Assembly: GCA_964503265.1 (NCBI GenBank) | Contig: CAZCYO010000005.1 | Span: 39,151-103,150, forward strand | From: an uncultured Gammaproteobacteria bacterium | Lineage (GTDB): Bacteria > Patescibacteriota > Microgenomatia > Levybacterales > UBA12049 | Reading direction: 5' to 3' | Length of the DNA stretch: 64,000 bases | Shown: positions 1 through 64,000 of the stretch, piece after piece | Layout of the letters: each line of letters opens with the position of its first letter | How positions within the stretch are numbered: the first letter of the stretch is position 1 | Position numbers and translations under genes: made by a program | Notes under the pieces: model-generated | Database searches by the model: none | What the model saw: the letters and a program-made list of their open reading frames with translations, nothing else | Told to the model about the DNA's origin: nothing

Positions 1-1757
1 TTATGACTCGCGTTATATGTCATATACAGATAATTTGTCTGTGCGGGAAACTCACCAGCCAACGTGTCGATTTGCATAATTCCCGGATATATTCCGAATT
101 TTCCCCGAAGCGTGCGTATTTCAAGCCCAGTTCTCCCTATTAATTTTCCGATTCGCTTGTCTGAGAAACCAAGTTGTTTGAGACGAAGAAGTTGCCCCTC
201 CTGCCAAAAACTGTCATCCTGAACTTGTTTCAGGATCTTTTTATTTTTCTTTTGAGATGCTGAACTAAATTCAGCATGACTATTTTTTAGTTTTTCTTCT
301 TCCTTCACAATATTCTCCACTCGATACAAAAACCATGGATCAATCCCTGTGAGCTTGTGGAGTTCTGCCACGTTCATCCCCTTTTGAAATGCTTTCGCTA
401 TGGCAAACATCCGCTGTGGAGTGGGATGAGTAAGCAGATCTTTAAGATCTCGCCCCTGTAGCTTTCCCCTCGTGAATAATTCATCTGAAACAGCCCCTTC
501 AAAGTCTAAGTCAAGCATACGAATCGCTTTCTGATATGCCTCTTCAAATGTTCTCCCAATTCCCATCACTTCTCCAACCGACTTCATGCTGCTTCCAATC
601 GTGTCCACAGCATTTTTAAATTTGTCCATATCCCACCGTGGAATCTTCACCGTGACGTAATCAAGTGCGGGTTCGAAACAAAATTGTGTTTTCTTCGTTA
701 CTTTATTCGTTAACTCAGTTAAATTCTTACCCAGTGCGAGTTTCGCAGCCACGTAGGCAAGCGGATAGCCCGTGGCTTTACTCGCCAAGGCTGATGAACG
801 TGAAAGCCGAGCGTTTACCTCAATGACGTAGTAATCCAAAGGAGCTTTCCCCTCGCCCTTTGGGAGAGGGTCGGGGTGAGGGTTGAGTGCATACTGAATA
901 TTACATTCCCCGATAATACCGAGACTTCGAACTACTTTTAACGTAATTGAGCGTAACTCGTGGTATTCAAAATTTGTGAGGGTTTGACTTGGAGCAATGA
1001 CGATCGACTCTCCTGTATGAATTCCCAGCGGATCCATATTTTCCATATTACAGACAGTAATACAGTTATCGTCCGCGTCACGCACAACTTCATACTCAAT
1101 TTCTTTATAGTGATGAAGATATTTCTCAACTAACACCTGTGTGACGAAAGAAAATGCATGTGTGATAAGTTCGTGTAATTCTTTTGCATTTCGCGCAACT
1201 CCCGATCCTTGGCCACCAAGTGCAAATCCGGCTCGAACCATCACAGGAAATCCAATTTCCTGTGCAATCTGTTCTGCTTGCCTGACTGTTTTAGCAGCTT
1301 TACTCGGAGGTGTAGACACATCAAGCTTTCGTAAATGATGAGCAAATGAACGGCGGTCTTCAGTGAGTAGTACAGCTGACATAGGAGTACCCAGTATCGT
1401 GACGTTATGTTTTTCTAATATTTTTTTCTTATAGAGTTCAATACCACAATTTAAGGCTGTTTGGCCTCCAAAGGAGAGAGCGATGGCATCTGGTTTTTCC
1501 TTTTCAATCACTCGCTCGACAAAATACGGAGTCACTGGCAAGAAATACACACGATCTGCCATCTGCTTTGAGGTTTGGATCGTTGCGATATTCGGATTGA
1601 TTAGAACCGTTTCTGTGCCTTCTTCTTTAAACGCCTTAATTGCCTGAGATCCTGAATAGTCAAACTCTCCAGCCTCCCCGATTTTGAGAGCACCACTTCC
1701 GAGTATTAGTATCTTTCTATATTCTTGTTTACTGCTCTGTTTTTGTTGCTCTTTCAT
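1..1757 (-). CDS. carB: carbamoyl-phosphate synthase large subunit (N-terminal ~585 aa; the gene continues beyond the window start)
   Basis: My own translation of the minus strand from the ATG at 1757-1755 gives [42 protein letters not shown]..., with the ATP-grasp and CPSase L-chain motifs ([23 protein letters not shown]). It is absent from the ORF track because there is no in-window stop codon. Confidence 0.9.
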   Translation of the reverse strand, partial: [585 protein letters not shown]

Positions 1758-1769
1758 ATGAATCAAGAA

Positions 1770-2159
1770 TTATGAATCATGAATTAAGGTTTTTGATTTT
1801 TTAATTAACCCATTGAGTAACTTGTTTACGACAATAGTCTTTTCAGCACTTTCATTAAATGCTTGCTTTGCAATATAGCCAAGGTCTCTAGCGATAAGAA
1901 GTTGGTTTTGTACTTCTGTTATGGAACCGAGTGACATCGCGTAAAATTGTGCTTTCTCTTTATAGGAATTTCTACTAAATCCTTCTGCAATGTTGGAAGT
2001 CACCGATACTATTGCACGTCTGATTTGATTAGTCAGCCCAAACATCTCTTCTTTAGGGAAATCCTGAGTTAGTTTATAAACTAACAACACTAATTCATGT
2101 GCTTCTCTCCATGCGTTTAGATCAGTAAAGGATTTTATTTTTCGTGATTCTTGATTCAT
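1770..2159 (-). CDS. four-helix-bundle protein (TIGR02436 / '23S rRNA intervening-sequence protein' family)
   Basis: 129 aa with the characteristic TNQIRRAxVSVxSNIAEGxSR...KEKAQFYAMSLGSITEVQNQLLIARDLGYI signature. Its ATG overlaps the carA TGA (ATGA). Confidence 0.8.
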   Translation of the reverse strand: MNQESRKIKSFTDLNAWREAHELVLLVYKLTQDFPKEEMFGLTNQIRRAIVSVTSNIAEGFSRNSYKEKAQFYAMSLGSITEVQNQLLIARDLGYIAKQAFNESAEKTIVVNKLLNGLIKKSKTLIHDS

Positions 2160-3217
2160 GATTCTTGATTCATCCTCTCTAAGAAATAATCAAATATCCA
2201 CTCTGCATCTGTCGGTCCTGGTGTTGCCTCTGGATGGAACTGAACAGACATAATTGGTTTCGTCTTATGGATAATCCCTTCATTTGTACCATCATTTGCA
2301 TTCGTAAACCAGGGATTAAACCCATCTGGGATACGATTAACAGCAAACCCGTGGTTTTGCGTCGTGATATAACACCGCTTCGTTCCTTCCATAGTACACG
2401 GCTGATTCTGGCTTCGGTGACCATAAGGGAGTTTTTTCGTATCTCCTCCTGCTGCAAGTGAGAGAATTTGATGCCCTAAACAAATGCCCAGAATTGGAAT
2501 ATTTTTTGTAAGGAGTTTTTTTACGTGTAGTATCGTTTCTTTTACTAATTTAGGATCTCCAGGTCCATTTGAAATAAGCACGCCATCAAATTTCTCTTTA
2601 AGAGAAAGTGGATCCATATCCCAAGGAATCGTAATTACTCGGTACCCACGTTCAAGAAGTGCCCGCTCAATATTTCTCTTCGCACCACAATCGACAAGCA
2701 CAATTGTCTTTTTTTTCTTTTTTTTAGTCGGTTCTTGTATTATCACTTTTTTCGTAGAGACTTGAGCGACAAGATTATCAGTATTGGGATCATACCAGGG
2801 TATATCATTTCCACATATAATTTTGCCAAGGAGCGCTCCTTGTTCTCTAATTCGTTGGGTGAGTGCACGAGTGTCTTTAATCTGAAGCAAAGGAACACCT
2901 TCGTCTTTAAACCACTGTGCGAGGGTTTGTTTACTTTGAAAGTGAGATGGCGTATCGATGTACTCACTGACAATCAGCCCTGATACCATGAGATGATCTG
3001 CTTCCCATAACGTTTTATCTGGCACGCCATAATTTCCAATCAGTGGATAGGTAAGGACTAACATTTGCCCTTTATAGGATGGGTCAGTTAAACTTTCTGG
3101 ATATCCCATCATGCCTGTTGAGAACACTACTTCCCCAGCTACTGATGTGTCAGCTCCAAAACTAGTTCCTTCTATTGTTGTTTTATCGTTAAGTACTAGT
3201 GTGGCAGTTTTTTGCAT
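2156..3217 (-). CDS. carA: carbamoyl-phosphate synthase small subunit (glutamine amidotransferase)
   Basis: 353 aa with a CPSase small-chain N-domain and a class-I GATase domain (GICLGHQILSLAAGG catalytic Cys motif; FHPEATPGP). Confidence 0.9.
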   Translation of the reverse strand: MQKTATLVLNDKTTIEGTSFGADTSVAGEVVFSTGMMGYPESLTDPSYKGQMLVLTYPLIGNYGVPDKTLWEADHLMVSGLIVSEYIDTPSHFQSKQTLAQWFKDEGVPLLQIKDTRALTQRIREQGALLGKIICGNDIPWYDPNTDNLVAQVSTKKVIIQEPTKKKKKKTIVLVDCGAKRNIERALLERGYRVITIPWDMDPLSLKEKFDGVLISNGPGDPKLVKETILHVKKLLTKNIPILGICLGHQILSLAAGGDTKKLPYGHRSQNQPCTMEGTKRCYITTQNHGFAVNRIPDGFNPWFTNANDGTNEGIIHKTKPIMSVQFHPEATPGPTDAEWIFDYFLERMNQES

Positions 3218-3223
3218 AAAAAA

Positions 3224-3242
3224 AGAGCGCTTAACGCGCTCT
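3224..3242 (-). terminator. intrinsic-terminator-like hairpin (AGAGCGC-ttaac-GCGCTCT) followed on the minus strand by a 7-T run that directly abuts the carA ATG
   Basis: Perfect 7-bp GC-rich stem with a 5-nt loop. The A-run 3218-3224 on the plus strand is a T-run on the minus strand. It lies 3 nt upstream of the carA start codon (3217). Confidence 0.45.
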
Positions 3243-3612
3243 ACACATGAGTGAACAAATGAAATCTTGGTAAATCTTTCCAGTCATCTTCTGGGATTAA
3301 ACTCTATCAGAAAGAAAAAAACTGGTCAAGAGTGAGAATTTATAATTTCTAATGTAAAATTTGAAATCAAATCTAAATGCTTCAATCATTTAATTTTTAA
3401 AAATTGATTTTAAATTACATATATCTTCTTGCATTGTCTCCCCTCTTTTACCCGTTTCTTACCTCTTTTTCTTTTTATTCTCACAAAAAATCACTAGCAT
3501 ATGAGTATGCTAACAAGCTAAGACAAGCCTACTCGAGTACCATTCTTCACTATACAAAGCGAAAGCTACTAAAAGAAAACGAAGGGTACTAAACGATAGG
3601 CTTTTGTCGTAT

Positions 3613-4653
3613 TTATATCAATTTTTGCTGTTCTTTGTTTTTTAATGGATAATGTAACCCGAGATGGAGATAGGCCGTTTCTGTCGCGACTCTTCCCCGC
3701 GGGCTTCGCTGGAGAAATCCAATCTGCATCAAATACGGTTCAATTACATCTTCAAGCGTGCCGATATCTTCTGAAATCGTAGATGCAATCGTCTCAATCC
3801 CCACAGGCCCACCTCGATGTTTATCAATAATTGCTAGCAAAAATCGCTTATCAAGCGTGTCAAGCCCCATACTATCTACCTCTAGGAGTGCAAGTGCTTC
3901 ATGCGTGATGAGTGGTGTAATATGCCCTTCCCCTTTTACCTGAGCATAATCTCGTACTCTTTTAAGAAGCTTTAGTGCAATTCGAGGAGTTCCCCGACCA
4001 CGAGCTGCAATTTCTTCGACACTTGCATGATCGATAAGAACTGCTAATTTTTCAGCTGCACTATGAATAATGGTCCCCAACTCTTCTGGGCCATAAAAAT
4101 TTAGCCTATGTACGACCCCAAAACGGTCTCTAAGCGGTCCTGATAGCATTCCGGCACGTGTGGTAGCTCCTATAATAGTAAAAGGCGGCAAATCAAGTCG
4201 TAGCGTCCTAGCCGAAGGTCCTTTGCCAATCACGATATCCAGCGCATAATCCTCCATCGCAGGATACAGTGTTTCTTCAACGACTTTATTAAGGCGGTGA
4301 ATCTCGTCGATAAATAATATGTCCCCTTTTTCAAGGTTCGTTAGAATTGATGCCAAATCTCCAGCACGTTCAATAGCTGGACCTGAGGTGACTTTAATAT
4401 TTGCATCCATCTCACGCGCGATAATATGAGAAAGTGTGGTTTTTCCAAGCCCAGGAGGGCCGTAAAGGAGCACGTGCTCAATTGCTTCATTTCGCTTACG
4501 TGCAGCTTCAATGGAAATTTGAAGAGACGCTTTAACATTCTCCTGCCCTTTGAATTCATCCCACGAACGTGCACGAACAGATGTAAGTAATACTTCTTCT
4601 TCAGGCGTACTTTCTTCTTCTTTTTCTACTGTTTTGATGTGTTTATCACTCAT
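3613..4653 (-). CDS. ruvB: Holliday junction branch-migration helicase RuvB
   Basis: 346 aa; AAA+ Walker [14 protein letters not shown] and RuvB N/C domains. Confidence 0.95.
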
Positions 4654-4715
4654 AAGAAATTAAAAACGAAAAAGTTAAAAGGCAAAAGCACAATTCAAAA
4701 GTAAAAAAGTTTGTC

Positions 4716-4736
4716 ATCCCAGACCTGATCTGGGAT
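4716..4736. repeat. palindromic hairpin ATCCCAGA-cctga-TCTGGGAT preceded by TTGTCATCCCAGAC; same motif family as the MITE-like element at 58205-58424
   Basis: 8-bp perfect stem between ruvA and ruvB. It shares the 14-mer TTGTCATCCCAGAC with 58210-58223 and the hairpin with 58397-58417. Confidence 0.6.
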
Positions 4737-4761
4737 CCAGTGTTTAATTCTTACTTTTACC

Positions 4762-5343
4762 TTATTTTCCTAACTGTTTCAGCGCCAATCGTATTTTTTC
4801 AGCCGTAGATAATCCATCTTCTTTCACATCCCGAAGTGCTGCATGTGCTTCAGCTCTACTAAACCCAAATGTTTGCAGTGCTGCGATCACCTCATCACTA
4901 TCTGATTCTCCATCTCCAGACAAATCCAGATCTGCACCCACAGCTCCACCGATCTTACTTTTCAGATCAATAATAATTTTCTGAGCATTTTTTTTACCAA
5001 GACGCGGAACTCCGGTAAAAAAAGAGACATCTCCCGTGCTGATAGCCTGCATAATCTCGCTTCGCGAACCAATTGAGAAGACCCCAACAGCAGATTTAGG
5101 CCCCACCCCTGAAACACCAATCAAAAGCTCAAAAAGTTTTAAGTCTTGTGGCTCTGAAAAACCATAGAGTTCAAGAAGATCCTCTCTGACATGTGTGTAG
5201 GTATAAACAGTTAACTCAGATCCAACACTTGCTTTGGATAAAAGAGTGTTATTCACTAAGACTTTATAGCCAACACCGTGAACATTTAAAATGATATGTG
5301 GATCTGAACGATAGGCCACAAGCCCTGTTAACATAGCTATCAT
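4762..5343 (-). CDS. ruvA: Holliday junction DNA helicase RuvA
   Basis: 193 aa; N-terminal OB fold (MIAMLTGLVAYRSDPHIILNVHGVGYKV), tandem HhH motifs and a C-terminal RuvB-interaction domain. Confidence 0.9.
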   Translation of the reverse strand: MIAMLTGLVAYRSDPHIILNVHGVGYKVLVNNTLLSKASVGSELTVYTYTHVREDLLELYGFSEPQDLKLFELLIGVSGVGPKSAVGVFSIGSRSEIMQAISTGDVSFFTGVPRLGKKNAQKIIIDLKSKIGGAVGADLDLSGDGESDSDEVIAALQTFGFSRAEAHAALRDVKEDGLSTAEKIRLALKQLGK

Positions 5344-5429
5344 AGGAAGAATTCAGGATCAGTATAGCATAGGTGGGAGGGCGAAGATAAATGATAGAAA
5401 TATTTTATTTATTCTTTAACTAATAACCG

Positions 5430-5918
5430 TTATCTTCTAGATTCATTACTTTTTCTCGAGAACGCATGTGTAATCGCGATTGCTAATGCATCGGCTGTAT
5501 CATCAGGTTTTGGGATGGTTTTGAGCTTTAATAATAATTTAACCATCTCACCTACTTGTTTCTTCTCAGCACGACCATAGCCAGTTACTGCCATTTTGAC
5601 CTGTAACGGAGTGTAGATACCAATTGGTATGTGTGCCTGTTCTGCAGCAAGTAACATAACGCCTCGTGCCTGCCCGACGGTAAAGGCTGTCGTCACATTT
5701 GTATTAAAAAATAATTCTTCTATTCCAAGTGCTTCTGGATGGTATTCTTCAATAAGTGTGGATAGTTGGTCATAGATTTTAACGAGTCGCTCAGGAGTCG
5801 GACTATTTGGAGTCGTTTCAAAGCAATCATATGCAATAACTGTTAGTTTACCCGCGGTATCATCAATAACTCCCCACCCAGTTCTTCCGATTCCGGGATC
5901 AATTCCAAGTATTCTCAT
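5430..5918 (-). CDS. ruvC: crossover junction endodeoxyribonuclease RuvC
   Basis: 162 aa; MRILGIDPGIGRTGWGVID RNase-H-fold N-terminus typical of RuvC. Confidence 0.9.
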   Translation of the reverse strand: MRILGIDPGIGRTGWGVIDDTAGKLTVIAYDCFETTPNSPTPERLVKIYDQLSTLIEEYHPEALGIEELFFNTNVTTAFTVGQARGVMLLAAEQAHIPIGIYTPLQVKMAVTGYGRAEKKQVGEMVKLLLKLKTIPKPDDTADALAIAITHAFSRKSNESRR

Positions 5919-6028
5919 GGGACAAGCCTACACTTTTTCACACTGTAAGAAAAGCCTTATAGTCATACCCTCTTGCAACGATATGCTATACTTATTGTCA
6001 AGACAGTCTAAGTACTGTACAATACTTT

Positions 6029-6721
6029 TTGATGAAGCATCCAAAACTAGCAACAGAAGTCCGAACAGTGTTCGGAAAGCAAGTAAAAAAACTCCGCCGC
6101 GACGGTATAATGCCTGCAAGTATTTATGGTAAAGGTATCCCTTCCGTCTCTTTTCAAGTAAAAACTGCTGATTTTCAAGCTCTTTATAAAGAAGTTGGAG
6201 AAACAGGACTCGTCGATGTGGAGATTGAAGGAAAAGCTCGCCCAGCCCTCGTTAAAAATATTCACTGGGATTATCGCACACGCACCCCAATGCATGCAGA
6301 TTTTTATCAAGTTAACTTAAAAGAAAAAGTTAAAACCATGGTTCCAGTTACTATTATCGATGAAGCGCAAGCTGTCACAGAAGAACTTGGCATGATGATG
6401 AATCAGGTATCTGAAGTTGAGGTTGAAGCACTTCCTGAAAATCTCCCAGACCAGCTTGAAGTGTCCGTAATTCACCTAGGGGCAGTTGATGATCAAATTA
6501 CTGTCGCTGATCTTAAAGCACCTGAAGGTGTTACTATTTTAACTGAACCGACACAAATTATCGTTAAGATTGCTGAATTAGTTGCTCCAGAGCCTGAACC
6601 AGAAGCTGAAGAAGCAACTGAAGGTGAAACACCTACTGAGGGTGAACCAACAGAAGGCACTAATGAGGACGGGACAACTGAAGAATCTGATAAACCGGCT
6701 GAAGAAGAATCAAAGGAATAA
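6029..6721 (+). CDS. rplY: 50S ribosomal protein L25 / general stress protein Ctc, with an acidic C-terminal tail
   Basis: 230 aa; the N-terminus (VRTVFGKQVKKLRRDGIMPASIYGKG) matches the L25/Ctc family. The C-terminal ~40 aa are E/P/T-rich. Confidence 0.7.
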   Translation: MMKHPKLATEVRTVFGKQVKKLRRDGIMPASIYGKGIPSVSFQVKTADFQALYKEVGETGLVDVEIEGKARPALVKNIHWDYRTRTPMHADFYQVNLKEKVKTMVPVTIIDEAQAVTEELGMMMNQVSEVEVEALPENLPDQLEVSVIHLGAVDDQITVADLKAPEGVTILTEPTQIIVKIAELVAPEPEPEAEEATEGETPTEGEPTEGTNEDGTTEESDKPAEEESKE

Positions 6722-6724
6722 TTA

Positions 6725-7189
6725 TTATTTAATTATTTTTGCAAACGCTATCCCCTGTTCAAATCTCGGATCAATACTTAACACTTTATCTAAATTCTCT
6801 TTTGCTTTCACATCATTTCCCAACCGATAATACAACACTGCTAGACTGAAGTAACCATCTCTATAGTTTGAGAACTTTCTCGTAATATCCTGCCAATACG
6901 TCACTTCCTGATAAATTTGAGCTTCTTCTTTTTGGATTAATGAAAATGTTTGCCACGTAGTAAACAGCGTATTCCCCTGATAGAGGATTGCCACAAAGAT
7001 ACCAACAGAGAGGATATGGAAAAAGAATGCTGGAGTACCTATGGTCTTACGAAATGAAATGTGAGAAAAGCGTTCGGTAATAGATCGTGGAATGTTCGGG
7101 AATTTTAGCTTCTCCGTCTTTGGTTTCGTAGAGAAGACAGTTACTGATGGATATGGCGATTTTTTAACTGGTACTTTTTTCTTAATCAT
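6725..7189 (-). CDS. membrane-anchored hypothetical protein with a C-terminal TPR-like repeat
   Basis: 154 aa; one TM segment (FFFHILSVGIFVAILY); the C-terminus YYRLGNDVKAKENLDKVLSIDP is TPR-like. Confidence 0.4.
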   Translation of the reverse strand: MIKKKVPVKKSPYPSVTVFSTKPKTEKLKFPNIPRSITERFSHISFRKTIGTPAFFFHILSVGIFVAILYQGNTLFTTWQTFSLIQKEEAQIYQEVTYWQDITRKFSNYRDGYFSLAVLYYRLGNDVKAKENLDKVLSIDPRFEQGIAFAKIIK

Positions 7190-7207
7190 GTGACTGGGGC
7201 ATTTATC

Positions 7208-9286
7208 TTAACTAACCTCAGGCCATTTTGCAATCATGAGAGACTCTGTATGTTCAGGCAGCTTCTGATAAATTTCCTCTGTAATAAACGGCATAAACGG
7301 ATGAAGTAACTTCAAGATAGTTACATAAATCGTGACCAACACAGTATAAGAATCATTTGTAATTCTATTTTTTACATCTTCGATATAGTTATCCGCAAAT
7401 TCGTGCCATGCAAATTCATACAATCGTTCAGCCGCTAAGTTAAATTGATAACTATCAAGATATCGAGTTATTTCAGCTGATAGCTGGTTCGTTTTCTCAA
7501 GCCATTGTATATCTATTTCTGTTCTCTCCTCATCAGCTGTCGCTATTTCTTGCACCTTTTCTCTATTCATCTCAATAAACCTCGCCATATTCCAGAGTTT
7601 GTTCGCAAATTTCCGTGCAGAATCAAGTTTTGTATAGGAAAGGGCCTGATCATTTCCCGTCGCGTTGCCATAGATAAGAGCAAAGCGTACAGCATCAGCA
7701 CCGTACTGATCTGCTAACTCCAAAGGATTGACCACATTCCCTTTTGATTTACTCATCTTTTTCCCATATGGGTCATTAACAATTCCATGAAAAATAACGT
7801 CTCGGAAAGGGACTTCTCCAGTGAGATAAATGCCAAGCATCGCCATACGCACAACCCACGCTTTCAAAATATCATATGCAGTTTCCATTACGCTCGTTGG
7901 ATAGAACTTTTCAAAATCTCCAGGAGTTGTTTTAAGTGTTACGATTGGCCATTGACCGCTCGAAAACCAGGTATCAAATGTGTCGGTATCCTGTTCCCAC
8001 TCTTCGTCTTTTGGCGTCTCTCCTGCAGTTACAATCCATTCCCCTGTTTTCTTATTCTTCCAGGCGGGGATTCGAATACCCCAAACGATTTGTCGTGAGA
8101 TATTCCAATCTCGTAAATTCTCAAGCCACTGAAAATAGGTTGTTTCAAAGTTCTTTGGATAGATCGTGATATCACCATTCTTTACAGCAGAAATTGCCTT
8201 TTCAGCCAATGGCTTCACTTTCATAAACCATTGTTCTTTAGGAAGCGGCTCTAAAACACCTTTGCATTTATAGCAAAGATTTAAGCGTGTAACATATGTT
8301 TCATCAACTTTTTCGATTAACCCTTTTTGCTGCATTTCCTCAACAATTGCTTTACGCGCATCTTTAACATACATTCCAGCAAATTTTCCAGCATACTCAT
8401 TCAGTTTCCCATCAAATCCTATGACCTGCTTCATCGGCAGATTATGCCGTTTTCCTGTTTCAAAATCAGCAAAATCATGCGCAGGAGTAATTTTAACCAC
8501 ACCAGTTCCAAAGGAAGCATCGACACTCTCATCAGCGATGACTTTTATTTTCGCAGGTCCAAGGACTGTCTCAATCTCAAGCTCTGTCCCAATATACTCT
8601 TGATATCGTTTGTCATCCGGATGAACCGCAACCGCTGTATCTCCAAACTTTGTTTCAGGACGAGTTGTAGCAAGAACTAGCGGTCCATATTTTATATAAT
8701 AGAGAGGTCTTTCTCTTTCTTCATGGACAACTTCTAAATCTGAAAATGATGTTCCATCGAATGTACAGTAGTTGACAAGGCGGTAATCTCGATAAATAAG
8801 TCCTTCATCAAACATTTTCTTAAATGTCTGGTGAACAAGTGAAATAACATCTGGATCAAGGGTGTATTTCGAGCGACTCCAATCTAGAGAAAAGCCAAGA
8901 CGTCGAAGTTGTTTTTCTATTCCTCCACGATGTTCCTGTACATTCTCGTGAATCATTTTATAAAGAGTTTCTTGATCGTAATCGAGACGTGACTTGCCTT
9001 CTGCTTTCAATTTTTTTTCAAACACAAATTGCGTTTCAATACCTGCATGATCTGTTCCAGGAAGCCACAGCGCTTGATCTCCTTTCATTCGGTGATATCT
9101 GATAAGAATGTCTTCAATCGTAAACATTGCATGCCCAAAGTGCAGCGCTCCATTAGCATTTGGTGGTGGAAGAATGATGGAATATGGCTTCCCGTCCGGA
9201 TTTACCTCGGGCTTAAAATATCCTTGTTTTTCCCACCATTCATAGAGTTTTTCTTCTACGTTTTTGTGGTCATATACTTTGTCCAT
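7208..9286 (-). CDS. valS: class I aminoacyl-tRNA synthetase, most likely valine--tRNA ligase (short form, 692 aa)
   Basis: HIGH motif (PPPNANGALHFGHA) and KMSKS motif (KKMSKSKGNVVNP). The architecture resembles ValRS but it is shorter than the canonical ~880 aa and lacks the C-terminal coiled coil. Confidence 0.65.
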   Translation of the reverse strand: MDKVYDHKNVEEKLYEWWEKQGYFKPEVNPDGKPYSIILPPPNANGALHFGHAMFTIEDILIRYHRMKGDQALWLPGTDHAGIETQFVFEKKLKAEGKSRLDYDQETLYKMIHENVQEHRGGIEKQLRRLGFSLDWSRSKYTLDPDVISLVHQTFKKMFDEGLIYRDYRLVNYCTFDGTSFSDLEVVHEERERPLYYIKYGPLVLATTRPETKFGDTAVAVHPDDKRYQEYIGTELEIETVLGPAKIKVIADESVDASFGTGVVKITPAHDFADFETGKRHNLPMKQVIGFDGKLNEYAGKFAGMYVKDARKAIVEEMQQKGLIEKVDETYVTRLNLCYKCKGVLEPLPKEQWFMKVKPLAEKAISAVKNGDITIYPKNFETTYFQWLENLRDWNISRQIVWGIRIPAWKNKKTGEWIVTAGETPKDEEWEQDTDTFDTWFSSGQWPIVTLKTTPGDFEKFYPTSVMETAYDILKAWVVRMAMLGIYLTGEVPFRDVIFHGIVNDPYGKKMSKSKGNVVNPLELADQYGADAVRFALIYGNATGNDQALSYTKLDSARKFANKLWNMARFIEMNREKVQEIATADEERTEIDIQWLEKTNQLSAEITRYLDSYQFNLAAERLYEFAWHEFADNYIEDVKNRITNDSYTVLVTIYVTILKLLHPFMPFITEEIYQKLPEHTESLMIAKWPEVS

Positions 9287-9388
9287 ATGTGCCTGATTGT
9301 AGCATAGAAGCTAGAGACTGAACAGACATGACTCCCTTAGAATTCTACTTGCGTATCGTTTCTGAACGTTGTTATACTGGTTTTAGCC

Positions 9389-10717
9389 ATGCTGTATTCC
9401 ACCGAAGAATTAGACCGTCTCCTTACGACTTGCCTTACAGAAACCTCAGAAAGTGTGACTGTTACGAATGAAGCAGTTCTTAAAGAGACTGTTATTGATT
9501 TTCTTCACGGCGCAGCCCTTTTTAGTAAAGAAGATGCACTCAAAGAGCGTGCTCGAACCCTTATTCAGCGCATCGCAGATTCACTTCACATAGTTTCCGT
9601 CCCAACGACTAACCTCTATCATGCTTTCCAGACTGGTGAAGTGTCAGGATTTACTGTCCCAGCTATCAATCTTCGTATTATGCCGTATGAGGTTGGCTGC
9701 GAAATTTTTAAACTGATGAAGAAGCATGACATTGGTATCGTCATTTTCGAACTTGCAAGATCTGAGATGGGATATTCGGCCCAAACACCTGGGGATTTAG
9801 CTATTATCGTTTTAGCGGCGGCGATTAAATCCGGGTATAACGGAACGGTATTTATGCAGGGAGATCACTACCAGGTGAATAAAGAAGCATTTATAACTGA
9901 TGCAGTAGGTGAACTCAATAAACTCAAACAGCTTATCATCGATTCGATCAAGGCACAACTTTATAATATTGATATTGATGCCTCAACAATAGTTGATTTA
10001 TCACAACCAACGCTCCTGAAACAACAAGAACAAAATAGTACCATTACCTCAGAACTCACCAACTTTATTCGTATGCATCAGCCAGAGGGCGTCGATATTA
10101 TGATTGGAGGGGAAATTGGCCATATAGGGGACAAAAACAGCACAAAAGAAGACATGGATGCATTTATGCAGCAATATCTTCCTAAATTATATGGCAAAGG
10201 TCTTGGGAAAATGAGTATACAGACAGGGACAGAACATGGAGGGTCAATCGATGCACAAGGAAAGGTGCAAGAAATGGCAGTTGATATGGAGCTCATTGAG
10301 GCACTTGGTGAACATGCACGGTCCGTCTATTCCCTTTCAGGAGTCGTCCAACACGGCGCATCAACACTTCCCAAAAGCATGTTCTCCGAATTCCCTAAGC
10401 ATCATGCTGTTGAAATTCACCTTTCTACAGGCATTCAAAATATTGTATATGACTCTCTGCCAGAAACCTTGCGTAATACGATCTATACATGGCTCACTAT
10501 TAATTGTGATAAAGAAAGAAAAGCTGAATGGACTGACGAGCAGTTTTACTATCGAACACGCAAGAAAGCAGCTGCTGAATTTAAGGAGCAAATGTGGGAA
10601 TTATCAGAATCAGACAAACAGCCAATTGTAACTAATATCTCCTCTTACCTAGAAGAGCTATTCCTTTCTCTCGGAATGAAAGACACAAAAGCTACTGTTT
10701 CTCGCTACTATGCCTAG
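9389..10717 (+). CDS. class II fructose-bisphosphate aldolase family protein
   Basis: 442 aa; motifs align with the FbaA Zn-binding regions (VFMQGDHYQ vs ILHTDHCAK; GGEIGHIG; VVQHGAST). It is adjacent to pgk. Confidence 0.55.
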   Translation: MLYSTEELDRLLTTCLTETSESVTVTNEAVLKETVIDFLHGAALFSKEDALKERARTLIQRIADSLHIVSVPTTNLYHAFQTGEVSGFTVPAINLRIMPYEVGCEIFKLMKKHDIGIVIFELARSEMGYSAQTPGDLAIIVLAAAIKSGYNGTVFMQGDHYQVNKEAFITDAVGELNKLKQLIIDSIKAQLYNIDIDASTIVDLSQPTLLKQQEQNSTITSELTNFIRMHQPEGVDIMIGGEIGHIGDKNSTKEDMDAFMQQYLPKLYGKGLGKMSIQTGTEHGGSIDAQGKVQEMAVDMELIEALGEHARSVYSLSGVVQHGASTLPKSMFSEFPKHHAVEIHLSTGIQNIVYDSLPETLRNTIYTWLTINCDKERKAEWTDEQFYYRTRKKAAAEFKEQMWELSESDKQPIVTNISSYLEELFLSLGMKDTKATVSRYYA

Positions 10718-11888
10718 TCATATCCATTATATTGACGATGAGAATATTGAGCACAAACGAGTTATAATCCGTGTTGATTATAATGTCTCACTCAATTCTG
10801 ACCACTCAATAGGAAATGATGAACGAATCAGACAATCTATCCCAACCCTTCTCTCCCTTCTAAAACAGCACAACAAACTCATTCTACTCGCACATTTAGG
10901 CAGTCCAAAAGGGATTGACCCAACACTTTCACTTCGTCGTGTCGCAAATGATTTACAAAAATTAATCCCAGATTACGAAGTAAAGCTCGTTAAGGATTTT
11001 CATGATGCCGATGTCTTTGCATCACAAACAGAAAAACAAGTTTTTCTTATAGAAAACATTCGGTTCTTCACAGGTGAACAGGAAAACTACCCCGCATTTG
11101 CAAAAGAACTAGCCTCACTTGGAGATATCTATGTGAATGATGCGTTTAGCGTCTCGCATCGAGAAGCTTCTTCAGTTGTCGGTCTGCCGCTTCTCCTCCC
11201 GTCCTACGGAGGCTTACTCCTTAAAAAAGAGGTAGAAACACTAACGACTGCTCTTAAAGAGCCCAAACACCCTTTTGTCGCAGTTCTTGGTGGTGCTAAG
11301 GTATCGAGTAAAATTCACTTAATTAAACGGCTAATTGAAGTTGCAGATACTATTTTAATTGGTGGTGGCATGGCTAATACATTTTTTAGAGCCGCAGGAC
11401 TTGAAGTTGGAAAAAGTTTTTATGAACCTTCGGCACTTGCGGAGGCGAAAAAACTACTTGTCTATGCTGAACAAAAGAAAACGAAGTTGCTTCTTCCACA
11501 GGATGTAACCACAGGTGAAGAAGTTACGGGAAATATCAGTCAGACGAAACGGCTTAATGACATTACAAAGAAAGATCAAATCCTTGATATCGGACCGGAG
11601 ACAGAAGCACTATTCGGGAGTATCATCGCTGAAGCCAAAACCATTATTTGGAATGGTCCTGTTGGGTATTTTGAGAATCCGCATTTCAGACACGGGACAG
11701 ATTTTCTTTATTACGCAATTTCTGAGAATGAACATGCCTTATCAATTATCGGAGGTGGCGAAACCCTCGCAGCTGTTTCAAACAAGGAACATGTAGATAA
11801 AATTAGTCACATTTCAACTGGTGGTGGAGCAATGCTTGAATTTATCGAAAAAGGAACACTACCAGGGATTGAAGCGCTCAAGAGGTAG
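10710..11888 (+). CDS. pgk: phosphoglycerate kinase
   Basis: 392 aa; RVDYNV N-terminal motif, GGGMANTF and STGGGAMLEF hinge/C-domain motifs. Confidence 0.95.
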   Translation: MPSHIHYIDDENIEHKRVIIRVDYNVSLNSDHSIGNDERIRQSIPTLLSLLKQHNKLILLAHLGSPKGIDPTLSLRRVANDLQKLIPDYEVKLVKDFHDADVFASQTEKQVFLIENIRFFTGEQENYPAFAKELASLGDIYVNDAFSVSHREASSVVGLPLLLPSYGGLLLKKEVETLTTALKEPKHPFVAVLGGAKVSSKIHLIKRLIEVADTILIGGGMANTFFRAAGLEVGKSFYEPSALAEAKKLLVYAEQKKTKLLLPQDVTTGEEVTGNISQTKRLNDITKKDQILDIGPETEALFGSIIAEAKTIIWNGPVGYFENPHFRHGTDFLYYAISENEHALSIIGGGETLAAVSNKEHVDKISHISTGGGAMLEFIEKGTLPGIEALKR

Positions 11889-11933
11889 GATATTTACATC
11901 GTCTTCTTTTTTCCCCTATACTTAAAAAACACT

Positions 11934-13151
11934 ATGCAACACGGGTTAATTACTGAGGGGTTTGAGCGTGCGCTCTCTGATCTTAAACAGAATACGACAC
12001 CTCATGGATTACTGGCAGCTTCTCCCCACACGCTTGAGGCTAAGAAGAAAAACTACACCTCTCTTTTTAGTCGAGATATTGGTGTTTCTTCACTTGGAAT
12101 CTTATTATCCGAAGACGAACAACTTATTAAAACACTAAAGGTGTCACTTGAGAACTTAGTTCTCGCACAATCTGATCGTGGCCAATTCCCTTTTTATTAC
12201 AAACCAGAGGTACAAAAAGTTCAATGGTTTAATCCAGGCTCAATTGATAGTACGCTGTGGTGGTGCATTGCCTTTCTCCACTATAAAAAACATGTCAATG
12301 ACACAGCTTTTTACGAAAAGTACCTGCCTAATCTTGAGAAGGCATTTGCCTGGCTCTCCTACCAGGACACAAATAACGACACATTGCTTGAACAAGGTGA
12401 AGCGTCTGATTGGGCAGATGAGATGCCTCGAATAGGAACGGTCCTTTATACAAACACACTTTGGTATTGGTTAGTCAAACTTCGCTGCGAGGTCGAGAAC
12501 AAAGAAGAACTTGAGAAGCTCCGAGATGAAATACATGACGCGTTTAATTCACTCTTTTGGATTCATAAACAAACAAGTAGTAATATGGAATACATTCCTA
12601 AAAACAGCTATACAGAGAAGAATGTGTTTGCGCCAGCACTACTTGAGTATATTAACTCGAAAGTGGTATTTCTCCCGTATTATTTAGGCTATGTCTCACA
12701 TAAAACATACGAGATGCGTTGTGAAGTATATGGAAATCTCTTAGCCTGCATCACCGGACTTGCAGATAAAGAAAAAGCTGCTCAAATTACTGATTTTCTG
12801 TTTCGTTCTGCAACCAATCTCCCCTATCCAGTTAAAGCGCTCTATCCTCCTATTTATCCAGGTGAGCCAGACTGGCGAGACTACATGGCAAAAGGGAGAC
12901 AAAACTATCCATGGCAATACCATAACGGCGGCATTTGGCCATATATCGGTGGTTTTTGGGTGATGTGGTTAGCAAAACAACATCCTGAGAGAGCTGAAGA
13001 AGAACTCCATAATCTATCACGCGCAAACAGTGTTAGTAACTGGGAGTTTAATGAATATCTCCATGGAGAATATGGAACACCTATGGGTGTAGCGAAGCAA
13101 TCCTGGAATATGAGTATGTATATTGCGGCATACAAAACTCTTTTTTCCTAG
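11934..13151 (+). CDS. six-hairpin (alpha/alpha)6 glycoside-hydrolase-like protein (GH63 / amylo-alpha-1,6-glucosidase-like)
   Basis: 405 aa; W/Y-rich with GEASDWADEM and YHNGGIWP motifs typical of (alpha/alpha)6-barrel glycosidases. Confidence 0.4.
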   Translation: MQHGLITEGFERALSDLKQNTTPHGLLAASPHTLEAKKKNYTSLFSRDIGVSSLGILLSEDEQLIKTLKVSLENLVLAQSDRGQFPFYYKPEVQKVQWFNPGSIDSTLWWCIAFLHYKKHVNDTAFYEKYLPNLEKAFAWLSYQDTNNDTLLEQGEASDWADEMPRIGTVLYTNTLWYWLVKLRCEVENKEELEKLRDEIHDAFNSLFWIHKQTSSNMEYIPKNSYTEKNVFAPALLEYINSKVVFLPYYLGYVSHKTYEMRCEVYGNLLACITGLADKEKAAQITDFLFRSATNLPYPVKALYPPIYPGEPDWRDYMAKGRQNYPWQYHNGGIWPYIGGFWVMWLAKQHPERAEEELHNLSRANSVSNWEFNEYLHGEYGTPMGVAKQSWNMSMYIAAYKTLFS

Positions 13152-13262
13152 AAGTTTCCGAGTACTTCTCGCTAATGCGCTGAGTATAACGTATGTGAAA
13201 CAACCCCGCGATTGAAGTCTTATTCGCTATTCAGTTCCTCCCCACTATGATACAATAGATCT

Positions 13263-13952
13263 ATGGAATTAGTGGATTTTATCCTACACTTCGATGAGCA
13301 CCTGGTCAACATTATTAACTCCTTAGGCTCTGTTTCCTATATAATTCTTTTTTTTATTGTTTTCGCTGAAACAGGACTCGTTGTCACACCATTTCTCCCC
13401 GGAGATTCTCTTCTATTTGCTGTAGGCGCAGTCTCCACAAGTACGAATCTTAATTTTTGGATTGCCTATGTTGTGTTATTACTCGCTGCAATACTCGGTG
13501 ATACGGTTAACTATTGGATCGGACATTTTATTGGCCCCCGTGTCTTTGCGAAAGGGGATTCAAAGATTTTTCGCAAAGAGTATTTAGAAAAAACAGCTGC
13601 TTTTTATGATAAATATGGAGGAAAGACCATTATCCTTGCTCGGTTTGTGCCAATTGTTCGGACCTTTGCTCCATTTGTGGCTGGGGTCGGAAGAATGAAA
13701 TATCGTACCTTTATTACCTACAATATCGTCGGGGGGGTTATCTGGGTCACATCACTTATGGTACTTGGTCGTTTATTTGGTAGTATTCCAGTTGTTGAGA
13801 AGAACTTTGAATATGTCGTAATTGCTATCGTTCTTTTTTCACTTTTGCCTATGGTGTATGAATATATTAGCCACAAGAGAAGCACAAAGAGCAGTAAAAA
13901 GACCACCCAGCTTGATTATCAGGCTGTTAAAGAATCAGTTAAAAAAGAGTAA
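13263..13952 (+). CDS. DedA/SNARE-associated family membrane protein
   Basis: 229 aa; ETGLVVTPFLPGDSLLFAVGA DedA signature; multi-TM. Confidence 0.8.
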   Translation: MELVDFILHFDEHLVNIINSLGSVSYIILFFIVFAETGLVVTPFLPGDSLLFAVGAVSTSTNLNFWIAYVVLLLAAILGDTVNYWIGHFIGPRVFAKGDSKIFRKEYLEKTAAFYDKYGGKTIILARFVPIVRTFAPFVAGVGRMKYRTFITYNIVGGVIWVTSLMVLGRLFGSIPVVEKNFEYVVIAIVLFSLLPMVYEYISHKRSTKSSKKTTQLDYQAVKESVKKE

Positions 13953-14005
13953 CTAAAAGCCTTACAGCTTGATTCGTACCTCATCCATCGCATATAATAC
14001 TCTCT

Positions 14006-14983
14006 ATGGGATGGGTATTTATTCTTCTTACGATTGTAGGACTCGCACTATTTGAGATCATCACCAGTATTGATAATGCCATTATTAATGCTGAGGTACT
14101 TTCTACGATGAGTGCAAAAGCACGTCGATGGTTTCTCACGTGGGGTATTTTCTTTGCAGTGTTTTTAATGCGAGGACTTCTCCCCTTTCTTATCCTTTTT
14201 GCAGCCACACCGGAACTAGGGGTAGTTGGCACATTGACGGCAGCGTTTTCTAATGACCCACACATAGCCGAAGTCGTTAAAGAGTCATCCCATGTTCTTC
14301 TTATTGCTGGGGGTGTTTTCCTTATTTTCCTCTTTTTTCATTGGCTCTTTTTAGAACCTAAAAATTTCGGCCTTAAAGGAGAAAGATTCTTCCAAAAACA
14401 AGGGGCTTGGTTTTATGCAGTAATCTCTGTTCTATTGACTGCTATCGTCTGGCTGGCATTTCGAGACAATCATCCATTACTTCAATTTGGTGCTGTTGTA
14501 GGCTCCACAGCGTTCTTTATTATTCATGGGTTCCGTTCCTTTGCCGAAGAGCAGGAAAAGAAATTACTCTCAGGCGGCATGTCTGATGTAGCAAAAATCG
14601 CATATCTTGAAGTATTAGACGGAAGTTTCTCGATTGACGGTGTTATTGGAGCTTTTGCTTTTACCTTTGCTATTCCGCTTATTCTTATAGGTAATGGTAT
14701 TGGAGCGATTGTACTAAGGCAGTTAACAATTCGAAATATTGAGCGAATTAAGCAATATAAATACTTAAAGAACGGAGCCATGTACTCCATTCTTGTCCTT
14801 GGTGTGGTCATGCTCCTTCATAGTTTTGGCATTGAAGTACCAGAATGGATCTCGCCTGTTGTCACTTTTGCTACTGTTGGCTATTTCTATTATAAATCAC
14901 GAATTAATATGGACCACGTCCAAGAAGCACTGGTATTAACAAAACATACGACGAGTAATCCTACTAAGAAGAAAAAGAAATAA
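14006..14983 (+). CDS. TerC/DUF475-family integral membrane protein
   Basis: 325 aa; about 8 TM segments; N-terminal SIDNAIINA motif reminiscent of TerC-family transporters. Confidence 0.45.
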   Translation: MGWVFILLTIVGLALFEIITSIDNAIINAEVLSTMSAKARRWFLTWGIFFAVFLMRGLLPFLILFAATPELGVVGTLTAAFSNDPHIAEVVKESSHVLLIAGGVFLIFLFFHWLFLEPKNFGLKGERFFQKQGAWFYAVISVLLTAIVWLAFRDNHPLLQFGAVVGSTAFFIIHGFRSFAEEQEKKLLSGGMSDVAKIAYLEVLDGSFSIDGVIGAFAFTFAIPLILIGNGIGAIVLRQLTIRNIERIKQYKYLKNGAMYSILVLGVVMLLHSFGIEVPEWISPVVTFATVGYFYYKSRINMDHVQEALVLTKHTTSNPTKKKKK

Positions 14984-14984
14984 G

Positions 14985-17645
14985 CTATTGTTTCCTCGCA
15001 AACGCTGCAGAAAAAACATCATCTTTTATAAACTCACCCTGATAACTTGCAACCCCTTGCTGCTTTACCACATCTGGCGAGGCCTGAAGCAGCATAAAAG
15101 ACGGCGGGAAGGTAACAGACACACTCAATGGATCCTTCAACGTTCCCGGCTGCTTAAACAGTGTTAGCTGATAGGTAAAGGATTTATCATTTTTATCTCC
15201 AGGCAGTGCATACGTCAGCGTAAGTTTCTTCTCAGTCCCACTCGGAACAGTAAGATGAACACCATACAGCGTCCTCCCTTTTTCTTCTGTTTTTTCAAGC
15301 TCAATGTCTTTTGGTTGTTTAAATGATCTACTTGTATAAATAGCAGCGTTCGTTTCTGCAGGAATGGTAGACTGTTCAATATTATTTACAGCAAGCGAAA
15401 TGAACTGGCTTTGGAGTGGTGTAATGAAACGAATGTACACATCATAATCTCCCCCATAGAGTGACTGGGGTGTGCTCTCATTTTTTAACGTGACTGAGGT
15501 TCCCGCCATGAGAACACCTTTTTCATCAATTTTAACAGTATGATCAAGCGCTCTCGTGACGTAATTATTTACTTTGTTCTGCCCTAGATTCATTTCATTA
15601 ACCCCCATGAAGTCTTCAATCACCGATGGGTCACCTAGTACTGCTGGAACTGACGATGAGAGGTTATTTGTCGCAAGAACTTTTTCGAGCGCCTCATCAT
15701 TTACAGTAAACATGATGTGTTTTTCTTTCAGTCCTTGACTTATAAATTGCAAAAACTTGCCTGCATTCTGTTTCTCTGAGAAAACCTTTTCCCTAATTGC
15801 GGTATATGTCGCCGAGAGAATGGTTTTTTTCTGTGAGGAGCCAGGGAAGAATTTATCTTGTGTTTTTGTTTCAAGTAGTGTGAATGCGTTCTCTGACGTA
15901 ATTGACTGGTTGTAATCAGGAAGCGGAATTGGACCAGTAATGGCTAATAACGCTTCAAGCGCCGTCGCATCAATACTAAGCACCCCAGACACGGTATCTC
16001 CTGTTTCTTTTTGTAGAAAAAATTGTGCTCGTTCTGCATTCTTTGGGAAATCGATAGAATAGTTGCTGTCACGCAAATACCAGTGTGATGCACCTAAGTA
16101 TCGTCTCAGGGCAAATGGTGGCTCTACATGACCTTTTAATTGACCGTCTGCATCATAGACATCGTGCAGTGTTAACGATTCAATTTTCCCTTTGTGAAAG
16201 GTGAGCAGTCCATATGACCCAATGAACCCCCCACCTGCACGTAATTCTTTGTTGTTTTGAAAAAGGACTAAGTAGGTCTTTTTTTGTGGAAATCCCGTTA
16301 ACGACGGGAGTGCGTCAACGGTAGCTGACAGGACGCCCAGCGATGTTTTATAGGGAGCTAATTGTGATGAAATCAGCGTCGGCAATGAATCCTCGGCTTC
16401 AAGTCGTTGGAATACTGTAATGCCACGTTTAAGTCTATCTGTGACAAGTAATATATCTTTATCGGGATTACGACTCTGACCATTTGTGATTTGCTCATAC
16501 GTTTTTCCAGCTTGAACAAACAACAATCCAGCAGTACTAATATCATCCCCTGCCCCAACAATACTATGGAAAAATGATGAAGGAGATGTGATGGCTACTG
16601 ATTCAAGCAGTGAAAGCGGGAAAGAAACTGTTTCTGAAAAAGCAAACAATTGCTTTGCATATCGGAAATCCCTTTCGCCATTTGCAAATGATGCATGAGA
16701 CAGTTCAGACACTGCCTGTTTCAAAAACAATCCTCCAGCAAGAGCTGTTGACACACTCACTGAAAACGGAAGAATTGTTAAAAAAAAGAAAAGAAACGCG
16801 AGCCATCTCCATTCAAACGAAATATGGAAAGAGGAGAACCGTGATTGTTTTTTTTGAGTAACGTGCTCTGACGGAAGAACAGTTGGAAATGGCAGTGTTC
16901 GAATCCATTCGCGTAATGGAGGAAAGGATAGATATTCTCCATTTTCAGGAATAACATACGTAAGACTCTCCCCTTTTCCTGATATAAAATCTAATCGAAC
17001 ATCAGGATAGATATTTTTTAATTCTCGCGCAAAAGAAAGCATCGTGACGGGATGTTTCGAAAAAAGAAAATATGTTTGGCCTTTTTCCGCTTTGCCAAAC
17101 ACGACACCAATGACTCCACCTAAAAGATAAGGAAGGGGCGTCGGATATAACGAAGACAATCCGTTATTATGTAGTTTGAGAGAACCATATGTTAACGCTT
17201 CTAAAAAAAGAGTATTAACTTGTGAGACTATTTCTCCCCCACCGATATCTCCGTATAAGAAGAGGAGAGAATCCGGAGCCAGACGTTTTATCGCTGCGAT
17301 TTTTTCTTTATTCATACAATAAATGGAGGTAAGTAACACAAGTGGGGAACCGACTGATTGTGCTTTTCTAGAAAACTGGGGGAGAAGATTAATAAGCTCA
17401 TTTTCACCTTCGAAAAGGAGAAAGATGTGGGAGAAGGAATCGTCGGGTATCCTCGGTATTTTAGCTTTAAAGGGGATATGAAGATAGGGAAGAGAGTCCT
17501 GAAGGTGAGCGTTTGTAACGAGTGCGACAGAGAAATCCCCTAGAAGTGAGCGTGCAAGAGCATCTCCGATGATGCCTCGTTTATCGATAATCAAGATTTT
17601 AGAATCTGGCGTTGTTTCTTGAGACATCAAGAAGGGAGAAGTCAT
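14985..17645 (-). CDS. large membrane-anchored hypothetical protein (cytoplasmic Rossmann-like N-domain, one TM, ~580-aa extracytoplasmic domain; DUF4012-like?)
   Basis: 886 aa; TM around residues 270-300 (WRWLAFLFFFLTILPFSV); adjacent to an O-antigen-ligase-like gene. No catalytic motif recognised. Confidence 0.3.
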   Translation of the reverse strand: MTSPFLMSQETTPDSKILIIDKRGIIGDALARSLLGDFSVALVTNAHLQDSLPYLHIPFKAKIPRIPDDSFSHIFLLFEGENELINLLPQFSRKAQSVGSPLVLLTSIYCMNKEKIAAIKRLAPDSLLFLYGDIGGGEIVSQVNTLFLEALTYGSLKLHNNGLSSLYPTPLPYLLGGVIGVVFGKAEKGQTYFLFSKHPVTMLSFARELKNIYPDVRLDFISGKGESLTYVIPENGEYLSFPPLREWIRTLPFPTVLPSEHVTQKKQSRFSSFHISFEWRWLAFLFFFLTILPFSVSVSTALAGGLFLKQAVSELSHASFANGERDFRYAKQLFAFSETVSFPLSLLESVAITSPSSFFHSIVGAGDDISTAGLLFVQAGKTYEQITNGQSRNPDKDILLVTDRLKRGITVFQRLEAEDSLPTLISSQLAPYKTSLGVLSATVDALPSLTGFPQKKTYLVLFQNNKELRAGGGFIGSYGLLTFHKGKIESLTLHDVYDADGQLKGHVEPPFALRRYLGASHWYLRDSNYSIDFPKNAERAQFFLQKETGDTVSGVLSIDATALEALLAITGPIPLPDYNQSITSENAFTLLETKTQDKFFPGSSQKKTILSATYTAIREKVFSEKQNAGKFLQFISQGLKEKHIMFTVNDEALEKVLATNNLSSSVPAVLGDPSVIEDFMGVNEMNLGQNKVNNYVTRALDHTVKIDEKGVLMAGTSVTLKNESTPQSLYGGDYDVYIRFITPLQSQFISLAVNNIEQSTIPAETNAAIYTSRSFKQPKDIELEKTEEKGRTLYGVHLTVPSGTEKKLTLTYALPGDKNDKSFTYQLTLFKQPGTLKDPLSVSVTFPPSFMLLQASPDVVKQQGVASYQGEFIKDDVFSAAFARKQ

Positions 17646-17715
17646 ATACCTATTGTAGAAGAAGGAGAAAGTAATGTCTAGGAAGTGAGGTTTGGGTTGT
17701 TTTAGAGCGCTGTTC

Positions 17716-19122
17716 CTATATTTTTCGTTTCTTTGCTTTCAAAATAGTTGAATTAGCAAGCTGATTACTACTTTTCAAAGCAAAATGAATAATGATTGCA
17801 ACACTAAATCCAAGGAGTAATTGTCCCTGTTGTAGCGTCCAAAAATAATGATCTGTTGCACCGAGCATGATGACAAGCAGCAGAAGCATAAGCGACACAA
17901 TAGCGTTTCGCTTGATACACAAGATACTAAGGTAAAGGGTTGTTGCCGTAATACACATGGCGAAAGGAACACCCAATTCTGCTGCGATGAGAAGAATGAG
18001 AACATGTACTGGTTGTAGCAGATCAAAAGGAAGCGTGGGAAATGTTTTCCCGAGCACTGGAAGAAACCCATATAACCCTGTGCCAAAAAACTGATGTGTG
18101 CGTATAATCTCGAGGCTTGCATGAAATAAGAATTCGCGACTCGTCACTGCGTCATTTGTTCGGGTAATCGTTTCAAACCTCCCGATAAGTGAGGGAAGAA
18201 AAATAAGAATAGGTAGAACACTCGCGACAAGTATTCCTATGGCTTTTCGCTTCGAGAAGATCTTGCTGAGAAAAATAAAGAGCATCACTGGAAAGAGGAG
18301 AAGCGCAGTTCGGCTAAACGTCATAAATAATGTACACGTGAATAAAAAAAACAGACCTACAGACAAAAACCTTCCATACTTCCAGGAGAAAAGTTTTGGG
18401 ACGAATAACAGGAAGGCTAAAGCGATAAGTAAATAGGCGGCTAATACATTTGGGTGAGGGAGGGTGCCATACGGGCGGAGAACAAGTTCTCCAAAAATTG
18501 ATGCATTCGCAATTCCGGGCGTGTCACCGTGGAACATCCTCTCTCCAATATAATACCAAAACCCACCAAGTGATCCTCCCGATACGAACTGAGAGATCCC
18601 AAGTACCGCTTGAAGAGTCACTCCAAGAAGAAAGATACGAATGGCGCGATACATATCCAGCTCTGACTTACACAGATAAAAGGCGTAACAAGAAAAAAAG
18701 ATTATTTCGCTAGCCTTGACCCATCCGTAAAGAGTAGCCAAAGGAGTTACAGCAAAATAGCAATTGAGTCCAATAAAAAGACTGCCAAGAAGCAAAAAGA
18801 CAAGTCGAGGAAGTCGGCGGTCGAGAAACGGAACAGGAACGGAAGCCCAAAGGACATCACGGATAGACAATCGTTTTTTAACTACAGTAACAACAGAATG
18901 TAGGAAAAGGAGCAGAAGAAGGACATCGGATACATAAACAGTTGGGGAAAGATAATCTAACCGAAGACCATGAATATAAGAAAATGGGAACCAAAAATGA
19001 CGACCAAATTGGGTGGGGAGTAAGAATAACAGTAGATAAAAAATGAGGGAACTAAACTCGTGGTCTGATAACCAGAACGCGATCTTTACCTTCTCCCATT
19101 GATTCAGATTCAACCTCTTCAT
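17716..19122 (-). CDS. O-antigen ligase/polymerase (Wzy_C)-family polytopic membrane protein
   Basis: The ORF runs to 19197 but overlaps jag; an internal Met at ~19122 is a more likely start. At least 10 TM segments and a FSRTALLLF motif typical of the Wzy_C domain. Confidence 0.5.
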   Translation of the reverse strand: MKRLNLNQWEKVKIAFWLSDHEFSSLIFYLLLFLLPTQFGRHFWFPFSYIHGLRLDYLSPTVYVSDVLLLLLFLHSVVTVVKKRLSIRDVLWASVPVPFLDRRLPRLVFLLLGSLFIGLNCYFAVTPLATLYGWVKASEIIFFSCYAFYLCKSELDMYRAIRIFLLGVTLQAVLGISQFVSGGSLGGFWYYIGERMFHGDTPGIANASIFGELVLRPYGTLPHPNVLAAYLLIALAFLLFVPKLFSWKYGRFLSVGLFFLFTCTLFMTFSRTALLLFPVMLFIFLSKIFSKRKAIGILVASVLPILIFLPSLIGRFETITRTNDAVTSREFLFHASLEIIRTHQFFGTGLYGFLPVLGKTFPTLPFDLLQPVHVLILLIAAELGVPFAMCITATTLYLSILCIKRNAIVSLMLLLLVIMLGATDHYFWTLQQGQLLLGFSVAIIIHFALKSSNQLANSTILKAKKRKI

Positions 19123-19531
19123 CAGCTTGGAGAAGCATGTGGATAACGCGTCGCTCCCATGACTTAAGATCTGAAAGAACAACTTCTCGTTGTTCACTAA
19201 CGACTCTCTCTCGTGTTTGAGATGCTAATTTCTCAAGATATTCTTGTCTATTCTTTTTATAGTCTCCTACCTCAACAGAGACACGGATAAATCTTCCAAT
19301 TTTCTTCGCAACCATGAGTGAGAGAACAAGTTGGATTGCTTCAAGGGTTTCGCCATGATACCCAATAACCATACCGCCATCTTCTGTTTCTAAAACAACG
19401 TGAATCATTTCGTTTTGTTCTTCAACAGTTGCACTTCCTGAGATATCAAGCGTTGCAAATAAATCATCAACCAGGGTTTGAACCTGTGATAATTCTTCGG
19501 TTGTTAGTGGTGTATATGTATTATTTTCCAT
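19052..19531 (-). CDS. jag: Jag/KhpB-like KH + R3H RNA-binding protein
   Basis: 159 aa; conserved position after yidC; R3H-like C-terminus (VVLSDLKSWERRVIHMLLQADEEVESESMGEGKDRVLVIRPR). Confidence 0.8.
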   Translation of the reverse strand: MENNTYTPLTTEELSQVQTLVDDLFATLDISGSATVEEQNEMIHVVLETEDGGMVIGYHGETLEAIQLVLSLMVAKKIGRFIRVSVEVGDYKKNRQEYLEKLASQTRERVVSEQREVVLSDLKSWERRVIHMLLQADEEVESESMGEGKDRVLVIRPRV

Positions 19532-20420
19532 GTTTCTTTTTTGTTTTAGTTTTTACTGTTTTCTTTTCAACGACTACTGGTGTGCTCACTGGAGTTTCTT
19601 TTTTAATCTTTGCGATCCATGGCTCAAGTCCGCCCCAGCCCTGTAATTTGTACTGCTGTATCATACCAAAAATTGTAAAAGTATTCCAGTAGAAAGATAG
19701 ACCGAGTGAGAAGCTAAATGAGAGGAAGGCGAGCATAGCTGGGAAGAGATATAATGATTGAGATTGAAATGCTGTCGCAAAGTCTGGCTCAGTTGGTTTT
19801 TTAGGTGCGGGAGCGAGATCAACTGCAGGAGCTGCAAACATCATTTTTGATTGAAGGAATTGAAGGAGTCCGGTGACGATTGGGATTAAGATAATAAGGT
19901 ATCCATAGTTCTGGAGTAACTCTTTTGGCGCAAGTCCAAGGGGTAATCCGAAAAACGTCGTGTCCCATGAATGACTAAGCTTAAGAAACGGCGCATAGGC
20001 GAGCGCATTAACTGTTTTAACAACCTGGTCTGGCTTTAATGTAATAATATGCTGCAAGACATTATAGAGGCCAAGAAGAACAGGGAGTTGAATGATCATC
20101 GGCAGACATCCAGCTGCTGGATTAACGCCATGCTCCTTATAGAGCGCCATAGTGGCTGATTGAAGCTTTTGAGAATCACCTTTATGTTGCTCTTTTAACC
20201 GAGTTAGATGAGGTGAGAGCTGTGACATTTTTTTAGAAGTCTTCAGTTGAGACGCCATAATTGGATAAAGAAGAAAGCGAATGACAATTGTCATAATCAC
20301 AATTGAAAAGCCAAGCGCTGATGGAACATGAAAGTACGCAAGGAGCTGATATATCGCAAGCAGCACATTTGTTAGCGGGGTAACGATGAGTAATTGGAAA
20401 ATGTCTGCGATGTTTTGCAT
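19521..20420 (-). CDS. yidC: membrane protein insertase YidC (short Gram-positive type)
   Basis: 299 aa; 60-kDa inner-membrane insertase core (LLYPIMASQLKTSKKMSQLSPHL...LYKEHGVNPAAGCLPMIIQLPVL). Confidence 0.9.
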   Translation of the reverse strand: MQNIADIFQLLIVTPLTNVLLAIYQLLAYFHVPSALGFSIVIMTIVIRFLLYPIMASQLKTSKKMSQLSPHLTRLKEQHKGDSQKLQSATMALYKEHGVNPAAGCLPMIIQLPVLLGLYNVLQHIITLKPDQVVKTVNALAYAPFLKLSHSWDTTFFGLPLGLAPKELLQNYGYLIILIPIVTGLLQFLQSKMMFAAPAVDLAPAPKKPTEPDFATAFQSQSLYLFPAMLAFLSFSFSLGLSFYWNTFTIFGMIQQYKLQGWGGLEPWIAKIKKETPVSTPVVVEKKTVKTKTKKKHGK

Positions 20421-20462
20421 GTAGACAGTATTATAGCACGAGTTTTCGTGGATGCAAAAAAT

Positions 20463-20786
20463 TTAGAGAGAAAGTTTTTGCAAATAGGTTGTTATTTCTT
20501 GTCTAAGAGCGTCGCTAGTGACTGACTTTGCGGCAGGATTAATAATAACCAAAAGATCATGTGAAGACTTCCAGTGGGGAAGAGAGAGATATAAGCAGGT
20601 ATGAATTTGTCGTTTTATGCGATTTCGTTCAACTGCGGAGGGAGATACACGCCGAGACACGACAACGCTTGCACGAGAGAGTGGGGAAGAGGCTACTTGC
20701 TGTTTAATAGTAACAAGAGGAAACCGTGTTGTGCGAGCTGAGGTAAAACGAACAAAAGAAGGAAGTCGATTGGCACGCTTAAGCAT
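20463..20786 (-). CDS. rnpA: ribonuclease P protein component
   Basis: 107 aa; N-terminal KRANRL motif and basic composition; located between rpmH and yidC. Confidence 0.85.
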   Translation of the reverse strand: MLKRANRLPSFVRFTSARTTRFPLVTIKQQVASSPLSRASVVVSRRVSPSAVERNRIKRQIHTCLYLSLPHWKSSHDLLVIINPAAKSVTSDALRQEITTYLQKLSL

Positions 20787-20925
20787 TGCTTACAATTGTT
20801 AAACTCTTTCGGCCTTTGTCACGTCGACGTTTTAAAACAAGCTTTCCTGCATGTGTAGACATTCTATTCATAAATCCATGTTTACGAATTCGCTTTACTT
20901 TTTTGAGTGTGATGAATTTTTCCAT
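20779..20925 (-). CDS. rpmH: 50S ribosomal protein L34
   Basis: My own translation gives MEKFITLKKVKRIRKHGFMNRMSTHAGKLVLKRRRDKGRKSLTIVSNA (48 aa), the canonical L34 pattern. It overlaps rnpA by 8 nt. It is not in the ORF track because it is under 60 aa. Confidence 0.9.
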   Translation of the reverse strand: MEKFITLKKVKRIRKHGFMNRMSTHAGKLVLKRRRDKGRKSLTIVSNA

Positions 20926-21130
20926 GTCTGTATTATAGCAAAGGAGATCTAGAATGTAAACGAAGCGAAAAATGTTTTTTCCACAAACGAGAGTTGTTTA
21001 TTGCTCATTTATGGATTTTTCATTTTTTTATTCTTTTTTAAGGCCAGGTGTTGCTAAATCACTAACTTAAGACTGAGTACAATTTCATCACTTGACACGA
21101 CTTATCCACATTACTACACTGATAGTTCGT
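20926..21130. promoter_or_regulatory. rpmH-dnaA intergenic region: candidate oriC/dnaA promoter with DnaA boxes
   Basis: Perfect DnaA box TTATCCACA at 21102-21110; a 1-mismatch box TTTTCCACA at 20977-20985; an AT-rich tract at 21001-21060. Confidence 0.6.
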
Positions 21131-22492
21131 ATGGAACAAACGAATAAACTTCTCTGGTCAACAGTTCTTAAAGAGATTGAAAAACAAACATCCCGTGCTA
21201 ACTTCTTAACCCTTTTTAAAAACACGTCTCTTGTCTCACTTGAAGAGAATATCGCAACTATCGCTGCGCCTTCAACAATGGTGATTGATTTACTCCAAAA
21301 ACGCTTTCTTCCCGTGATTAAAGAAGGAATAGACAAAAATTCTGGGGCAGATAATGATATTCTTTTTATAGTCCAAGCACCTGTGGCAAAAGAAGCACCA
21401 GAGAAATCTTCTTCAGATTCGCCGACACTTTTTACAGGGGGAGAAGAAGCACCAGTCAAAGCATCTGTCGGACATTTACCACGAGTTCGCGCAGATTACA
21501 CGTTTGCGACATTTGCGGTGTCGGGAAGTAACCAGCTTGCTTTTGAATCAGCAAAAACCGTCGCAGCAAGAATCGGGCAAACATATAATCCTTTTTTTAT
21601 CTATGGTCCAGTCGGAGTCGGCAAAACACATTTAATGCACGCTATTGCAAATGACGTCTATCAAAAAACTCCCGATAAGAAAATTATCTATATTACGAGT
21701 GAGGAATTTACCAACGAAGTTATTGACGCGATACGGACGAATAATACTGCACAAATGAAAAAGCGTTTTCGCGGTGCATTCTTACTTCTCATCGATGACA
21801 TTCAGTTCATCGAAGGAAAAGAGCGTGTTCAGGAGGAGTTGTTTCATACCTTTAATATATTAATTGACCAAGGATCTCAAATCGCACTATCTTCAGATCG
21901 TCCTCCTCAAGAAATTAAAAAACTTGAAAAAAGACTCTCATCCCGCTTTGCTGGAGGACTAACTGTCGATATTAGTAAACCAGACTTTGAGTTAAAAACT
22001 GCTATCTTACAAAAAAAATCGGAGAAGTATGGCTTTGAACTTCCAATAGACGTTGCCAAACTTATTGCTGAGAATGCAGAAGACACACGCACGCTTGAGG
22101 GGTTACTCCTAAGGACGATTACGCAAGCGACATCGAGTGGGGGAGCAATAACGATAGAGCTTGCACAAAAAGCACTGGGGGGAATGGTTGAGGAGAAATC
22201 AAATAAGCTCTATGCAGATGATGTTATCACAGCGGTCTGTGAACACTTTAACGTTAAGCCAACATTACTCAAAGGCCCAAAGCGTGATGCGTCAATTGTC
22301 AAAGCACGACAGATCACGATGTATTTACTGAAAGAAGAATTGGGCCTGACACTTGTTGAGATTGGGAATATATTAGGTGGTCGTGATCACACCACAGTCA
22401 TGCATGGTGTGGAAAAGATGGAGGGTCTTGTGGAGAACAAGGCTCGGGTGACTGAGGACATCATGGGGATAACACGGGGGCTGCGTGGGTAA
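21131..22492 (+). CDS. dnaA: chromosomal replication initiator DnaA
   Basis: AAA+ Walker A GPVGVGKTHL and a C-terminal DnaA-box-binding HTH domain. The start is taken at ATG 21131 (MEQTNKLLW...) rather than the TTG at 21092, because the TTATCCACA box lies between them. Confidence 0.95.
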   Translation: MEQTNKLLWSTVLKEIEKQTSRANFLTLFKNTSLVSLEENIATIAAPSTMVIDLLQKRFLPVIKEGIDKNSGADNDILFIVQAPVAKEAPEKSSSDSPTLFTGGEEAPVKASVGHLPRVRADYTFATFAVSGSNQLAFESAKTVAARIGQTYNPFFIYGPVGVGKTHLMHAIANDVYQKTPDKKIIYITSEEFTNEVIDAIRTNNTAQMKKRFRGAFLLLIDDIQFIEGKERVQEELFHTFNILIDQGSQIALSSDRPPQEIKKLEKRLSSRFAGGLTVDISKPDFELKTAILQKKSEKYGFELPIDVAKLIAENAEDTRTLEGLLLRTITQATSSGGAITIELAQKALGGMVEEKSNKLYADDVITAVCEHFNVKPTLLKGPKRDASIVKARQITMYLLKEELGLTLVEIGNILGGRDHTTVMHGVEKMEGLVENKARVTEDIMGITRGLRG

Positions 22493-22746
22493 AGAATTGG
22501 GATAACCCACGTGGTTTCAGATACACACATTTCATCCCAAAATTTATCAACAACATATCCACATTTATCCACAGCTGTCTTCATGTTTTGCAACAACTAT
22601 TATATTGATATTCTTCAATTCGCGAAACAGTAACTTAGCCATAAAAAGAAAGCTTTAGTGATCTGTCAAAACTTTTTATAGGATTACATCGTCTTGCATT
22701 TTTCCACTTTTCCATATACACTACTACGGCTACTAGAATATATATT
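22493..22746. promoter_or_regulatory. dnaA-dnaN intergenic region with DnaA boxes (alternative or additional oriC element)
   Basis: TTATCCACA at 22565-22573 and ATATCCACA at 22552-22560, followed by an AT-rich segment. Confidence 0.55.
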
Positions 22747-23868
22747 ATGAAGGTATCTCTTCTCTCGGATTTACTCCAGAAAAAACTCTCCTTTGTTAAC
22801 CATGCGGTCTCTGCAAAGTCACAACTTCCTGTACTTCTCAATATTTTGTTTGAAACTCGTGGTGGCGAACTCGTCTTAAGCAGTACAGATCTGGAGATAG
22901 GAATTGAAACAACAATTGCTGCACAAATTGAAGAAGAAGGAAGTATCACCATACCAGCCAGAACATTTACAGAACTTGTATCTAGTCTGCAACACGCAGA
23001 AATAACGATTGAAACAAAAGGTGATACTGTTCTGGTTAAAAGTGCAAAAACAAAAAGCACATTCCAAACCTTACCTCGCGAAGAATTCCCACGAATATAT
23101 GAAGATAAAGGTAAACAAATTGCTGTTGTAAATACGAAACAATTTCGTTCAGATATCCAAACAGTGGTTTTTGCGGCAGGGACCGATGCAGCTCGTCCTG
23201 CGCTCTCTGGTGTACTTGTTCGTAAGGATGCTACAGGTGGATTATTACTTGTTGCAACAGATGGATATCGACTCTCTCTAAAGCAACACATCTTAGAATC
23301 AGATAAAACGCATACGCTTTCTGAAGGAGAATCATTAATTGTTCCAGCTCGAGTTTTTCGCGAAACAGCAATGCTAAAAGATGAAGCAGAACACATGAGC
23401 ATATTTGTTACAGAACAAAGTAATCAAATTATGTTTGAAGGGGGAGAGACGTTACTTCTTGGGAGGCTTATCTCAGGTGAGTTTCCAAGCTACGAACGAA
23501 TTATTCCATCAGATTTTTCTGCAACAGCGACATTTGATCGAGAAGAAATGCTTAAAGCGGTTAAAATTTGTTCTATCTTTGCTCGTGATAGTGCGAATAT
23601 TATTAAATTCTCACTTCGAAGCAATAAAATTATCGTCTCATCAACCACAGCTTCAACTGAAGATAATACCGTTGAAATAGAATCAACACTCAAAGGTGAA
23701 GAAAACGAAATTGCGTTTAATGCGAGATATCTCCTTGAGTTTCTAAGTAATATCGAAGCAACGACGCTGACATTTGAAATGGTCGGGCCTCTTAATCCAG
23801 GAGTGTTTAAAGTAGAAAACGATGCTTCTTATTTGCATCTCATCATGCCAATTCGAATTCAAGAGTAA
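22747..23868 (+). CDS. dnaN: DNA polymerase III beta sliding clamp
   Basis: 373 aa; three-domain beta-clamp; the N-terminus MKVSLLSDLLQKKLSFVNHAVSAKSQLPVLLNILFE is typical. Confidence 0.95.
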   Translation: MKVSLLSDLLQKKLSFVNHAVSAKSQLPVLLNILFETRGGELVLSSTDLEIGIETTIAAQIEEEGSITIPARTFTELVSSLQHAEITIETKGDTVLVKSAKTKSTFQTLPREEFPRIYEDKGKQIAVVNTKQFRSDIQTVVFAAGTDAARPALSGVLVRKDATGGLLLVATDGYRLSLKQHILESDKTHTLSEGESLIVPARVFRETAMLKDEAEHMSIFVTEQSNQIMFEGGETLLLGRLISGEFPSYERIIPSDFSATATFDREEMLKAVKICSIFARDSANIIKFSLRSNKIIVSSTTASTEDNTVEIESTLKGEENEIAFNARYLLEFLSNIEATTLTFEMVGPLNPGVFKVENDASYLHLIMPIRIQE

Positions 23869-24507
23869 TTATTCTCCGGCAGGTGCAGCGTTTGTTGAAA
23901 TATCTTCTCCATATGTTGATATATATCGTTCTATCGTCATAGGTGTGTATTTATGGAATTCATAGATTTCATCAGTGTTAGGATTTCCGATAAAGGTAAA
24001 GCCTTGTGACGCATAGATGTATGTCTGTGCGTACCAGCCATAAAACGTAGAACCGCGAATTGTTCTCTCAGGTTTTCCAAACTGATTCATATAATCCGTA
24101 ATCGTTGCATATCCCTCGTCGGATGCATATTCTGGCGTGAGAACACGCTCAAAGATAACAACATTTTGACTATTAGTTATTAGTTGATCTGATCTGGCTG
24201 CAACAAGTGAAGAAAACGTATATACGGTGGAACCATTATCAAGCACTTTTTTTTCTTGAATGAGATCATATATTTCATCTGGTTCTTTCGTAAGTTTTTT
24301 CCCAGTCTCTGCGATTTGCAAAGGAGAAATAAAGGTGCTTGAAACTGGTCTTTGTGATTGAACGGTAGTTGGAATAGGAATAAAAGTAGGGGCAGATTGT
24401 TTAGAAGATGGAAAAAACGAAAATAAGAATAATGAAAAAAAGAATATCAGCAAAAACCCTGCGATAACAAAAAGTCTGTATTTAATAAGTAGTAACATGA
24501 TACTCAT
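23869..24507 (-). CDS. membrane-anchored hypothetical protein (first gene of the T4SS-like locus)
   Basis: 212 aa; N-terminal TM (LFVIAGFLLIFFFSLFLFSFF), the rest predicted extracytoplasmic; no recognised domain. Confidence 0.4.
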   Translation of the reverse strand: MSIMLLLIKYRLFVIAGFLLIFFFSLFLFSFFPSSKQSAPTFIPIPTTVQSQRPVSSTFISPLQIAETGKKLTKEPDEIYDLIQEKKVLDNGSTVYTFSSLVAARSDQLITNSQNVVIFERVLTPEYASDEGYATITDYMNQFGKPERTIRGSTFYGWYAQTYIYASQGFTFIGNPNTDEIYEFHKYTPMTIERYISTYGEDISTNAAPAGE

Positions 24508-24511
24508 ATGG

Positions 24512-25927
24512 TTAATTTAGTATAGATTTAGCGATTTCAAAATGAAAAGGTTTTAATACAGGAGTACTAAAAAATGGATTAGGAGGAGCTGCTGGAGCTT
24601 TCCCATCACAACTAGTTGTTGAAATACCAGCGTCAGGATTTAAATAGTATGCTACCATATCTGCGAAGTCTTCATCCTCATTCTTAGAACCCTCAATACA
24701 CGAACTTGCATTCGAACCATAGTAACTTACTCCTCCTTCCGACTGTCCAGCGATGATCGTATCATTCCAACGAATTTTCTCTCTATCATTACACATACGA
24801 ATGACGTGTCCAAGTTCATGAGTGAATATATATTTGAAAAATGCTTCCCCATACGGATATGCAATTAAACGAACTGATTCGTCCCCACCGTTTATATTCT
24901 TTTTGCCAGGACACCCAACTTGCGAAGAAGTCTCTCCACTGACTTTTTTAACGATTGCTCCTTTGACAAGTGAAGAGAAGTTAGTCCCTTTAATATCCCA
25001 CAGTTTCTCCCAAATCCATTTCATATAGTCAGAATTATTATCAAAGCCTTCGATGGTAATTCCAAATTGTTCTTTTATCGCACTGGCAAGATCAGTTGGA
25101 TAATTTGGTGGCTTCTGTCCGCGAGGACTTCCATCTCCTGTTTTCCCTCCACAATTAGGTGGGAGGACAGGTGATACGGAAGGATTTCCGACTTTCGTTA
25201 TGACACAAGGACTTTGTCCATCACTAGAACCATTTGCACTAATAGATGGTTTAGAAGAAGTATCTACATTTTTCGCAACATCGATAAGAAATTCTTTAAA
25301 AAAACCAACTCCCGGATCTGATCTGTTTGTGGGATTGAGTTGGTAATGACCAAATACCCCATCGCCTGATACCGGGTTATATTCATCAAATTTACTCGTC
25401 CAATCGTAAGAGAGTCCACTTACAGGAATATCATACTGTTTCATGAGTTGATTCACCAGCGTGACAGCAGCTGTATACTGGACTGGTGGAACAGATACTT
25501 TGTCGTGGAAGACACCGTTATATGTCATTTCAATTGAAATTGCTTCTTGGTTATAGCCTGCCACGGCGTATGCAACTTCTGTCGTTTTATCAAGGAGCTC
25601 AACTGTCTGAAGCATCTTCCCATCAGCACCGATGATAAAATGAGCATCTACACCTCGTCCCTCAGAGCCTGAAGCAAAGTAATTATATGTATCAAGAGCA
25701 TTCATACTTGAAGCAGTTGTATGCATCACTACTTTTCTGGGTATAACGCAGTCTCCTGGTCTTCCGTAATCCTCACCAAGAGGCACAAAGAGTTTTTGGA
25801 CATTCGGAAATGAAATAGGTGTTCCAGGACATGTGGTTGGCTGGTTTGCAGCCAACACAGGTGGAGATATTAGAAGTAGAAAGAAAATTAGATTAATAAG
25901 TAAGATTGCATATTTCATAATTAACAC
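24512..25927 (-). CDS. secreted two-domain cell-wall hydrolase: N-acetylmuramoyl-L-alanine amidase (Amidase_2/PGRP) + HExxH zinc metallopeptidase
   Basis: 471 aa; signal peptide; Amidase_2 motifs (VVMHTTASS...AHFIIGADG...AYAVAGYNQEAISIEMTY); a C-terminal HELGH motif (IFTHELGHVIRMCN). Confidence 0.7.
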   Translation of the reverse strand: MLIMKYAILLINLIFFLLLISPPVLAANQPTTCPGTPISFPNVQKLFVPLGEDYGRPGDCVIPRKVVMHTTASSMNALDTYNYFASGSEGRGVDAHFIIGADGKMLQTVELLDKTTEVAYAVAGYNQEAISIEMTYNGVFHDKVSVPPVQYTAAVTLVNQLMKQYDIPVSGLSYDWTSKFDEYNPVSGDGVFGHYQLNPTNRSDPGVGFFKEFLIDVAKNVDTSSKPSISANGSSDGQSPCVITKVGNPSVSPVLPPNCGGKTGDGSPRGQKPPNYPTDLASAIKEQFGITIEGFDNNSDYMKWIWEKLWDIKGTNFSSLVKGAIVKKVSGETSSQVGCPGKKNINGGDESVRLIAYPYGEAFFKYIFTHELGHVIRMCNDREKIRWNDTIIAGQSEGGVSYYGSNASSCIEGSKNEDEDFADMVAYYLNPDAGISTTSCDGKAPAAPPNPFFSTPVLKPFHFEIAKSILN

Positions 25928-26454
25928 CCTTTAGGCAATGCAGAGAATGTTTTCCCTTGTGCTTTTAGTTGTGTTAGAAGATCGTAGGAAGGGAAGTAGG
26001 AGATGGGAAGTGAGCAAATTGCTGACACACTTATTCCTTGATCGATAAACCAATTGAATGAAGCGTCTCGTGCAGTGTTCTCATCTTCTTTGATTTCAAC
26101 CTGAAATACATCAGGGGTTTTTAAATAAGAGATTGTATACGAGTCAGTCGATTGTAACACGCCCGATTCTCCTTGAAGACGAGCGACGAGGGCTGCTCGC
26201 TTTATCGCATCTTGTTCTGTCAAAGATGGTCTGTCAGTGATTTTATTGAGTAGTTTATCTGCACTTGATTCTCTTACTGTTGATTGGTCACTTGGTTGCT
26301 GTGTGTTTTGTCTGTTTTCTTGAACTGAGGTTATCGTTGGTGTCACTGATTGTATCGGAGAGGTTGGGCGACTGATAAAAAAGAGGACCATAATGCTAAT
26401 ATAAAATAGTATTAGTATTCCAGCGCCAATATAGAACAGTGTTACTCTACTCAT
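25921..26454 (-). CDS. membrane-anchored hypothetical protein
   Basis: 177 aa; N-terminal TM (LFYIGAGILILFYISIMVLFFI); Q/S/T-rich linker; no recognised domain. Confidence 0.4.
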   Translation of the reverse strand: MSRVTLFYIGAGILILFYISIMVLFFISRPTSPIQSVTPTITSVQENRQNTQQPSDQSTVRESSADKLLNKITDRPSLTEQDAIKRAALVARLQGESGVLQSTDSYTISYLKTPDVFQVEIKEDENTARDASFNWFIDQGISVSAICSLPISYFPSYDLLTQLKAQGKTFSALPKGC

Positions 26455-26481
26455 ACTACTAGTATAAATTGTTTTAGCAGT

Positions 26482-29400
26482 CTATTGCCAGAACGACTTC
26501 GCACACTCCCAATAGTGGAAACTAAGATTTATGGATTGTAATGAATTATTATAATTAATCGCATTTGTCACCTGGTTCCCCCACGCGACATCACCATGAT
26601 CATATTCTCCATTTTTCCCTTGCCCCATTTGGAATAGTCCCCAAGCCCCACCGGAATCTGGAGTCCCGACAGCAATAGGATCAGCCCACGCATTAGGATT
26701 ATAGCCACTCTCACAGGAGATAATAGTAAAGAACCATTTATCTGCATTTGCTGCATCTTTTTGTTTTAATAATGCATAGAGATTATCTCTCTCTTTCACC
26801 TCATCAAGTGTACATGAAGGATCTCCGAAGTTCTTATTCAAAGGATTTTTACTAATTGCACCTGCATATGTTCCATTACAATTATTTTCATTTGCTGCTT
26901 CATTCTCAGTTGACGGGATAGTCGTCTGTGTCGAAGTCGTTGCCTCGACTCCTACTGCCTGTGCAGTCGCTTGGTTAATGATATAGGTATCTTTAATTTC
27001 TTGGTTTGCTTTGACGACAAGTGTATATATTTGAGGTGTGAATGTTCTCGCAGATGATTGACTACCTGCTGTATAGGTTGTCGCTAACGTCTGCATCTTA
27101 TTTGAGAAGCTTTGCATATTTGAGACATAATATGGGCCCCAGCCCTCCATTGTCCCTCTCCAGTTGTCATTTGCTGAGATGTCTTTTGCTACTTCTTGTG
27201 CGATTGCAACCGCCCCAATTTCAGGGTCCATCAGAAGAATTGCGAGAGCTTGCTGGGCCTGTATATCTCCAGCCGTTGCTTTCGTCACAAGAGACGTAAC
27301 TGTTTCAGCTGGGAATGTCGCGGGATTTTTTATTTTGCCTCCTTTTACAGCCGTTGAGTTTTCAATCACGTTGTTTCCTACTTCCTGTACTTTTTCAGGA
27401 GAATCAGTTTTATAAACTTCCACAAAGTCTGCCGCAAGATGATTTGCTGCTTGAGCGACTTGATTCCCATATCCGACCTGCCATCCTCCAGAAGTAAACC
27501 CTCCACTACATCCTTCATTTATCGTTCCGGGTTTATCTAAGCAGTTCCATGAATACGGATTTCCTCCTGTTCCTTCGATCGCACCTGCCCAAATAACAGA
27601 GACAAAAGGATCGACGTATTTCTTGTCACTATTTTTTACTTTTGCTTGCAGGTACGATTGGTGTGCTGCGACAAATCCCCCAAGTGTGTTAAGACGAGAA
27701 ATTGCGTCTTCGGAAAAGGATTCTTGTGATTGTGTGGGTGAAGGAAGTAAATAGGGAGGTTTTGTGTATGTGTCAACGACAACTGCCGGTGTCTCTGCGT
27801 TTTCTAATCCAGACGCGCCTACGTTGTTTGTCGTCCAGACAATTTTTTTTATAGAACCTGCTTGTTTTACTGGGTCGGTAATAATAGTATTTGTATTATC
27901 GTATGCGATAAACGTTCCTGATGCGCTTGCAAACGTTGTTCCGTCGGGAACGTACTCAGTAGTCTCAAGAGATCGAGCTTTTCCTGCGTACGAGGTTGAA
28001 ATCGTATAGGTGAGTAGCTTTTCCTCATCAGTTAATTCGGATGGATTTTTAATCTCAGCTTTATTAACCGTTTTGCTAACGATAACGGGAATTGTCTCAG
28101 TTAGTTCAGAATTCTCCTGTGCTGTTTGTCCTGCCATGCCAAGTAACATAAAGATAAAGATGATTAGCAGAATAATGATGATAACGACTACTAATACAGG
28201 CACCCAGTACTCAGATGTTGCCGCAAGTCCTTTCTGGACAAGTTGTTTTGCCCCTTCTTTTATGGCTTGTTTTGTCTCTTTTTTCAATGCATTTCCAACC
28301 GCATTCCCGATTTTCTTCGCACCTTTTTGTGCGAGGTCTCTCGCTTTTTTCTTCCCACGGGAGAACGGACCATCAGTGTTATTGTTAGAAGACTGACTAT
28401 TAGTTGTTTGCTGGGCTCCTGGTTGATTTCCTGCATCCTGTCTCTCATCGCGAGTATGACTTCTCGCAATATCTCTTTCCTCCGCTTCTTCCCGTTCTTC
28501 CCGCGGTGCGTAGTGGGGAATCGAAAGCGGGGGAATGAGTGGTGGTAGTTCTGGCACATCTTGATCCTCTTCTTCGATTCTCTCTACTTCAATTTCCTGG
28601 ATTGCCTGTTGTATTGAACTATCTTGTTGCGCATATACCTCTGCTTTTTCAGGAAACTGCTCCACAAACTGCCGAGTATATACAGCACGTCCAATAGCAC
28701 CAACCTGCGCTTCTCCTAATTGCGAGACTGCATCTGAGTAATATGAAGGGGTTGGTGTTGTTAATTTTGCATATGCTTCCTGAAGCGACGTATATGATGC
28801 TTCCCACATTGGATCTTCTCGTTTATCTTGATGTATTTCTTTTCGCTCTTTCTGATAGTACTCCTGGAGAGCCCCCGTATGATATGCAAAGAAACGCTCA
28901 CGCGCGCTATTACTAGTAGCCGTAGTATGTGAATCGCCAAGCTCTCCACGAGGAGTGGTTTGTTCGAGATTTCTATCTTGAGCGATTTGGGTAAATCGTG
29001 GATCATGCGGTAGGTATTTCCTCTCAAGTGCTCGGCGATAGTTTACAGGATTCTCTTTAAAAAATCTGCGAATGATTTTTTCTGCTGCTGCTTTTTTTTC
29101 ACGTTCACGTATTTGTTCGGGTGTGTCTTCAGGTTGTAAAGCCTTGTTTTTCCTTAGTATATCTTCTGCTGCATCGACCGCTTTTTTTTCATCGCCTGGT
29201 TTTATAGGCGATGTCGCGTGTGCTCCTCCATGTCCACCTGTTGGGTGAGATGTCGTATGTTCTTTCTCTTCAGTTCGCATGTATGCGAGAGCATCATAGC
29301 CACCCAGTTCATCAAAATCATTTTTAAATTGAAGTAACTTGTCAGAAACGGATGCTCGCACATCAGGTTCAAGTCGTTGTTTCCATGTTACCCATGACGA

Positions 29401-29505
29401 ATAATCTTTTACATCGTTTTCTGAGGGATGGTATTGTCTGAGGAATGCTTCCCATTGCGAGGCTCGCTGTTTCTTAAGCGGATCGATGCGAGTATTTGTA
29501 GCCAT
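26482..29505 (-). CDS. VirB1-like large bitopic cell-wall hydrolase (cytoplasmic N-domain, one TM, extracellular domain with a C-terminal SLT lytic-transglycosylase-like motif)
   Basis: 1007 aa; TM VPVLVVVIIIILLIIFIFMLLGMAG; C-terminal ISCESGYNPNAWADPIAVGTPDSGGAWGLFQM matches the SLT catalytic E-S...GLxQ signature. Comparable to PrgK/TcpG/TraG-type hydrolases of Gram-positive T4SS. Confidence 0.6.
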   Translation of the reverse strand: MATNTRIDPLKKQRASQWEAFLRQYHPSENDVKDYSSWVTWKQRLEPDVRASVSDKLLQFKNDFDELGGYDALAYMRTEEKEHTTSHPTGGHGGAHATSPIKPGDEKKAVDAAEDILRKNKALQPEDTPEQIREREKKAAAEKIIRRFFKENPVNYRRALERKYLPHDPRFTQIAQDRNLEQTTPRGELGDSHTTATSNSARERFFAYHTGALQEYYQKERKEIHQDKREDPMWEASYTSLQEAYAKLTTPTPSYYSDAVSQLGEAQVGAIGRAVYTRQFVEQFPEKAEVYAQQDSSIQQAIQEIEVERIEEEDQDVPELPPLIPPLSIPHYAPREEREEAEERDIARSHTRDERQDAGNQPGAQQTTNSQSSNNNTDGPFSRGKKKARDLAQKGAKKIGNAVGNALKKETKQAIKEGAKQLVQKGLAATSEYWVPVLVVVIIIILLIIFIFMLLGMAGQTAQENSELTETIPVIVSKTVNKAEIKNPSELTDEEKLLTYTISTSYAGKARSLETTEYVPDGTTFASASGTFIAYDNTNTIITDPVKQAGSIKKIVWTTNNVGASGLENAETPAVVVDTYTKPPYLLPSPTQSQESFSEDAISRLNTLGGFVAAHQSYLQAKVKNSDKKYVDPFVSVIWAGAIEGTGGNPYSWNCLDKPGTINEGCSGGFTSGGWQVGYGNQVAQAANHLAADFVEVYKTDSPEKVQEVGNNVIENSTAVKGGKIKNPATFPAETVTSLVTKATAGDIQAQQALAILLMDPEIGAVAIAQEVAKDISANDNWRGTMEGWGPYYVSNMQSFSNKMQTLATTYTAGSQSSARTFTPQIYTLVVKANQEIKDTYIINQATAQAVGVEATTSTQTTIPSTENEAANENNCNGTYAGAISKNPLNKNFGDPSCTLDEVKERDNLYALLKQKDAANADKWFFTIISCESGYNPNAWADPIAVGTPDSGGAWGLFQMGQGKNGEYDHGDVAWGNQVTNAINYNNSLQSINLSFHYWECAKSFWQ

Positions 29506-29540
29506 ATACTAATCGTAGCAAGTTTCGTTTCATTTGACGA

Positions 29541-31940
29541 CTAAGATTGCTGGGGAGTCGTCGGTGGGAGTGGATTTGTCACAGGAATTGTTCCCGTTTG
29601 AGGCTGTGGTGTCGGAGTCATAGTCATAGTTGTTGTTGGTATTTGTGTTGGTTGCACGGTTGGCGTTTGTTGTGGCGCTGTAGGTGTCATAACAGGAGGA
29701 GCACTCGGTTCCTCAACGGTAACCATAATTGGTGCCGTTGGTGCCGTTGGTGCCGTTGGTGCTGCTGTCGGTAGTGGCATAACAGGGGTAACAACTGGAA
29801 CTGGTTGTGGCGTGACTTGCGATAACGGAGGAAGTGGCTGTGCTCCAGGAACAGGGCCGCTATTTAGTGAGGATTGTGTCGGCTGAAATTCTGTCGGTTG
29901 GGTCGGCATAGAGACAGGAGGAGGTGCCTGTTGTATGACTGGTGGTTGTTCGCTTAAAGTAGGTGTTGGCATAACAACTGGCGGTGGTGTTTGCTCAATC
30001 GGTACTGGTGGTGTCTCTGGAACTTGCTCAACAGGCTCAGGGAGTGGTTGTTCAAGTGGTGTATCAAGCGCTGTCTGATCGTCAAGTGTCTGTTGTGCAA
30101 GCTGTTGCTGTTTCATGACCTCCTCTGGATTTGAAGTAATAAGATCGTGCTCAAATGGTGCGCCAAGTACTTTCATCGCGACGTGATTTTGTCCGGCGAA
30201 AAATAATCCTTCTCCGATATCTGCAGTTAATAATAACTCTTTTTCACCTTCAGATAGATAGAAAATTTCTGTCGCCAAATCGACTTCGGCAGTACCTTGT
30301 TTAAGGAGAATCTGAATAGACGAGTTGGTAAGAACTGCTTTACCGTATTCTGTTTTCAAGAAGTCCTCTACGTCTTGTGTGGCGGTTGTTAATCCCAGAT
30401 AGTATTTTCGCGCACGCTTTGCGATTGAATAGACGAATGAGGCTGAATCTTCGTATTTCATCATATACCACGCTTCATCTAAGATCAGGAGTCTTTTTTT
30501 AAGTGATTTTTTAACTTTTGTCCACACGAAATCCAGAATAATATGCATCGCAATTGGACGCAGTTCATCTTCTAGGTTTTTAATATCAAAGATCGTCAGT
30601 GGATTTGTCAGATCAAAATTAGATTTCTGGTTAAAAATACCTGCAGCAGATCCTTTAATGAATTTCTCAAGTCGAAACGCCATCTCTCTTGCATTCGCAT
30701 CCTCATAGCCCATGAGTGTTTTGTATAAATCTTCCATAATTGGTGCTTCTTTGTTCTGGGTAGATGGATCAGGTGTAATGCCTTTTTGACCGTATGTTTC
30801 AATAAGTGCTTTATCTAAAAGCGCGTCATGTTCTGCATCGAGTGTTCCAAGCACGATCTTAAGGAGCCCGTGAAGAGAAAGAATCTTGAGGCCAAGCTCA
30901 TTTTCTCCTGCTTCAAACAGGTTTGCCAAATCAAACGGATTAATTTTAACGGGAGCATTATTTGAGAATTCGACGACTTCACCACCAAGTGTTTGAGTAA
31001 GTGTTCCGTATTCTCCCTCGGGATCTACGACGATTACTTCTGTTCCAAGCATGAATTGCCGCATAATCTCAAGTTTGATCAAATACGATTTCCCTGATCC
31101 TGATTTTCCTAGAACCATCTCGTTCGCATTTTCAAGTGAGAACCTGTCGAAGATAATGAGGGAACCGTTTTGCTGGTTCATCCCATACATGATGCCTTTG
31201 TTCTGTGTAAGCATAGCGCTCGTAAAAGGGAAAGTTGATGCAAGTGATGTCGTATCCATGTTACGAGTGATAAATAGTCGATCACTTGCTATTGGAAGTG
31301 TGGATTTAAATCCTTCTTCCATTTGAAGCGTTGCTGGTTTCGCTGAGAGGAGAAGAGACGCCAGGGTTGTTTGTAGCTGTTTTGATGCTGAGAGCAGATC
31401 TCCAAGCGAATCGCTTGTAATGGTTAGATAAAAAGAAAATTGGAAGAATCTCTCTATGCCTTTTGCTAGTTCTTCCTGAAGTCCAAGTGCATCTTCAAGT
31501 GCTGCTTCAATTTTCGGGTCAACTGGTTTTCCGTTCTCAGCATCTGACGCAATTGTCGCTTCCATTTCCCCGATTTTTCGTCGTAAGTCATTTAATACAT
31601 CATTTGAAGACGTTGGGTAAATAAACATGGAAATATCAATGGTGTGATCGTAATCGACGACTGGTTGTAGCCAACTTGGAGAGACATAACGTGGGTATCC
31701 GACGACAAAGAGGGTGGAGTAATACTTTTCCCCGACACGTACATATTTGAAATCAACTTCAACAGAAGATGGAGAGATAAGATCAACCATCGACACCGTT
31801 CCCTTTTCTAGATTTTGAAGTGCTTTAGATGTAGGTGATGGTGGTGGCGTTTTCCCTTTTGCTGCTGGTTGAGGTGCTTGTGCACCAGCTTGTGTCTGGA
31901 CGGGTGGTTGCGCCACCTTTTTATTTCCAAAAAGTCCCAT
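29541..31940 (-). CDS. VirB4/TraC/CagE-family T4SS ATPase (ATPase body, with a Pro/Thr/Gln-rich ~190-aa C-terminal tail)
   Basis: 799 aa; Walker A GKSGSGKS and Walker B LLILDEAW. The region after the Pro-rich N-terminus (VDFKYVRVGEKYYSTLFVVGYPRYVSPSWL) matches the VirB4 central domain. Confidence 0.85.
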   Translation of the reverse strand: MGLFGNKKVAQPPVQTQAGAQAPQPAAKGKTPPPSPTSKALQNLEKGTVSMVDLISPSSVEVDFKYVRVGEKYYSTLFVVGYPRYVSPSWLQPVVDYDHTIDISMFIYPTSSNDVLNDLRRKIGEMEATIASDAENGKPVDPKIEAALEDALGLQEELAKGIERFFQFSFYLTITSDSLGDLLSASKQLQTTLASLLLSAKPATLQMEEGFKSTLPIASDRLFITRNMDTTSLASTFPFTSAMLTQNKGIMYGMNQQNGSLIIFDRFSLENANEMVLGKSGSGKSYLIKLEIMRQFMLGTEVIVVDPEGEYGTLTQTLGGEVVEFSNNAPVKINPFDLANLFEAGENELGLKILSLHGLLKIVLGTLDAEHDALLDKALIETYGQKGITPDPSTQNKEAPIMEDLYKTLMGYEDANAREMAFRLEKFIKGSAAGIFNQKSNFDLTNPLTIFDIKNLEDELRPIAMHIILDFVWTKVKKSLKKRLLILDEAWYMMKYEDSASFVYSIAKRARKYYLGLTTATQDVEDFLKTEYGKAVLTNSSIQILLKQGTAEVDLATEIFYLSEGEKELLLTADIGEGLFFAGQNHVAMKVLGAPFEHDLITSNPEEVMKQQQLAQQTLDDQTALDTPLEQPLPEPVEQVPETPPVPIEQTPPPVVMPTPTLSEQPPVIQQAPPPVSMPTQPTEFQPTQSSLNSGPVPGAQPLPPLSQVTPQPVPVVTPVMPLPTAAPTAPTAPTAPIMVTVEEPSAPPVMTPTAPQQTPTVQPTQIPTTTMTMTPTPQPQTGTIPVTNPLPPTTPQQS

Positions 31941-32605
31941 TATGCTGCTCCTCCTTCTCGAACGAATGCACCATGAACACTTGTATCAACTTCACTCATA
32001 GAATAGGTGCTATCGTTATAGATTTCATAGAAGAGTTTGGCTAATTCATCTTTTTCAAGGAGTTTTGCCGAGGAAGAGAGTTTTCGAAGTTGGCCAAGTA
32101 ACGATTCGGCTTTCGCGAGAATTGCTTCTTGTGCTTTCGCTGCAAACGCGTCTGGGACATCTCCTTTTTTACTTACAGCTTGAGTTGCTCCAGCTGCTCC
32201 AAGTTCCATTGAAGAGAAAGGAACGACCATATAGAATTGTTTACTTAAGACCACATTTACTTTCGTCATTTCCTGAACAAAGTCTTTATAGAGTTCAATT
32301 TGCTTTGAAAGGAGTGCGTTTGTGGTTTTTTGTGCTTGTTCTTCAAGCTGTTTGGTGTAGATCGAGATATCCATTCGTTTGTTACGAACCAGAATCTGCA
32401 CAGGGAATGTTAATGAATTAAGAAGAGACGCATAGGAGTAGATACGAGCATCCTGTTCAGCTCGTGAGAGAAGTGAGAAGTTACTTGCGGTAATTTCGAT
32501 GATGCCACAGGCATTCCCACTTTCAAGCAGGACTGTGTTTCCGATGATATCCTTTATTTCGGTAAATTTTTGGGTAGATGAATGTACTTGGGCAGATTTA
32601 CTCAT
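31940..32605 (-). CDS. VirB4 N-terminal domain encoded as a separate ORF (split VirB4)
   Basis: 221 aa; EIKDIIGNTVLLESGNACGIIEITASNFSLLSRAEQDARIYSYASLLNSLTFPVQILV matches the conserved extreme N-terminus of Gram-positive VirB4 homologs. Its TAA overlaps the ATG of the ATPase ORF (TAATG). Confidence 0.6.
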   Translation of the reverse strand: MSKSAQVHSSTQKFTEIKDIIGNTVLLESGNACGIIEITASNFSLLSRAEQDARIYSYASLLNSLTFPVQILVRNKRMDISIYTKQLEEQAQKTTNALLSKQIELYKDFVQEMTKVNVVLSKQFYMVVPFSSMELGAAGATQAVSKKGDVPDAFAAKAQEAILAKAESLLGQLRKLSSSAKLLEKDELAKLFYEIYNDSTYSMSEVDTSVHGAFVREGGAA

Positions 32606-32607
32606 AG

Positions 32608-33864
32608 TTAGCTAAACAGTGCTTTTCTTAATTCTTCTCGTTCGTCATGGGACGTAATATCAAGCGGGTGAAGGATGTCTCCATTCACTATTACTTCAAT
32701 TGTATCAAAGCGCGCGATACTTTTGGGATCCTCAAGCGTTAATGTATAAACTCCGTTAGGGAGTGCTGTTGCTGATGCAAATTGTCCGAGTTCATTTGTT
32801 TTAAATGCCCGAACCGGAGTGCCTTCTTTATCGGTTAATTCAACTAAAATATTTGAGAGAATATTCCCTCGTGGATCGTGGACCACTCCAAGAAGGACGT
32901 TTGGTGTGTCTGAAGGGGTTAATATCCCTCGACTTTTTGCTTCGGCCGGTGTCATAAGTTTTTTTACATGAGGCTCGTAAGCTAAGTCTACAGGCGTTTC
33001 ATTTGGAGCAGGTGGTTTTAATTCCTCGACTGTATACGTGCTCGTCAGTTGTGGGGCAGCTGCCGATGTTTCTGCTTGGTGCATTTTTTGTAGTTCTTGC
33101 TCGAGCTGCTCTTTTTGTTTGAGAAGCGCTTGCAGTTGATGTTCAAGTGACATTGTATGATCATGCGCAGCTTGAGTCTGTGCAGCCTGTGCATGCATTT
33201 CTTCATCTTTTGCCTTATTAAGTTCTGCCTGCATCTTCGTCACTGTATCGATAATTTCTTTGTCTTTTTCTTCAAGTGATGTTGGTGCAGTGGATTGTGT
33301 TGTTATTTGGGGAATGATAATTCCGCCATCAATTGCCACAGGAGGAGTGGTTGGGTGCTGAAGCGGTAGAGGCGCTGGGGCTTGAGGATTAAATAAATGC
33401 TGCAGGAAGGCTGATTCACGAGTATCCATGTCAGATTGCTTTTGGGTTGCTGTACTGGCGAGAAATGTCGTAAATGCTTTTTTCTTTTCTTCTTCTTGTG
33501 CCTTTTTTTCCGGTTGATGAGTCGCGTTTTGATTTACGTGAGTTGAAATGGAGAAGTCTGTAAACGCATAGTGATTACCCATCTTTTGATACACATATTG
33601 GTTCGGTGAAATAAGTGCTTTAAGGAGTTGTGTAACCATAACATCAAGTGGGCGTCCGTCAATTGGTAAGAATGCAAGGGCTGCACCACTTCCGGCAAAT
33701 AGCGGGATGAAGATAAGTTTTAGTAAGAGAAAGACAGGAGCATAGTAAAGAATAATTGCACTTACACAGCCGGTCGCGAGATAGGCAAATTGCTTCACTG
33801 TCATGTTTCCGATGAGTTTAAATTGAAATCCGGTGACGTCTTGTGGGATAGGATGGTTTTCCAT
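32608..33864 (-). CDS. VirB3-like (PrgI/TcpE-family) membrane protein fused to a coiled coil and a C-terminal carboxypeptidase-regulatory-like beta-sandwich domain
   Basis: 418 aa; N-terminus FQFKLIGNMTVKQFAYLATGCVSAIILYYAPVFLLL with two TM segments (VirB3/PrgI-like); central Q/E-rich coiled coil; C-terminus LLGVVHDPRGNILSNILVELTDKEGTPVRAFKTNELGQFA (CarboxypepD_reg-like). Confidence 0.5.
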   Translation of the reverse strand: MENHPIPQDVTGFQFKLIGNMTVKQFAYLATGCVSAIILYYAPVFLLLKLIFIPLFAGSGAALAFLPIDGRPLDVMVTQLLKALISPNQYVYQKMGNHYAFTDFSISTHVNQNATHQPEKKAQEEEKKKAFTTFLASTATQKQSDMDTRESAFLQHLFNPQAPAPLPLQHPTTPPVAIDGGIIIPQITTQSTAPTSLEEKDKEIIDTVTKMQAELNKAKDEEMHAQAAQTQAAHDHTMSLEHQLQALLKQKEQLEQELQKMHQAETSAAAPQLTSTYTVEELKPPAPNETPVDLAYEPHVKKLMTPAEAKSRGILTPSDTPNVLLGVVHDPRGNILSNILVELTDKEGTPVRAFKTNELGQFASATALPNGVYTLTLEDPKSIARFDTIEVIVNGDILHPLDITSHDEREELRKALFS

Positions 33865-34027
33865 AGGCAGGAAAAGTGATTAGAGAATCACTATCATACA
33901 AACAGTGTATAACGTGAAAAATTTGCAATCAAGAGTATCGCAATGGATCAAAAGAGGACTAAAATAGGGTGGTTTTGTGAAAAATCTGGACGAGAGTTCA
34001 ACAGTTCTTCTACTCGCTTAATGGACA

Positions 34028-37000
34028 CTAGGCTGCTTTGGCATGCGTGTCATCGTGCGCGGAATCAGGTTTTCGTCCACGTCCTCTTATTCGATTCATG
34101 AAGCTTCTAACTTTCCCAGGTTCTTTTGCATGACTATCTTCATGATGATTATCATCGTGCTTTGCATGGTCAGCTTCTTCTTCTGGTGCTTTCTTTTTCT
34201 CGTCTATAGCATATTGTGTTTCTGCTTCTAGTTTTGCAAATACGTCTTCTGCTTTTGAAAGAATTGCACTTTGTGCTTTATCCTCCGGCGATGTTTTATC
34301 TTTGAGTGCAGCAATTCGCGCATGAATATTCTCTTTAGCTGCTTTATGTGCCGCAAGTTTATCATCTTCTGTCATACCCGTTGTATATCGTTGGTTCAGT
34401 CCCGCGCGGAGATCAGCTGGGAACGCAGCGTCTTCAATAAAGGGCTTTGCTTTATCAGGAATATCTCCAGGCTTTTTTTCTTCAGTTTTTGTTTCGGCTG
34501 GTTTTGTGCCTGAACCCGTTGGAGCAGCTGCAGGCGTGTCTGTTTGTGTTTTATGTTCATCAGATTTTCCTGTATGAGGTGTTTTGTGTTCTTCTTTCTT
34601 CTTTTCTGGGACGACTCCTGTGGCTTCAAGTTCGCGTCGTGGATCAAAAGGAAGTGGGATCGCAGGCCACGGCTCAGTCACGGTCGGCGGCGTAATGAGC
34701 ATATCTTTTGGAAGAGTGAGCGTCATGGTTGCATTAATACTCGTGTCTGGTGGAGCTAGTGCGATCACATCGCCTGTTAATGGAAGGCCATAATTACCAG
34801 GTCCTGGAACTGGGTTAAATCCTTGACCAGTAAACCCAGCTTCACCGAGATTGTGTAGAAAATCAGGATTCTTCGCTTTGAGTTCACTAACTTTTCTAAT
34901 ATCAAATCTAAAGTTCACTAAATCACCGCGTGCTCCGCCTGGGCGAGGGAAGTTCGTTGGATTCGTTTCAGTATCCATATAATATTCACCTTCAAGTACT
35001 GGTTGTCCGTTAAGACTCATGTCTTGAATTGTAATATGCTTGTTCGCATCATATGTGATCTTAATTCGTCCTTCATCTGTGGTTATATCGCCACCAGTTG
35101 GATTTGCTTTAATGAGAGCTGTGATTCTGTCGTGGAGAGGCACTTTGTTTTCAATGACGACATTTCCGACTGAGAGACCCGCTTTATCGAGTGCTGCATG
35201 GAGTCCTTGCATCTCTTGTGGTTGGCCGGTGAATTTGACTGATCCATCGGGTTGAATTTCCCCCATGACATGCTTTGTACTTGGTAGCCAGAATTTACCT
35301 CCTGGAAGTACTTTTATGCGATCGACACTTTGAGTGACTGGATTTGGCATGTCGAAGAATGCTGCCTGACTTCCTCCGTTTACAGCAGCAAGTGCTTGTT
35401 TCATTTGTACTACTTGCATTGAATCGACACTAGTATGTGGAAGTCCGCTTAGCATAGCTTTTACTTCCGTTGGGAGATCAGGTGCTTTGGCGATATCTCC
35501 ATGTACCACGATTGATCCATCCTGTTTTACAAACATAGGGAGGTTGAGTGCTTTTCCCTTCTGGTCAAGAACGGGAACTCCTTGTTTATCAAGCAGCCAG
35601 AGGTGTCGTTCTGTGCCTGAAAAAGCAGTTTCTGGATGGACACGAAATCCGTTGGGGAGTGATACGTCATGTCCAGTTTTAAATGCATCTTTAAATGCAT
35701 CAATACTTGGCGGAACACTGAACTTATTCTCAATCCATGCGCCAGCGCCTGTTCCTCTAAGGCCTCTGGTCTGTTCCATAGCGCCTTTGCCCATTCGGTC
35801 AAAGAGGGTAGGACCGACGTACTGTGGTTGGCCAGTTCTCAGCTCTGTTATGGTTGCACGGGCACTTGAGGCGATCTTTTGTCCGATAACTCCACCCACC
35901 ATACCTGTGCCAAAGCTGATCGCACCAGCAGTAAGGGAGCGACGGAATCGGTAGTTTCTCATTCGTCGATCAGCAGCTCGCTGTCCTGGAGTGAGTTCTT
36001 GTGCCCATTTGGAGAGTTCTGTTACTAGATCTTGTTGCATTTCTTGATATTTTGCTTGAGTTGAAATATCGAAATGTAACAGTTCTGCTAAATCTTTCTC
36101 GTCCTTGGTGAGATTCGCGCTTTCATCACCATAGGCGGTGGCACTCTCAAAGGTAATAAGGTTCTTACGATTGTCGACTGACATTTCTTCTCTTTTTATA
36201 ATTTCAGCAATTCTACTTCTCGCTTCATTAACTGCTCGAGTCATGCGATTTGCATCTCCACTGGTCATGTCTGCTTTAATTTCAGCCACACTTCGTCTCG
36301 TGCGTCCGGTTATGATATCGACAGTTGTTCCTCCTCCTTCATGGAGTACTTTTGCTGAAATTGCTTTTCTGAGTTCAAATATTTGTTCAAGTTCGTGACG
36401 ATTTCGTGCGTCTGGTCCGGTGGATCGTCTGTTATACGCGACGTCTTTATTCACTGTCCAGTAATCACGATTTGCTTCCTGCCATTTTCTCGCTCCCGCT
36501 GCGACTCCTGCTGCAGCTGAGGCAACGCCAAGTGGCGTAAATGGAGAGAGAGGGGCCGCAATTCTTCCGATCAATCTAACCGGTCCTGCCCATCCTCGTC
36601 CGGCGATTGCGACAATTGCTCCGACAGTCATCGGGTGGAGTAGGGTATTTCCAATTACCGCAAGAATCGGTCCGCCTTCACGCAGTACCCGAGCTCTCGC
36701 ATTTACTCTATAAAGAAGACTTTCTTCCCAGCCTCGACCATTTTCATAAGCAGCAGCACGTTCATTCCCTAAGATAAAGACAACTTTTTTATTAACCCTA
36801 TCAAGAGCTGCGAGACGATCTGCTTCGGGGATGAGTTTACCATCTTTATCGACAATAGTTTTTAGATACCTTTCTCGTGCGACTTTCGCCATCTGCGTTA
36901 TGTCTGAAGCAAATTCTTGGGCGCGATCTCCATAGCGATTGGGTGCGTTGAGGATTGCTTGCGCATCAGGGTCGCGTGGATTGGCACGAATGATATCTCG

Positions 37001-39496
37001 AAGTTCTGTGCGTATTTGTTCAGGTGTCCACGTCCTGTCATCGACCACCATCGATCGAAGCATTCGATCCCAAATTCGTGTATGAAGCTCACTTCCATTT
37101 CGTACTTCCCTAATTGTTTCTCCACGTCGTCGCGCTTGTTCGGACGTCATGTTCTTTATACGATCGACAGTTCCAGCTGCCGAGGCATTTAATTCTGCAC
37201 GAACAGCAGCAGCAGTCGCTTCCATATTTGCACGACCAAGCATTTGGCGCTGTCTTCCGTCTAAGATGTTCATGACACCTTCACGCTGTCTAAAGCTCGT
37301 TGGAACTTCAGCAATTCTTCTCATCCAGTTGGTAAAGCGTGACCATCCACGACGGCGAAGCCCTTCGTTAACACTTTCTTTCGTTCGAATATCACCTAAC
37401 TGTGCCGCAGCTTCTGTCCTGTTCGCGATACCGATTTCAATATCCTCAGGTTCGACTGGGCCAGGGGGACCTTCTATAGTGGGCTTCGAATCATTAGTAG
37501 TAGGCTCTTTTCCTACGGGTGCAGTTGGTGGGGAAGCAACTTTGTTTTCTTGTTGATTACTTTCAGTACCAGTTATAACTGGAGCTGCTGGTGGGTCTCC
37601 ATCAAGCGTATCTGGTTTTTTTGTAGGGTTGTTATCTCCAGAGGTGCCATCCGTATCTTTCCCAGTACCTGATGCATTTCCGTTTGGCCCTTGGACGAAG
37701 TCTTTTCGTTTTATTCGTATTGACGATGCTTTTTTCTCTGGAGTAGCTGTTTTATTTCGTCTGATGAGTAATTCTGCTCCTTTTCGCCCGAAGTCGAGGA
37801 GTAAGTCATTATCATTTTCGTTAAACAGTGTTTTCATTCGTGCAATTGCTGTTTGCTTCGGTGTTCTTTCCTCAGCAAGCTTTTTTCCGTCAACTGTCAT
37901 TGGTGTAAGTGTGAGGTCTCGAGTTAATTTATTCCCTTCATTATCTTTTCCGACCCCTTCATATTGTGCGATCAGCTCGCTAATCTTCATATTCTTGGCT
38001 TCATTGAGCTTTACTCGCATTTGCTCAAGTACGGTGTCAGCTTTTGGCGTTGGTTCATTAAGAGAGGTCATGGCATCAAAAACTCGCTGATAGAACTGAC
38101 CTCTGAGTTCACTTAATTTCTTTGCAGCCTCTGTGTAGGCAGGAGTGCCACGTTTAGATTTGTCTTGAAGAATGACCTCATGTGCGCGCATTTGCTCACG
38201 ATATGTTTTATCTTTATCCTTTGTAAGCTGCTCGTCTTTTACATCAAGAAGTCGATCAGAGAGAAGGGCCATGGCGTAGAGATCTTTTTGTGGATTTGCA
38301 TTGGCAGCTTCAGGTCCACCGACCCGAGTGCCATCAGGTTTCTGCTTAAAATACGATTCCATATTCCCAGCAACTGTTTCATTCGGGGTTTTATGCCCCA
38401 CGACTGTATACACTTCTTGGCGGCGATATGGGTCAAGGAGTGTATTATTACTTGCTTCCACGGCTATTGCGTGTTGTGCTTCAAGTGCCATAAGGATTTG
38501 AAATCCTTCGCCTTTTCGGGCGACAGCATTCAGCGCTTTCGTGAGCGAATCGTCTTTTCCGGCATAATCTCCTCGAAAACGAATACGGTCTTCAATTTGT
38601 TTATATAATGCATCAGTATTTTTCTCAGCAGGGAGGGCAATTCTTGCTGCTTTGAAAAGTTCACCTGCTGTATCCCATGCGTCTTTTGATTGTTTCTGTA
38701 CCTCTTCAATGCTTAGTCCCGTATCTCCCGGTTCGTCAGTGAAGTAGGGGAATGCGTGTGTAGTCTCCTCTCCTTCTTTTATTTCTGTTAACGCTTTAGC
38801 TAATGTTGGTAGATCTCCACTTTTTCTAGCTGCTTCTAACCTCGGATCGTTTGTAAATTTTCCACTTGCATCTCTTTCTGGAGCAGGTTTATCTGATGAT
38901 CGAGGAACTTTAGGGAGTTCGAGAACACGAAGTGTTTGTATCTCATTTTGCGCAAGTTTAATGTCTGCTTCAACGGGTGTGTCATTTCCCGATATAATTC
39001 GTGCACGTTCTTTAATTTTTATTTCCCCTTCTTCATGGGAGAATAAATTATCATATGTTCTTCCTCCTGCCTCTAATGTGTCCTTAATCTTTTTGAGCTT
39101 GTTTTTCTCGTCATCCGTAGAAGCTAATACTAGCTCATCATCTAGAAATTTAAGTACTCCATTAACAGGAAGTCCCTCTCTGACTGTATGTGTTTTTCCA
39201 TCACTAATAACAGGCCTGTCATAACTATCTCTTAAGTCGATGACCTGCTTTCCTGGTTTGCCATCTATTACGATGTCTGCTAATGGTTTTCGTTCAGATA
39301 GTTTTTTGAGTGCACTAGAAAAAGTATCATATGCCGCAAAGGTAGCCGCATCTTTCGGATCTAGTGTTTTGGGGTCTTTGCCACGAAAAGGTTCGGCTTT
39401 TTTTGCCCAAAGCCGTTGTGCTTCATGTACGACATTAACGACAACTTTACGTTCTTGACCAGCGTCTTTCTCAGCTGTTACTCCTGTTTCGGCCAT
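34028..39496 (-). CDS. giant hypothetical protein (1822 aa) with central hydrophobic segments and a His/Lys/Asp-rich C-terminus; candidate T4SS structural protein or substrate
   Basis: Single uninterrupted ORF; no NTP-binding motif; putative TM segments around residues 940-990 (ILAVIGNTLLHPMTVGAIVAIAG; RLIGRIAAPLSPFTPLGVASAAAGVAAGA); low-complexity P/T/K linker regions. Confidence 0.5.
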   Translation of the reverse strand: MAETGVTAEKDAGQERKVVVNVVHEAQRLWAKKAEPFRGKDPKTLDPKDAATFAAYDTFSSALKKLSERKPLADIVIDGKPGKQVIDLRDSYDRPVISDGKTHTVREGLPVNGVLKFLDDELVLASTDDEKNKLKKIKDTLEAGGRTYDNLFSHEEGEIKIKERARIISGNDTPVEADIKLAQNEIQTLRVLELPKVPRSSDKPAPERDASGKFTNDPRLEAARKSGDLPTLAKALTEIKEGEETTHAFPYFTDEPGDTGLSIEEVQKQSKDAWDTAGELFKAARIALPAEKNTDALYKQIEDRIRFRGDYAGKDDSLTKALNAVARKGEGFQILMALEAQHAIAVEASNNTLLDPYRRQEVYTVVGHKTPNETVAGNMESYFKQKPDGTRVGGPEAANANPQKDLYAMALLSDRLLDVKDEQLTKDKDKTYREQMRAHEVILQDKSKRGTPAYTEAAKKLSELRGQFYQRVFDAMTSLNEPTPKADTVLEQMRVKLNEAKNMKISELIAQYEGVGKDNEGNKLTRDLTLTPMTVDGKKLAEERTPKQTAIARMKTLFNENDNDLLLDFGRKGAELLIRRNKTATPEKKASSIRIKRKDFVQGPNGNASGTGKDTDGTSGDNNPTKKPDTLDGDPPAAPVITGTESNQQENKVASPPTAPVGKEPTTNDSKPTIEGPPGPVEPEDIEIGIANRTEAAAQLGDIRTKESVNEGLRRRGWSRFTNWMRRIAEVPTSFRQREGVMNILDGRQRQMLGRANMEATAAAVRAELNASAAGTVDRIKNMTSEQARRRGETIREVRNGSELHTRIWDRMLRSMVVDDRTWTPEQIRTELRDIIRANPRDPDAQAILNAPNRYGDRAQEFASDITQMAKVARERYLKTIVDKDGKLIPEADRLAALDRVNKKVVFILGNERAAAYENGRGWEESLLYRVNARARVLREGGPILAVIGNTLLHPMTVGAIVAIAGRGWAGPVRLIGRIAAPLSPFTPLGVASAAAGVAAGARKWQEANRDYWTVNKDVAYNRRSTGPDARNRHELEQIFELRKAISAKVLHEGGGTTVDIITGRTRRSVAEIKADMTSGDANRMTRAVNEARSRIAEIIKREEMSVDNRKNLITFESATAYGDESANLTKDEKDLAELLHFDISTQAKYQEMQQDLVTELSKWAQELTPGQRAADRRMRNYRFRRSLTAGAISFGTGMVGGVIGQKIASSARATITELRTGQPQYVGPTLFDRMGKGAMEQTRGLRGTGAGAWIENKFSVPPSIDAFKDAFKTGHDVSLPNGFRVHPETAFSGTERHLWLLDKQGVPVLDQKGKALNLPMFVKQDGSIVVHGDIAKAPDLPTEVKAMLSGLPHTSVDSMQVVQMKQALAAVNGGSQAAFFDMPNPVTQSVDRIKVLPGGKFWLPSTKHVMGEIQPDGSVKFTGQPQEMQGLHAALDKAGLSVGNVVIENKVPLHDRITALIKANPTGGDITTDEGRIKITYDANKHITIQDMSLNGQPVLEGEYYMDTETNPTNFPRPGGARGDLVNFRFDIRKVSELKAKNPDFLHNLGEAGFTGQGFNPVPGPGNYGLPLTGDVIALAPPDTSINATMTLTLPKDMLITPPTVTEPWPAIPLPFDPRRELEATGVVPEKKKEEHKTPHTGKSDEHKTQTDTPAAAPTGSGTKPAETKTEEKKPGDIPDKAKPFIEDAAFPADLRAGLNQRYTTGMTEDDKLAAHKAAKENIHARIAALKDKTSPEDKAQSAILSKAEDVFAKLEAETQYAIDEKKKAPEEEADHAKHDDNHHEDSHAKEPGKVRSFMNRIRGRGRKPDSAHDDTHAKAA

Positions 39497-39511
39497 ATAA
39501 GGTTATGTAGA

Positions 39512-40096
39512 TCAATTACTCATAGAACCTGATCCATTGTGTTCGTCCTCTGATGGCGTGAAAGGAACAGGTGCTGGAGGAGGTGGTGGGACATCCTCTG
39601 GCATGGACATGTTCATATCCTGTGTTGACATAGCTGCTGGTTCACTCATGACAGGTGAAGCTGGTTGTACTTCTTCAATCGGTGCTGTGACTGGTTGTAT
39701 GGTATCTGCAGGAGCTGATACTTCTTGCTGTTGTTCATCAGCTATCATCTCGCGTCCTGCGCCTACATAAAGATCGTGAAATTCTAAGAATGCATCTTTA
39801 AAAAGATCCTGGGCCTGAGGAACCTTTTCCATGATAAATGCTTCAACCTCTTCACGAGATTTTCCCTGTTCATTCATTTGAGTGAATGCATCTAAATCTG
39901 CTTCTGGAATAGCATCAATAATCTTTGCTGTTAAGAAGTAATCTAGTCGAGCATAGAGCTGGACCAACATTTCTTCTTTTTGGGTATCGTCAACTGCTTC
40001 CATGTGTACTTCTTCGAGTAATGATTCTAAAAATGCACGCGTTTCTGGTGGAATTTGATCCTGTTCGTTTGATTGTGGATTGTTTTGATCGTTCAT
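39512..40096 (-). CDS. acidic hypothetical protein with a Pro-rich C-terminus
   Basis: 194 aa; D/E-rich (EQDQIPPETRAFLESLLEEVHMEAVDD); a PPPPAP tract; directly upstream of the giant gene. Confidence 0.4.
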   Translation of the reverse strand: MNDQNNPQSNEQDQIPPETRAFLESLLEEVHMEAVDDTQKEEMLVQLYARLDYFLTAKIIDAIPEADLDAFTQMNEQGKSREEVEAFIMEKVPQAQDLFKDAFLEFHDLYVGAGREMIADEQQQEVSAPADTIQPVTAPIEEVQPASPVMSEPAAMSTQDMNMSMPEDVPPPPPAPVPFTPSEDEHNGSGSMSN

Positions 40097-40308
40097 AACC
40101 TCACCTCCCCTCAGTAAAAAATCTAATATCGAATCACGAAGTTCGAAAACTACATATTATTTACGTTGAACTTGTTATAAAATTTCAAAGATATTTTCGT
40201 ATTTCGAGATTTGTGCTTCGATTTTTTTATTTTTGGATATATTCAGTATTCCAGAAAGCGAAATATGATGTCAATAGAGGTGGGTATAGAACATGCACAT
40301 TAGAGATC

Positions 40309-42063
40309 TTATGCTTTTTCTATTCGGTTGTACGTAAATGGAATAGTTGTCATCAGTTTGCGCTCTATCTTTCCGTCTTTATCTTTGGTGCTTTCAAAGA
40401 AGGACATTCTTAGAGAACCATCTTCCATTTTTGTGGCAATTCCCCAGTAAAACCTCTGACCTACCACATAATCATCTAAGATTTTTTTCTCTGCCTGCAA
40501 ATCAGTCTCTGATGGTGTGTCTATGTTTTTCCCATGAAGGCCTAATTGATGAATATGTACCTGTATAAGATGATTTCTTCCGTCTCCAGGCGATGGTTCC
40601 TTTCCATATGCTTCTTTTAACCCAGTTTTTTCTTCAAGTTCTGTAAAGCGCTTTGTGTGCTTTGGCATATCGGGTATAGTACTATCATTAATTGCTTTAC
40701 TATAGTCATTATCTGGAATAGCTACTGCTCCTAGCATGGCATAATTCTCTCCCTGTTTTGTCGCAGTCCCACGTATCGAAAATCCTAGCTCTTTATTAAC
40801 TTCATTTGCTCGCGCGGCAATTTGATCAATCATTTGAAGGAGTGCCGGGGTGAGTATGAGAGCGGATGCTTTTTTTGTGAGCTCTTTACTCCGTACGTCA
40901 GCTAGTTGTGTTTTCAAGTATGCTAATTCTTTTTGGAAATCTTCTTTTAGCGATATTCCTTCAGTTCTGAAGTCTCCAGTAGTTAGATCTAATAATTGAT
41001 CCACGACCTCTTTATAGGTTAATCTTTTACCTTCAGGCGTTTTTATTTGTGAAGGAAGGTTGGCATATTGATCAATGTCTTTTTGGGATACCGGAATAAC
41101 GCTATTTTTCTCTTCTGTTTTTTCCGGTGGAGCAGGGGTATTTTCTGTCACAGGAGAGATATCAAAAAGGAGCTTGAGTAGTGGTTTTTCCTTGTCGTTT
41201 GGGTTATTGACTCTTGTTGTAGTATCCCCGGATTTCTTTTCGTTAGCTTTTCTAATGAGTTCATCTTTTAGCTCTTTATTATTACTACTAATGAGATCTG
41301 CTTCTATAAGAGAGGGGATAAGTTTGCTCGTGTTGGCCCCAAAAACATTAGAAAACCAGGAAATAATCTCCATATCTTTTTGTAATGCGGCATAATCTAC
41401 TTTCTCATTTTCATCGACATATTCAGTCGCGACATATAAATAAAATTTTTTAATATCAGAGCTCTTATTAGGTCCAACAAAATATGTATCATAGAAATGT
41501 AGTAGTTTATCTGTCGTGATCTCTCCCTCAATCCCCATTTTTTTATAAACGTTCTTTACTTCTTCACGTTTATTTTCGGCTGTCACTTCAAGTTTCTTTA
41601 TAAGCGATGCTTTTACTTGTTCAGCCCACGCTGCTTTTTGTTTGTCAAATTCCTTTTCTGGCTGTTTTTTCCAATAATCAGTACGCTCTGTATCAGAAAG
41701 TTTTTTTACTTTATTTACCGTATCATCTGATAGGGTGAGTTGTTCATTTTTAATTTCTCCAATATCAGTTTTCTGTGGGTTAAGTGCATCACTACCCAGA
41801 AGTAATCGGGTTGTTAAGGCGACACGTTCTGATGAAACGCGTTCTATTTCCTTTGGTTTAACTGTCTCTGCTTGGGATGGGGAAGCTCCTTCGTGTTCTG
41901 ACATAGATTTAGTGTAATCAGTATAAAAAATCTTTGCAAATTTTGCTTTATAGGAACTTAACAAAATGATTGTCATATTGCTCAATTGTTTTGTTGCTGG
42001 AACAATCGTTAGCAATGAAGCAATGAAGCAATGAAGCAATGAAGCAATGAAGCAATGAAGCAA
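40309..42063 (-). CDS. hypothetical protein (584 aa as called). The N-terminus encoded by the 8-bp repeat is probably 5' leader, with the true start likely downstream (MTIIL... or MSEHEG...)
   Basis: Long ORF with a K/E-rich soluble body; the first 16 codons (HCFIASLL x2) are an artefact of translating the GCAATGAA repeats. Confidence 0.45.
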   Translation of the reverse strand: MLHCFIASLLHCFIASLLTIVPATKQLSNMTIILLSSYKAKFAKIFYTDYTKSMSEHEGASPSQAETVKPKEIERVSSERVALTTRLLLGSDALNPQKTDIGEIKNEQLTLSDDTVNKVKKLSDTERTDYWKKQPEKEFDKQKAAWAEQVKASLIKKLEVTAENKREEVKNVYKKMGIEGEITTDKLLHFYDTYFVGPNKSSDIKKFYLYVATEYVDENEKVDYAALQKDMEIISWFSNVFGANTSKLIPSLIEADLISSNNKELKDELIRKANEKKSGDTTTRVNNPNDKEKPLLKLLFDISPVTENTPAPPEKTEEKNSVIPVSQKDIDQYANLPSQIKTPEGKRLTYKEVVDQLLDLTTGDFRTEGISLKEDFQKELAYLKTQLADVRSKELTKKASALILTPALLQMIDQIAARANEVNKELGFSIRGTATKQGENYAMLGAVAIPDNDYSKAINDSTIPDMPKHTKRFTELEEKTGLKEAYGKEPSPGDGRNHLIQVHIHQLGLHGKNIDTPSETDLQAEKKILDDYVVGQRFYWGIATKMEDGSLRMSFFESTKDKDGKIERKLMTTIPFTYNRIEKA

Positions 42064-42067
42064 TGTA
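42012..42067. repeat. simple-sequence repeat: 8-bp unit GCAATGAA x6 perfect + 1 degenerate copy
   Basis: Seen directly (agcaatgaagcaatgaag...caatgtaac). It lies in the divergent region between gene 40309-42063 (-) and gene 42084-42773 (+). Confidence 0.9.
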
Positions 42068-42083
42068 ACAATCTAACATTTGG

Positions 42084-42773
42084 TTGTATACTATTTCTAT
42101 GCTCTTTGTGGGATTATTCTTTCTTTTTCTTATTCTCTTATTTATCTCATCATATTTACTTACTCAATCTCTTTCAACTCTTTTTTATCGGATCACGAGA
42201 AGTGAGAGATGGACTATTACTATTCTGGCCCTTCTTTTTTTTCCAGGTGTGCTCATTCACGAGTTGGCACACTTCTTAATGGCAACGATATTATTTGTTC
42301 CGACAGGGGAGATAGAGTTTATCCCACAGATTATGGAAGACAGGGTGAAATTAGGGAGTGTTCAGATCGGGCAGACAGATCCATTCAGACGGGCGATTAT
42401 CGGGATTGCACCAGTTATCGTTGGGGCGAGTGTATTAATTGGGGTATTATATTACTTTACAACTTCGACCTTCGCATTTACTACACCACTAGATATTCTT
42501 AAAGTACTAGGGATACTCTATATAGTGTTTGAAATTAGTAATACGATGTTTTCGAGTAAGCGTGATGTTGAAGGTACGCTTGAACTACTTGTAGCCATAG
42601 TGGTTATCGGAGGGGTACTCTACTTTGCTGGAGTACGACTCCCTGAATCGTTTATCGAAGTGATTACTTCAGACAAAGTATTATCATTCTTTGAACAAAC
42701 AAGTAAACTTCTCATTCTCCCGCTGCTTCTTAACTATTCCTTGTGGGCAGTAAGTAAACTCCTCGGAAAATAA
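42084..42773 (+). CDS. polytopic membrane protein with an HExxH motif (putative membrane zinc metalloprotease)
   Basis: 229 aa; about 5 TM segments; LIHELAHFLMA motif at the end of TM2. Confidence 0.4.
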   Translation: MYTISMLFVGLFFLFLILLFISSYLLTQSLSTLFYRITRSERWTITILALLFFPGVLIHELAHFLMATILFVPTGEIEFIPQIMEDRVKLGSVQIGQTDPFRRAIIGIAPVIVGASVLIGVLYYFTTSTFAFTTPLDILKVLGILYIVFEISNTMFSSKRDVEGTLELLVAIVVIGGVLYFAGVRLPESFIEVITSDKVLSFFEQTSKLLILPLLLNYSLWAVSKLLGK

Positions 42774-42777
42774 CTCT

Positions 42778-43143
42778 TTACGTACATGTGTCAAATCCAA
42801 AGTTCTTAATGCATGAGGCACCTGTTATATATGCGATTGTATTGACGATACCTATCGCTAAGAGAATCAATACAAGTCCGATCAGTGCATAGGTGATGAT
42901 TTGTTTTGCTGCACCTGCTTGTTTCGGATCTCCACCAGACATAATATATTTAATACCACCCAAAATGATAAACACGAGTGCGGTAAATCCAGCAAAGAAG
43001 AGGGAATAGTTAAGGAGTTGCTTAAAGAGCGCCGGGATACATGCTAGTGTTGCGATATCAGCAGTCCCATCTGGTGCAGTCCCTTTAAGACAGCCTGCCT
43101 TTGCCCAGAAAGATTCAGCGAGAATGAATAAGTGAATGAACAT
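42778..43143 (-). CDS. VirB2/TrbC-like T4SS pilin paralog 1
   Basis: 121 aa; signal sequence + TM-loop-TM core GFTALVFIILGGIKYIMSGGDPKQAGAAKQIITYALIGLVLILLAIGIVN, shared with the four downstream paralogs. Confidence 0.6.
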   Translation of the reverse strand: MFIHLFILAESFWAKAGCLKGTAPDGTADIATLACIPALFKQLLNYSLFFAGFTALVFIILGGIKYIMSGGDPKQAGAAKQIITYALIGLVLILLAIGIVNTIAYITGASCIKNFGFDTCT

Positions 43144-43212
43144 ATATCTAGCCTAACAAATGCCAAAAAAAAAGACAAGCATATGCTTGTCTTAGTCTAA
43201 AAAAGACGGTAA

Positions 43213-43644
43213 TTAGTTAACGAGTTTCGGAAGAGAAAGATTACTAACACTAAGACCAAATAATCCGAGAACGATATTAAGAATGAAGTAGGCAAGGAAG
43301 GTAATAATAAGACCAACAAGAGCAGCAACGATAGTCCCACGTGCTTCTCCAACTTTGGCTTTATCACCACCTGAAAGAATCCATTTAATACCACCAAAGA
43401 TTAGAAAGAAGAGAGAAATAACAGCAGCAATTACAAGAACTCCAATAATTATATTTCGAAGAACATCGCCAGTTGAACTGCCTTGAAGCTTACATAGTTG
43501 ATCTTGGATTTGTCCTGCTGATCCACCCGTAACACCTGACTTAGCACAAGGATTAAGATCTACTTCGCCAGCTGCCATTGCAGTAGATACGACTGAGGCC
43601 ATAAAAAGTGAAGATGTAGAGATTGTTGTGAGCAGTTTTTTCAT
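43213..43644 (-). CDS. VirB2/TrbC-like T4SS pilin paralog 2
   Basis: 143 aa; signal peptide (MKKLLTTISTSSLFMASVVSTAMA); core LFFLIFGGIKWILSGGDKAKVGEARGTIVAALVGLIITFLAYFILNIVLGLFGL. Confidence 0.65.
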   Translation of the reverse strand: MKKLLTTISTSSLFMASVVSTAMAAGEVDLNPCAKSGVTGGSAGQIQDQLCKLQGSSTGDVLRNIIIGVLVIAAVISLFFLIFGGIKWILSGGDKAKVGEARGTIVAALVGLIITFLAYFILNIVLGLFGLSVSNLSLPKLVN

Positions 43645-43784
43645 GTTTTTTAGATAAGTTATTGTTATCTGTATTTATTATTGAACTATTGTTTATGTGT
43701 TGTCAATAGATCAAAATGAATTACTTTTTTGTGCCCTTTTGAGGCTAAATGTATTCATTTGCTATAACGGCGCATCATCCAAAA

Positions 43785-44198
43785 TTAGTTATTCACCAAT
43801 CGAGGAATTTTAAAGATAGTGTTTGAATCGAGTCCGAAAATTCCAAGAACAATATTTAAAATAAAGAAGGAGAGAAAGGTGATGATTAGTCCGACGACTG
43901 CTGCAGTTAACGTCGCACGTGCTTCGCCAACTTTTGCCTTGTCCCCGCCAGAGAGAATCCATCTAATACCACCATAAATAAGAAAGAATAACGAAGCGAT
44001 CGCTGCTAAAACGAGTAAGATTGAAACGATATTAAAAATAAGTGAATTACCGCTACTTTCTGGATTTATATCGCAGAGAGATTTAAACCCACCATCAGGA
44101 CACAGTGTTACCGATGATGCAGCGATAGTGTATGTAGCAGACAGAATAACAGTACCGATAGAGGAGAGTGCGCTAATAGGAAGAAAATATCGTTTCAT
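43785..44198 (-). CDS. VirB2/TrbC-like T4SS pilin paralog 3
   Basis: 137 aa; core LFFLIYGGIRWILSGGDKAKVGEARATLTAAVVGLIITFLSFFILNIVLGIFGL, about 80% identical to paralog 2 in the core. Confidence 0.65.
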   Translation of the reverse strand: MKRYFLPISALSSIGTVILSATYTIAASSVTLCPDGGFKSLCDINPESSGNSLIFNIVSILLVLAAIASLFFLIYGGIRWILSGGDKAKVGEARATLTAAVVGLIITFLSFFILNIVLGIFGLDSNTIFKIPRLVNN

Positions 44199-44237
44199 AG
44201 ATATATCGTAGAAACTCTCACAAAAAAAGTCAATTGA

Positions 44238-44567
44238 TTAGGTGTTTGGTAGATCAAGAGACAAGAGATTTATATTAAACATGTATCCAACGATATTAAC
44301 TATCCCAAAGGAGAGAAAGACGATGAGTACCCCAACTACTGCAAAGATGATTCTATTTCGCGCAGCTTGGATTTTCGCTTTATCGCCACCAGAGGTTATC
44401 CATAAAATCCCACCCCAAATAATAAAAAAAAGCGTAATCACTACGCCAATGACTATAAAGAGTGTTATCGCATTTTGAATAAGTTTCTGGTTCTCAGCTA
44501 TACCACCTGTTGGAATACCTGATGGGACTGGGACTGATTGTCCATTAATAGTGAATCCTGCTGCCAT
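44238..44567 (-). CDS. VirB2/TrbC-like T4SS pilin paralog 4
   Basis: 109 aa; core LFFIIWGGILWITSGGDKAKIQAARNRIIFAVVGVLIVFLSFGIVNIVG. Confidence 0.6.
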   Translation of the reverse strand: MAAGFTINGQSVPVPSGIPTGGIAENQKLIQNAITLFIVIGVVITLFFIIWGGILWITSGGDKAKIQAARNRIIFAVVGVLIVFLSFGIVNIVGYMFNINLLSLDLPNT

Positions 44568-44611
44568 AGTATTAGCATAGTGAATACTCTAATCATTTTG
44601 CAAGATAGGTA

Positions 44612-45997
44612 TTATTTGAGATTACCTGCGTTGCCGCCGACTTGAACACTCGCTTTTAGTCCTGGAAGCTGGATGATATCTACACCGATGACTTGGAGCA
44701 TGACCATAGAGAAAACGAGGAAGAGTAACCCAACGATCGCTGATGTGATCTGTTCCTGTGCTGCTTTCACTGCTTCTGCGTTACCCTGAGAGGTCATATA
44801 GCGGTATCCGGCTGCGATAATGGCCAGAAGTGCGATACCACCTGAAATACTTAATAGGATTCTAAATAACCAGAGAATAAACCCCTGGGGGTCAGTGCTG
44901 ATCGCTCCAAGAGCAGAGTCTACTTTCGTACACTTTTTAATTTGTGTAAGTGCTGTTTTTATCGTTTCTGCATTCGTGTTCCCTGGAGCAAGGGTTGGAA
45001 TGGCAATAATTTTACCCGAAGAATCTTTTCCTTCGATACATGGTGGGAGAATGGGGGTCGGGATAGGGGTGGGTGTTGGATCTGATGATTTTCCGGAATT
45101 TCCTGTACTTACTGGTCCTTGTTCACCACTGATGTTACTTTGTGCGGCCTTACATGTTTTTTGATCTACAACATCGTCAACTAGTTCAAAAGGCAAGCTC
45201 CACCGGCATGTTACTCCGGCTGTCGTTCCAAGAAAGCTGTTGTTAGTGGCTTCCATACACAATTTTTTCTTTCCAGTTGTCCATGCTTTATTCGTTTTAA
45301 AATCCCACGGAATTTTACTGCGTGTGGTTTGAGAGCCACTTAGCGTATCAGTAAAGGGTTCTGTATCATTAAATGTTTTTTTATCTAAGAAAGATCCTCC
45401 ACCATCTAGCCAAAATGAATACGTAACGTTGGGTTGCGGATTTATGACATATACTTGCGTAGATGTACCTTTTTGGATCTGTGTGCAAGACATATAGAGT
45501 GCAATGTCACCACCCTTATAAATCACGCGATATGCGCCTTGGGCTAGAAGTGAGTTATTTTTGTCGTTGATATTACTATAAACTTGACTAGACTTGCTAT
45601 CATAGAGGCTAAATTTATGTACACCAGGTTCTTGTACATCTCTTCCAGTATTCGGAAATTGAAAAACTAATTTATTTTTTTCAACAGATGTTGGATCTTT
45701 CGTATCTTGATTTCCTCCAATAAGTTGTAATGTTGTCTGCACTTCTTTTCCTGCGCTACTTACAAGAAGTGTATATCCTTTGTTTTTATCGAAAATATAT
45801 GTTGTTGAGGTGAATGTGATAGTAAAGTTTGCTTGTCCGGATTCAATGGTGAACCCATCGTTCTTATCCGTTTTCGGTACAATAGGTGCTGTCACAATAT
45901 CTGGATTAATCGCAAATATAACTTGTGGAGCGAATATATGAGAAGAAATGATTAACGTGAAGATAAAGCACTGGGCAAGGAGTCTTTTCATGCTCAT
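44612..45997 (-). CDS. large secreted protein: ~330-aa extracellular N-domain fused to a C-terminal VirB2-like pilin module (candidate minor/tip pilin or adhesin)
   Basis: 461 aa; signal peptide; C-terminus LFRILLSISGGIALLAIIAAGYRYMTSQGNAEAVKAAQEQITSAIVGLLFLVFSMVMLQVIG is homologous to the pilin cores above. Confidence 0.55.
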   Translation of the reverse strand: MSMKRLLAQCFIFTLIISSHIFAPQVIFAINPDIVTAPIVPKTDKNDGFTIESGQANFTITFTSTTYIFDKNKGYTLLVSSAGKEVQTTLQLIGGNQDTKDPTSVEKNKLVFQFPNTGRDVQEPGVHKFSLYDSKSSQVYSNINDKNNSLLAQGAYRVIYKGGDIALYMSCTQIQKGTSTQVYVINPQPNVTYSFWLDGGGSFLDKKTFNDTEPFTDTLSGSQTTRSKIPWDFKTNKAWTTGKKKLCMEATNNSFLGTTAGVTCRWSLPFELVDDVVDQKTCKAAQSNISGEQGPVSTGNSGKSSDPTPTPIPTPILPPCIEGKDSSGKIIAIPTLAPGNTNAETIKTALTQIKKCTKVDSALGAISTDPQGFILWLFRILLSISGGIALLAIIAAGYRYMTSQGNAEAVKAAQEQITSAIVGLLFLVFSMVMLQVIGVDIIQLPGLKASVQVGGNAGNLK

Positions 45998-46071
45998 TCT
46001 ATCGTAGATGAGAGGGAAAATGTTTGCAAGTTCATACTTCTTCTTTTATGACTGAGTGGTACAATTAGTAT

Positions 46072-47409
46072 ATGAAAGAGAAACATTTCGATTCGTTATA
46101 TCCGGCTGATTCGTATTCTGATGAAATTGCCAAGATTGGCGTATCTATTAAAGAAGGGAACTCTAGTCAGCTCATCGGACTTCCTGGTGTAGGAAGAGCA
46201 AATGTATTAAGTCTGCTTGCACATAACAAGTCTGTTCGAGAGAAACATTTTGGAGAGAATCAGAAATGGCAACATTTCGTACTCGTTAATTTCTCTGAAG
46301 TAAAAGATCGAACACTTTTTGATGTCACTAAGTTTCTTTTTCTCTCACTCATGGAATCATTAAAAGAACGTTCGATGACTGAAGAGTATGAAATGGTTCA
46401 GGCTGAATTTAAAGAAGCACTCTCATTTAACGATGAATTAGTACTTTTTCAAGCCTTGAAATCAACTATCGACTATTTGTGCCTAGAGAAAGAACTAACT
46501 GTCATTTTTCTTTTTGACAGGTTTGCAGAATATTTACAGCAATTAACTTCAACGTTTTTTGCTAACCTTCGTGTGCTTCGAAATCATGCCAAATATCGTT
46601 TTAGTATCGTTTTTTCTTTAGAACGACCCCTTGAAGATATCATTGAGCCGTCGCTGCTATCAGATTTTTATGAATTTGTGGGTGGACACTATGTGTTTAT
46701 GCGCATATATGATCCTGTAAGCGCGGCATTTAGGCTCTCATATCTAGAGAAAGTTACCGGGCGAAAGCTGGATAACGCATGTATGGATGAAATACACCGA
46801 TTAACAGGTGGATTGTGGAGGCTTACGAAGATTTGCGCTGAAGCGATGCTTGCTGAGGAGAAACATGCAGATGAGCTGTTACCGTTTCTTCTTTCACGCA
46901 AAACAGTAAAAGAAGCATTATGTAAAATCTGGGATTCATTTTCACCTGATGAACAAACCGCACTGCGGACCTATATGGATGGAAAGATAGATCCAGATGT
47001 AGAGATGCAAGAATACCTTTCAAAGATTGGAATTATTAAAGATAACGTCCTTCAGATACCATTTCTTAAAGAGGTAATTGGACAAAAAGAAGTAACTACA
47101 CAACTGGACGAACATATTATTTATGACATAGATACAAATATGATCATGAAAGGGGATGTGGAGATTTCAGATAGATTAACTGCTGCCGAATACCGCTTAT
47201 TACTTTTCTGCCTCCAGAACACCGAGCGAATTCTTGAGCGTGATGAAATTATTACAGCAGTTTGGAGAGATAGTGCGACGACTGCAGGGGTTACCGATCA
47301 AGCGCTTGACCAGCTCATTTTCCGGGTTAGAAAAAAGATTGAAGCAGATCCAAATAACCCCCTCCATCTCCAGACGGTCAAGGGCAGAGGGTTTAAATTC
47401 AGTTCCTGA
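46072..47409 (+). CDS. transcriptional regulator: N-terminal ATPase-like domain (degenerate P-loop) + C-terminal OmpR/PhoB-type winged-helix DNA-binding domain
   Basis: 445 aa; LIGLPGVGRANVLSLL P-loop-like segment; C-terminus LTAAEYRLLLFCLQNTERILERDEIITAVW...LIFRVRKKIE...LQTVKGRGFKF matches the trans_reg_C winged helix. Confidence 0.55.
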   Translation: MKEKHFDSLYPADSYSDEIAKIGVSIKEGNSSQLIGLPGVGRANVLSLLAHNKSVREKHFGENQKWQHFVLVNFSEVKDRTLFDVTKFLFLSLMESLKERSMTEEYEMVQAEFKEALSFNDELVLFQALKSTIDYLCLEKELTVIFLFDRFAEYLQQLTSTFFANLRVLRNHAKYRFSIVFSLERPLEDIIEPSLLSDFYEFVGGHYVFMRIYDPVSAAFRLSYLEKVTGRKLDNACMDEIHRLTGGLWRLTKICAEAMLAEEKHADELLPFLLSRKTVKEALCKIWDSFSPDEQTALRTYMDGKIDPDVEMQEYLSKIGIIKDNVLQIPFLKEVIGQKEVTTQLDEHIIYDIDTNMIMKGDVEISDRLTAAEYRLLLFCLQNTERILERDEIITAVWRDSATTAGVTDQALDQLIFRVRKKIEADPNNPLHLQTVKGRGFKFSS

Positions 47410-47433
47410 TAAAGTCAAAAATCAAAAGGTAAA

Positions 47434-47811
47434 ATGCAAAATCACAGTTCAAAATTCAAAAGTGATTTAAAAGTGAGATGCTATCACTTTAGTTTAGAGC
47501 TTATTACTGTTATTGACTCCTTACCTAAAGAGCGAAGTTGCTGGATCATTGGAGACCAGGTATTAAGAAGTGGGACAAGTATTGGCGCGAATCTTACAGA
47601 AGCAACAGCCTCAAGCTCCAAACTAGAATTTAAGAAATTTCATGAGATAGCTTTGAAAAGTGCAAACGAAACAAAATACTGGCTTAATTTACTCTTAGAT
47701 AGCGGTAAAGGAGAAAAATACCGTCTTGAACAGCTTTTACAAGAAGTTACGGAGTTATCAAATATGATAGCGGCAGGAATTATGAAAATGAAAGGTAAAA
47801 CGACCTTTTAA
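47434..47811 (+). CDS. four-helix-bundle protein (TIGR02436 family), second copy
   Basis: 125 aa; GDQVLRSGTSIGANLTEA...ALKSANETKYWLNLL signature; flanked by imperfect inverted repeats (47413-47430 / 47812-47833). Confidence 0.75.
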   Translation: MQNHSSKFKSDLKVRCYHFSLELITVIDSLPKERSCWIIGDQVLRSGTSIGANLTEATASSSKLEFKKFHEIALKSANETKYWLNLLLDSGKGEKYRLEQLLQEVTELSNMIAAGIMKMKGKTTF

Positions 47812-47928
47812 CTTTTGATTTGTGTTTTTGACTTGATACTTTTCATTTTTTACTTCTCCCTCACACTTATCATTGTTTTATAAGTATTTTATCAAGAAGA
47901 ATGTTAGCTATGAAGATATACTCTCCTC

Positions 47929-50900
47929 ATGAAACAAAACGAATTTTATGTGAACGAGGATCAGCTTAGATTGACAGAAAAGCAGCATCAAAGCTATGCT
48001 AGATCTATGCACGAACCTGCCCTGGACACGAAAGAAGACAAAGCATTAGATACTGCTGTCAGTAAATTTGTAGTTAGAATTCAGTCTGCTTTTAGAAGGC
48101 AGGATGATGCTGAGAAGAAAAAACAGGAAGAAGAAAAGAAAAATCTTGAGAAGAACGCGGATAAAGATACCAAACCTGATTCTCCGATTAATAAAACGCC
48201 GGTAACAAATGAGCATGATACTCTTCAAGAACCGAAAGTATCACTCCTCTCAAAACTTTTTGGTGCACTCGTATCAGGTATATCAAATGAAAAATTACTT
48301 GTAAAAGCTGAATCGTTCACGCAGTCTTACAAAACCCTTAATACCGCAAAGCCTGAAGAGTTAAAAGATCTTTTTTTATCATGGGAACCTGACACGAAAG
48401 ATCGAACAGAGATCATGCTGTCTAAAACTGCGCAGCGAATGATTTTAGAGATCGTTAAAGATAAAGGGATTAGCACTGCTATCTTCCTCCAGGCTGTCAA
48501 TAGTGGCTCAACTGTTAAAGCACAGGAAGCTGCATCTACCATACAACACACAGCTGGTGTTTCAGAACCTATGCAAAAAGCAATTCAAGACATCCTCGAT
48601 ACGATGGAGGTTCATCCGGTCGATGAATGGAAAACGGAAGACTATGCGAAACAATTCGTAAAACTACATAAAGCAGTAGAGAAGAGTAGTGATAGTGGTA
48701 CTCCACAGAGTGCTGTAGATCTTCAAGTTGCGCAAGTCGTAGAGAATTTTCTTATTGACGAAGTAACAGCAGATAATGTCTCGGAAAATTCATTTGTACA
48801 AGCAGTAACGACAGTCGTGACGAACAGTGAAGAAGCAGATGGGAATGCTTCGTTTCATGCACACCCTGAACCTATTCAAAAAAACGATGAACAGAAAGCT
48901 GTTTTAGAAGCAGAAAGAATTCTTAAAGAAAACCAGACAGCTACTCCTACTGCAGATGCAGCTGATGCCTATCTAAAAAATCAACCAGCAGCATCTCCTG
49001 AGACAATTCACACTTTTTCTAACATACCTAAAAAACTTTCTGGAGGACATAGTGTTGAGACAGCATATGCTGTATGGAAAGCCTTTAACAGAGGACAAGA
49101 GCTAAGTGAAGAACAGCGACTGCTTGCTGAACGTGGATTAATCCCTACTCTTGAAGGTGGTAGTCCTCTAACACGAGCAGATGATGGAGAACAGGTACAT
49201 AACCGCCTTCCAATGCAAGAAGTCAGGATGGGAGCATCTCCAGATACGACTACGTTCGAAGAATTTCTTGATACTCTTGACCCTGAAGCGAAAAAAAATC
49301 TTCTAGAATCGCTTGCAGAAGCAGACAAAGAAGCGGTAAAAAAACCTGAAGTACGAGCATTAGAGCGAGCAGAAAATTTAAAGGATCGTATTGATCGATG
49401 GGGGACAAGTTATGACCCCAAAAAAAGGCAAGAAGACTTAAAAAAACTGCGTGGACTTGTTCAACCAAACGGAGAGCTGACTACCAGACGTGGTAGTATT
49501 CTCAGTGCCATTAAGCGTGCGAAGTTTGATCCTGATGAGCCTCCTGTTGATGATCCAGAAGATACGACAGGAAGAAAGAAAGTCGCACGAGGGATAAGTC
49601 CAGAAAAAATTAAAAAAGAGCGTGATTATGTCCAGAAAATTTTTGAAGCAGCGCGTGCCAGTGTTAATGATGCATTATTAAGAGGAGATATCGATGCTGT
49701 GAAAATAACAGAAAAGGGGTTACTTGATCAACTCCTTATCTATGAAAAAAAGTATCCGAGTGAACGCCGGGGCAAAGGAAAAGAAGGATATGACACAGTT
49801 GAGAATATTAATGACTTGTGTGAACAAATCAGTCGAAGTGACGATAGATTCGATATCGGTGGAGACTATCAACTGATAGATGATAAAACACAGAGTGTAA
49901 ATGAGCAAAACTTCATGATTTGGATTCGAGAACAAATGGTGTATTGGCATGGACAAGATCCTGATAGTGAAGTAAAGTTCTTCTCCCAAATTGCTGTTGA
50001 TAATAACGACCTTTTTCGTCCAATTAATTTAGGATCGATGATTGCAAATAAGAGTCTGTACTTTAAAACTCGTGATAATAATACCCTTGAAGATCTGTAT
50101 AACGAAGTAACGAATCTCGCATGGTTAATTGGAGGAATTCGCAACATGGATATTTCATATCGTTTACAGATGACCCCTGAGGAAAAAAACGGAGAACTGA
50201 TGGCAAGTTTACTTGCAAATAACATGCTTACCAAAAAAAGTGCTAATGGAAAGAATACCTTAGAGGCTATTCTCACGATGGCTGGTCGTTTCTACGATAA
50301 AGCAAATCACGGCGATGCTGGCGATGATTTTATGGAAAAACATCGAGATATGGATTTGGGGGACGGAATAGCCACCGGACTTGCCATTTACTACAACATT
50401 ACCGACAAAGAAAAATTACAATCGTTAATTGGTGCTGATACGCATTTCTTTAAACGAAGTGGTTTTAAAATGGCACTGGAGAAGATGGCTGGAGTGGATA
50501 AATTAGATCTTCCTGAGGTCGCCGAAAGGAAAATGCACGCATATTTAAAAAGAGCAAAACTTCTTACGAAAGATGATGATGACGTTGATGATACATTCGA
50601 AGCATTCATGGATAAATGGTTTGGCAAAGAGGAGGACGGAGAGCTCCAGGAAAAAGGACGAACTGACTTTATGAAAATGCTCAATGTGTTTGTGCCAGAA
50701 CCACACCCACAACAAGTAGACCTAGCCAATCAATTGATTCGTCAAGCTATTACTGAGCTGTCAAATAAACATAAGGAGCCTCGGGTTAGAGGGAAACCAA
50801 ATGATTTTGCGCAAGCTGATGTGGCAGATGACGCCACAGCAAACTTCGCTCAATTAACTGCAAGTCTTATGAGCTGGTGGGGTGGTGCGGCTGCGAAAGC

Positions 50901-52212
50901 TGATACAGGAGTGGCTGCGGTAAATGGTATGTCGAAATACAAATGGGTAAGAAGCTATAAGTATAAACAGGCTGATTCTGGACGTGCCGGTCCGGTAGGT
51001 AATTTGTATGGTATGGGTACAGTTCAAGAAGTATACGTCGATGTATTTACTGGTATGTTAACGATTGGGAAGAAATCTATCATGGAAGTGGTCGAGCGGA
51101 AAATAAAAGACTTGAAAGATAAAAAATCATTTGAAGAAAAAGAAAAAACAGCACAAGAGCTTAACTTTAACCTTAATACAGCAAAACAATATGGAGCTAA
51201 TACGTCTAATGCGGCAAAGATTTATTTATCAGAAGGTGGTGCCGATATGCCACATTTCCATGATTTCATCGAGGTGAATCAGTGGGGAACAGTCAGAATC
51301 AATGCAGATAAAATGGCCGAGGCATTTCAAGATAAAATTATTAAACCTGCTCGTTATAACTGGAGAACCAACCCCATGCCATTTCATAAAGATGTCAGAA
51401 AATTACTCGATGATCCTAAACTACCTAAAAAGATTAAGCTTAAAGATGGAAGAGAAATACCGGTTCGAGACACCTATATGACTGTCACTCAGCTGGAAAA
51501 TACTTTTAGTAGACAAGCGATTAGTAATATTCAAAAGATTTTCCAGCATGATATGCATCATAAATTTAATATGGATAAAGATGATAAGAAGTCTGTTGAT
51601 TATTTTACTGCTAATGCACATGCAAAGTTTTTTGACGAAAAAGCTGGGCGAGTGTATCGATTTAAAGTGAACGAAAAAGGAGACTATGTCGATAAAAAGG
51701 GAAAAGCGATTCATATGCCACATCATGAGGGCGGACATCATCAAAGTGAAGTAGACTGGCTATTAAAACGTGGTGTTGTTGATTGGGATACGAATAAGAC
51801 AACTGTGGGTCTTGAAAGTAAATTACCTAAAGAAATAGCTGACTTAATGGATAATAGTATTTTTCGAAGTATTGTGGTGAGAAGTTATTTGGTAACACGA
51901 TTTGGAGGATTGTTATACGGAAATTCTGTCAGAAACAGTCCATATAAGTTCTTAGATATTTTATCTCGTGAACATGCAGTTGAAGGACTTGAAAGTATCC
52001 CGACGAACGCTGTCGCAGATGAAGATGATCTGCATGCGAATAATATGCATGGACACTATTTTTCTCACTTTGATATCCAACTTATTCGAAAATTATCAAA
52101 TAATCAGCGTTGGAAGAATTATAGTAAAGCAGTAGGCGAGTCGTTTAGTTCAGGAACATTTGAGGGACTGAAAGAACTTTGGAGCTTCTTCTGGAAAAAC
52201 GCATTTAGTTAA
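47929..52212 (+). CDS. giant hypothetical protein (1427 aa), soluble, K/E/D-rich; candidate secreted substrate/effector or structural protein of the T4SS-like locus
   Basis: Uninterrupted 4.3-kb ORF with no TM segments or nucleotide-binding motifs. It lies between the regulator/4HB genes and the VirB6-like gene (its 3' end overlaps by 4 nt). Confidence 0.5.
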   Translation: MKQNEFYVNEDQLRLTEKQHQSYARSMHEPALDTKEDKALDTAVSKFVVRIQSAFRRQDDAEKKKQEEEKKNLEKNADKDTKPDSPINKTPVTNEHDTLQEPKVSLLSKLFGALVSGISNEKLLVKAESFTQSYKTLNTAKPEELKDLFLSWEPDTKDRTEIMLSKTAQRMILEIVKDKGISTAIFLQAVNSGSTVKAQEAASTIQHTAGVSEPMQKAIQDILDTMEVHPVDEWKTEDYAKQFVKLHKAVEKSSDSGTPQSAVDLQVAQVVENFLIDEVTADNVSENSFVQAVTTVVTNSEEADGNASFHAHPEPIQKNDEQKAVLEAERILKENQTATPTADAADAYLKNQPAASPETIHTFSNIPKKLSGGHSVETAYAVWKAFNRGQELSEEQRLLAERGLIPTLEGGSPLTRADDGEQVHNRLPMQEVRMGASPDTTTFEEFLDTLDPEAKKNLLESLAEADKEAVKKPEVRALERAENLKDRIDRWGTSYDPKKRQEDLKKLRGLVQPNGELTTRRGSILSAIKRAKFDPDEPPVDDPEDTTGRKKVARGISPEKIKKERDYVQKIFEAARASVNDALLRGDIDAVKITEKGLLDQLLIYEKKYPSERRGKGKEGYDTVENINDLCEQISRSDDRFDIGGDYQLIDDKTQSVNEQNFMIWIREQMVYWHGQDPDSEVKFFSQIAVDNNDLFRPINLGSMIANKSLYFKTRDNNTLEDLYNEVTNLAWLIGGIRNMDISYRLQMTPEEKNGELMASLLANNMLTKKSANGKNTLEAILTMAGRFYDKANHGDAGDDFMEKHRDMDLGDGIATGLAIYYNITDKEKLQSLIGADTHFFKRSGFKMALEKMAGVDKLDLPEVAERKMHAYLKRAKLLTKDDDDVDDTFEAFMDKWFGKEEDGELQEKGRTDFMKMLNVFVPEPHPQQVDLANQLIRQAITELSNKHKEPRVRGKPNDFAQADVADDATANFAQLTASLMSWWGGAAAKADTGVAAVNGMSKYKWVRSYKYKQADSGRAGPVGNLYGMGTVQEVYVDVFTGMLTIGKKSIMEVVERKIKDLKDKKSFEEKEKTAQELNFNLNTAKQYGANTSNAAKIYLSEGGADMPHFHDFIEVNQWGTVRINADKMAEAFQDKIIKPARYNWRTNPMPFHKDVRKLLDDPKLPKKIKLKDGREIPVRDTYMTVTQLENTFSRQAISNIQKIFQHDMHHKFNMDKDDKKSVDYFTANAHAKFFDEKAGRVYRFKVNEKGDYVDKKGKAIHMPHHEGGHHQSEVDWLLKRGVVDWDTNKTTVGLESKLPKEIADLMDNSIFRSIVVRSYLVTRFGGLLYGNSVRNSPYKFLDILSREHAVEGLESIPTNAVADEDDLHANNMHGHYFSHFDIQLIRKLSNNQRWKNYSKAVGESFSSGTFEGLKELWSFFWKNAFS

Positions 52213-53939
52213 TCAGAAGGTAGCTCTTGTCTGGCAGTGACTTGACCTGTTGTCGTTTGTACTGGAGTAGATGGTCGATCTCTTCGTACACCACCTGTTA
52301 GGATACGTATGCCACTTGATACTTTGCCCCATGTTCCTTTTGCTGCATTTGCTCCGGTTCCTGTTAGGAATTGTCCAGCTGCATATTTATATGAACCATC
52401 AGATTTCTTCTCAAATGTTTTCTTACCTATCCATTTAGGAATCATCGTCGTACCAGCAGCGCCTTTCTGGAATCCACCAAGGATAGCTGGAGCGATGTAT
52501 TTATTTGGACTGGACTTGAGTGCTTCTCGAACCATCGTTAACATGTCTGGGAGGATGAGGAGGAAAGAAAATCCGATGATGTAGCCTAGTCCGCTAACAC
52601 CTGTCGCTGGGGTGCCGATAAGTGGGGGATTAAAGCTGAGTGTTTTATCGTTTCCAGATGTCATGAGAATACGTCCAGCGAGCATCACTGCGACACAGAC
52701 AGGATAGATCATGAGATTTGAGATAAGTCCTCTGATCCACGGGCTAAAGCCAAATGTGCTTTCAGGGAAAATGCCTGCAAATAAATAGAGTGGACCAAGT
52801 GCGGTATAGATAATGACGTAGGCAAAGGAGCGAAGTAACATAAACCAAATACGAAACAAGGTAATCATAATCGCGATGATGACGACGAGAGTGACGAATA
52901 CATCGACGACCCATTTGAGTACTGAATTAAACATCCCAGCAGCACAGTTGCCGATATTTCCACCATCATCTCCTGCTTGCCACGGGCCTATTTTAAATCC
53001 GCATGGACTGTTATTTGGAAAAATTGTAAGCGATCCTGCAACGTCTCCAAATGTCTCAGCAACACGACGTGAAATTGCGACTGGGCCAGCAGCGACATCA
53101 CCAGGAGTGTTTAGCGAATATTCATCTTTTAAGTTGTCCGTGATTGCACCATAAAATCCGTAGGGACTTTTGATGAGGTTCTGGATAACTTTTCCATTAT
53201 CTATTTGTCCTGCATCTTCGACAGATTCAAACAGATTAATCGCCAGATATGTCGTCGCCCACATCGCATCGACTAAAATGCCGACAATCGCATAAGAAAA
53301 AGTGATGAGGAGCATTGTTATGACAATTTTAGGAAGCTGGTTTTGAATCGTCATTACTGTTCGGGGATCGATTTTGACTCGCAGCATGATCGCAAGTCCG
53401 ATAATGACAAAGGCAATTACAAATCCCATATATGCAATATCTCGAAATATTCTCCAGAAACGAAGCATATAATCGAGCTGTTCAAATCCAGTACTTTGGG
53501 CATATGTTGATGTCACAACGCCGAAGTTATTTGCCATATATGAGACATAATTTCCTGTATGAATTGGCATGGCGTACATATCACCCATAGAGGAGGTAAG
53601 TGCTCCGATTAGTCCACCTGGTTGATTGGTCTGCGAGGGCGTAGCATAGCCTATTTTATTTGTCTCACGATTAATTGTTAGACATGGCTTTTGTGTTATC
53701 ACATCAGTACCGGATAATTGACAGATCATCGAAGCGAGTACTTCGATCATCATGGACTGGACAAATGTATGCTGATTTTGGGGAACATTCGCGTCGGTAT
53801 TAGGTGTCACATATTGGTTATATCCTTGTGCATGGGACGTGGGGACAATAGCTAAGACTGAACCAGATATAAGAACGAGAAAAAGAAAAAAAGAAAAAAT
53901 TTTTGAAGGAGAAAACTTCACCAAGGCAGGCAGATGCAT
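52209..53939 (-). CDS. VirB6/TrbL-like polytopic membrane protein
   Basis: 576 aa; signal peptide, ~130-aa extracytoplasmic N-domain, then at least 6 TM segments and a hydrophilic C-terminus. The topology and its position in a T4SS-like locus fit VirB6/TrbL. Confidence 0.5.
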   Translation of the reverse strand: MHLPALVKFSPSKIFSFFLFLVLISGSVLAIVPTSHAQGYNQYVTPNTDANVPQNQHTFVQSMMIEVLASMICQLSGTDVITQKPCLTINRETNKIGYATPSQTNQPGGLIGALTSSMGDMYAMPIHTGNYVSYMANNFGVVTSTYAQSTGFEQLDYMLRFWRIFRDIAYMGFVIAFVIIGLAIMLRVKIDPRTVMTIQNQLPKIVITMLLITFSYAIVGILVDAMWATTYLAINLFESVEDAGQIDNGKVIQNLIKSPYGFYGAITDNLKDEYSLNTPGDVAAGPVAISRRVAETFGDVAGSLTIFPNNSPCGFKIGPWQAGDDGGNIGNCAAGMFNSVLKWVVDVFVTLVVIIAIMITLFRIWFMLLRSFAYVIIYTALGPLYLFAGIFPESTFGFSPWIRGLISNLMIYPVCVAVMLAGRILMTSGNDKTLSFNPPLIGTPATGVSGLGYIIGFSFLLILPDMLTMVREALKSSPNKYIAPAILGGFQKGAAGTTMIPKWIGKKTFEKKSDGSYKYAAGQFLTGTGANAAKGTWGKVSSGIRILTGGVRRDRPSTPVQTTTGQVTARQELPSD

Positions 53940-54018
53940 ACGTATAGTGTGCTACATTCTTATATATGTGTCAAGATCAATAGGCAGGAAATAACATCTC
54001 TCTATACTATAATAGTCG

Positions 54019-55074
54019 TTGAAAGTAGGCCTTGTGTTTTTACAGGGTGATCTTTATGATGAATGTATGGCGCGCATAGTATTTTTTGAAACAGAAGAGT
54101 GGGAAGAGAAATTCTTTACCGAACATTTTCCTTCAGAAGACGTTCATTTTTGCCCACATACACTCGTTCCTAATCACGAATTTGATCAATCTCTGTTTGA
54201 TGCTGAACTTATTTCCGTTTTCGCATTCTCCAAAGTAACAAAAGAAATACTTGAGAAATTTGGAAATCTCAAATATATTACCACTCGTTCAACGGGATTT
54301 GATCATATTGATCTTGAATACTGTAAAGAAAAAGGAATAGTCGTAAGTAATGTTCCTGCGTACGGAGTTCATAGTGTTGCAGAACATACAATTGGACTCA
54401 TGCTCGCTCTCTCTCGAAAAATTATTCCTTCAGTTGAAAGAACACGAAAAGGAGATTTTCGTGTGGAAGGACTTCGTGGATTTGATTTGGCCGGCAAAAC
54501 ACTAGGAGTTGTAGGCACAGGGAACATAGGGAAAGTTGTTATTCAAATCGCACTAGGAATGGGTATGAATGTGATAGCGTATAACCGTCATAGTGACGAT
54601 GAATTAGTGGCACTGGGTGTAACGTTTACTGATCTTGATTCTGTATTGTCTCAGGCAGATGTTGTATCGCTCCATTTGCCATACATGAAAGAAACACATC
54701 ATATTATTAATATGGACAATATTACTAAATTTAAAAAAGGAGCGATTCTTATTAATGCTGCACGTGGAGGATTAGTTGAAACTCAAGCAATCTTAGAAGG
54801 GCTAAATAAGCAAATTCTGTCTGGAGCAGGACTTGACGTACTAGAAGAGGAAGTTAATATCCGAGAAGAAAGCGAATTGCTTTCAACATCACTTACAGAA
54901 AGCGTGGACTTAAAAACCCAACTCCTCGATCATATTTTACTTAATCGAGAAGACGTGATTGTGACTCCACATAACGCCTTTAACAGTAAGGAGTCAGTGC
55001 AGCAAATCTTAGATACCACAGTTAAAAATATTCAACAATACCTCACGGGAACTCCAGAAAATGTTGTTTCATAA
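54019..55074 (+). CDS. D-isomer-specific 2-hydroxyacid dehydrogenase (NAD-binding)
   Basis: 351 aa; GVVGTGNIGKVV Rossmann motif and a catalytic R/E/H arrangement. The start is probably at the internal MARIVFF. Confidence 0.8.
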   Translation: MKVGLVFLQGDLYDECMARIVFFETEEWEEKFFTEHFPSEDVHFCPHTLVPNHEFDQSLFDAELISVFAFSKVTKEILEKFGNLKYITTRSTGFDHIDLEYCKEKGIVVSNVPAYGVHSVAEHTIGLMLALSRKIIPSVERTRKGDFRVEGLRGFDLAGKTLGVVGTGNIGKVVIQIALGMGMNVIAYNRHSDDELVALGVTFTDLDSVLSQADVVSLHLPYMKETHHIINMDNITKFKKGAILINAARGGLVETQAILEGLNKQILSGAGLDVLEEEVNIREESELLSTSLTESVDLKTQLLDHILLNREDVIVTPHNAFNSKESVQQILDTTVKNIQQYLTGTPENVVS

Positions 55075-55214
55075 CTATATACCAGGTACGTAATGGGAAA
55101 AAAACGCCTCATCATAAAAGATAAAAAACTCAAAGAACGTATAAAAAAAGATGGGAAAAAGAATGCGAAGAGAGATTTTTTAGAATTACTCAGAAGATCT
55201 GCACGAACACTTGA

Positions 55215-55682
55215 TCATGCTTGATCTTTTTTCTCCACAAAACGGAATTCGAGTTTCTTAAAGAACGTAAAAGCAAATATTTTCTCTGAATCTTGTAATA
55301 AGTCTCCGTTATTCTGCTCCATAAGTGTGTGAATTCGTTTTGTAATTCTCCATGCCGTTTTGTATGTTACCCCGAGTTCTTTTTGTAACTTTCTCGCAGA
55401 GATAGAACCCTTGGTATGTGTCATTAAAAACATTGCATAGAACCATATGCGAAGGGGAGTAGATGATTTTTCAAAAATAGTTCCAGCGAGTGGATACACA
55501 TGAGATCGACAGTACTCACATGTGTATGCAGTCCTATTCTGAAGCTTGTAATGTTTTGTTATTTTGTCACATTTGTTACAAGTTATTCCTTTTGGAAAAC
55601 GTAATTTTTTAATTTCTTCAAGACATGCATCGTTTGATGGGAATTGTTTTATCAGTTCTGAGAGAGGGAAATTTTGATTCAT
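55215..55682 (-). pseudogene. IS1595-family transposase N-terminal fragment (zinc-ribbon + HTH only; DDE catalytic domain absent)
   Basis: 155 aa; LSELIKQFPSNDACLEEIKKLRFPKGITCNKCDK...YTCEYCRSH...AGTIFEKSSTPLRIWFYAMFLMTHTKGSISARKLQKELGVTYKTAWRITKRIH matches the IS1595 N-terminus. No DDE domain follows. Confidence 0.55.
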
Positions 55683-55788
55683 AAATATATGATATTAAGC
55701 CTATCTACGTGTTGTCAAGGGATATATATAAAAAATACCTATTGACGAGTAATATCCTTTTTGTCTAGCATAGATATATACCAATAAA

Positions 55789-58146
55789 TTGGTAACAAAA
55801 CATTACATGAAACATATTCTTTCATCGGTAGTCGATAATTCGATTACATTACTTCTTTTTATTGTTGCAGGACTAACGCCGCTTCTTTTTGTGACGCAAA
55901 CCACAGAGTTTTTTGAAATTCCAAAAACAATCTTTTTAATTGTTTCGACTGTTGTACTTCTCGGACTTTGGATTGTTTCCTGGATATTAAAAGGGAAGGT
56001 ATCAGTTACAAGAACACCCCTTGATATACCATTAATTGCGCTCCTTATTGTTGTTGGAATTTCTACCTATTTTAGTATTACAAAATATCCATCAATTTAT
56101 GGTAATTTTCCTCGTCTTCATGGATCAACAGTTACCTGGGTTACATATATTATTCTCTATTTCGTCACGGCATCACATTTGCGTTCTCTTGCAAAAGTAA
56201 AAACATTTCTTTATGTACTGTTTGGTAGTGCGCTTGTTGTTTCATTAGTTACGTTACTTTCATTCTTCCACGTGTTCTTACCATTTGATTTTGCAAAAGC
56301 AGTTAACTTTACTCCAACTGGTTCTACCTTCTCAACTATTGCAATGTTACTTCTTTTATTACCATTACCACTGCTTTCACTTATTCGTCCTAATTTGTAT
56401 ATGCCACTTCCACTGGCACTTGTGTTATCAGTCCTCTTTAGTATCGTTGTTGTCTTGACTGGATCTATTGGAAGTTATGTTATCTTGGCAGCAATTTATG
56501 CAGCTACTGCACTTGCTGGTCGAATTGATCAACACAAGAAAATGGCTATGTTCTTTGTAATGCCACTTGCGATCACTGCATTAACGTTCGTGTTAGCATA
56601 TCTCCCAATTCCTGGTGTTAATAGTATCCAAACACTTGAAGCAAATTTTCCAAAGGAAATTCAATTACCATTTAACGCTTCATGGAAAGTTAGTGCATCA
56701 GTATTCCGTGATGCACCATTCTTCGGCACTGGTCCTTCAACATACCTGTTTAACTTCACATCATACAAACCAGCAGAATTTAACCTTCTTAACTTCTGGA
56801 ACTTCACGTTTGATACTGCACACAACGAATTCTTAAACGTCCTTGGAACAATTGGAGCAGTCGGAGTCGGAGCACTTGCACTTCTGTGTGTCGTAGTCGC
56901 ATTCATGAGTTGGAAAAATATCTTTACACGAGAACATGAAGAAGGGGAAGAAGCAAGTGAGTCCTCACACACATTCCTTGCAGGACTTGGGATTAGTGGG
57001 ATAGTAGCAATTGCACTTCTTGGGATTCACGCTACAACTACAGTGTCATTTGTTTTGACCCTCTTTATCTTTGCAGCTCTTGCAATGTCTCAGAAATCTA
57101 TTCGTGAGAAAGTTTCTGAATTCTCAATTGGACTTAAAGCTTCTGCTCATAATGATCGACAATTTGATTTATTCCCAATCTTACTCTTCATAGTATTCGT
57201 AGTCGGCGCAGTACCAGTTCTTTATAAGACATACACTGCAACTATGGCTGACTTCTATCACAGACTTGCACTCTCTCAAGCTAACAAAAATGGTACATTA
57301 ACATACCAATATCTCCAAAGAGCAGAATCATTAAACCCAACTGTTGATCTCTATAGAGTTGATATGGCTCAGACTAATTTCGCACTCTCTAATGCACTTG
57401 CAATCCAGAAAGGTCCTACGAAAGAGAATCCACAAGGAACACTGACTGATCAAGATAAGAAGACAATTCAAACACTTCTTTCTCAAGCAATTAGTGAAGG
57501 CCGAGTAGCTGTAGCATTGAGTCCTCGTTCTGCTCGAAATTGGGAAGTACTAGGTTCAATTTATCGAAACATCACAGGTGTTGCACAAAACGCACTTGCA
57601 TTCTCACTTGATGCATATGGCCGAGCAATTCAACGAGATCCACTTAATCCAGCTCTGAGAATCAGTGTCGGTGGCATCTATTACTCAGCTAAAAGTTATG
57701 ACTTGGCTATTAGATTCTTCTCTGATGCAGCTAACTTAAAACCTGATTATGCAAATGCATACTTCAATCTTTCAATCGCTCTTAAAGATAAAGGCGATAT
57801 CCAAAACGCAGCAGTTGTTGCACAGCAATTAGTAACACTTCTTAAGAAAGATACGAATAGTGCTGATTATAAACTCGCATCTAAGTATCTTGAAGACTTA
57901 AAAGTTCAGTTAGCAGCAGCAGCAAAAGCAGATAAAGAAACAACAGATGGTACAACACCAGCTCCAACACCTGCAGCTAATAACCAAACAGCTCCAGCAG
58001 CTCAAACAAATAGTGCTCTTCAGCAGAATACATCAGGAGTCAAAGTATCGAACCTTAACAACGCACCATCTGTTACACCAGTTCCATCAGTAAAGCCAAA
58101 TCCTAACGCTAATCTTCCAAAAACCACACCAGCTCCTAAACAGTAA
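55789..58146 (+). CDS. O-antigen-ligase-like polytopic membrane protein with C-terminal TPR repeats and an A/P/T-rich tail
   Basis: 785 aa; at least 10 TM segments in the N-terminal ~430 aa; TPR-like repeats in the region YANAYFNLSIALKDKGDIQNA; low-complexity C-terminus. Confidence 0.5.
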   Translation: MVTKHYMKHILSSVVDNSITLLLFIVAGLTPLLFVTQTTEFFEIPKTIFLIVSTVVLLGLWIVSWILKGKVSVTRTPLDIPLIALLIVVGISTYFSITKYPSIYGNFPRLHGSTVTWVTYIILYFVTASHLRSLAKVKTFLYVLFGSALVVSLVTLLSFFHVFLPFDFAKAVNFTPTGSTFSTIAMLLLLLPLPLLSLIRPNLYMPLPLALVLSVLFSIVVVLTGSIGSYVILAAIYAATALAGRIDQHKKMAMFFVMPLAITALTFVLAYLPIPGVNSIQTLEANFPKEIQLPFNASWKVSASVFRDAPFFGTGPSTYLFNFTSYKPAEFNLLNFWNFTFDTAHNEFLNVLGTIGAVGVGALALLCVVVAFMSWKNIFTREHEEGEEASESSHTFLAGLGISGIVAIALLGIHATTTVSFVLTLFIFAALAMSQKSIREKVSEFSIGLKASAHNDRQFDLFPILLFIVFVVGAVPVLYKTYTATMADFYHRLALSQANKNGTLTYQYLQRAESLNPTVDLYRVDMAQTNFALSNALAIQKGPTKENPQGTLTDQDKKTIQTLLSQAISEGRVAVALSPRSARNWEVLGSIYRNITGVAQNALAFSLDAYGRAIQRDPLNPALRISVGGIYYSAKSYDLAIRFFSDAANLKPDYANAYFNLSIALKDKGDIQNAAVVAQQLVTLLKKDTNSADYKLASKYLEDLKVQLAAAAKADKETTDGTTPAPTPAANNQTAPAAQTNSALQQNTSGVKVSNLNNAPSVTPVPSVKPNPNANLPKTTPAPKQ

Positions 58147-58204
58147 GTAATAAGTATTGTTGATTGTTTCATTGGATTACTAACATTGTTCTATTGCTAT
58201 GCTT

Positions 58205-58424
58205 CTTTGTCATCCCAGACTCGTGATTTATCAATAGTATTACTAAATTAAATCATCCTTTAGAGCTCTGGGATCTAGAGATACTTTTGTAACTCCCTAA
58301 TTAGAATAGCCGCTCGTATAGTGAGCATCTATTGTTCTTCGTAACTCTTTTTCGGGTACGAGCTTAGTACAGTAAACTGCAAACATTTTATTCTGGATCC
58401 CAGATCGAGTCTGGGATGACAAAG
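58205..58424. mobile_element. MITE-like element: 220 bp bounded by perfect 19-bp terminal inverted repeats (CTTTGTCATCCCAGACTCG ... CGAGTCTGGGATGACAAAG) with an internal ATCCCAGA/TCTGGGAT hairpin
   Basis: Seen directly. No ORF inside; it lies between convergent genes; related sequence at 4711-4736. Confidence 0.55.
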
Positions 58425-58512
58425 AATTTTGGGAAAAAGAAGAAGAATTTATATTACAAATTACATAACGTAATATGAAATGAAATAAGGGAGCAATGTA
58501 ACAATATACTTA

Positions 58513-60150
58513 TTACAACTGACTCTCTGTACTAAAGATGTCTTCTGAGGTCATAGGATCTCCTCCAATATGTTTCATAATCGCGTTAGCAGTGATTAGT
58601 ATTTGTGTCGGATTTGACGCGTACTGAAGGGTTGTAAAAAGAATTGCATTGTTCTTATAAAAATTTTCTCCGTATACACTATTTAATACCTTCTCTAGTC
58701 GGGCTTGGTCTTTTGTGAAATAGATTTCTTCTAAGTCACTTTCAGGAATCGCATTAGTGATTTGTGTGATAATCTTGGCGAAAATAGGATAGCCTAGATT
58801 TGTACTCGTGTTGAGTCCGTTTGTGATAACTTTTCTGGTAAAGTATTCTGTTAATCCTTCTTCAAAAAAGAGAATAGAAAAACTTTTCTTCTCATTGTGG
58901 CTTGCGTAATGAAGATATTCATGAACACTAGTCGCAAAGTAATCAGCCAGAGCATGAGAGCTTTTGGTATCAATTAAAATTCTGATCGTACTTGGAGGTT
59001 TATAGACACCTAATTCGTGAGGGATGTTTTTATCAAGTACAGCATTTAGTTTTCGTTGTGATGAAAAGAATGTTTTATATTGTTTATAGAGATCTAATTG
59101 AGATTGAACGATAGGGAGTTGTTTTGTATTTTCATCAATTTCTTTATTTGCCGTGTCGACGATAGTATCAAATGCGATAGCGTCTTTCTGGCAGAACTCA
59201 GGCGTATTATCATGCTTAAAAATACCTTTTTCGTAGTGACCACTTGCATTACATTTCTTCATCTTGTCGTCTTTTTGTGCAAATGTTGTTGGGATCAATG
59301 CTTTATTTGTGTCAATGGATGTTTTCATCTTTGAAAGTGAAGCAGCACTTGAGCTCATTTCTTTCTCAAGTGTAGCGAGCTGGCTGTCAAGGGTTTTAAT
59401 TTTTTCTTTTGAATCGACAAATCTATATGATTCATATTCTTTGTCATCAATCACAACAATTTTTGGATAGAAACGAATTGCTCTTTGGGGGAAGTAGTGC
59501 TTAATAAACATATAGCCCACGATAGGCGATAGCGTCTCTAATTCCTTTTTGTTTACATTAGCAATAATGAGCGTGTTATCAAGAAGAATACTTGCGCCCA
59601 ATTCTTTGATCGGAAGGACTAAAAAAGAAGGAACAGAAGGGAGAATGGTGTTACCATAGAAACTATTCGTTCCAGAAATTGTTGAAGCGATAGCAATAAG
59701 TTTACTATATGAATCATCATCAGAAGCAATTATCTGTGGGGGAGTATCATTTCCCTTAAGCGTTTTGACCAGTTCTTTTTTATCAGTAATAATGCCTAGA
59801 GATTTGGCATTACTATTAATCATAACTGCCATGACCGTTAGTTGAACCCATGCTATTGTTAGTAAGATAAGATAGGAAAGAAAAATACTAATAACAGTGA
59901 TTGATGACAGGTGAACAGCTGTGAGTAGTGATTTTTTATGAAGTGAATGTGATTTTTCAAATCGTATCGTGCGTAAAAAAACGATCACGATTCCTATACT
60001 GAGAATGCCAAAGAGAATACTATGACTAAGCATGATTTGGATCTGATACATAAAAAATCCTAGGAATGAATGCGAAGAGCGAAGGGGAACGTTGATAAGA
60101 AAGGCGGTAGTTGTGAAGAGGGTAGCTATTAGGAAAATGAGAAATTGCAT
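58513..60150 (-). CDS. membrane protein with an N-terminal multi-TM region and an extracytoplasmic domain carrying an HExxH motif (putative metalloprotease)
   Basis: 545 aa; TM segments in the first ~120 aa; SVHEYLHYASHNE motif. Confidence 0.35.
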   Translation of the reverse strand: MQFLIFLIATLFTTTAFLINVPLRSSHSFLGFFMYQIQIMLSHSILFGILSIGIVIVFLRTIRFEKSHSLHKKSLLTAVHLSSITVISIFLSYLILLTIAWVQLTVMAVMINSNAKSLGIITDKKELVKTLKGNDTPPQIIASDDDSYSKLIAIASTISGTNSFYGNTILPSVPSFLVLPIKELGASILLDNTLIIANVNKKELETLSPIVGYMFIKHYFPQRAIRFYPKIVVIDDKEYESYRFVDSKEKIKTLDSQLATLEKEMSSSAASLSKMKTSIDTNKALIPTTFAQKDDKMKKCNASGHYEKGIFKHDNTPEFCQKDAIAFDTIVDTANKEIDENTKQLPIVQSQLDLYKQYKTFFSSQRKLNAVLDKNIPHELGVYKPPSTIRILIDTKSSHALADYFATSVHEYLHYASHNEKKSFSILFFEEGLTEYFTRKVITNGLNTSTNLGYPIFAKIITQITNAIPESDLEEIYFTKDQARLEKVLNSVYGENFYKNNAILFTTLQYASNPTQILITANAIMKHIGGDPMTSEDIFSTESQL

Positions 60151-60211
60151 GACCTGTGGATATATGTATCGTACTAACAGTTTAGGCTAAAAGCAAGGAA
60201 GGAGGGGACTA

Positions 60212-62686
60212 TTATTTACCTAATTTCTCTTCTAGTTCTTTTAGTTTGAGTGATGTTTTAAGAACACTATCAGGTTGTAAGCTGATCGAATCAATCCCTT
60301 CCTCAACTAAAAATTCAGCAAAGTCAGTAAAGTCAGATGGTCCTTGTCCACAAATACCTACAGGTAAACCAAAGGTGTGAGCGTGAGTAATGAGTGTTTT
60401 GACGAGCTTTTTAACTGATGGACTTCGCTCATTTCCAATATGTGCGACGAGCTTTGAATCTCGATCTAGTCCGAGTGCCAACTGTGTTAAATCATTTGAA
60501 CCGATTGAGAAGCCGTCAAAAATTCCTGCAAATTCTTCAACTTGTAAAATATTTGAGGGGATTTCAGCCATAACCCAGACACGTAATCTTTCATCAATAT
60601 CATCATGTGCTGCAACGGCGCGTGGATGAGGATGTTTTTCATGATGTAACCCATGCTTGGCCATTACATCAAGTACTTTTTGACCTTCTTCAGGAGTTCG
60701 ACAGAAGGGAATCATGACCTGCAGATTATACAGTCCCATCTCTTCACGAACTCGTTTAACTGCTTTACATTCTAGTGAAAATGCTTCTTCAAAAGCCGGA
60801 TCATAATATCTGCTTGCACCACGCCAGCCAAGCATAGGGTTTTCTTCATTTGGTTCATAGAGGCTTCCTCCAAGAAGGCTCGCATATTCGTTGCTCTTAA
60901 AGTCACTAAAGCGCAGAAGTACCTCATTTGGGTAAAATGCTGCTGCGATAATACTAATACCATAAGCCAATTTCTGTATATAGTATTCAATCCGATCCTC
61001 ATATCCCATAGTCAATATATCAATCTGTTTTTTTAGTGTTTCATCTGTTAATTCATCGTAGTGGATCAGTGCATTTGGATGGACTTTTATGAAGTTTGAA
61101 ATAATAAATTCTTCACGTGCGAGACCGACACCGTGATTTGGAATAAATGAATAGGTGAAGACAAATTCTGGATCAGCGACAATCATTTTAATTTTTGTTT
61201 TAGGAGGAGTGAAATCGGTTAAATCTGTTTTATGGATCGCGAATTTGATGAGTCCTGCGTATACTTTGCCGCTTTCACCCTCAGCACAACTCACAGTAAT
61301 TTCTGTGCCTGTTTTAATCTCTTTTGTAGCATTTCCCGTGCCTACGACTGCCGGAATACCAAGTTCTCGTGAGACGATGGCAGCGTGTGAGGTACGTCCA
61401 CCAGAGTTAGTGACGATGGCACTGGCTTTTTTCATGATAGGTTCCCAGTCCGGATCGGTAATTTCAGCGACTAATACTTCGCCTTCTTCAAATTCATCAA
61501 GTTGACTTGCTTCTTTAATAAATCTGGCTTTTCCGTGTCCGATTTTAGCTCCGACTGCAGCTCCCTGGACGAGTACCTTCCCGTGCTCTTCAAGTTTATA
61601 TTCCTCAAGCACCGTCATATCTTTTCGGGCTTGAACTGTTTCAGGACGAGCTTGAACGATGTATAGTTCTTTACCATCATATGCCCATTCTGTATCCATG
61701 GGTTTTTGGTAATGATCTTCAATAATCATTCCCCAGCGTGCGAGTGTTAGAACTTGTTCATCATTGAGCACAAATCGATTCCGATCTTCTTCGTGGACGA
61801 GGAGTTCTTTGGTTGGATTTGTACCGTCCTGAGCGTAAATAAGTTTTTTTTCTTTACTGCCTAATTTTTTATTAAGTATGGCTTTTTTCCCAAGCGCGAG
61901 CGTTGGTTTAAATACCATGAATTCATCAGGCGTGACGATGCCTTTGACGATAAATTCACCCAGTCCCCACGAACCGTTAATCAGTACGACATTACGAAAC
62001 CCACTATCAGTATCGAGTGTAAACATGACGCCGCTACATCCCTTATCACTTCTGACCATTTTCTGTACACTACACGAAAGTGCGATCTTAAAATGATCGA
62101 AATGCTGATCAACGCGATATGAAATAGCACGATTGGTGAAGAGTGAAGAGAAGGCTTTTTTAATGGAATCTAGTAAGTTATGTGTTCCGTGGACGTTTAA
62201 ATATGATTCTTGCTGGCCGGCAAAAGAGGCATTAGGCAAATCTTCAGCAGTTGCTGAACTTCGAACGGCCACATCAAGTTCTGTTTCCTCCAGATGGAGT
62301 TTCTCAGCGAGCTGTTTGTAGGAAGAAACGATTTCTTCTTCCATCTCGGGTGGAAATTTCGCTGCCATGATCATTTCTCGAATCTTTGATCCAGCAGTTT
62401 CAAGCACGTGCATATTTCCGGTATCTAAATGATCTAAGATGTCGGCAATTTTTTTATCAAGTTCGTTTTTCTCGATGAAATACCGATATGCGTATGCTGT
62501 TACGGCAAAGCCGTAGGGTACTTTAATGTGTTCTTCAGGGAATGTTTTGTTTGTTGCTGAAACGAGGTTTTGATACATCTCACCTAAGTTCGCATTTTTC
62601 CCGCCCACAAGAGGAATATCATCTTTGGAGATTTCATCGAACCACAGAACAAATCGTTGATCTTTAGGCAGCATAGTAAAAAACAA
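60212..62686 (-). CDS. ppsA: phosphoenolpyruvate synthase (PEP-utilising enzyme family)
   Basis: 824 aa; N-terminus VLWFDEISKDDIPLVGGKNANLGEM; phospho-His motif GGRTSHAAIVSRELGIPAVVG; C-terminal PEP-utilising TIM-barrel domain. Confidence 0.85.
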   Translation of the reverse strand: MFFTMLPKDQRFVLWFDEISKDDIPLVGGKNANLGEMYQNLVSATNKTFPEEHIKVPYGFAVTAYAYRYFIEKNELDKKIADILDHLDTGNMHVLETAGSKIREMIMAAKFPPEMEEEIVSSYKQLAEKLHLEETELDVAVRSSATAEDLPNASFAGQQESYLNVHGTHNLLDSIKKAFSSLFTNRAISYRVDQHFDHFKIALSCSVQKMVRSDKGCSGVMFTLDTDSGFRNVVLINGSWGLGEFIVKGIVTPDEFMVFKPTLALGKKAILNKKLGSKEKKLIYAQDGTNPTKELLVHEEDRNRFVLNDEQVLTLARWGMIIEDHYQKPMDTEWAYDGKELYIVQARPETVQARKDMTVLEEYKLEEHGKVLVQGAAVGAKIGHGKARFIKEASQLDEFEEGEVLVAEITDPDWEPIMKKASAIVTNSGGRTSHAAIVSRELGIPAVVGTGNATKEIKTGTEITVSCAEGESGKVYAGLIKFAIHKTDLTDFTPPKTKIKMIVADPEFVFTYSFIPNHGVGLAREEFIISNFIKVHPNALIHYDELTDETLKKQIDILTMGYEDRIEYYIQKLAYGISIIAAAFYPNEVLLRFSDFKSNEYASLLGGSLYEPNEENPMLGWRGASRYYDPAFEEAFSLECKAVKRVREEMGLYNLQVMIPFCRTPEEGQKVLDVMAKHGLHHEKHPHPRAVAAHDDIDERLRVWVMAEIPSNILQVEEFAGIFDGFSIGSNDLTQLALGLDRDSKLVAHIGNERSPSVKKLVKTLITHAHTFGLPVGICGQGPSDFTDFAEFLVEEGIDSISLQPDSVLKTSLKLKELEEKLGK

Positions 62687-62778
62687 TAGCTTATTAATAA
62701 TAGCAATGCTGTGGTAAATTACAAGCGATTACATCACTGATTCTTTTGCTATAATAGGTATGTTAGTCTCCTTTTTCT

Positions 62779-64000
62779 ATGAAACTGCAAACTGTCTCTT
62801 GGATCGTTAGTATTTGTCTTATATGTATTATCGCAATTGGTATTTTTTTACTAACTCGGCAGGAAGCTGTTATCGATCAACTAGGTTTTACTCCACAAGA
62901 AAAGCAGGTCTATGAAATTGGGAACGGAACTACTACGCCAATCAATGTCTTAGCAACTACCCTGCCTGAATTTGCTATAAAATTGGTTGATGAAAAATTT
63001 AATAATCTTTGGAAAGCACATGCACAAGAACGTGCAGAAGCTGTTGAAGCACTCGTGACAAATGAAAAAAAAGATACGAGTTTACTGGTGGACACACAAT
63101 TTAACGATACTGATAAGCAGATAACTGTTACTCCGAAAAAAGCCAATCAAATGAAGCCAGGGTTGTATCATCTGGATGTAAAAATTAAAACTGTTCACGG
63201 AGTTGACGTTACAATTACCCAAGATTTTACCTGGGGAGTTCTTGCGATTAATACGAGTAAGGCTGTGTATAAACCTGGAGATACAGTGAAAATTGGGATG
63301 GGAGTTCTAGATGATTTGGGACACACGAAGTGTATCGCAACTGGTGATGTGACATTCCCAACAGCAAAAGTGTGGCTCACAGTTATTAGTCCAAGTGGTC
63401 AAGAAACGACACTGGATACGGAATCTGGAACAATTAGTGGTAGTGAGGAATGTGCGCCAATTTCCATTACAAACAATCCTGACTTTCAGACGACTATGCG
63501 AGTAACTGAAGTTGGAACATATACAATGCGAATGACAGCTGAGAATATCAATGGAAAAAGGAGTATAGAAGATCATTTTAGGGTTTCAACGACTTCCCCT
63601 GCGTTTGATATTATGCGCACTTCATATCCAACTCGTATTTATCCGCATGGCCATTACCCTGTTGAGATAACAGTGGTTGCGAATAAAAACTATATAGGAG
63701 TTGTCAGCGATTATGTTCCGAATAATTTTCATATTACTAATATCTCTAACAATGGAACTGCATCAGTACAACAGGAATATCTGAATATTTCCTGGAATGT
63801 AAATTTTACTAAGGGACAAACATATGTGTTGAAATATGATATTAAGTTTCCTCTTATTTCACCCGAATTTTATTTAGTCGGACCACTGACAATTGGAACG
63901 TTTACTGAAGGAAGAAATTGGCAGATCGCATCTGATGCGATCACCCAAGCTCAATCGCCTGTATCAAATGTGTCTACTGGGTCAACAACTGTCAGTGCAA
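62779..64000 (+). CDS. hypothetical secreted/surface protein (partial; continues beyond the window end)
   Basis: My own translation from the ATG at 62779 gives MKLQTVSWIVSICLICIIAIGIFLLTRQEAV... (signal anchor), then over 380 aa T/S/N-rich with no stop before 64000. It is not in the ORF track. Confidence 0.5.
   Translation, partial: MKLQTVSWIVSICLICIIAIGIFLLTRQEAVIDQLGFTPQEKQVYEIGNGTTTPINVLATTLPEFAIKLVDEKFNNLWKAHAQERAEAVEALVTNEKKDTSLLVDTQFNDTDKQITVTPKKANQMKPGLYHLDVKIKTVHGVDVTITQDFTWGVLAINTSKAVYKPGDTVKIGMGVLDDLGHTKCIATGDVTFPTAKVWLTVISPSGQETTLDTESGTISGSEECAPISITNNPDFQTTMRVTEVGTYTMRMTAENINGKRSIEDHFRVSTTSPAFDIMRTSYPTRIYPHGHYPVEITVVANKNYIGVVSDYVPNNFHITNISNNGTASVQQEYLNISWNVNFTKGQTYVLKYDIKFPLISPEFYLVGPLTIGTFTEGRNWQIASDAITQAQSPVSNVSTGSTTVSA

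Follow-up and report, generated by a model that had tools for sequence, protein, structure and literature searches.

A four-helix-bundle gene cassette with inverted heptad arrays at the carA-carB junction and its relatives in other bacterial operons

Background

Intervening sequences (IVSs) of rRNA genes with an open reading frame (ORF) for an S23p protein have been known since the 1990s. Another type of small insertion, the Correia elements of Neisseria, is bounded by terminal inverted repeats (TIRs) and occurs between co-transcribed genes, with an RNA hairpin that is a substrate of RNase III. These elements encode no protein and show a defined TA duplication at the target, and their movement is attributed to a transposase acting in trans. 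The IVS in helix 45 of the Coxiella burnetii 23S rRNA has a 28-bp terminal stem whose loop carries an S23p ORF, with heptamers repeated in tandem directly upstream of the ATG; RNase III cuts within the stem, as mapped by RACE, and the S23p IVS is regarded as a selfish, horizontally spread element (PMC4990558). ORFs of the 23S_rRNA_IVP family are also present in rRNA insertions of CPR bacteria (PMC11270868). Tandem heptanucleotide repeats have been described in two further settings, the cyanobacterial STRR sequences and the GGGAATC repeats of Xanthomonas, where each genome contains 70-75 convergent pairs (PMC4692102).

In this work, we analyze a four-helix-bundle (4HB) gene of the S23p family located between carA and carB in a 64-kb stretch of bacterial DNA (the window), together with related loci from other genomes. 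We show that the combination of an S23p ORF, inverted heptad arrays and a stem of approximately 27 bp is frequently found between protein-coding genes in tightly coupled operons, that this unit behaves as a cassette that is gained, lost and duplicated, and that the same design recurs in distant phyla with unrelated heptads. No description of 4HB cassettes at operon junctions was found in the literature searched, and prior publication is still possible.

Results

Anatomy of the carA-carB cassette

The carA, 4HB and carB genes are tightly packed in that order (Table 1), and the identities proposed for them in a first-pass annotation of the window are upheld by family and domain matches. The carB frame is open to the window start and continues beyond it, with no in-frame stop codon. 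A GC-rich stretch in carB (approximately 840-884) was dropped as a candidate inserted repeat: it corresponds to a length-variable NPxP loop that also occurs in homologues.

Table 1. Features of the two 4HB cassettes in the window and of the genes around the first
Feature	Coordinates	Strand	Evidence
carB (large subunit), N-terminal 585 codons	1-1757	minus	Pfam CPSase_L_D1/D2/D3
3' arm of cassette, heptad/14-mer array	1757-1786	minus	repeats, TRF, fold
4HB gene, S23p / 23S_rRNA_IVP family, 129 aa	1770-2159	minus	PF05635, TIGR02436
5' arm of cassette (RNA sense), heptad/14-mer tandem array	2141-2173	minus	repeats, TRF, fold
carA (carbamoyl-phosphate synthase small subunit, 353 aa)	2156-3217	minus	Pfam CPSase_sm_chain 3.7e-46, GATase 1.1e-54
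Second cassette, divergent 4HB ORF	47412-47855	plus	IR score, PF05635, TIGR02436, fold

The cassette is bounded by inverted repeats, as had been annotated, but the 13-14 bp originally assigned to them are too short: the repeats are 27 nt long (1758-1784 versus 2147-2173), and 25 of the 27 positions (93%) are complementary. The 5' arm consists of the array ATGAATC AAGAATC ATGAATC AAGAAT, with its pairing segment at 2173-2147, and includes the codons at which carA stops and the 4HB gene starts. The 3' arm, ATTCATG ATTCATA ATTCTTG ATTCAT (pairing segment 1784-1758), includes the final four 4HB codons and the stop codon (TAA, 1772-1770) and ends one base short of the carB ATG, which lies 12 nt downstream of the 4HB stop. 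The sequence ATGAATCAAGAAT is found at 1758-1770 (plus strand) and its exact reverse complement at 2147-2159 and 2161-2173, with a 14-nt period, and exact 13-mer matches within the 64 kb are confined to the cassette. The first of these segments had been described as overlapping the carB start; it adjoins carB without overlap, abutting the ATG (1757-1755). The tandem 14-mer duplication reported on the right has a counterpart on the left (1757-1770 and 1771-1784, 93% identical), and TRF detects arrays of period 7 and period 14 at both ends (4.4 copies of the period-7 unit in the 5' arm). The original observation is real and, if anything, had been understated.

The reported ATGA overlap (carA stop TGA, 2158-2156; 4HB start ATG, 2159-2157; minus strand) and the peptide shared by the two proteins were both recovered: carA ends in ...ERMNQES, and the 4HB protein starts with MNQES. 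The 5' repeat arm supplies the last five codons and the stop of carA; related carA proteins end in ...DYFLE(K/R)I and have an ATGA overlap with carB. A point for annotation is that the repeat, and not protein function, determines the tails of host genes (MNQES in carA) as well as both ends of the 4HB protein. The 4HB gene is the only ORF of the carA-carB cassette, within which no promoter-like or terminator-like sites were found.

When 44 ORFs of the window were scored for repeats bracketing the start and stop codons, the carA-carB 4HB gene came first (22), followed by a second 4HB gene (18.5), with the next best ORF at 10 and a median of 7.5. The ORF of this second cassette (47434-47811, 125 aa) encodes a protein that matches PF05635 (6.1e-22, 78 bits) and TIGR02436 (86 bits). 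Its arms are 51-nt imperfect inverted arrays of CAAAANN-type heptads (47412-47462 / 47805-47855, 75% complementary), and their long-range stem is present in both the minimum free energy (MFE) and the centroid folds.

Inverted heptad arrays across the 4HB family

Comparison of related loci showed that bracketing inverted heptad arrays are a family-wide trait of 4HB cassettes. An inverted-repeat score of at least 14 around the start and stop codons was obtained for 62 of 81 relatives (median 17), as compared with 14 of 209 control ORFs (median 7), and most of these 14 are additional 4HB genes with other repeat units. Period-7 autocorrelation reaches 0.54 in both flanks, versus 0.23-0.34 at other lags, and is missing inside the 4HB ORF. 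The pairing register is fixed to the start and stop codons, being congruent to -2 mod 7 in 47 of the 62 cases; the Watson-Crick fraction is 0.60, 0.55 and 0.56 at registers -2, -9 and +5, respectively, and 0.18-0.38 at the remaining registers.

Heptads vary among cassettes (GAAT, GTAT, CAAAA, TAGGGAG, CAGAAGT and GGTTCAA, and GACAGAT in Coxiella), the two arms of any one cassette always have matching heptads, and many stems in the family are imperfect. Of eight 4HB genes of cyanobacterial or Riemerella plasmid origin, six have inverted arrays built from unrelated heptads; one cyanobacterial locus (L174) has direct instead of inverted arrays, and another (L170) has arrays downstream of the 4HB gene only. 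Copy-number variation of the heptads, as described among Coxiella strains, was absent among the near-identical contigs L164-L167 and L162/L163, and differences were observed between paralogues only. A correspondence between heptad core type and 4HB similarity, an impression from the neighbor-joining (NJ) tree, was not significant (p = 0.17).

Pairing of the arms

As proposed with the first-pass annotation, the carA-4HB-carB RNA was folded; both arms pair in the MFE and centroid structures, with a duplex energy of -30.2 kcal/mol. These 27-nt arms with 25 complementary positions fall within the definition of an IVS stem, that is, at least 20 bp enclosing an ORF. Across the family, the two arms of a locus pair with a median duplex energy of -28.5 kcal/mol, whereas shuffled arms give -14.2 and arms exchanged between loci give -20.05 (p = 1e-11). 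The fold z-scores of whole regions are modest (-1.7 for the carA-carB cassette and -0.5 for the second cassette). The 5' arm is translated as the carA tail and the 4HB head, so that ribosomes may block helix formation.

In 19 aligned cassettes of the GAAT type, the helix is far better than in slid registers and no better than in column shuffles (pairing 72.8% versus 71.6%, 65/500), nor does covariation reach significance (0.141 versus 0.125, 51/500). Because of this equality with column shuffles, covariation within the GAAT type is not claimed, and a conserved motif in inverted orientation could be the source of the complementarity. Arm mismatches were also examined for a sense-strand G:U bias as a sign of RNA-level selection, and no such bias was seen (36 G:T versus 42 A:C).

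These observations bear on an alternative in which the inverted heptad arrays function at the DNA level, as TIRs, recombination substrates or protein-binding sites, and the RNA stem is incidental. Examples of such a route are homologous or template-switch recombination between arrays, or binding by a pentameric 4HB protein, with copying, exchange or inversion as the outcome. We regard this alternative, which is compatible with the explanation preferred below, as possible rather than probable. It would accommodate the missing G:U bias, a covariation that is not significant where the conserved motif accounts for pairing, and the direct arrays of L174. On the other hand, heptads vary widely while the arms match, and a shared protein site is unlikely to vary to this extent among proteins that are 60-80% identical. 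The better pairing of own arms than of swapped ones also speaks against this alternative, as does the sole experimentally studied relative, in which the stem is the RNase III site (PMC4990558).

Insertion into tight operon junctions

In 138 of 149 cases, a 4HB gene and its neighbour share a strand, as compared with 173 of 219 other adjacent pairs (p = 4e-4), with median gaps of 26 nt upstream and 23 nt downstream. The neighbours are diverse housekeeping genes, with cassettes of this type in dozens of unrelated operons, and thyA-folA, atpA/G/D, carA-carB and lexA-imuB are recurring coupled pairs. None of the cassettes in 14 related loci with long non-coding flanks was located in rRNA.

Both insertion polymorphism and duplication as a unit were demonstrated. 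In L162, two copies flanking mreB are 95.6% identical at the nucleotide level; their homology spans the arrays and ends at the outer array ends, while the number of heptads differs from one copy to the other. The same pattern was observed in L011. An exact stop of paralogue homology at the outer array ends, and copy-number differences as in slippage-prone DNA, again fit arrays acting on DNA. Insertion and mobility are also supported by the 4HB proteins, whose similarity does not depend on context (0.696 for each class), and the nearest relatives of the window 4HB protein (80-82%) are located in other operons. Incongruence of the 4HB phylogeny with genomic context is likewise expected if array-bearing sites exchange cassettes. 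The lack of both a transposase and a target-site duplication (TSD) weighs against a DNA-level route and also against the explanation preferred below. No transposase or recombinase was evident, and comparison of filled with empty junctions and of paralogous copies revealed no clear TSD, with at most an ambiguous shared AT/ATGA. Of the hallmarks of a DNA transposon or MITE, the cassette has the terminal inverted repeats, with no clear TSD and no cognate transposase. The initial interpretation of the 14-mer as a target-site or junction duplication was abandoned, since both cassette ends are tandem heptad arrays that form a family-wide part of the element, and the empty junctions, which read ...ATATGA..., contain no copy of it.

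Comparison of carA-carB junctions, also suggested at the outset, revealed approximately 45 related junctions that are empty and have an ATGA stop/start overlap; insertion of the carA-carB cassette into an ancestral junction is supported. Further 4HB cassettes occupy this junction in L085/L087, L106, L119, L035 and L043, including a frameshifted copy in L085, while L102 has a divergent 4HB gene and L098 an ORF-less inverted-repeat remnant. The junctions of relatives are empty or carry the insert together with repeats, and the identical gene order free of repeats, taken in the first-pass annotation as a sign of ancient fixed synteny, was not seen. The filled junctions are dispersed over the carA tree, a scatter suggestive of independent insertions in NJ trees of carA and 4HB that are built from short proteins and carry no support values.

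A long-fixed host gene whose stem regulates carAB, through carB translation or mRNA stability, is very unlikely. Such a function would fit the position of the 3' arm, which would sequester the carB initiation region, and the presence of a 4HB gene at the carA-carB junction in several lineages. However, carA and carB overlap directly in most relatives, the carriers are dispersed in the carA tree, and their 4HB proteins are not most closely related to one another. The spread of this cassette type over dozens of unrelated operons and the decayed copies at the carA-carB junction, one pseudogenised and one reduced to an ORF-less remnant, also argue against a fixed host function.

The four-helix-bundle protein

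The 4HB protein is a member of the PF05635/TIGR02436 family, with matches above the curated cutoffs (PF05635, E 1.9e-36, 125 bits, cutoff 33.8; TIGR02436, 120 bits, cutoff 24), and is similar to PDB 2GSC (E 1.6e-21). Its AF2 model (pLDDT 91.5) has four helices, with residues 1-8 disordered. In Foldseek, 2GSC (TM 0.78-0.92, rmsd 0.7-0.8) is followed by 2RLD (TM 0.70-0.90) and then by Avd, and the protein is predicted from the model to adopt a four-helix-bundle fold like those of 2GSC and 2RLD. As for a phage or defence link, no relatives were found in viral contigs or phage records, and there was no PADLOC hit.

The similarity to Avd raises the alternative that the 4HB gene encodes the accessory protein of a diversity-generating retroelement (DGR), which we consider highly improbable. 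Homology is seen in a weak match to the bAvd Pfam family (28 bits), in the PHROG Avd match (9e-15) and in the Foldseek matches to 8UB7 and 4DWL (TM about 0.73-0.88); yet the bAvd score is under the cutoff of 40, the NCBIfam equivalog NF033474 gives 23 bits against a cutoff of 80, and the top structure and sequence match, 2GSC, is a non-DGR S23p protein. Moreover, no reverse transcriptase (RT) is encoded among the called neighbours within approximately 6 kb upstream (the products checked for an RT domain were LeuRS-like, L25, RuvC, RuvA, RuvB, carA and carB).

That the repeats arose by chance or through slippage, independently of the 4HB gene, is hardly credible, even in AT-rich sequence and with heptamer microsatellites over-represented in bacteria (PMC4692102), given arms that are 25/27 complementary, the 4HB ORFs as the two top-scoring ORFs of the window, a pattern present in 62 of 81 relatives in a register fixed to start and stop, and its recurrence in other phyla with other heptads.

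Discussion

The anatomy of the cassette and its family-wide recurrence have been demonstrated above. Our preferred explanation, held with moderate confidence, is that the carA-carB cassette belongs to a large family of small 4HB cassettes with a selfish or commensal lifestyle, whose RNA stem likely serves as an RNase III-type handle. The cassette would comprise a PF05635 (S23p, Avd-like) ORF with its start and stop codons embedded in two inverted 7-nt arrays, and would be duplicated, gained or lost together with these arms as one unit. Its landing sites would be tight stop/start junctions of co-transcribed genes, entered in the orientation of the operon, in this case the ATGA overlap of carA and carB. 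For the expression of the cassette, we infer co-transcription, a translational relay and RNase III cleavage. The carA, 4HB and carB genes would be read as a single transcript, the cassette having no recognisable promoter or terminator of its own, and translation could be relayed across it by the ATGA of the carA stop and 4HB start and then by the 4HB stop near the carB ATG. In this transcript, base pairing of the arms would give a helix of 27 bp, at about -30 kcal/mol, that leaves the ORF in a loop and forms a double-stranded RNA handle at which RNase III or another dsRNA-dependent process may separate or insulate the cassette RNA from the host RNA. An RNase III-type role of the stem appears most likely because the anatomy is the same as that of the S23p IVSs of 23S rRNA, which are cut by RNase III.

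A bolder and doubtful extension is that PF05635 4HB genes with inverted heptad arrays form a distinct class of very small autonomous mobile elements that extends over several phyla (Patescibacteria, Cyanobacteria and Bacteroidota, along with the gammaproteobacterial IVSs), in which an Avd-like pentameric protein moves its own stem-bounded RNA or DNA. The protein might then recruit a host reverse transcriptase or the recombination machinery to structured targets, either operon junctions or rRNA helices. If this were true, rRNA IVSs and many heptamer arrays, including cyanobacterial STRRs and the GGGAATC pairs of Xanthomonas, would be landing sites or remnants of such elements.

Thousands of natural comparisons between insertions and empty sites can now be used to study the mechanism. 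The association with 4HB genes also suggests a possible biological context for the heptanucleotide repeat arrays, which have long been unexplained. A further question raised is whether an insertion into an ATGA-coupled junction is kept harmless by RNase III processing, by the translational relay or by both.

Comparison with known systems

The Avd proteins of DGRs (bAvd; PDB 4DWL, 8UB7) have a homologous four-helix-bundle fold, and 2GSC, an S23p relative, and Avd each have five chains in crystals. In contrast to the Avd equivalog with adjacent RT and TR/VR that defines a DGR, the carA-carB 4HB protein scores under the Avd cutoffs, and its gene lies within a housekeeping operon with no adjacent RT or TR/VR.

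Integron gene cassettes are likewise promoterless single-ORF units that are co-directional, depend on an upstream promoter and require an imperfect inverted repeat. However, they have one downstream attC, a dedicated integrase and a single attI platform, whereas the carA-carB cassette has arms on both sides and no integrase, and the sites of the family are dispersed over many operons. Correia elements are similar in being small TIR-bounded insertions between co-transcribed genes; the carA-carB cassette differs from them in its ORF, its heptad-array arms and the absence of an observed TSD.

The STRR and Xanthomonas arrays also consist of tandem 7-nt units, are intergenic within operons and often form inverted pairs, and arrays of tandem heptads flank the cyanobacterial 4HB genes examined here. 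In the reports on them, the arrays are viewed as G-quadruplex or SSR elements, and no link to 4HB genes is made.

The S23p IVSs of 23S rRNA (Coxiella; Leptospira, Brucella, Haemophilus) differ in their host RNA, which is 23S rRNA and not the transcript of a protein-coding operon: the cassette is located between carA and carB and not in an rRNA helix. Unlike in these IVSs, coding sequence extends into the arms, which include the carA tail and both ends of the 4HB ORF. The carA-carB ORF is intact and positioned so that its translation could be coupled to that of its neighbours; its Coxiella counterpart is in decay and probably not translated. Cleavage by RNase III is known for the Coxiella IVS and may also occur in the carA-carB cassette. 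In their anatomy, the two are alike: a PF05635 ORF in the loop, a stem of approximately 27-28 bp and, in Coxiella, tandem heptads beside the ORF start as in the carA-carB cassette, where TRF gives period 7 on both sides. The likeness to S23p-encoding IVSs proposed in the first-pass annotation is borne out by the 27-bp heptad stem around the PF05635 ORF and by the pairing of its arms in the folds, and the rRNA IVS may come to be seen as a special case of a more general element.

The cassette at the carA-carB junction

The carA and carB genes are separated by a cassette composed of an ORF for a four-helix-bundle (4HB) protein of the S23p family (PF05635/TIGR02436, 23S_rRNA_IVP) and two flanking repeat arms (see table). 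The inverted repeats, described as 13-14 bp long in the first-pass annotation, are real and larger, since a repeat search extended them to 27 nt (1758-1784 versus 2147-2173; 93% complementary). The reported 14-nt tandem duplication is present as well, in both arms and not on one side alone (1757-1770 plus 1771-1784; 2145-2157 plus 2159-2171), and TRF detected arrays of period 7 and period 14 on either side of the ORF. In RNA sense, the 5' arm reads AUGAAUC AAGAAUC AUGAAUC AAGAAU and the 3' arm reads AUUCAUG AUUCAUA AUUCUUG AUUCAU. The AUGA within the 5' arm combines the overlapping carA stop and 4HB start, while the 3' arm contains the 4HB stop and ends one base short of the carB AUG. The proposed pairing was borne out by the predicted fold of a 471-nt transcript segment, in which the arms are paired in both the MFE and centroid structures, with a duplex energy of about -30 kcal/mol versus about -12 for shuffles. 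Among the window ORFs scored for a start/stop-bracketing repeat, the carA-carB 4HB gene ranked top (22), followed by the second ORF (18.5) and the rest (at most 10).

Features of the two 4HB cassettes and the carAB genes
Feature	Position	Strand	Description
carB	start 1757, extends past window start	minus	Pfam CPSase_L D1/D2/D3
4HB ORF, 129 codons	1770-2159	minus	TIGR02436 "four helix bundle protein", 120 bits (NCBIfam)
carA	2156-3217	minus	Pfam CPSase_sm_chain + GATase
Second cassette	47412-47855	plus	51-nt imperfect inverted arms, CAAAANN heptads
Second 4HB ORF, 125 aa	47434-47811	plus	divergent PF05635/TIGR02436 protein

The nearest solved structure to the encoded protein is Xanthomonas XCC0516 (2GSC; E 1.6e-21). 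The AlphaFold model of the encoded protein has four helices (pLDDT 91.5) and superimposes first on 2GSC (TM 0.8-0.9), second on 2RLD and third on Avd, the accessory protein of diversity-generating retroelements; residues 1-8, which are encoded by the repeat, are disordered in the model. Identity with Avd was ruled out by a score of 23 bits against the equivalog cutoff of 80. Neither a promoter-like nor a terminator-like site was found inside the cassette on its own strand. Directly 5' of the carA ATG (3217), a GC-rich hairpin with a U-run (AGAGCGCGTTAAGCGCTCT TTTTTTT; 3224-3242, minus), preceded by a promoter-like site (3329-3301), might function in the leader of the pyrimidine/arginine operon, as a terminator or attenuator.

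The second cassette is flanked by a Trans_reg_C-domain gene (46072-47409) and an ORF of 1427 aa (47929-52212). In the predicted fold its arms pair into a long-range stem, and its 4HB gene is too divergent to be detectable by tblastn. Elsewhere in the window, an eight-nucleotide unit, AGCAATGA, forms a perfect array of 6.9 copies (42011-42072) between divergent ORFs (40309-42063, minus; 42084-42773, plus); as its length is not divisible by three, gain or loss of copies could turn expression on or off in a phase-variation-like manner.

Recurrence of the bracketing repeats

A scan with one genome per species yielded 80 related loci, essentially all from Patescibacteria (CPR) MAGs, with proteins 56-77% identical. 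In 62 of 81 loci, an inverted repeat brackets the start and stop with a score of 14 or more (median 17; typically 20-35 nt), compared with 14 of 209 control ORFs from the same loci (median 7). Most of these 14 are additional, more divergent 4HB genes with other repeat units. Autocorrelation in the flanks peaks at lag 7 (0.54) and lag 14 (about 0.5), versus 0.23-0.34 at the remaining lags, and this period-7 signal is absent within the 4HB ORF. The pairing register is fixed relative to the start and stop codons, with a single phase modulo 7 in 47 of the 62 loci and the highest Watson-Crick fraction at registers -9, -2 and +5. Own-arm pairing reached a median of -28.5 kcal/mol, compared with -14.2 for shuffled arms and -20.05 for between-locus swaps (p = 1e-11). 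The repeat-bracketed 4HB gene is a family trait.

The remaining high-scoring controls include three stem-bracketed small ORFs without heptad arrays in Patescibacteria, namely a PDDEXK_3 nuclease-like ORF (L018:4458-4835), a DUF559 endonuclease-like ORF with GC-rich arms (ATTCCCCTCTTGGGAGGGG...; L041:1307-1705) and an IS200-like Y1 transposase fragment (L075:4750-5187), which may represent parallel kinds of stem-bounded mini-cassettes. Several "binchicken" MAG records (loci L004, L006, L009, L010 and others) are named "uncultured Gammaproteobacteria", "Bdellovibrionales" or "Pseudomonadales"; their 4HB cassettes are 65-75% identical to Patescibacteria cassettes and have CPR-like neighbours, and these taxonomy labels look unreliable.

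Among eight plasmid-borne 4HB genes from cyanobacteria and Riemerella, six lie between inverted heptad arrays whose sequences are unrelated (TAGGGAG, CAGAAGT, TAGGGTG, AGGAGAT, CAGAGGG, GGTTCAA), and several are located between partner genes (nrdB/nrdA, cas10/cmr3, cas6/cas4). One of the others has downstream arrays only, and one, at cas6-cas4 on the Pseudanabaena plasmid NZ_CP112875.1 (L174), has long direct arrays, (AAAAGCT) about 12x upstream and (AAAAGCC) about 9x downstream, and so departs from the stem design. A gene annotated "four helix bundle protein" in Flavobacterium columnare has guanylate kinase on one side and nadD on the other, each about 35 nt away, in regions listed as phage elements (PMC5524665, Table 5), which suggests that the operon-junction habit extends to Bacteroidota chromosomes.

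Insertion and movement as a unit

The cassettes share the strand of their neighbours in 138 of 149 cases, compared with 79% of other pairs of adjacent ORFs (p = 4e-4), and the median gaps are 26 and 23 nt. The neighbours span about 70-90 Pfam families, with recurring coupled genes such as thymidylate synthase then DHFR, ATP synthase alpha/gamma/beta, carA then carB, LexA then ImuB-like, and T4SS pilin/PrgI/TraG. In the window, four tandem small ORFs (109-143 aa; 42778-44567, minus) with a common C-terminal hydrophobic motif (...GGDKAKV/IGEAR...) resemble the T4SS-pilin-like genes (PF18895) adjoining 4HB cassettes at other loci.

The comparison of carA-carB junctions proposed in the first-pass annotation was performed on 80 metagenomic carA relatives (50-73% identity). 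In about 45 of them carA directly adjoins carB, and the stop and start codons almost always overlap as ...AUAUGA.... Several others carry 4HB cassettes with heptad arms at the exact junction (L085/L087, L106 and L119), as do genome loci L035 and L043, and L102 has a divergent 4HB gene with AAAACNN arms. A 176-nt ORF-less inverted-repeat remnant with AAAATCA/TTGATCT-type units (L098:2324-2500) and a frameshifted copy (L085:3541-3987) are apparent decay stages. Others contain ordinary genes without repeats (methyltransferase, NUDIX and TauE-like genes). In the carA neighbor-joining tree, filled junctions are dispersed among empty ones. The carA-carB cassette is an insertion; its 3' border still reads CAU|AUGAAAG, as in the native junction, and the site of insertion coincides with the ancestral AUGA.

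The similarity of 4HB proteins is the same within and between contexts (median 0.696 in both), and the closest relatives of the window protein (80-82%) are found in other operons, either flanking mreB or within a pilin-like cluster. The most direct evidence that the cassette moves as a unit is provided by paralogs. L162 has a copy on each side of mreB, and the two share 95.6% nucleotide identity; their similarity includes the heptad arrays, whose copy number differs, and stops at the outer array boundaries, and the paralogs in L011 follow the same pattern. Comparison of filled and empty junctions and of these copies revealed no evident target-site duplication, the role earlier suggested for the duplicated 14-mer.

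Possible function of the arms

In 19 aligned cassettes with GAAT-type heptads, the helix is 72.8% paired versus 29-47% in slid registers; this does not exceed column shuffles (71.6%), nor is the covariation significant. A conserved motif placed in inverted orientation explains this pairing. No sense-strand G:U excess was found among arm mismatches (36 vs 42), and the association between heptad type and 4HB similarity is not significant. Because these tests gave no support, the stem is predicted and precedented, with RNA-level selection unproven. On a Nostoc edaphicum plasmid (L168), the nrdB-nrdA operon is interrupted by an oppositely oriented 4HB gene whose arms are (TAGGGAG)n/(CTCCCTA)n, as would be expected if recombination between inverted arrays can flip the cassette. 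That the arms act mainly at the DNA level is considered rather unlikely.

At the RNA level, the cassette would be co-transcribed with carAB, with translation relayed from carA to the 4HB gene via the AUGA overlap and from the 4HB stop to carB over 12 nt. The paired arms would form a 27-bp dsRNA, a length sufficient for RNase III, and cleavage could cut the cassette RNA out of the host message or insulate it, as with rRNA intervening sequences (IVSs). We regard RNase III processing as about as likely as not. New junctions might be reached by array-array recombination, by template switching or by an RNA-mediated route in which the Avd-like 4HB protein takes part.

Comparison with known systems

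A classical transposon and an integron cassette were rejected as identities of the element. Heptamer arrays in Xanthomonas and Nostoc, many in convergent pairs, have been described without a link to 4HB genes (PMC4692102), and no description of operon-junction 4HB cassettes was found in the literature searched. The 428-nt 23S IVS of Coxiella burnetii encloses an S23p ORF, with the heptamer GACAGAT repeated two to three times in tandem immediately 5' of the ATG, and is cut by RNase III within its 28-bp terminal stem (PMC4990558); CPR rRNA insertions also contain 23S_rRNA_IVP ORFs (PMC11270868). The likeness to 23S rRNA IVSs drawn in the first-pass annotation holds for anatomy but not for the defining rRNA location, and the window element very probably belongs to a mobile, IVS-type cassette family.

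Follow-up and report, generated by a model that had tools for sequence, protein, structure and literature searches.

What does a T4SS do in a bacterium when it stands directly beside the replication genes, with neither relaxase nor coupling ATPase nor integrase in its company? The question is raised by positions 23869-53939 of a 64-kb stretch of DNA (hereafter the window, meaning the whole stretch that was analyzed). A T4SS cluster is found near the replication origin in nearly all ultra-small Patescibacteria and was already described in 2023 (PMC10633639) and 2025 (PMC12102498). Very probably, the source genome belongs to the Levybacteria (class Microgenomatia), and the locus is a T4SS of the Patescibacteria type, native, vertically inherited and repurposed from monoderm MPF-FATA conjugation machinery.

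A T4SS Locus Beside dnaA and dnaN

Positions 23869-53939 are a chromosomal T4SS gene cluster that begins straight after dnaA-dnaN (Table 1), which bears out a sequence-only reading that had placed a T4SS-like locus next to oriC. A DnaA-box scan found six DnaA-box-like sites at 22408-22573, and the region around these boxes, dnaA and dnaN is probably the oriC region. Its machine proteins are a VirB4 of FATA type, a TrsD-like protein, PrgI/VirB3, a divergent VirB6 and five VirB2-like pilins; two wall hydrolases, a regulator of OmpR type and two giant ORFs (1822 and 1427 aa) complete the cluster. The earlier reading had named VirB4, VirB3-like and VirB6-like proteins, five pilin paralogs, an Amidase_2+HExxH hydrolase, both giant ORFs and a dedicated regulator, and all of these were recovered. 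Housekeeping genes flank the locus on both sides within the window; an IS1595 Zn-ribbon fragment is present at 55215-55682.

Table 1. Features of the T4SS locus and its left boundary (positions of the window).
Feature	Position	Strand	Basis
dnaA + dnaN (left boundary of the T4SS locus)	21092..23868	+	Pfam
Bitopic protein, 212 aa; N-terminal TM helix, ectodomain of ~175 aa	23869..24507	-	
Secreted wall hydrolase, 471 aa; N-acetylmuramoyl-L-alanine amidase domain, C-terminal HELGH (zincin-like) domain	24512..25927	-	Pfam, motif
Bitopic protein, 177 aa; TM helix, ectodomain with conserved Cys residues	25921..26454	-	
1007-aa protein; C-terminal lysozyme-like muramidase domain (aa ~870-1006, ~130 aa)	26482..29505	-	sequence, Pfam, family profile
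VirB4 ATPase, 799 aa	29541..31940	-	Pfam P-loop_TraG 3.3e-27; Walker A GKSGSGKS
TrsD-like protein, 221 aa; free-standing homolog of the VirB4 N-terminal domain	31940..32605	-	NF045975, TrsD NF041427, PF26593
PrgI/VirB3-like membrane protein fused to a C-terminal CarboxypepD_reg-like beta-sandwich domain	32608..33864	-	Pfam
Variable-slot occupants: DUF5663 protein (194 aa, acidic), then 1822-aa protein	34028..40096	-	
ORF of ~555-584 aa, doubtful start	40309..42063	-	
Polytopic membrane protein, 229 aa; HELAH in TM region	42084..42773	+	
Five VirB2-like pilins (121, 143, 137, 109, 461 aa)	42778..45997	-	Pfam PF18895
Regulator, 445 aa	46072..47409	+	Pfam Trans_reg_C 2.8e-16
Four-helix-bundle protein, 23S rRNA IVP / TIGR02436 family	47434..47811	+	Pfam 6.1e-22; TIGR02436 1.8e-24
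1427-aa soluble protein	47929..52212	+	
Divergent VirB6/DotA-like polytopic membrane protein, 576 aa	52209..53939	-	

The search for relaxase, T4CP and integrase covered the 64-kb window and 1.4 kb past its right end, and no gene in either contained such a domain; past the right end there is a surface protein only. This accords with the sequence-only reading, which had seen neither relaxase nor coupling ATPase in the window and had pointed to the DNA directly outside as a place to look for them. A very divergent relaxase could be hidden among the unannotated large ORFs. VirD4-like genes are found in 2,918 of the 3,035 genomes of Patescibacteria surveyed, usually a long way from virB4 (PMC12102498), and therefore the absence of a T4CP from the 64-kb window is silent on the rest of the genome; with VirD4-like genes so common elsewhere in these genomes, a coupling protein may act in trans.

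The locus was compared with 78 related loci, mostly from Levybacteria (79 including the present one). Their common order is dnaA-dnaN-[hydrolases]-virB4-trsD-prgI-[slot]-pilins-regulator-g1427-virB6.

Components of the Machine

VirB4 scores 378 bits with NF045971, the NCBIfam model of the CD1110-family VirB4 (curated cutoff 325). Its homologs number more than 7,900, the best of them 63-84% identical and labeled Levybacteria/Patescibacteria; its C-terminus runs on into a tail of about 190 aa, rich in Pro, Thr and Gln, which is absent from relatives. The canonical Walker A of VirB4 is the only one in the T4SS locus, as had been claimed before. The stop of the trsD-like gene, which is present in 76 of the 79 loci, overlaps the virB4 start, and its product matches profile positions 98-233 of NF045975 (2.7e-8) and TrsD NF041427 (0.0016); PF26593 (TraC-like) comes from precomputed annotation. 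The VirB3-like protein is assigned by PrgI (Pfam 5.1e-8; 33.8 bits, gathering threshold 27) and its C-terminus by CarboxypepD_reg (Pfam 6.8e-6). The virB6-like gene is convergent with the gene of the 1427-aa protein, with an overlap of 4 nt.

The 471-aa hydrolase, whose C-terminal half is kept in about 10 loci, matches Amidase_2 of Pfam with 4.6e-18. In the 1007-aa protein the N-terminal half is cytoplasmic and charged; a TM segment (~426-465), an ectodomain and the C-terminal muramidase domain follow, the last of which is found in 28 loci. It had been taken for a VirB1-like SLT hydrolase, of which the wall-hydrolase domain and the analogy to VirB1 stand and the SLT assignment is less apt: because the Pfam SLT match is weak (E 0.037 only) and the profile of the 21-sequence family matches C-type lysozymes in the PDB (2.9e-5), with their catalytic Glu aligned and invariant, the domain is lysozyme-like, not demonstrably SLT. 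The protein is the functional analogue of VirB1.

The two bitopic proteins have 1-2 (212-aa family; 36 HMM hits in 28 loci) and 1-3 paralogs per locus (177-aa family; 38 HMM hits in 30 loci). The former family matched nothing in Pfam or the PDB and could represent a VirB8-like protein or an assembly factor; the latter had no match in the PDB. No VirB8-like component was identified among the locus genes.

The regulator, a one-component protein of the OmpR family, ends in an OmpR/PhoB winged helix; its N-terminal domain of 340 aa has a degenerate P-loop (GLPGVGRA), where almost every relative has Arg in place of Lys. There is no receiver domain in its 445 aa, and a PDB profile search returned wHTH domains only (3.8e-13). 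It is present in 31 loci, in every case adjoining the pilin array, and the four-helix-bundle gene adjoins it in three related loci. The 1427-aa protein lacks TM helices, a signal peptide and a Walker A and represents a family with a fixed place between the regulator and VirB6. A confident model predicts a helical domain for its core (aa 600-1170), for which no solved structural relative was found.

Relation to Known T4SSs

In 2023 Wang et al. reported on Southlakia epibionticum ML1, which cannot grow epibiotically without its T4SS (SEML1_0006-0019). This system has virB4, trsD-like, prgI, VirB6-like and six pilin genes, with genes of a peptidase and a lysozyme downstream of virB4, and lacks a recognizable relaxase or T4CP (PMC10633639). 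The present cluster is alike in the peptidase and lysozyme homolog downstream of virB4, in VirB4, the TrsD-like protein and PrgI, in a large protein after prgI, in the VirB6-like protein and the VirB2-like (PF18895) pilin array, and in having no recognizable relaxase or T4CP; the low locus tags suggest that the ML1 cluster also lies near the genome start. The class differs (Saccharimonadia versus Microgenomatia/Levybacteria), and so does the position of the pilins, which here lie between prgI and VirB6, with the OmpR-type regulator and the 1427-aa family. The NTF2-like (VirB8-like) SEML1_0012 has no counterpart detected in the present locus.

In 2025 Quinonero-Coronel et al. placed the Patescibacteria VirB4 clade inside MPF-FATA and found relaxases to be rare, T4CPs rarely nearby, pilin arrays of 2-11 genes abundant in Microgenomatia, and, in that class, a dnaA/dnaN/rnpA neighborhood (PMC12102498). 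The present locus agrees in all headline features, FATA-derived VirB4, TrsD and PrgI included. In their survey, however, VirB6 was "scarce" and VirB3 seldom adjoined virB4 in Microgenomatia, whereas in the present Levybacteria set a divergent VirB6 family is syntenic and a PrgI gene adjoins virB4 in 75 of the 79 loci. The non-conjugative interpretation is reasonable and not new, being the published conclusion of both papers. The present analysis adds the fixed 1427-aa cytoplasmic family, the degenerate P-loop of the regulator and the hypervariable slot between prgI and the pilins; regulator, 1427-aa family and slot are absent from the main text of PMC12102498, with no match in the text of its supplement.

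With the conjugative MPF-FATA T4SSs of Gram-positive bacteria (CTn2 CD1110, pCF10 Prg, pGO1 Trs) the locus shares homologs of TrsD and PrgI, a VirB4 that scores above the cutoff of the CD1110 family, a wall hydrolase with a TM anchor and a monoderm architecture without VirB7/9/10; its pilins weakly resemble the Mbov_0395 pilin-like family (NCBIfam) of the Mycoplasma ICE. Unlike them it has no relaxase, T4CP (PcfC/CD1115-like) or adhesin (PrgB), and it has a VirB2-like pilin array and a fixed chromosomal site rather than being a mobile element. The T4SSs of diderms that lack a locus-encoded VirD4 and are likewise not conjugative provide precedents for export (Bordetella Ptl, Brucella VirB) and for DNA import (H. 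pylori ComB). These are, however, machines of the MPF-T type built around a VirB7/9/10 core in the outer membrane, no part of which was detected at the present locus, and the present VirB4 reaches only 112.8 bits with TIGR00929 (cutoff 643).

Proposed Function and Alternatives

We propose that the machine, which comes with neither relaxase nor coupling ATPase nor integrase, serves non-conjugative transfer. In the single membrane, VirB4 and TrsD would dock onto PrgI and VirB6; VirB4 would also pull pilins out of this membrane and drive the building of a short pilus or conduit. This could pass through peptidoglycan opened by the two hydrolases and contact the host bacterium on which these epibionts depend. 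The cargo would be protein, possibly other macromolecules, and not conjugated DNA. The regulator may control the pilin/VirB6 side of the locus, and the 1427-aa protein and the variable giant ORFs may be accessory factors or substrates.

About 14 of the 31 long loci have nothing in the slot between prgI and the pilins; the others carry proteins of 600-2500 aa there, which belong to at least four unrelated families and for the most part have no Pfam domain. The pair found here recurs only in two related loci, with partial matches in two more; the small acidic protein stands directly upstream of the giant ORF in both, as in chaperone-effector pairs. The machine could thus be a dedicated effector/toxin translocator with the slot proteins (here the 1822-aa protein and its DUF5663 partner) as secreted cargo, a possibility that we rate as fairly unlikely. 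Neither a secretion signal nor a toxin domain was recognized, several slot proteins bear wall-related or glycosyltransferase domains, which are not effector-like, and half of the relatives keep the machine with an empty slot. The 1822-aa ORF, with hydrophobic segments in its central part, has no match in Pfam, NCBIfam, PHROG or PADLOC. Slot occupants could be lineage-specific cargo, either substrate or surface factor.

Import of DNA or nucleotides, feeding a genome unable to make nucleotides, as by a machine like ComB of H. pylori or archaeal Ced, would also agree with a T4SS without T4CP or relaxase, and VirB4 is distantly similar to CedB (1.8e-19, 69.9 bits). The score is far under the family cutoff of 700, however, and reflects only the common VirB4/HerA fold; CedA-like or ComB-specific components were not found, and import is without experimental support in any Patescibacterium. 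We consider it unlikely.

The pilins each consist of a leader, TM1, an SGGDxxK loop and TM2, are 28-33% identical when aligned and show their paralogy in the DNA too. Four pass the gathering threshold of PF18895; the fifth (25.4 versus 26.6) is a clear paralog. Arrays of 3-6 pilins are found in 55-56 loci. Next to the array lies the 229-aa protein, a candidate pilin-processing metalloprotease (Pfam M50, E 1 only), homologs of which adjoin the pilins in four related loci. Such a diversified five-gene array, the most conserved accessory feature, the fusion of the 461-aa pilin to an N-terminal extracellular domain of 370 aa, and the lack of a substrate-recruiting ATPase in the window would suit an adhesive pilus that attaches to the host and translocates nothing. 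This is rather doubtful, given that type IV pili already serve adhesion in Patescibacteria (PMC12857230) and that VirB6/DotA-like channel proteins and wall hydrolases are kept.

Native Locus or Mobile Element

Non-conjugative transfer, the reading that we prefer, agrees with the conservation of the locus. In all 52 relatives that contain dnaN, spanning 59-84% VirB4 identity, gene order and chromosomal site are identical, dnaN being convergent with and downstream of virB4 at a distance of 1.3-6.6 kb. The locus has a GC3 of 0.318 and its flanks one of 0.326, with a pooled RSCU distance of 0.28. From conserved order, dnaN placement and flank-like codon usage it follows that the locus is native and vertically inherited, not an island. 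Synteny and codon usage also support the sequence-only reading in its view of a non-conjugative T4SS of CPR/Gram-positive type, which is probably correct.

An ordinary integrated or degenerate conjugative element (ICE) that has its relaxase, T4CP and integrase immediately beyond the window, or that lost them recently, is largely refuted and highly improbable: a VirB4 of a family typed on conjugative transposons (CD1110), the conjugation-type parts TrsD, PrgI and wall hydrolases, and the IS1595 fragment speak for it, but the fixed site, the native codon usage, the housekeeping flanks, the lone surface protein past the right end and the lack of an integrase, tRNA or att-like repeat at the locus speak against it.

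No site-specific recombinase was found to match the SSR mentioned in the earlier reading, which is real when taken as a simple sequence repeat: the octanucleotide (AGCAATGA) x 6.9 occupies 42011-42065 in the divergent spacer, at the 5' end of the ORF of ~555-584 aa, which has one weak relative among the related loci.

Identity of the system

In 2023 Wang et al. reported for Southlakia epibionticum that the same cluster (SEML1_0006-0019), which includes a series of pilins and has no recognisable coupling protein or relaxase, is essential in Tn-seq, and suggested that its role is non-conjugative, protein export being one option (PMC10633639). In 2025 Quinonero-Coronel et al., surveying 3,035 genomes, found the Patescibacteria VirB4 clade nested in MPF-FATA, the lineage of monoderm conjugation systems; the surveyed T4SSs had TrsD, PrgI, VirB6 and pilin arrays of 2-11 genes, the latter especially common in Microgenomatia, relaxases were rare, T4CP homologs were common in the genomes and rarely close to virB4, and in Microgenomatia and Paceibacteria the cluster lay near dnaA/dnaN/rnpA/rpmH (PMC12102498).

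The locus in the window has the VirB4, TrsD, PrgI, VirB6 and PF18895 pilin array of this type, a cluster without relaxase or T4CP, and the position at dnaA/dnaN. That it is a Patescibacteria-type T4SS we regard as practically certain. A relaxase-less, origin-proximal chromosomal T4SS repurposed from conjugation is already known; the window adds a further Levybacteria member, and a clean example of it.

Features of the T4SS locus and its surroundings (positions in the window)
Feature	Position	Strand	Remarks
Four-helix-bundle gene	1770-2159	-	23S rRNA IVP / bAvd-like family
Cumulative GC-skew minimum	~12-16 kb		
dnaA region	21000-22700		
DnaA-box-like sites	22408-22573		six; dnaA end and dnaA-dnaN spacer
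Genes left of the block	up to 23.9 kb		carB, carA, ruvABC, leuS, fba, pgk, yidC, rnpA, rpmH, dnaA, dnaN
T4SS block	23869-53939		~30 kb
Bitopic protein genes	23869-24507; 25921-26454	-	two families
virB4	29541-31940	-	799 aa; P-loop_TraG 3.3e-27; Walker A GKSGSGKS
Low-complexity tail of VirB4	29541-30110	-	~190 aa
Tandem repeat in the tail	29729-29762		TTGGTGCCG x 3.8
prgI/virB3	32608-33864	-	
Slot	34028-42063	-	acidic DUF5663 protein, 1822-aa ORF, 555-584-aa ORF
Octanucleotide repeat	42011-42065		AGCAATGA x 6.9, perfect
HELAH membrane protein gene	42084-42773	+	229 aa
Five pilin genes	42778-45997	-	PF18895; four exceed the gathering threshold
Regulator gene	46072-47409	+	
Four-helix-bundle gene	47434-47811	+	23S rRNA IVP / bAvd-like family
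g1427 gene	47929-52212	+	1427 aa, soluble
VirB6-like gene	52209-53939	-	576 aa
IS1595-type zinc-ribbon ORF	55215-55682	-	155 aa
Genes right of the block			2-hydroxyacid dehydrogenase, IS1595 zinc-ribbon fragment, Wzy-TPR protein, PPDK, surface protein

VirB4, TrsD-like protein and PrgI

The VirB4 ATPase named in the sequence-only reading is unambiguous: besides having the P-loop_TraG domain and Walker A, it passes the curated cutoff of NF045971, the CD1110 family of Gram-positive conjugative VirB4 (378 bits; cutoff 325), while reaching only 112.8 bits against TIGR00929 (cutoff 643) and staying far under the cutoffs of the MPF-T and MPF-F VirB4/TraC profiles and of CedB. Of its more than 7,900 strong homologs, the best 120 are 63-84% identical and, wherever named, come from Levybacteria or Patescibacteria. 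From the profile scores and homolog names we assign it to the MPF-FATA lineage, with its nearest relatives in Patescibacteria.

The profile match of VirB4 begins only at profile position 176. The absent N-terminal domain is, as judged from sequence, the product of the upstream 221-aa gene, the stop of which overlaps the virB4 start. The 221-aa protein matches the N-terminal region of NF045975 (Mycoplasma ICE VirB4) with 2.7e-8 and the TrsD profile with 0.0016 (under cutoff), and has a precomputed PF26593 TraC-like match; a TrsD-like gene adjoins virB4 in 76 of 79 loci. The next gene upstream encodes the PrgI homolog (Pfam PrgI 33.8 bits, gathering threshold 27), in agreement with the VirB3-like protein first read from the sequence.

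PrgI is fused via a long linker to a C-terminal CarboxypepD_reg-like beta-sandwich domain, a fusion also present in the distant locus L084. VirB4 is longer than most of its relatives (620-700 aa), the surplus being a C-terminal tail rich in Pro, Thr, Gln and Ala that contains a 9-nt tandem repeat.

Position and conservation of the locus

The ORF map and the Pfam/NCBIfam scans place the start of the T4SS block 1 nt past dnaN. Because the end of dnaA and the dnaA-dnaN spacer together hold a cluster of six DnaA-box-like sites, the location next to oriC claimed at the outset is reasonable. The minimum of the cumulative GC skew is displaced from dnaA and the DnaA boxes by several kb to the left.

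Scanning one genome per species yielded 78 related loci. By tblastn and family HMMs they share one order: yidC-rnpA-dnaA-dnaN, one to five wall-hydrolase and bitopic genes, virB4-trsD-prgI, the slot (the stretch that separates prgI from the pilin array), three to six pilins, regulator, g1427 family and virB6. In all 52 loci containing dnaN this gene is convergent with virB4, at a distance of 1.3-6.6 kb, and the core operon, here as in the relatives, is always transcribed head-on to replication, as had been noticed for the window. In the distant L084 the same gene set is compacted to 13.8 kb. The comparison with relatives thus gave a conserved and not an island-like picture, and so did composition: GC3 is 0.318 in the locus vs. 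0.326 in the flanks, and codon usage matches that of the flanks. GC is higher at 26-40 kb because the proteins encoded there are rich in Ala, Pro, Gly and Thr. It is thus a core feature that has been passed on vertically.

Absence of conjugation genes and comparison with other systems

Every gene of the window was scanned by our own Pfam/NCBIfam searches or via precomputed Pfam results, as was another 1.4 kb to the right. An ICE or plasmid T4SS would be accompanied by a relaxase with oriT, a VirD4/TcpA ATPase and island features such as an integrase, att repeats, a tRNA target, foreign composition and a patchy distribution. In the window no ORF has a relaxase or MOB-family domain and no gene a VirD4/TcpA coupling ATPase or integrase domain, as the sequence-only reading had maintained; the profiles CD1115 and TraD match only the P-loop of VirB4 itself (E>0.006). 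The canonical Walker A of VirB4 is the only one in the locus, the sole other P-loop-like motif being the degenerate GLPGVGRA of the regulator, so the claim that there is no second Walker-A protein also holds. The window yielded no Rfam match and no tRNA; there are no flanking repeats and, apart from the pilin paralogs, no long direct repeats. The only trace of a mobile element in the window is the lone IS1595-type ORF, which consists of just the transposase zinc-ribbon domain and lies outside the T4SS block. A relaxase and coupling protein immediately beyond the window would have made the locus an ordinary conjugative element; the 1.4 kb past the right end encode only the surface protein.

Of the diderm VirB/D4 system (MPF-T), neither the VirB7/VirB9/VirB10 outer-membrane core nor an MPF-T VirB4 was found in the locus; with the CD1110-family cutoff passed, the likeness to CPR and Gram-positive T4SSs first noticed in the sequence is upheld. 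As for archaeal Ced and H. pylori ComB, the VirB4 reaches only 69.9 bits with CedB NF041017 (cutoff 700), the CedD score is 25.5 (cutoff 600) and no other Ced or ComB component matches in the locus, which lowers membership in Ced/ComB and leaves the possibility of import unaffected.

Pilins, VirB6 and wall hydrolases

The five VirB2/TrbC-like paralogs of the first reading are indeed PF18895 T4SS pilins. All share the layout leader-TM1-SGGDxxK loop-TM2, with pairwise identities of 28-33%, and the fifth bears a 370-aa N-terminal domain. The pilins also match NF045849 (Mycoplasma ICE 'Mbov_0395 pilin-like'), though weakly and under its cutoff, with E 3e-6 to 2e-3, which suggests that monoderm FATA-type systems may not lack VirB2-like proteins altogether. 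Beside the array is the gene of a 229-aa polytopic membrane protein with HELAH within a TM region, homologs of which adjoin the pilin array in L053, L062, L063 and L066. It matches Pfam M50 with no better than E 1 and may be a pilin-processing intramembrane metalloprotease.

Quinonero-Coronel et al. found VirB6 to be scarce in Microgenomatia (PMC12102498). The polytopic membrane protein of 576 aa, read initially as VirB6/TrbL-like, gave no match to the PDB in single-sequence and profile searches, and the assignment was made with a structure model in place of the PDB profile search. According to this model the family is a divergent VirB6/DotA-like protein of Microgenomatia, syntenic in the relatives, and the initial assignment is retained. 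As a lead, this sequence family would fill the 'missing VirB6' gap reported for Microgenomatia.

Two wall hydrolases had been proposed. The first, a 471-aa protein with an Amidase_2 domain and a HELGH motif, is as described. The second, called a VirB1-like SLT hydrolase, is a membrane-anchored protein of 1007 aa, the last ~130 residues of which match Pfam SLT with no more than E 0.037 in significance; the PDB gave no match in a single-sequence search. A profile built from 21 orthologous domains matches C-type lysozymes with 2.9e-5, the catalytic Glu being aligned and invariant and an equivalent of Asp52 lacking. We therefore call the domain lysozyme-like and functionally VirB1-like, and give up the SLT part of the name.

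Between the lysozyme gene and dnaN, ~30 loci contain one to three copies each of two bitopic protein families (a TM helix followed by a 140-180-aa ectodomain), at the place where VirB8-like proteins might be expected. Profile searches of these families (177 aa and 212 aa) against the PDB, made to test them as VirB8-like candidates, gave no match at all.

Function, g1427 family and variable slot

Before that of Patescibacteria, no T4SS had been shown to be essential for the growth of its bearer (PMC11665869, PMC12857230); the need for it in epibiotic growth was shown solely for S. epibionticum, by Tn-seq (PMC10633639). Reviews of late 2024 and 2025 still call its function completely unknown and discuss effector delivery, signal exchange and uptake from the host (PMC11665869, PMC12857230), and we found no later published resolution in the literature. 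Any well-annotated member is therefore of help. The non-conjugative reading made from the sequence is supported and was already published (PMC10633639, PMC12102498); a non-conjugative role in host interaction we consider likely. What the sequence shows is the set of parts and its conservation. By analogy with what is established for VirB1, VirB2, VirB3, VirB4 and VirB6 of other T4SSs, VirB4 and TrsD would dock on PrgI and VirB6 in a single membrane, VirB4 would pull pilins out of the membrane to form a short pilus or conduit, muramidase and amidase/zincin would open the wall, and the assembled structure would engage the host cell. Cargo could move outward (effectors) or inward (DNA, nucleotides, lipids), both directions being compatible with the sequence, and none of the single cargo models did we rate higher than rather improbable. 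The main leads on the open function are the g1427 family, the regulator and the variable slot.

The two giant ORFs noticed at first (1822 and 1427 aa) are both present. The g1427 family, to which the 1427-aa protein belongs, is a tightly linked giant cytoplasmic family without known fold. It stands directly next to the regulator in 20 loci and two more distant contigs, with virB6 convergent behind it. A homology search with the whole protein gave no match, low-complexity words probably having dominated the candidates; exhaustive HMMER with aa 400-1200 yielded 195 cluster representatives at E < 1e-3, of 800-1900 aa, without TM helix, signal peptide or Walker A. For the core (aa 600-1170) a confident AF2 model was obtained (pLDDT 88, pTM 0.89), and this 570-aa core is predicted to be a fold without a solved relative. 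We tentatively propose, with rather little confidence, that g1427 is either an unrecognised core cytoplasmic T4SS component or the main conserved substrate, the slot holding lineage-specific cargo. As a core component it may be a substrate receptor or platform replacing the missing coupling protein; under the same proposal the 1822-aa ORF may be an example of slot cargo.

The slot is hypervariable: in ~14 of 31 long loci it is empty (110-330 bp), and otherwise it comprises 0.7-8 kb with at least four unrelated families of giant, mostly unannotated proteins of 600-2500 aa. The pair found here, a small acidic DUF5663 protein preceding the 1822-aa ORF, is also seen in L029 and L058. Scanned against PHROGs and PADLOC, the unknown proteins gave nothing besides the wHTH domain of the regulator.

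A perfect octanucleotide repeat, in the divergent spacer or 5' end where the 555-584-aa ORF faces the gene of the HExxH membrane protein, could be a phase-variation site. The Logan contig breaks within it, which could be a mere assembly effect of the repeat.

Regulator and four-helix-bundle genes

The dedicated regulator described beside the T4SS genes belongs to the OmpR/PhoB winged-helix family: the winged helix is joined, without a receiver domain, to a 340-aa N-terminal domain that has no Pfam or PDB match. In nearly all of 26 relatives examined its P-loop-like motif, G[LIV]PGxxR[ST], has arginine in place of the Walker lysine. The Pfam families of the regulator and its neighbour gave no match in the accessible part of the supplement text of PMC12102498. 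The regulator could serve to find the T4SS regulon.

The two bAvd-like four-helix-bundle genes raised the question of a diversity-generating retroelement, which was rejected, the window containing neither a reverse transcriptase nor a template/variable repeat pair. One of the two genes adjoins the T4SS regulator, and the same arrangement is found in L005, L048 and L066.

What the first reader, a model, noticed from the sequence alone, without database searches (positions are those of the whole stretch)
29541..32605. VirB4 is split into two translationally coupled ORFs (N-terminal domain separate from the ATPase body)
The 221-aa ORF (31940-32605) carries the conserved extreme N-terminal VirB4 domain (…IIGNTVLLESGNACGIIEITASNFSLL…FPVQILV…). 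Its TAA overlaps the ATG of the 799-aa ATPase ORF (TAATG). The junction falls in a Pro/Ala/Gln-rich low-complexity linker. Either this is a genuine split gene, or it is a frameshift from an indel or sequencing error, or it is programmed recoding.
Basis: partly seen in the sequence, partly recalled or inferred. Interest (0 to 1): 0.55.

Follow-up and report, generated by a model that had tools for sequence, protein, structure and literature searches.

The report
Split VirB4 ATPase (TrsD-like + body)
The motor ATPase (VirB4) of this ultra-small bacterium's type IV secretion system really is encoded as two back-to-back genes, but this split is the normal, conserved and already published arrangement (TrsD-like protein plus VirB4) in Patescibacteria and some Gram-positive plasmids, not an error or recoding.

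Summary
A 221-aa ORF (31940-32605, minus strand) ends in TAA, and that stop overlaps the ATG of a 799-aa ORF (29541-31940) as TAATG. An AGGAGG Shine-Dalgarno lies 9 nt upstream of the ATG.

The small ORF corresponds to the first ~160-230 residues of full-length monoderm VirB4 proteins. The large ORF matches only the remainder and shows no similarity to the small-ORF family. The two ORFs therefore tile a complete VirB4.

The split is genuine and old:
- 78 of 79 informative loci from different Patescibacteria species are split at the same place.
- These loci show all three frame relationships and different stop/start overlaps.
- ORF1 is under strong purifying selection (dN/dS about 0.03).
- Only rare fused forms exist.
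- Firmicute plasmids (pSK41 TrsD/TrsE, Geobacillus, Pontibacillus) have the same layout.

This rules out a sequencing error, a pseudogene and programmed recoding.

The arrangement is already in the literature. Quinonero-Coronel et al. 2025 report TrsD homologues, remotely homologous to the VirB4 N-terminus, as the commonest T4SS component next to virB4 in Patescibacteria. They also report one as essential in Southlakia epibionticum.

The parts
32608..33864 (-). PrgI/VirB3-like membrane protein (418 aa) with a C-terminal CarboxypepD_reg/prealbumin-like domain. Its stop lies 2 nt before the ORF1 ATG.
   Evidence: Pfam PF12666 PrgI E 5e-8 (res 5-92) and PF13620 E 7e-6 (res 324-380). Junction TAA-CT-ATG. 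Same gene in the same position in L001, L003 and L005.
31940..32605 (-). ORF1, 221 aa: TrsD-like / Pfam PF26593 'TraC-like' protein. It is the detached first part of the VirB4 N-terminal domain.
   Evidence: NCBIfam VirB4_plasma profile positions 98-233, E 2.7e-8, and TrsD/TraD NF041427, E 1.6e-3. hhalign to residues 4-160 of a 786-aa Firmicute VirB4, 85.6%. Foldseek top 13 hits are TrwK/VirB4. Family of 786+ proteins of about 220 aa. dN/dS 0.03-0.04.
31950..31955 (-). AGGAGG Shine-Dalgarno for ORF2, inside the 3' end of ORF1, 9 nt before the ATG.
   Evidence: Sequence. Retained in the close orthologues L005 and L007 despite near-saturated synonymous change. An SD-like motif is present in 53/78 loci.
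31938..31942 (-). TAATG stop/start overlap (1 nt) between ORF1 and ORF2.
   Evidence: Among 78 split loci the junction is ATGA in 38, TAATG in 11, and a 0-3 nt gap in 18.
31797..31940 (-). Pro/Ala/Gln-rich low-complexity N-terminal linker of ORF2 (residues 1-48).
   Evidence: Homology to TrsE and full-length VirB4 starts only at residues 52-66.
30144..31796 (-). VirB4 body (ORF2 residues ~49-599): second half of the N-terminal domain plus the P-loop ATPase domain. Walker A GKSGSGKS is at 31086-31109 and Walker B LLILDEA at 30471-30491.
   Evidence: NCBIfam conju_CD1110: 378 bits (cut-off 325), profile positions 176-733 of 752. Pfam P-loop_TraG, DUF87 and AAA_10. PDB 4AG5 VirB4 C-terminal domain E 4e-45 and TrwK residues 445-736. 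Motifs located.
29541..30143 (-). About 200-aa Pro/Thr/Gln-rich low-complexity C-terminal tail of ORF2, including the stop codon.
   Evidence: Composition P 27%, T 17%, Q 13%. No family match beyond residue ~627.

Best explanation
This is a natural, ancient gene fission of the type IV secretion ATPase VirB4, inside a typical chromosomal Patescibacteria (CPR) T4SS cluster.

ORF1 (221 aa) is the TrsD-like protein (Pfam PF26593 'TraC-like'). It corresponds to the first ~160-230 residues of full-length monoderm VirB4. ORF2 (799 aa) is the rest: the second half of the N-terminal domain, the Walker A/B ATPase domain, and disordered tails. The cut lies in a disordered linker.

The three genes prgI/virB3-like, trsD-like and virB4 are packed with 2-nt and -1-nt junctions. 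ORF2 has its own strong Shine-Dalgarno inside the end of ORF1. The two halves are therefore most likely made as separate polypeptides by coupled translation in roughly equal amounts.

Inferred, not shown: the two polypeptides reassemble non-covalently into a VirB4-like N-terminal domain. In the R388 structure that domain is the part wrapped by VirB3 and the part that mediates VirB4 dimerisation. The split ATPase would then function like an intact VirB4 hexamer at the membrane base of the machine.
For: Shown here:

(1) Complementarity.
- ORF1 matches VirB4_plasma profile positions 98-233 and ORF2 matches 293-891. ORF2 matches the CD1110 VirB4 model only from position 176 of 752.
- The ORF1-family profile aligns to residues 4-160 of a 786-aa Alicyclobacillus VirB4, and ORF2 residues 66-613 align to residues 188-782 of that same protein.
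- The ORF1-family profile finds nothing in ORF2 (probability 0.6%).

(2) Fold. The AF2 model of ORF1 (pLDDT 68) gives TrwK/VirB4 chains as its 13 best PDB matches (probability 0.92-1.0, TM 0.39-0.49).

(3) Natural fused forms join the two parts directly: P0185 at 787 aa, P0127, and L083 at 782 aa.

(4) Conservation.
- 78 of 79 informative species-level loci are split. ORF2 frame offsets are 58/12/8 across the three possibilities. Junctions are ATGA x38, TAATG x11 and 0-3 nt gaps x18.
- The family has 786+ members of about 220 aa ending at the same place.
- dN/dS is 0.03-0.04, with the junction and SD retained while pS is 0.67.

(5) The same synteny (PrgI - TrsD-like - ATPase - cell-wall hydrolase) occurs in CPR loci and in Firmicute plasmids. 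Geobacillus pGspE55-1 scores hhalign 98.5%, and Pontibacillus and pSK41 trsC-trsD-trsE have the same order.

(6) Literature.
- TrsD homologues, remotely homologous to the VirB4 N-terminus, are the most abundant T4SS component in Patescibacteria. 1,664 of 2,272 are associated with VirB4, and one is essential in Ca. Southlakia epibionticum (PMC12102498).
- In R388, VirB3 wraps the VirB4 N-terminal domain (residues 15-400), and VirB4 dimerisation is mediated by the N-terminal domains (PMC9259494).
Against: - Physical association of the two polypeptides, their stoichiometry and separate translation are all inferred, not shown.
- The sequence link between ORF1 and VirB4 N-termini is moderate: 32 bits to VirB4_plasma, hhalign 85.6%.
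- The structural match is modest (TM about 0.4-0.5, rmsd 7-9 A) on a model of mean pLDDT 68.
- The match to the staphylococcal TrsD model is weak: 18 bits against a cut-off of 200, and hhalign probability 10% to pSK41 TrsD.
- A profile search of PDB sequences found no VirB4.
- Foldseek output gives no residue ranges, so placing ORF1 on the first half of the TrwK N-terminal domain rests on the sequence tiling.
Confidence: 0.85

Rival explanations
1. The split is an artefact or a recent lesion: a single-base indel from sequencing or assembly error, or a pseudogenising frameshift, in what should be one continuous virB4.
For: The two ORFs are in different frames and abut exactly. Such artefacts do occur in these data: in L004 the ATPase body is broken into 387 + 261 aa, whereas the otherwise identical locus L003 has it intact.
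Against: - 78/79 independent species-level loci are split at the same protein position, with three different frame relations and different stop codons.
- ORF1 homologues end at a conserved length of about 220 aa.
- The ORF2 frame is closed 17 codons upstream of its ATG.
- ORF2 has its own AGGAGG SD.
- dN/dS is 0.03-0.04.
Confidence: 0.02
2. Programmed recoding (ribosomal frameshift or stop read-through) at the junction produces a full-length fused VirB4 in addition to, or instead of, the two separate products.
For: Overlapping stop/start codons sit in a low-complexity region. Eight loci have the two ORFs in the same frame, separated only by stop codon(s). Fused proteins are evidently functional in rare relatives (L083, P0185).
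Against: - Recoding signals need a conserved frame relation and a slippery site. Here the downstream frame is offset 2 in 58 loci, offset 1 in 12 and in-frame in 8. Gaps run from -4 to +150 nt, and the junction sequences are not conserved.
- An SD plus ATG is present at the start of ORF2 in most loci.
- The window junction CAGCATAATGGG has no obvious slippery heptamer (sequence).
Confidence: 0.03
3. ORF1 descends from a VirB4 N-terminal domain but no longer acts as a piece of VirB4. It is an independent accessory factor, such as an adaptor, assembly chaperone or regulator, possibly at a different stoichiometry. The ATPase body then works without that domain.
For: - The literature assigns TrsD no function.
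- 103 of 150 family representatives carry their own long low-complexity tails of 40-456 aa, which suggests some autonomy.
- In Gracilibacteria, TrsD homologues are reported as not associated with virB4 (PMC12102498).
- In R388 the two VirB4 subunits of each dimer have different partners, VirB3 versus VirB8 tails, so asymmetric use is conceivable.
Against: - Adjacency is almost invariant, with stop/start overlaps typical of coupled translation.
- Natural fusions have a very short linker.
- ORF1 and ORF2 are strictly complementary with respect to full-length VirB4.
Confidence: 0.1

Closest known systems
TrsD-like proteins next to VirB4 in Patescibacteria T4SS clusters (Quinonero-Coronel et al. 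2025, PMC12102498; essential SEML1 T4SS of Ca. Southlakia epibionticum, Wang et al. 2023)
   Same: Same protein family: about 220 aa, Pfam PF26593 'TraC-like' on close homologues. Same position between the PrgI/VirB3-like gene and virB4. Same cluster content: VirB2-like pilins, PrgI, VirB4, cell-wall hydrolases, and no relaxase seen nearby.
   Different: Nothing essential. This is another genome's copy. The paper describes TrsD as remotely homologous to the VirB4 N-terminus with no assigned function. It does not, in the passages read, state that the adjacent VirB4 lacks that part, quantify the junctions, or mention fused forms. Those points are added here.
TrsD + TrsE of staphylococcal conjugative plasmids pGO1/pSK41 (and TraD + TraE of pIP501-type systems); NCBIfam NF041427 TrsD/TraD family
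   Same: Gene order trsC (small membrane protein) - trsD (227 aa) - trsE (672-aa ATPase) - membrane protein - CHAP hydrolase. TrsE starts at the same point as ORF2: ORF2 residue 52 aligns to TrsE residue 35, E 8e-43. ORF1 aligns collinearly with TrsD over 171 columns.
   Different: Sequence similarity of ORF1 to staphylococcal TrsD is marginal: 18 bits against a cut-off of 200, and hhalign probability 10%. Those systems are plasmid-borne conjugation machines with a relaxase and coupling protein. This one is a chromosomal CPR cluster with pilin genes.
Full-length monoderm VirB4 (CD1110 family, e.g. the 786-aa Alicyclobacillus 'TraC family protein'; PrgJ/TcpF-type) and diderm VirB4 TrwK of R388
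   Same: ORF1 plus ORF2 together cover the whole protein collinearly. Walker A/B ATPase domain is present. The ORF1 model resembles TrwK.
   Different: It is encoded as two polypeptides cut in a disordered linker. ORF2 carries about 48 aa of N-terminal and about 200 aa of C-terminal low-complexity extensions that are absent from the full-length reference.
VirB3-VirB4 fusions (opposite kind of rearrangement in some conjugative systems)
   Same: Shows that the VirB3/VirB4 N-terminal module is evolutionarily plastic with respect to gene boundaries (PMC12102498).
   Different: That is a fusion of neighbouring genes, not a fission. No such fusion is seen here: PrgI-like, ORF1 and ORF2 are three separate ORFs.

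Membership tests
VirB4 family ATPase (ORF1 + ORF2 taken together) | P-loop ATPase C-terminal domain with Walker A and Walker B, matching VirB4 models above the curated threshold | tested here: met
   conju_CD1110 scores 378 bits against a cut-off of 325. Pfam P-loop_TraG E 3e-27. PDB 4AG5 VirB4 CTD E 4e-45. GKSGSGKS and LLILDEA motifs located.
VirB4 family ATPase (ORF1 + ORF2 taken together) | Complete VirB4 N-terminal domain preceding the ATPase domain | tested here: met
   Met only when both ORFs are combined. ORF2 alone starts at position 176/752 of the CD1110 model. ORF1 supplies residues 4-160 of a full-length homologue, and ORF2 supplies residues 188-782. Natural fusions P0185 and L083 exist.
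VirB4 family ATPase (ORF1 + ORF2 taken together) | VirB4-like fold of the N-terminal part | tested here: met
   Foldseek: 13 best PDB hits are TrwK/VirB4 chains, probability 0.92-1.0, TM(query) 0.39-0.49. The model is only moderately confident (pLDDT 68).
VirB4 family ATPase (ORF1 + ORF2 taken together) | Hexameric membrane-associated ATPase that binds VirB3 and energises the T4SS | not testable with these tools
   Needs biochemistry or structure. Only gene adjacency to a PrgI/VirB3-like gene is shown.
TrsD/TraD family (NCBIfam NF041427) / Pfam PF26593 TraC-like | Sequence match to the family model above its threshold | tested here: inconclusive
   NF041427 scores E 1.6e-3, 18 bits, far below its cut-off of 200. 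PF26593 is precomputed on nearly all homologues, including the 92%-identical P0001, but the local Pfam scan did not report it for ORF1. hhalign is 98.5% to the Geobacillus plasmid counterpart but only 10% to pSK41 TrsD.
TrsD/TraD family (NCBIfam NF041427) / Pfam PF26593 TraC-like | Small (~200-320 aa) protein encoded immediately upstream of an N-terminally short VirB4 ATPase and downstream of a VirB3/PrgI-like gene | tested here: met
   Window, CPR loci, pSK41, Geobacillus and Pontibacillus plasmids.
Programmed ribosomal frameshift / read-through gene | Conserved frame relation and conserved slippery or recoding signal at the junction across homologues | tested here: not met
   Frame offsets 58/12/8, junction gaps from -4 to +150 nt, and non-conserved junction sequence.
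   No VirB8 family appears in the Pfam or NCBIfam scans. No VirB8 structure is among the 50 best Foldseek hits.

The most novel reading that the evidence does not exclude
The fission may be more than a neutral cut. It may free the first VirB4 subdomain to act as an exchangeable, possibly sub-stoichiometric adaptor. That adaptor, often carrying disordered tails hundreds of residues long, would decide which ATPase subunits dock to PrgI/VirB3, or would recruit cargo. This could substitute for the missing coupling protein and relaxase in the essential, non-conjugative T4SS of Patescibacteria.
Probability: 0.08. Interest if true: 0.55.

Novelty: already known. Interest (0 to 1): 0.2.

Why it matters
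For annotation, the two ORFs should not be merged, flagged as a frameshifted pseudogene, or left as 'hypothetical protein' plus 'DUF87'. Together they are the VirB4 motor of a T4SS that is essential for the epibiotic lifestyle in the one Patescibacteria model studied.

For biology, the comparative data sharpen what 'TrsD' is. It is the detached first part of the VirB4 N-terminal domain, kept next to its partner and apparently co-translated. That gives a concrete, testable hypothesis for a protein that the literature lists as having no assigned function. It does not open a new kind of system.

Tried and rejected
- A profile search of PDB sequences with the ORF1 family found only chance hits (alpha-catenin, E about 2). 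The link to VirB4 needed a fold comparison and profile-profile alignment.
- The local Pfam scan gave no meaningful hit for ORF1, although PF26593 'TraC-like' is precomputed on its homologues.
- hhalign of the family against pSK41 TrsD was weak (probability 10%). I therefore do not claim strict membership of the staphylococcal TrsD subfamily.
- I tested whether ORF1 might be a duplicate of a domain still present in ORF2. It is not.
- The main text of Guglielmini et al. 2014 does not name TrsD. The statement of TrsD/VirB4 N-terminal homology is therefore cited from PMC12102498 only.
- Wang et al. 2023 does not discuss VirB4 by name in the main text.
- One literature query failed on syntax.
- I did not try to co-fold ORF1 with ORF2. 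The structure tool takes single chains only, and the natural fused homologues are not eligible inputs with a deep alignment.
- No tRNA genes were found in the window. The organism's class within Patescibacteria was not pinned down: the nearest named relatives are Levyibacteriota at about 55% identity, and the 90%-identical contigs are unnamed or mis-titled.
Full report
**1. The observation**

Two ORFs lie head to tail on the minus strand: 31940..32605 (221 aa) and 29541..31940 (799 aa). The junction reads CGAGAAGGAGGAGCAGCATAATGGGA. The TAA stop of the first ORF shares its last A with the ATG of the second. A perfect AGGAGG sits 9 nt upstream of that ATG.

The downstream frame is closed 17 codons upstream of its ATG, and the upstream frame ends at the TAA. 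The first ~48 residues of the 799-aa ORF are Pro/Ala/Gln-rich. The last ~20 residues of the 221-aa ORF are variable and predicted disordered.

**2. What the two ORFs are**

ORF2 is a VirB4-type ATPase:
- It scores 378 bits on NCBIfam conju_CD1110, above the cut-off of 325.
- It matches Pfam P-loop_TraG, DUF87 and AAA_10.
- It matches the crystal structure of the VirB4 C-terminal domain (4AG5, E 4e-45).
- It has Walker A GKSGSGKS and Walker B LLILDEA.

ORF2 matches full-length VirB4 models only from an internal position onward: 176 of 752 for CD1110, 293 of 894 for VirB4_plasma and 239 of 792 for TIGR00929.

ORF1 matches the missing part. It hits VirB4_plasma positions 98-233 (E 2.7e-8) and, weakly, the TrsD/TraD family model (E 1.6e-3).

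Against one and the same full-length 786-aa Firmicute VirB4 (Alicyclobacillus plasmid), the two ORFs tile collinearly. The ORF1-family profile aligns to residues 4-160 (hhalign 85.6%, E 5.6e-6). ORF2 residues 66-613 align to residues 188-782 (E 5e-53). The ORF1-family profile finds nothing inside ORF2 (probability 0.6%). The two are therefore complementary, not duplicates.

An AlphaFold2 model of ORF1 (pLDDT 68, pTM 0.62) has TrwK/VirB4 chains of the R388 T4SS as its 13 best PDB matches (probability 0.92-1.0, TM 0.39-0.49). No VirB8 or other T4SS component appears among them.

**3. Genuine split, error or recoding?**

ORF1 belongs to a large family. There are 786 clusters at 90% identity with E <= 1e-3. 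The 120 listed are all 216-228 aa, and the 43 aligned end at the same place. At 50% clustering there are 2,318 representatives.

I scanned one genome per GTDB species. Of 80 loci, 78 have the ORF1 domain and the ATPase body in separate ORFs, one is fused (L083, 782 aa) and one is cut by a contig end. Most loci are Levyibacteriota, Saccharimonadales and other Patescibacteria.

The junction varies across the 78 split loci:
- The downstream frame is offset by 2 in 58 loci, by 1 in 12, and is in the same frame behind a stop in 8.
- The junction is ATGA in 38 loci, TAATG in 11 and a 0-3 nt gap in 18, with a few longer gaps.
- The stop codon is TAA, TGA or TAG.
- An SD-like motif precedes the downstream start in 53 loci.

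Against its 90-92% identical orthologues, ORF1 has dN/dS of 0.03-0.04. Synonymous sites are almost saturated (pS 0.67), yet AGGAGG and TAATG are retained.

A sequencing error or recent pseudogene cannot give this pattern. Programmed frameshifting or read-through would require a conserved frame relation and signal, and neither is present. For contrast, locus L004 shows what an artefactual break looks like. There the ATPase body is split into 387 + 261 aa in one assembly, while the otherwise identical locus L003 has it intact.

**4. Fused forms and the linker**

Rare relatives encode both parts in one polypeptide with a short linker: P0185 (787 aa, ORF1 domain at 3-208, ATPase body at 209-759), the truncated P0127, and L083.

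Among the 150 best representatives, 44 are the domain alone, 103 carry an extra low-complexity tail of 40-456 aa, and 3 matched the ATPase body, of which P0185 and P0127 are clear fusions and P0167 is doubtful. The cut therefore lies in a disordered, expandable linker. In different lineages that linker stays with either half. Here it is at the N-terminus of ORF2.

**5. Context**

The window carries a typical Patescibacteria T4SS cluster on the minus strand:
- four VirB2-like T4SS_pilin genes (42778-45997)
- a 584-aa protein and a DUF5663 protein
- an 1,822-aa protein without family matches
- the PrgI/VirB3-like gene with a C-terminal CarboxypepD_reg-like domain
- ORF1 and ORF2
- a 1,007-aa membrane protein
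- an Amidase_2 protein

The PrgI-like stop is 2 nt from the ORF1 ATG. The order PrgI - ORF1-like - ATPase - large hydrolase recurs in CPR loci L001-L006. It also recurs in Firmicute plasmids:
- Geobacillus pGspE55-1 has PrgI, a 318-aa protein with hhalign 98.5% to the ORF1 family, and a 636-aa ATPase.
- A Pontibacillus plasmid has the same order.
- pSK41 has trsC-trsD-trsE, with TrsE starting at the same point as ORF2.

**6. How it most likely works**

Shown: two complementary, conserved, tightly abutting genes, with an independent ribosome-binding site for the second.

Inferred: translational coupling yields the two polypeptides in matched amounts, and they reassemble into a complete VirB4 N-terminal domain. 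In the R388 structure that domain (residues 15-400) is wrapped by VirB3 and mediates VirB4 dimerisation (PMC9259494). The adjacent PrgI-like protein would therefore be the membrane anchor for the ORF1/ORF2 complex.

The main rival that remains open is that ORF1 has become an autonomous accessory factor. I give that about 10%.

**7. Comparison with what is known**

Quinonero-Coronel et al. 2025 (PMC12102498) already report the following:
- 1,664 of those homologues are associated with virB4.
- TrsD otherwise occurs only in the pGO1 subclass of MPF_FATA.
- It has no assigned function.
- The copy in Ca. Southlakia epibionticum ML1 is essential, according to the Tn-seq data of Wang et al. 2023.

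Pfam also has a family for it, PF26593 'TraC-like', seen as a precomputed annotation.

The feature is thus already known, and this window holds one more example. The work here adds some precision in four respects: the explicit complementarity with an N-terminally short VirB4, the near-universality of the split (78/79), the junction statistics that point to coupled translation, and the existence of rare fused forms. It is a correct and well-read finding of low novelty.

Noticed in passing
window 29541-30143 (-): The VirB4 body carries a C-terminal tail of about 200 aa with P 27%, T 17% and Q 13% and no family match. Close orthologues are similarly long (814-825 aa), whereas most CPR counterparts are 600-700 aa. 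A long disordered tail on a cytoplasmic T4SS ATPase is unexplained.
   Followed up: partly
proteins P0134-P0270, e.g. P0230 (715 aa), P0205 (679 aa): 103 of 150 representatives of the TrsD-like family carry Q/P/N/T-rich low-complexity C-terminal tails of 40-456 aa and no ATPase body. The disordered linker of the split VirB4 is highly expandable, and different lineages keep it on different halves.
   Followed up: partly
window 32608-33864 (-); also L001 4592-5992, L003 4790-6004: The PrgI/VirB3-like protein is long (404-466 aa). It has a Gln/Ala/Pro-rich middle and a C-terminal CarboxypepD_reg/prealbumin-like domain that is conserved across CPR loci, unlike the ~100-aa PrgI of Firmicute plasmids.
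   Followed up: no
window 34028-39496 (-): An 1,822-aa ORF immediately upstream of the PrgI-like gene has no Pfam match at E <= 0.01. An 1,815-aa counterpart occupies the same position in L005 and L006.
   Followed up: no
window 42778-45997 (-): Four genes carry the T4SS_pilin (VirB2-like) domain, one of them 461 aa long with the pilin domain at its C-terminus. This matches the pilin clusters reported for Patescibacteria T4SSs.
   Followed up: no
window 26482-29505 (-) and 24512-25927 (-): The 1,007-aa protein downstream of virB4 has a transmembrane segment and no significant Pfam hit, yet it occupies the position held by Peptidase_M15/M23 or DD-endopeptidase proteins in other loci. An Amidase_2 protein follows two genes later.
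   Followed up: no
L004 6662-8660 versus L003 6662-8662: In one metagenome assembly the ATPase body itself is broken into 387 + 261 aa, while an otherwise identical locus has it intact. This is a probable assembly frameshift or recent pseudogene, and it served as a contrast to the conserved TrsD/VirB4 split.
   Followed up: partly
loci L007, L009, L013 and others: Many contigs that carry this Patescibacteria-type cluster are titled 'uncultured Gammaproteobacteria', 'Lysobacterales', 'Acidiferrales', 'Limnocylindrales' or 'Sulfotelmatobacter'. These record titles look like mislabels or contaminated bins.
   Followed up: no
L003 416-793: A gene with 23S_rRNA_IVP / bAvd domains (accessory variability determinant of diversity-generating retroelements) sits among the T4SS pilin genes of one Patescibacteria genome. 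This hints at a DGR acting near or on pilin genes.
   Followed up: no
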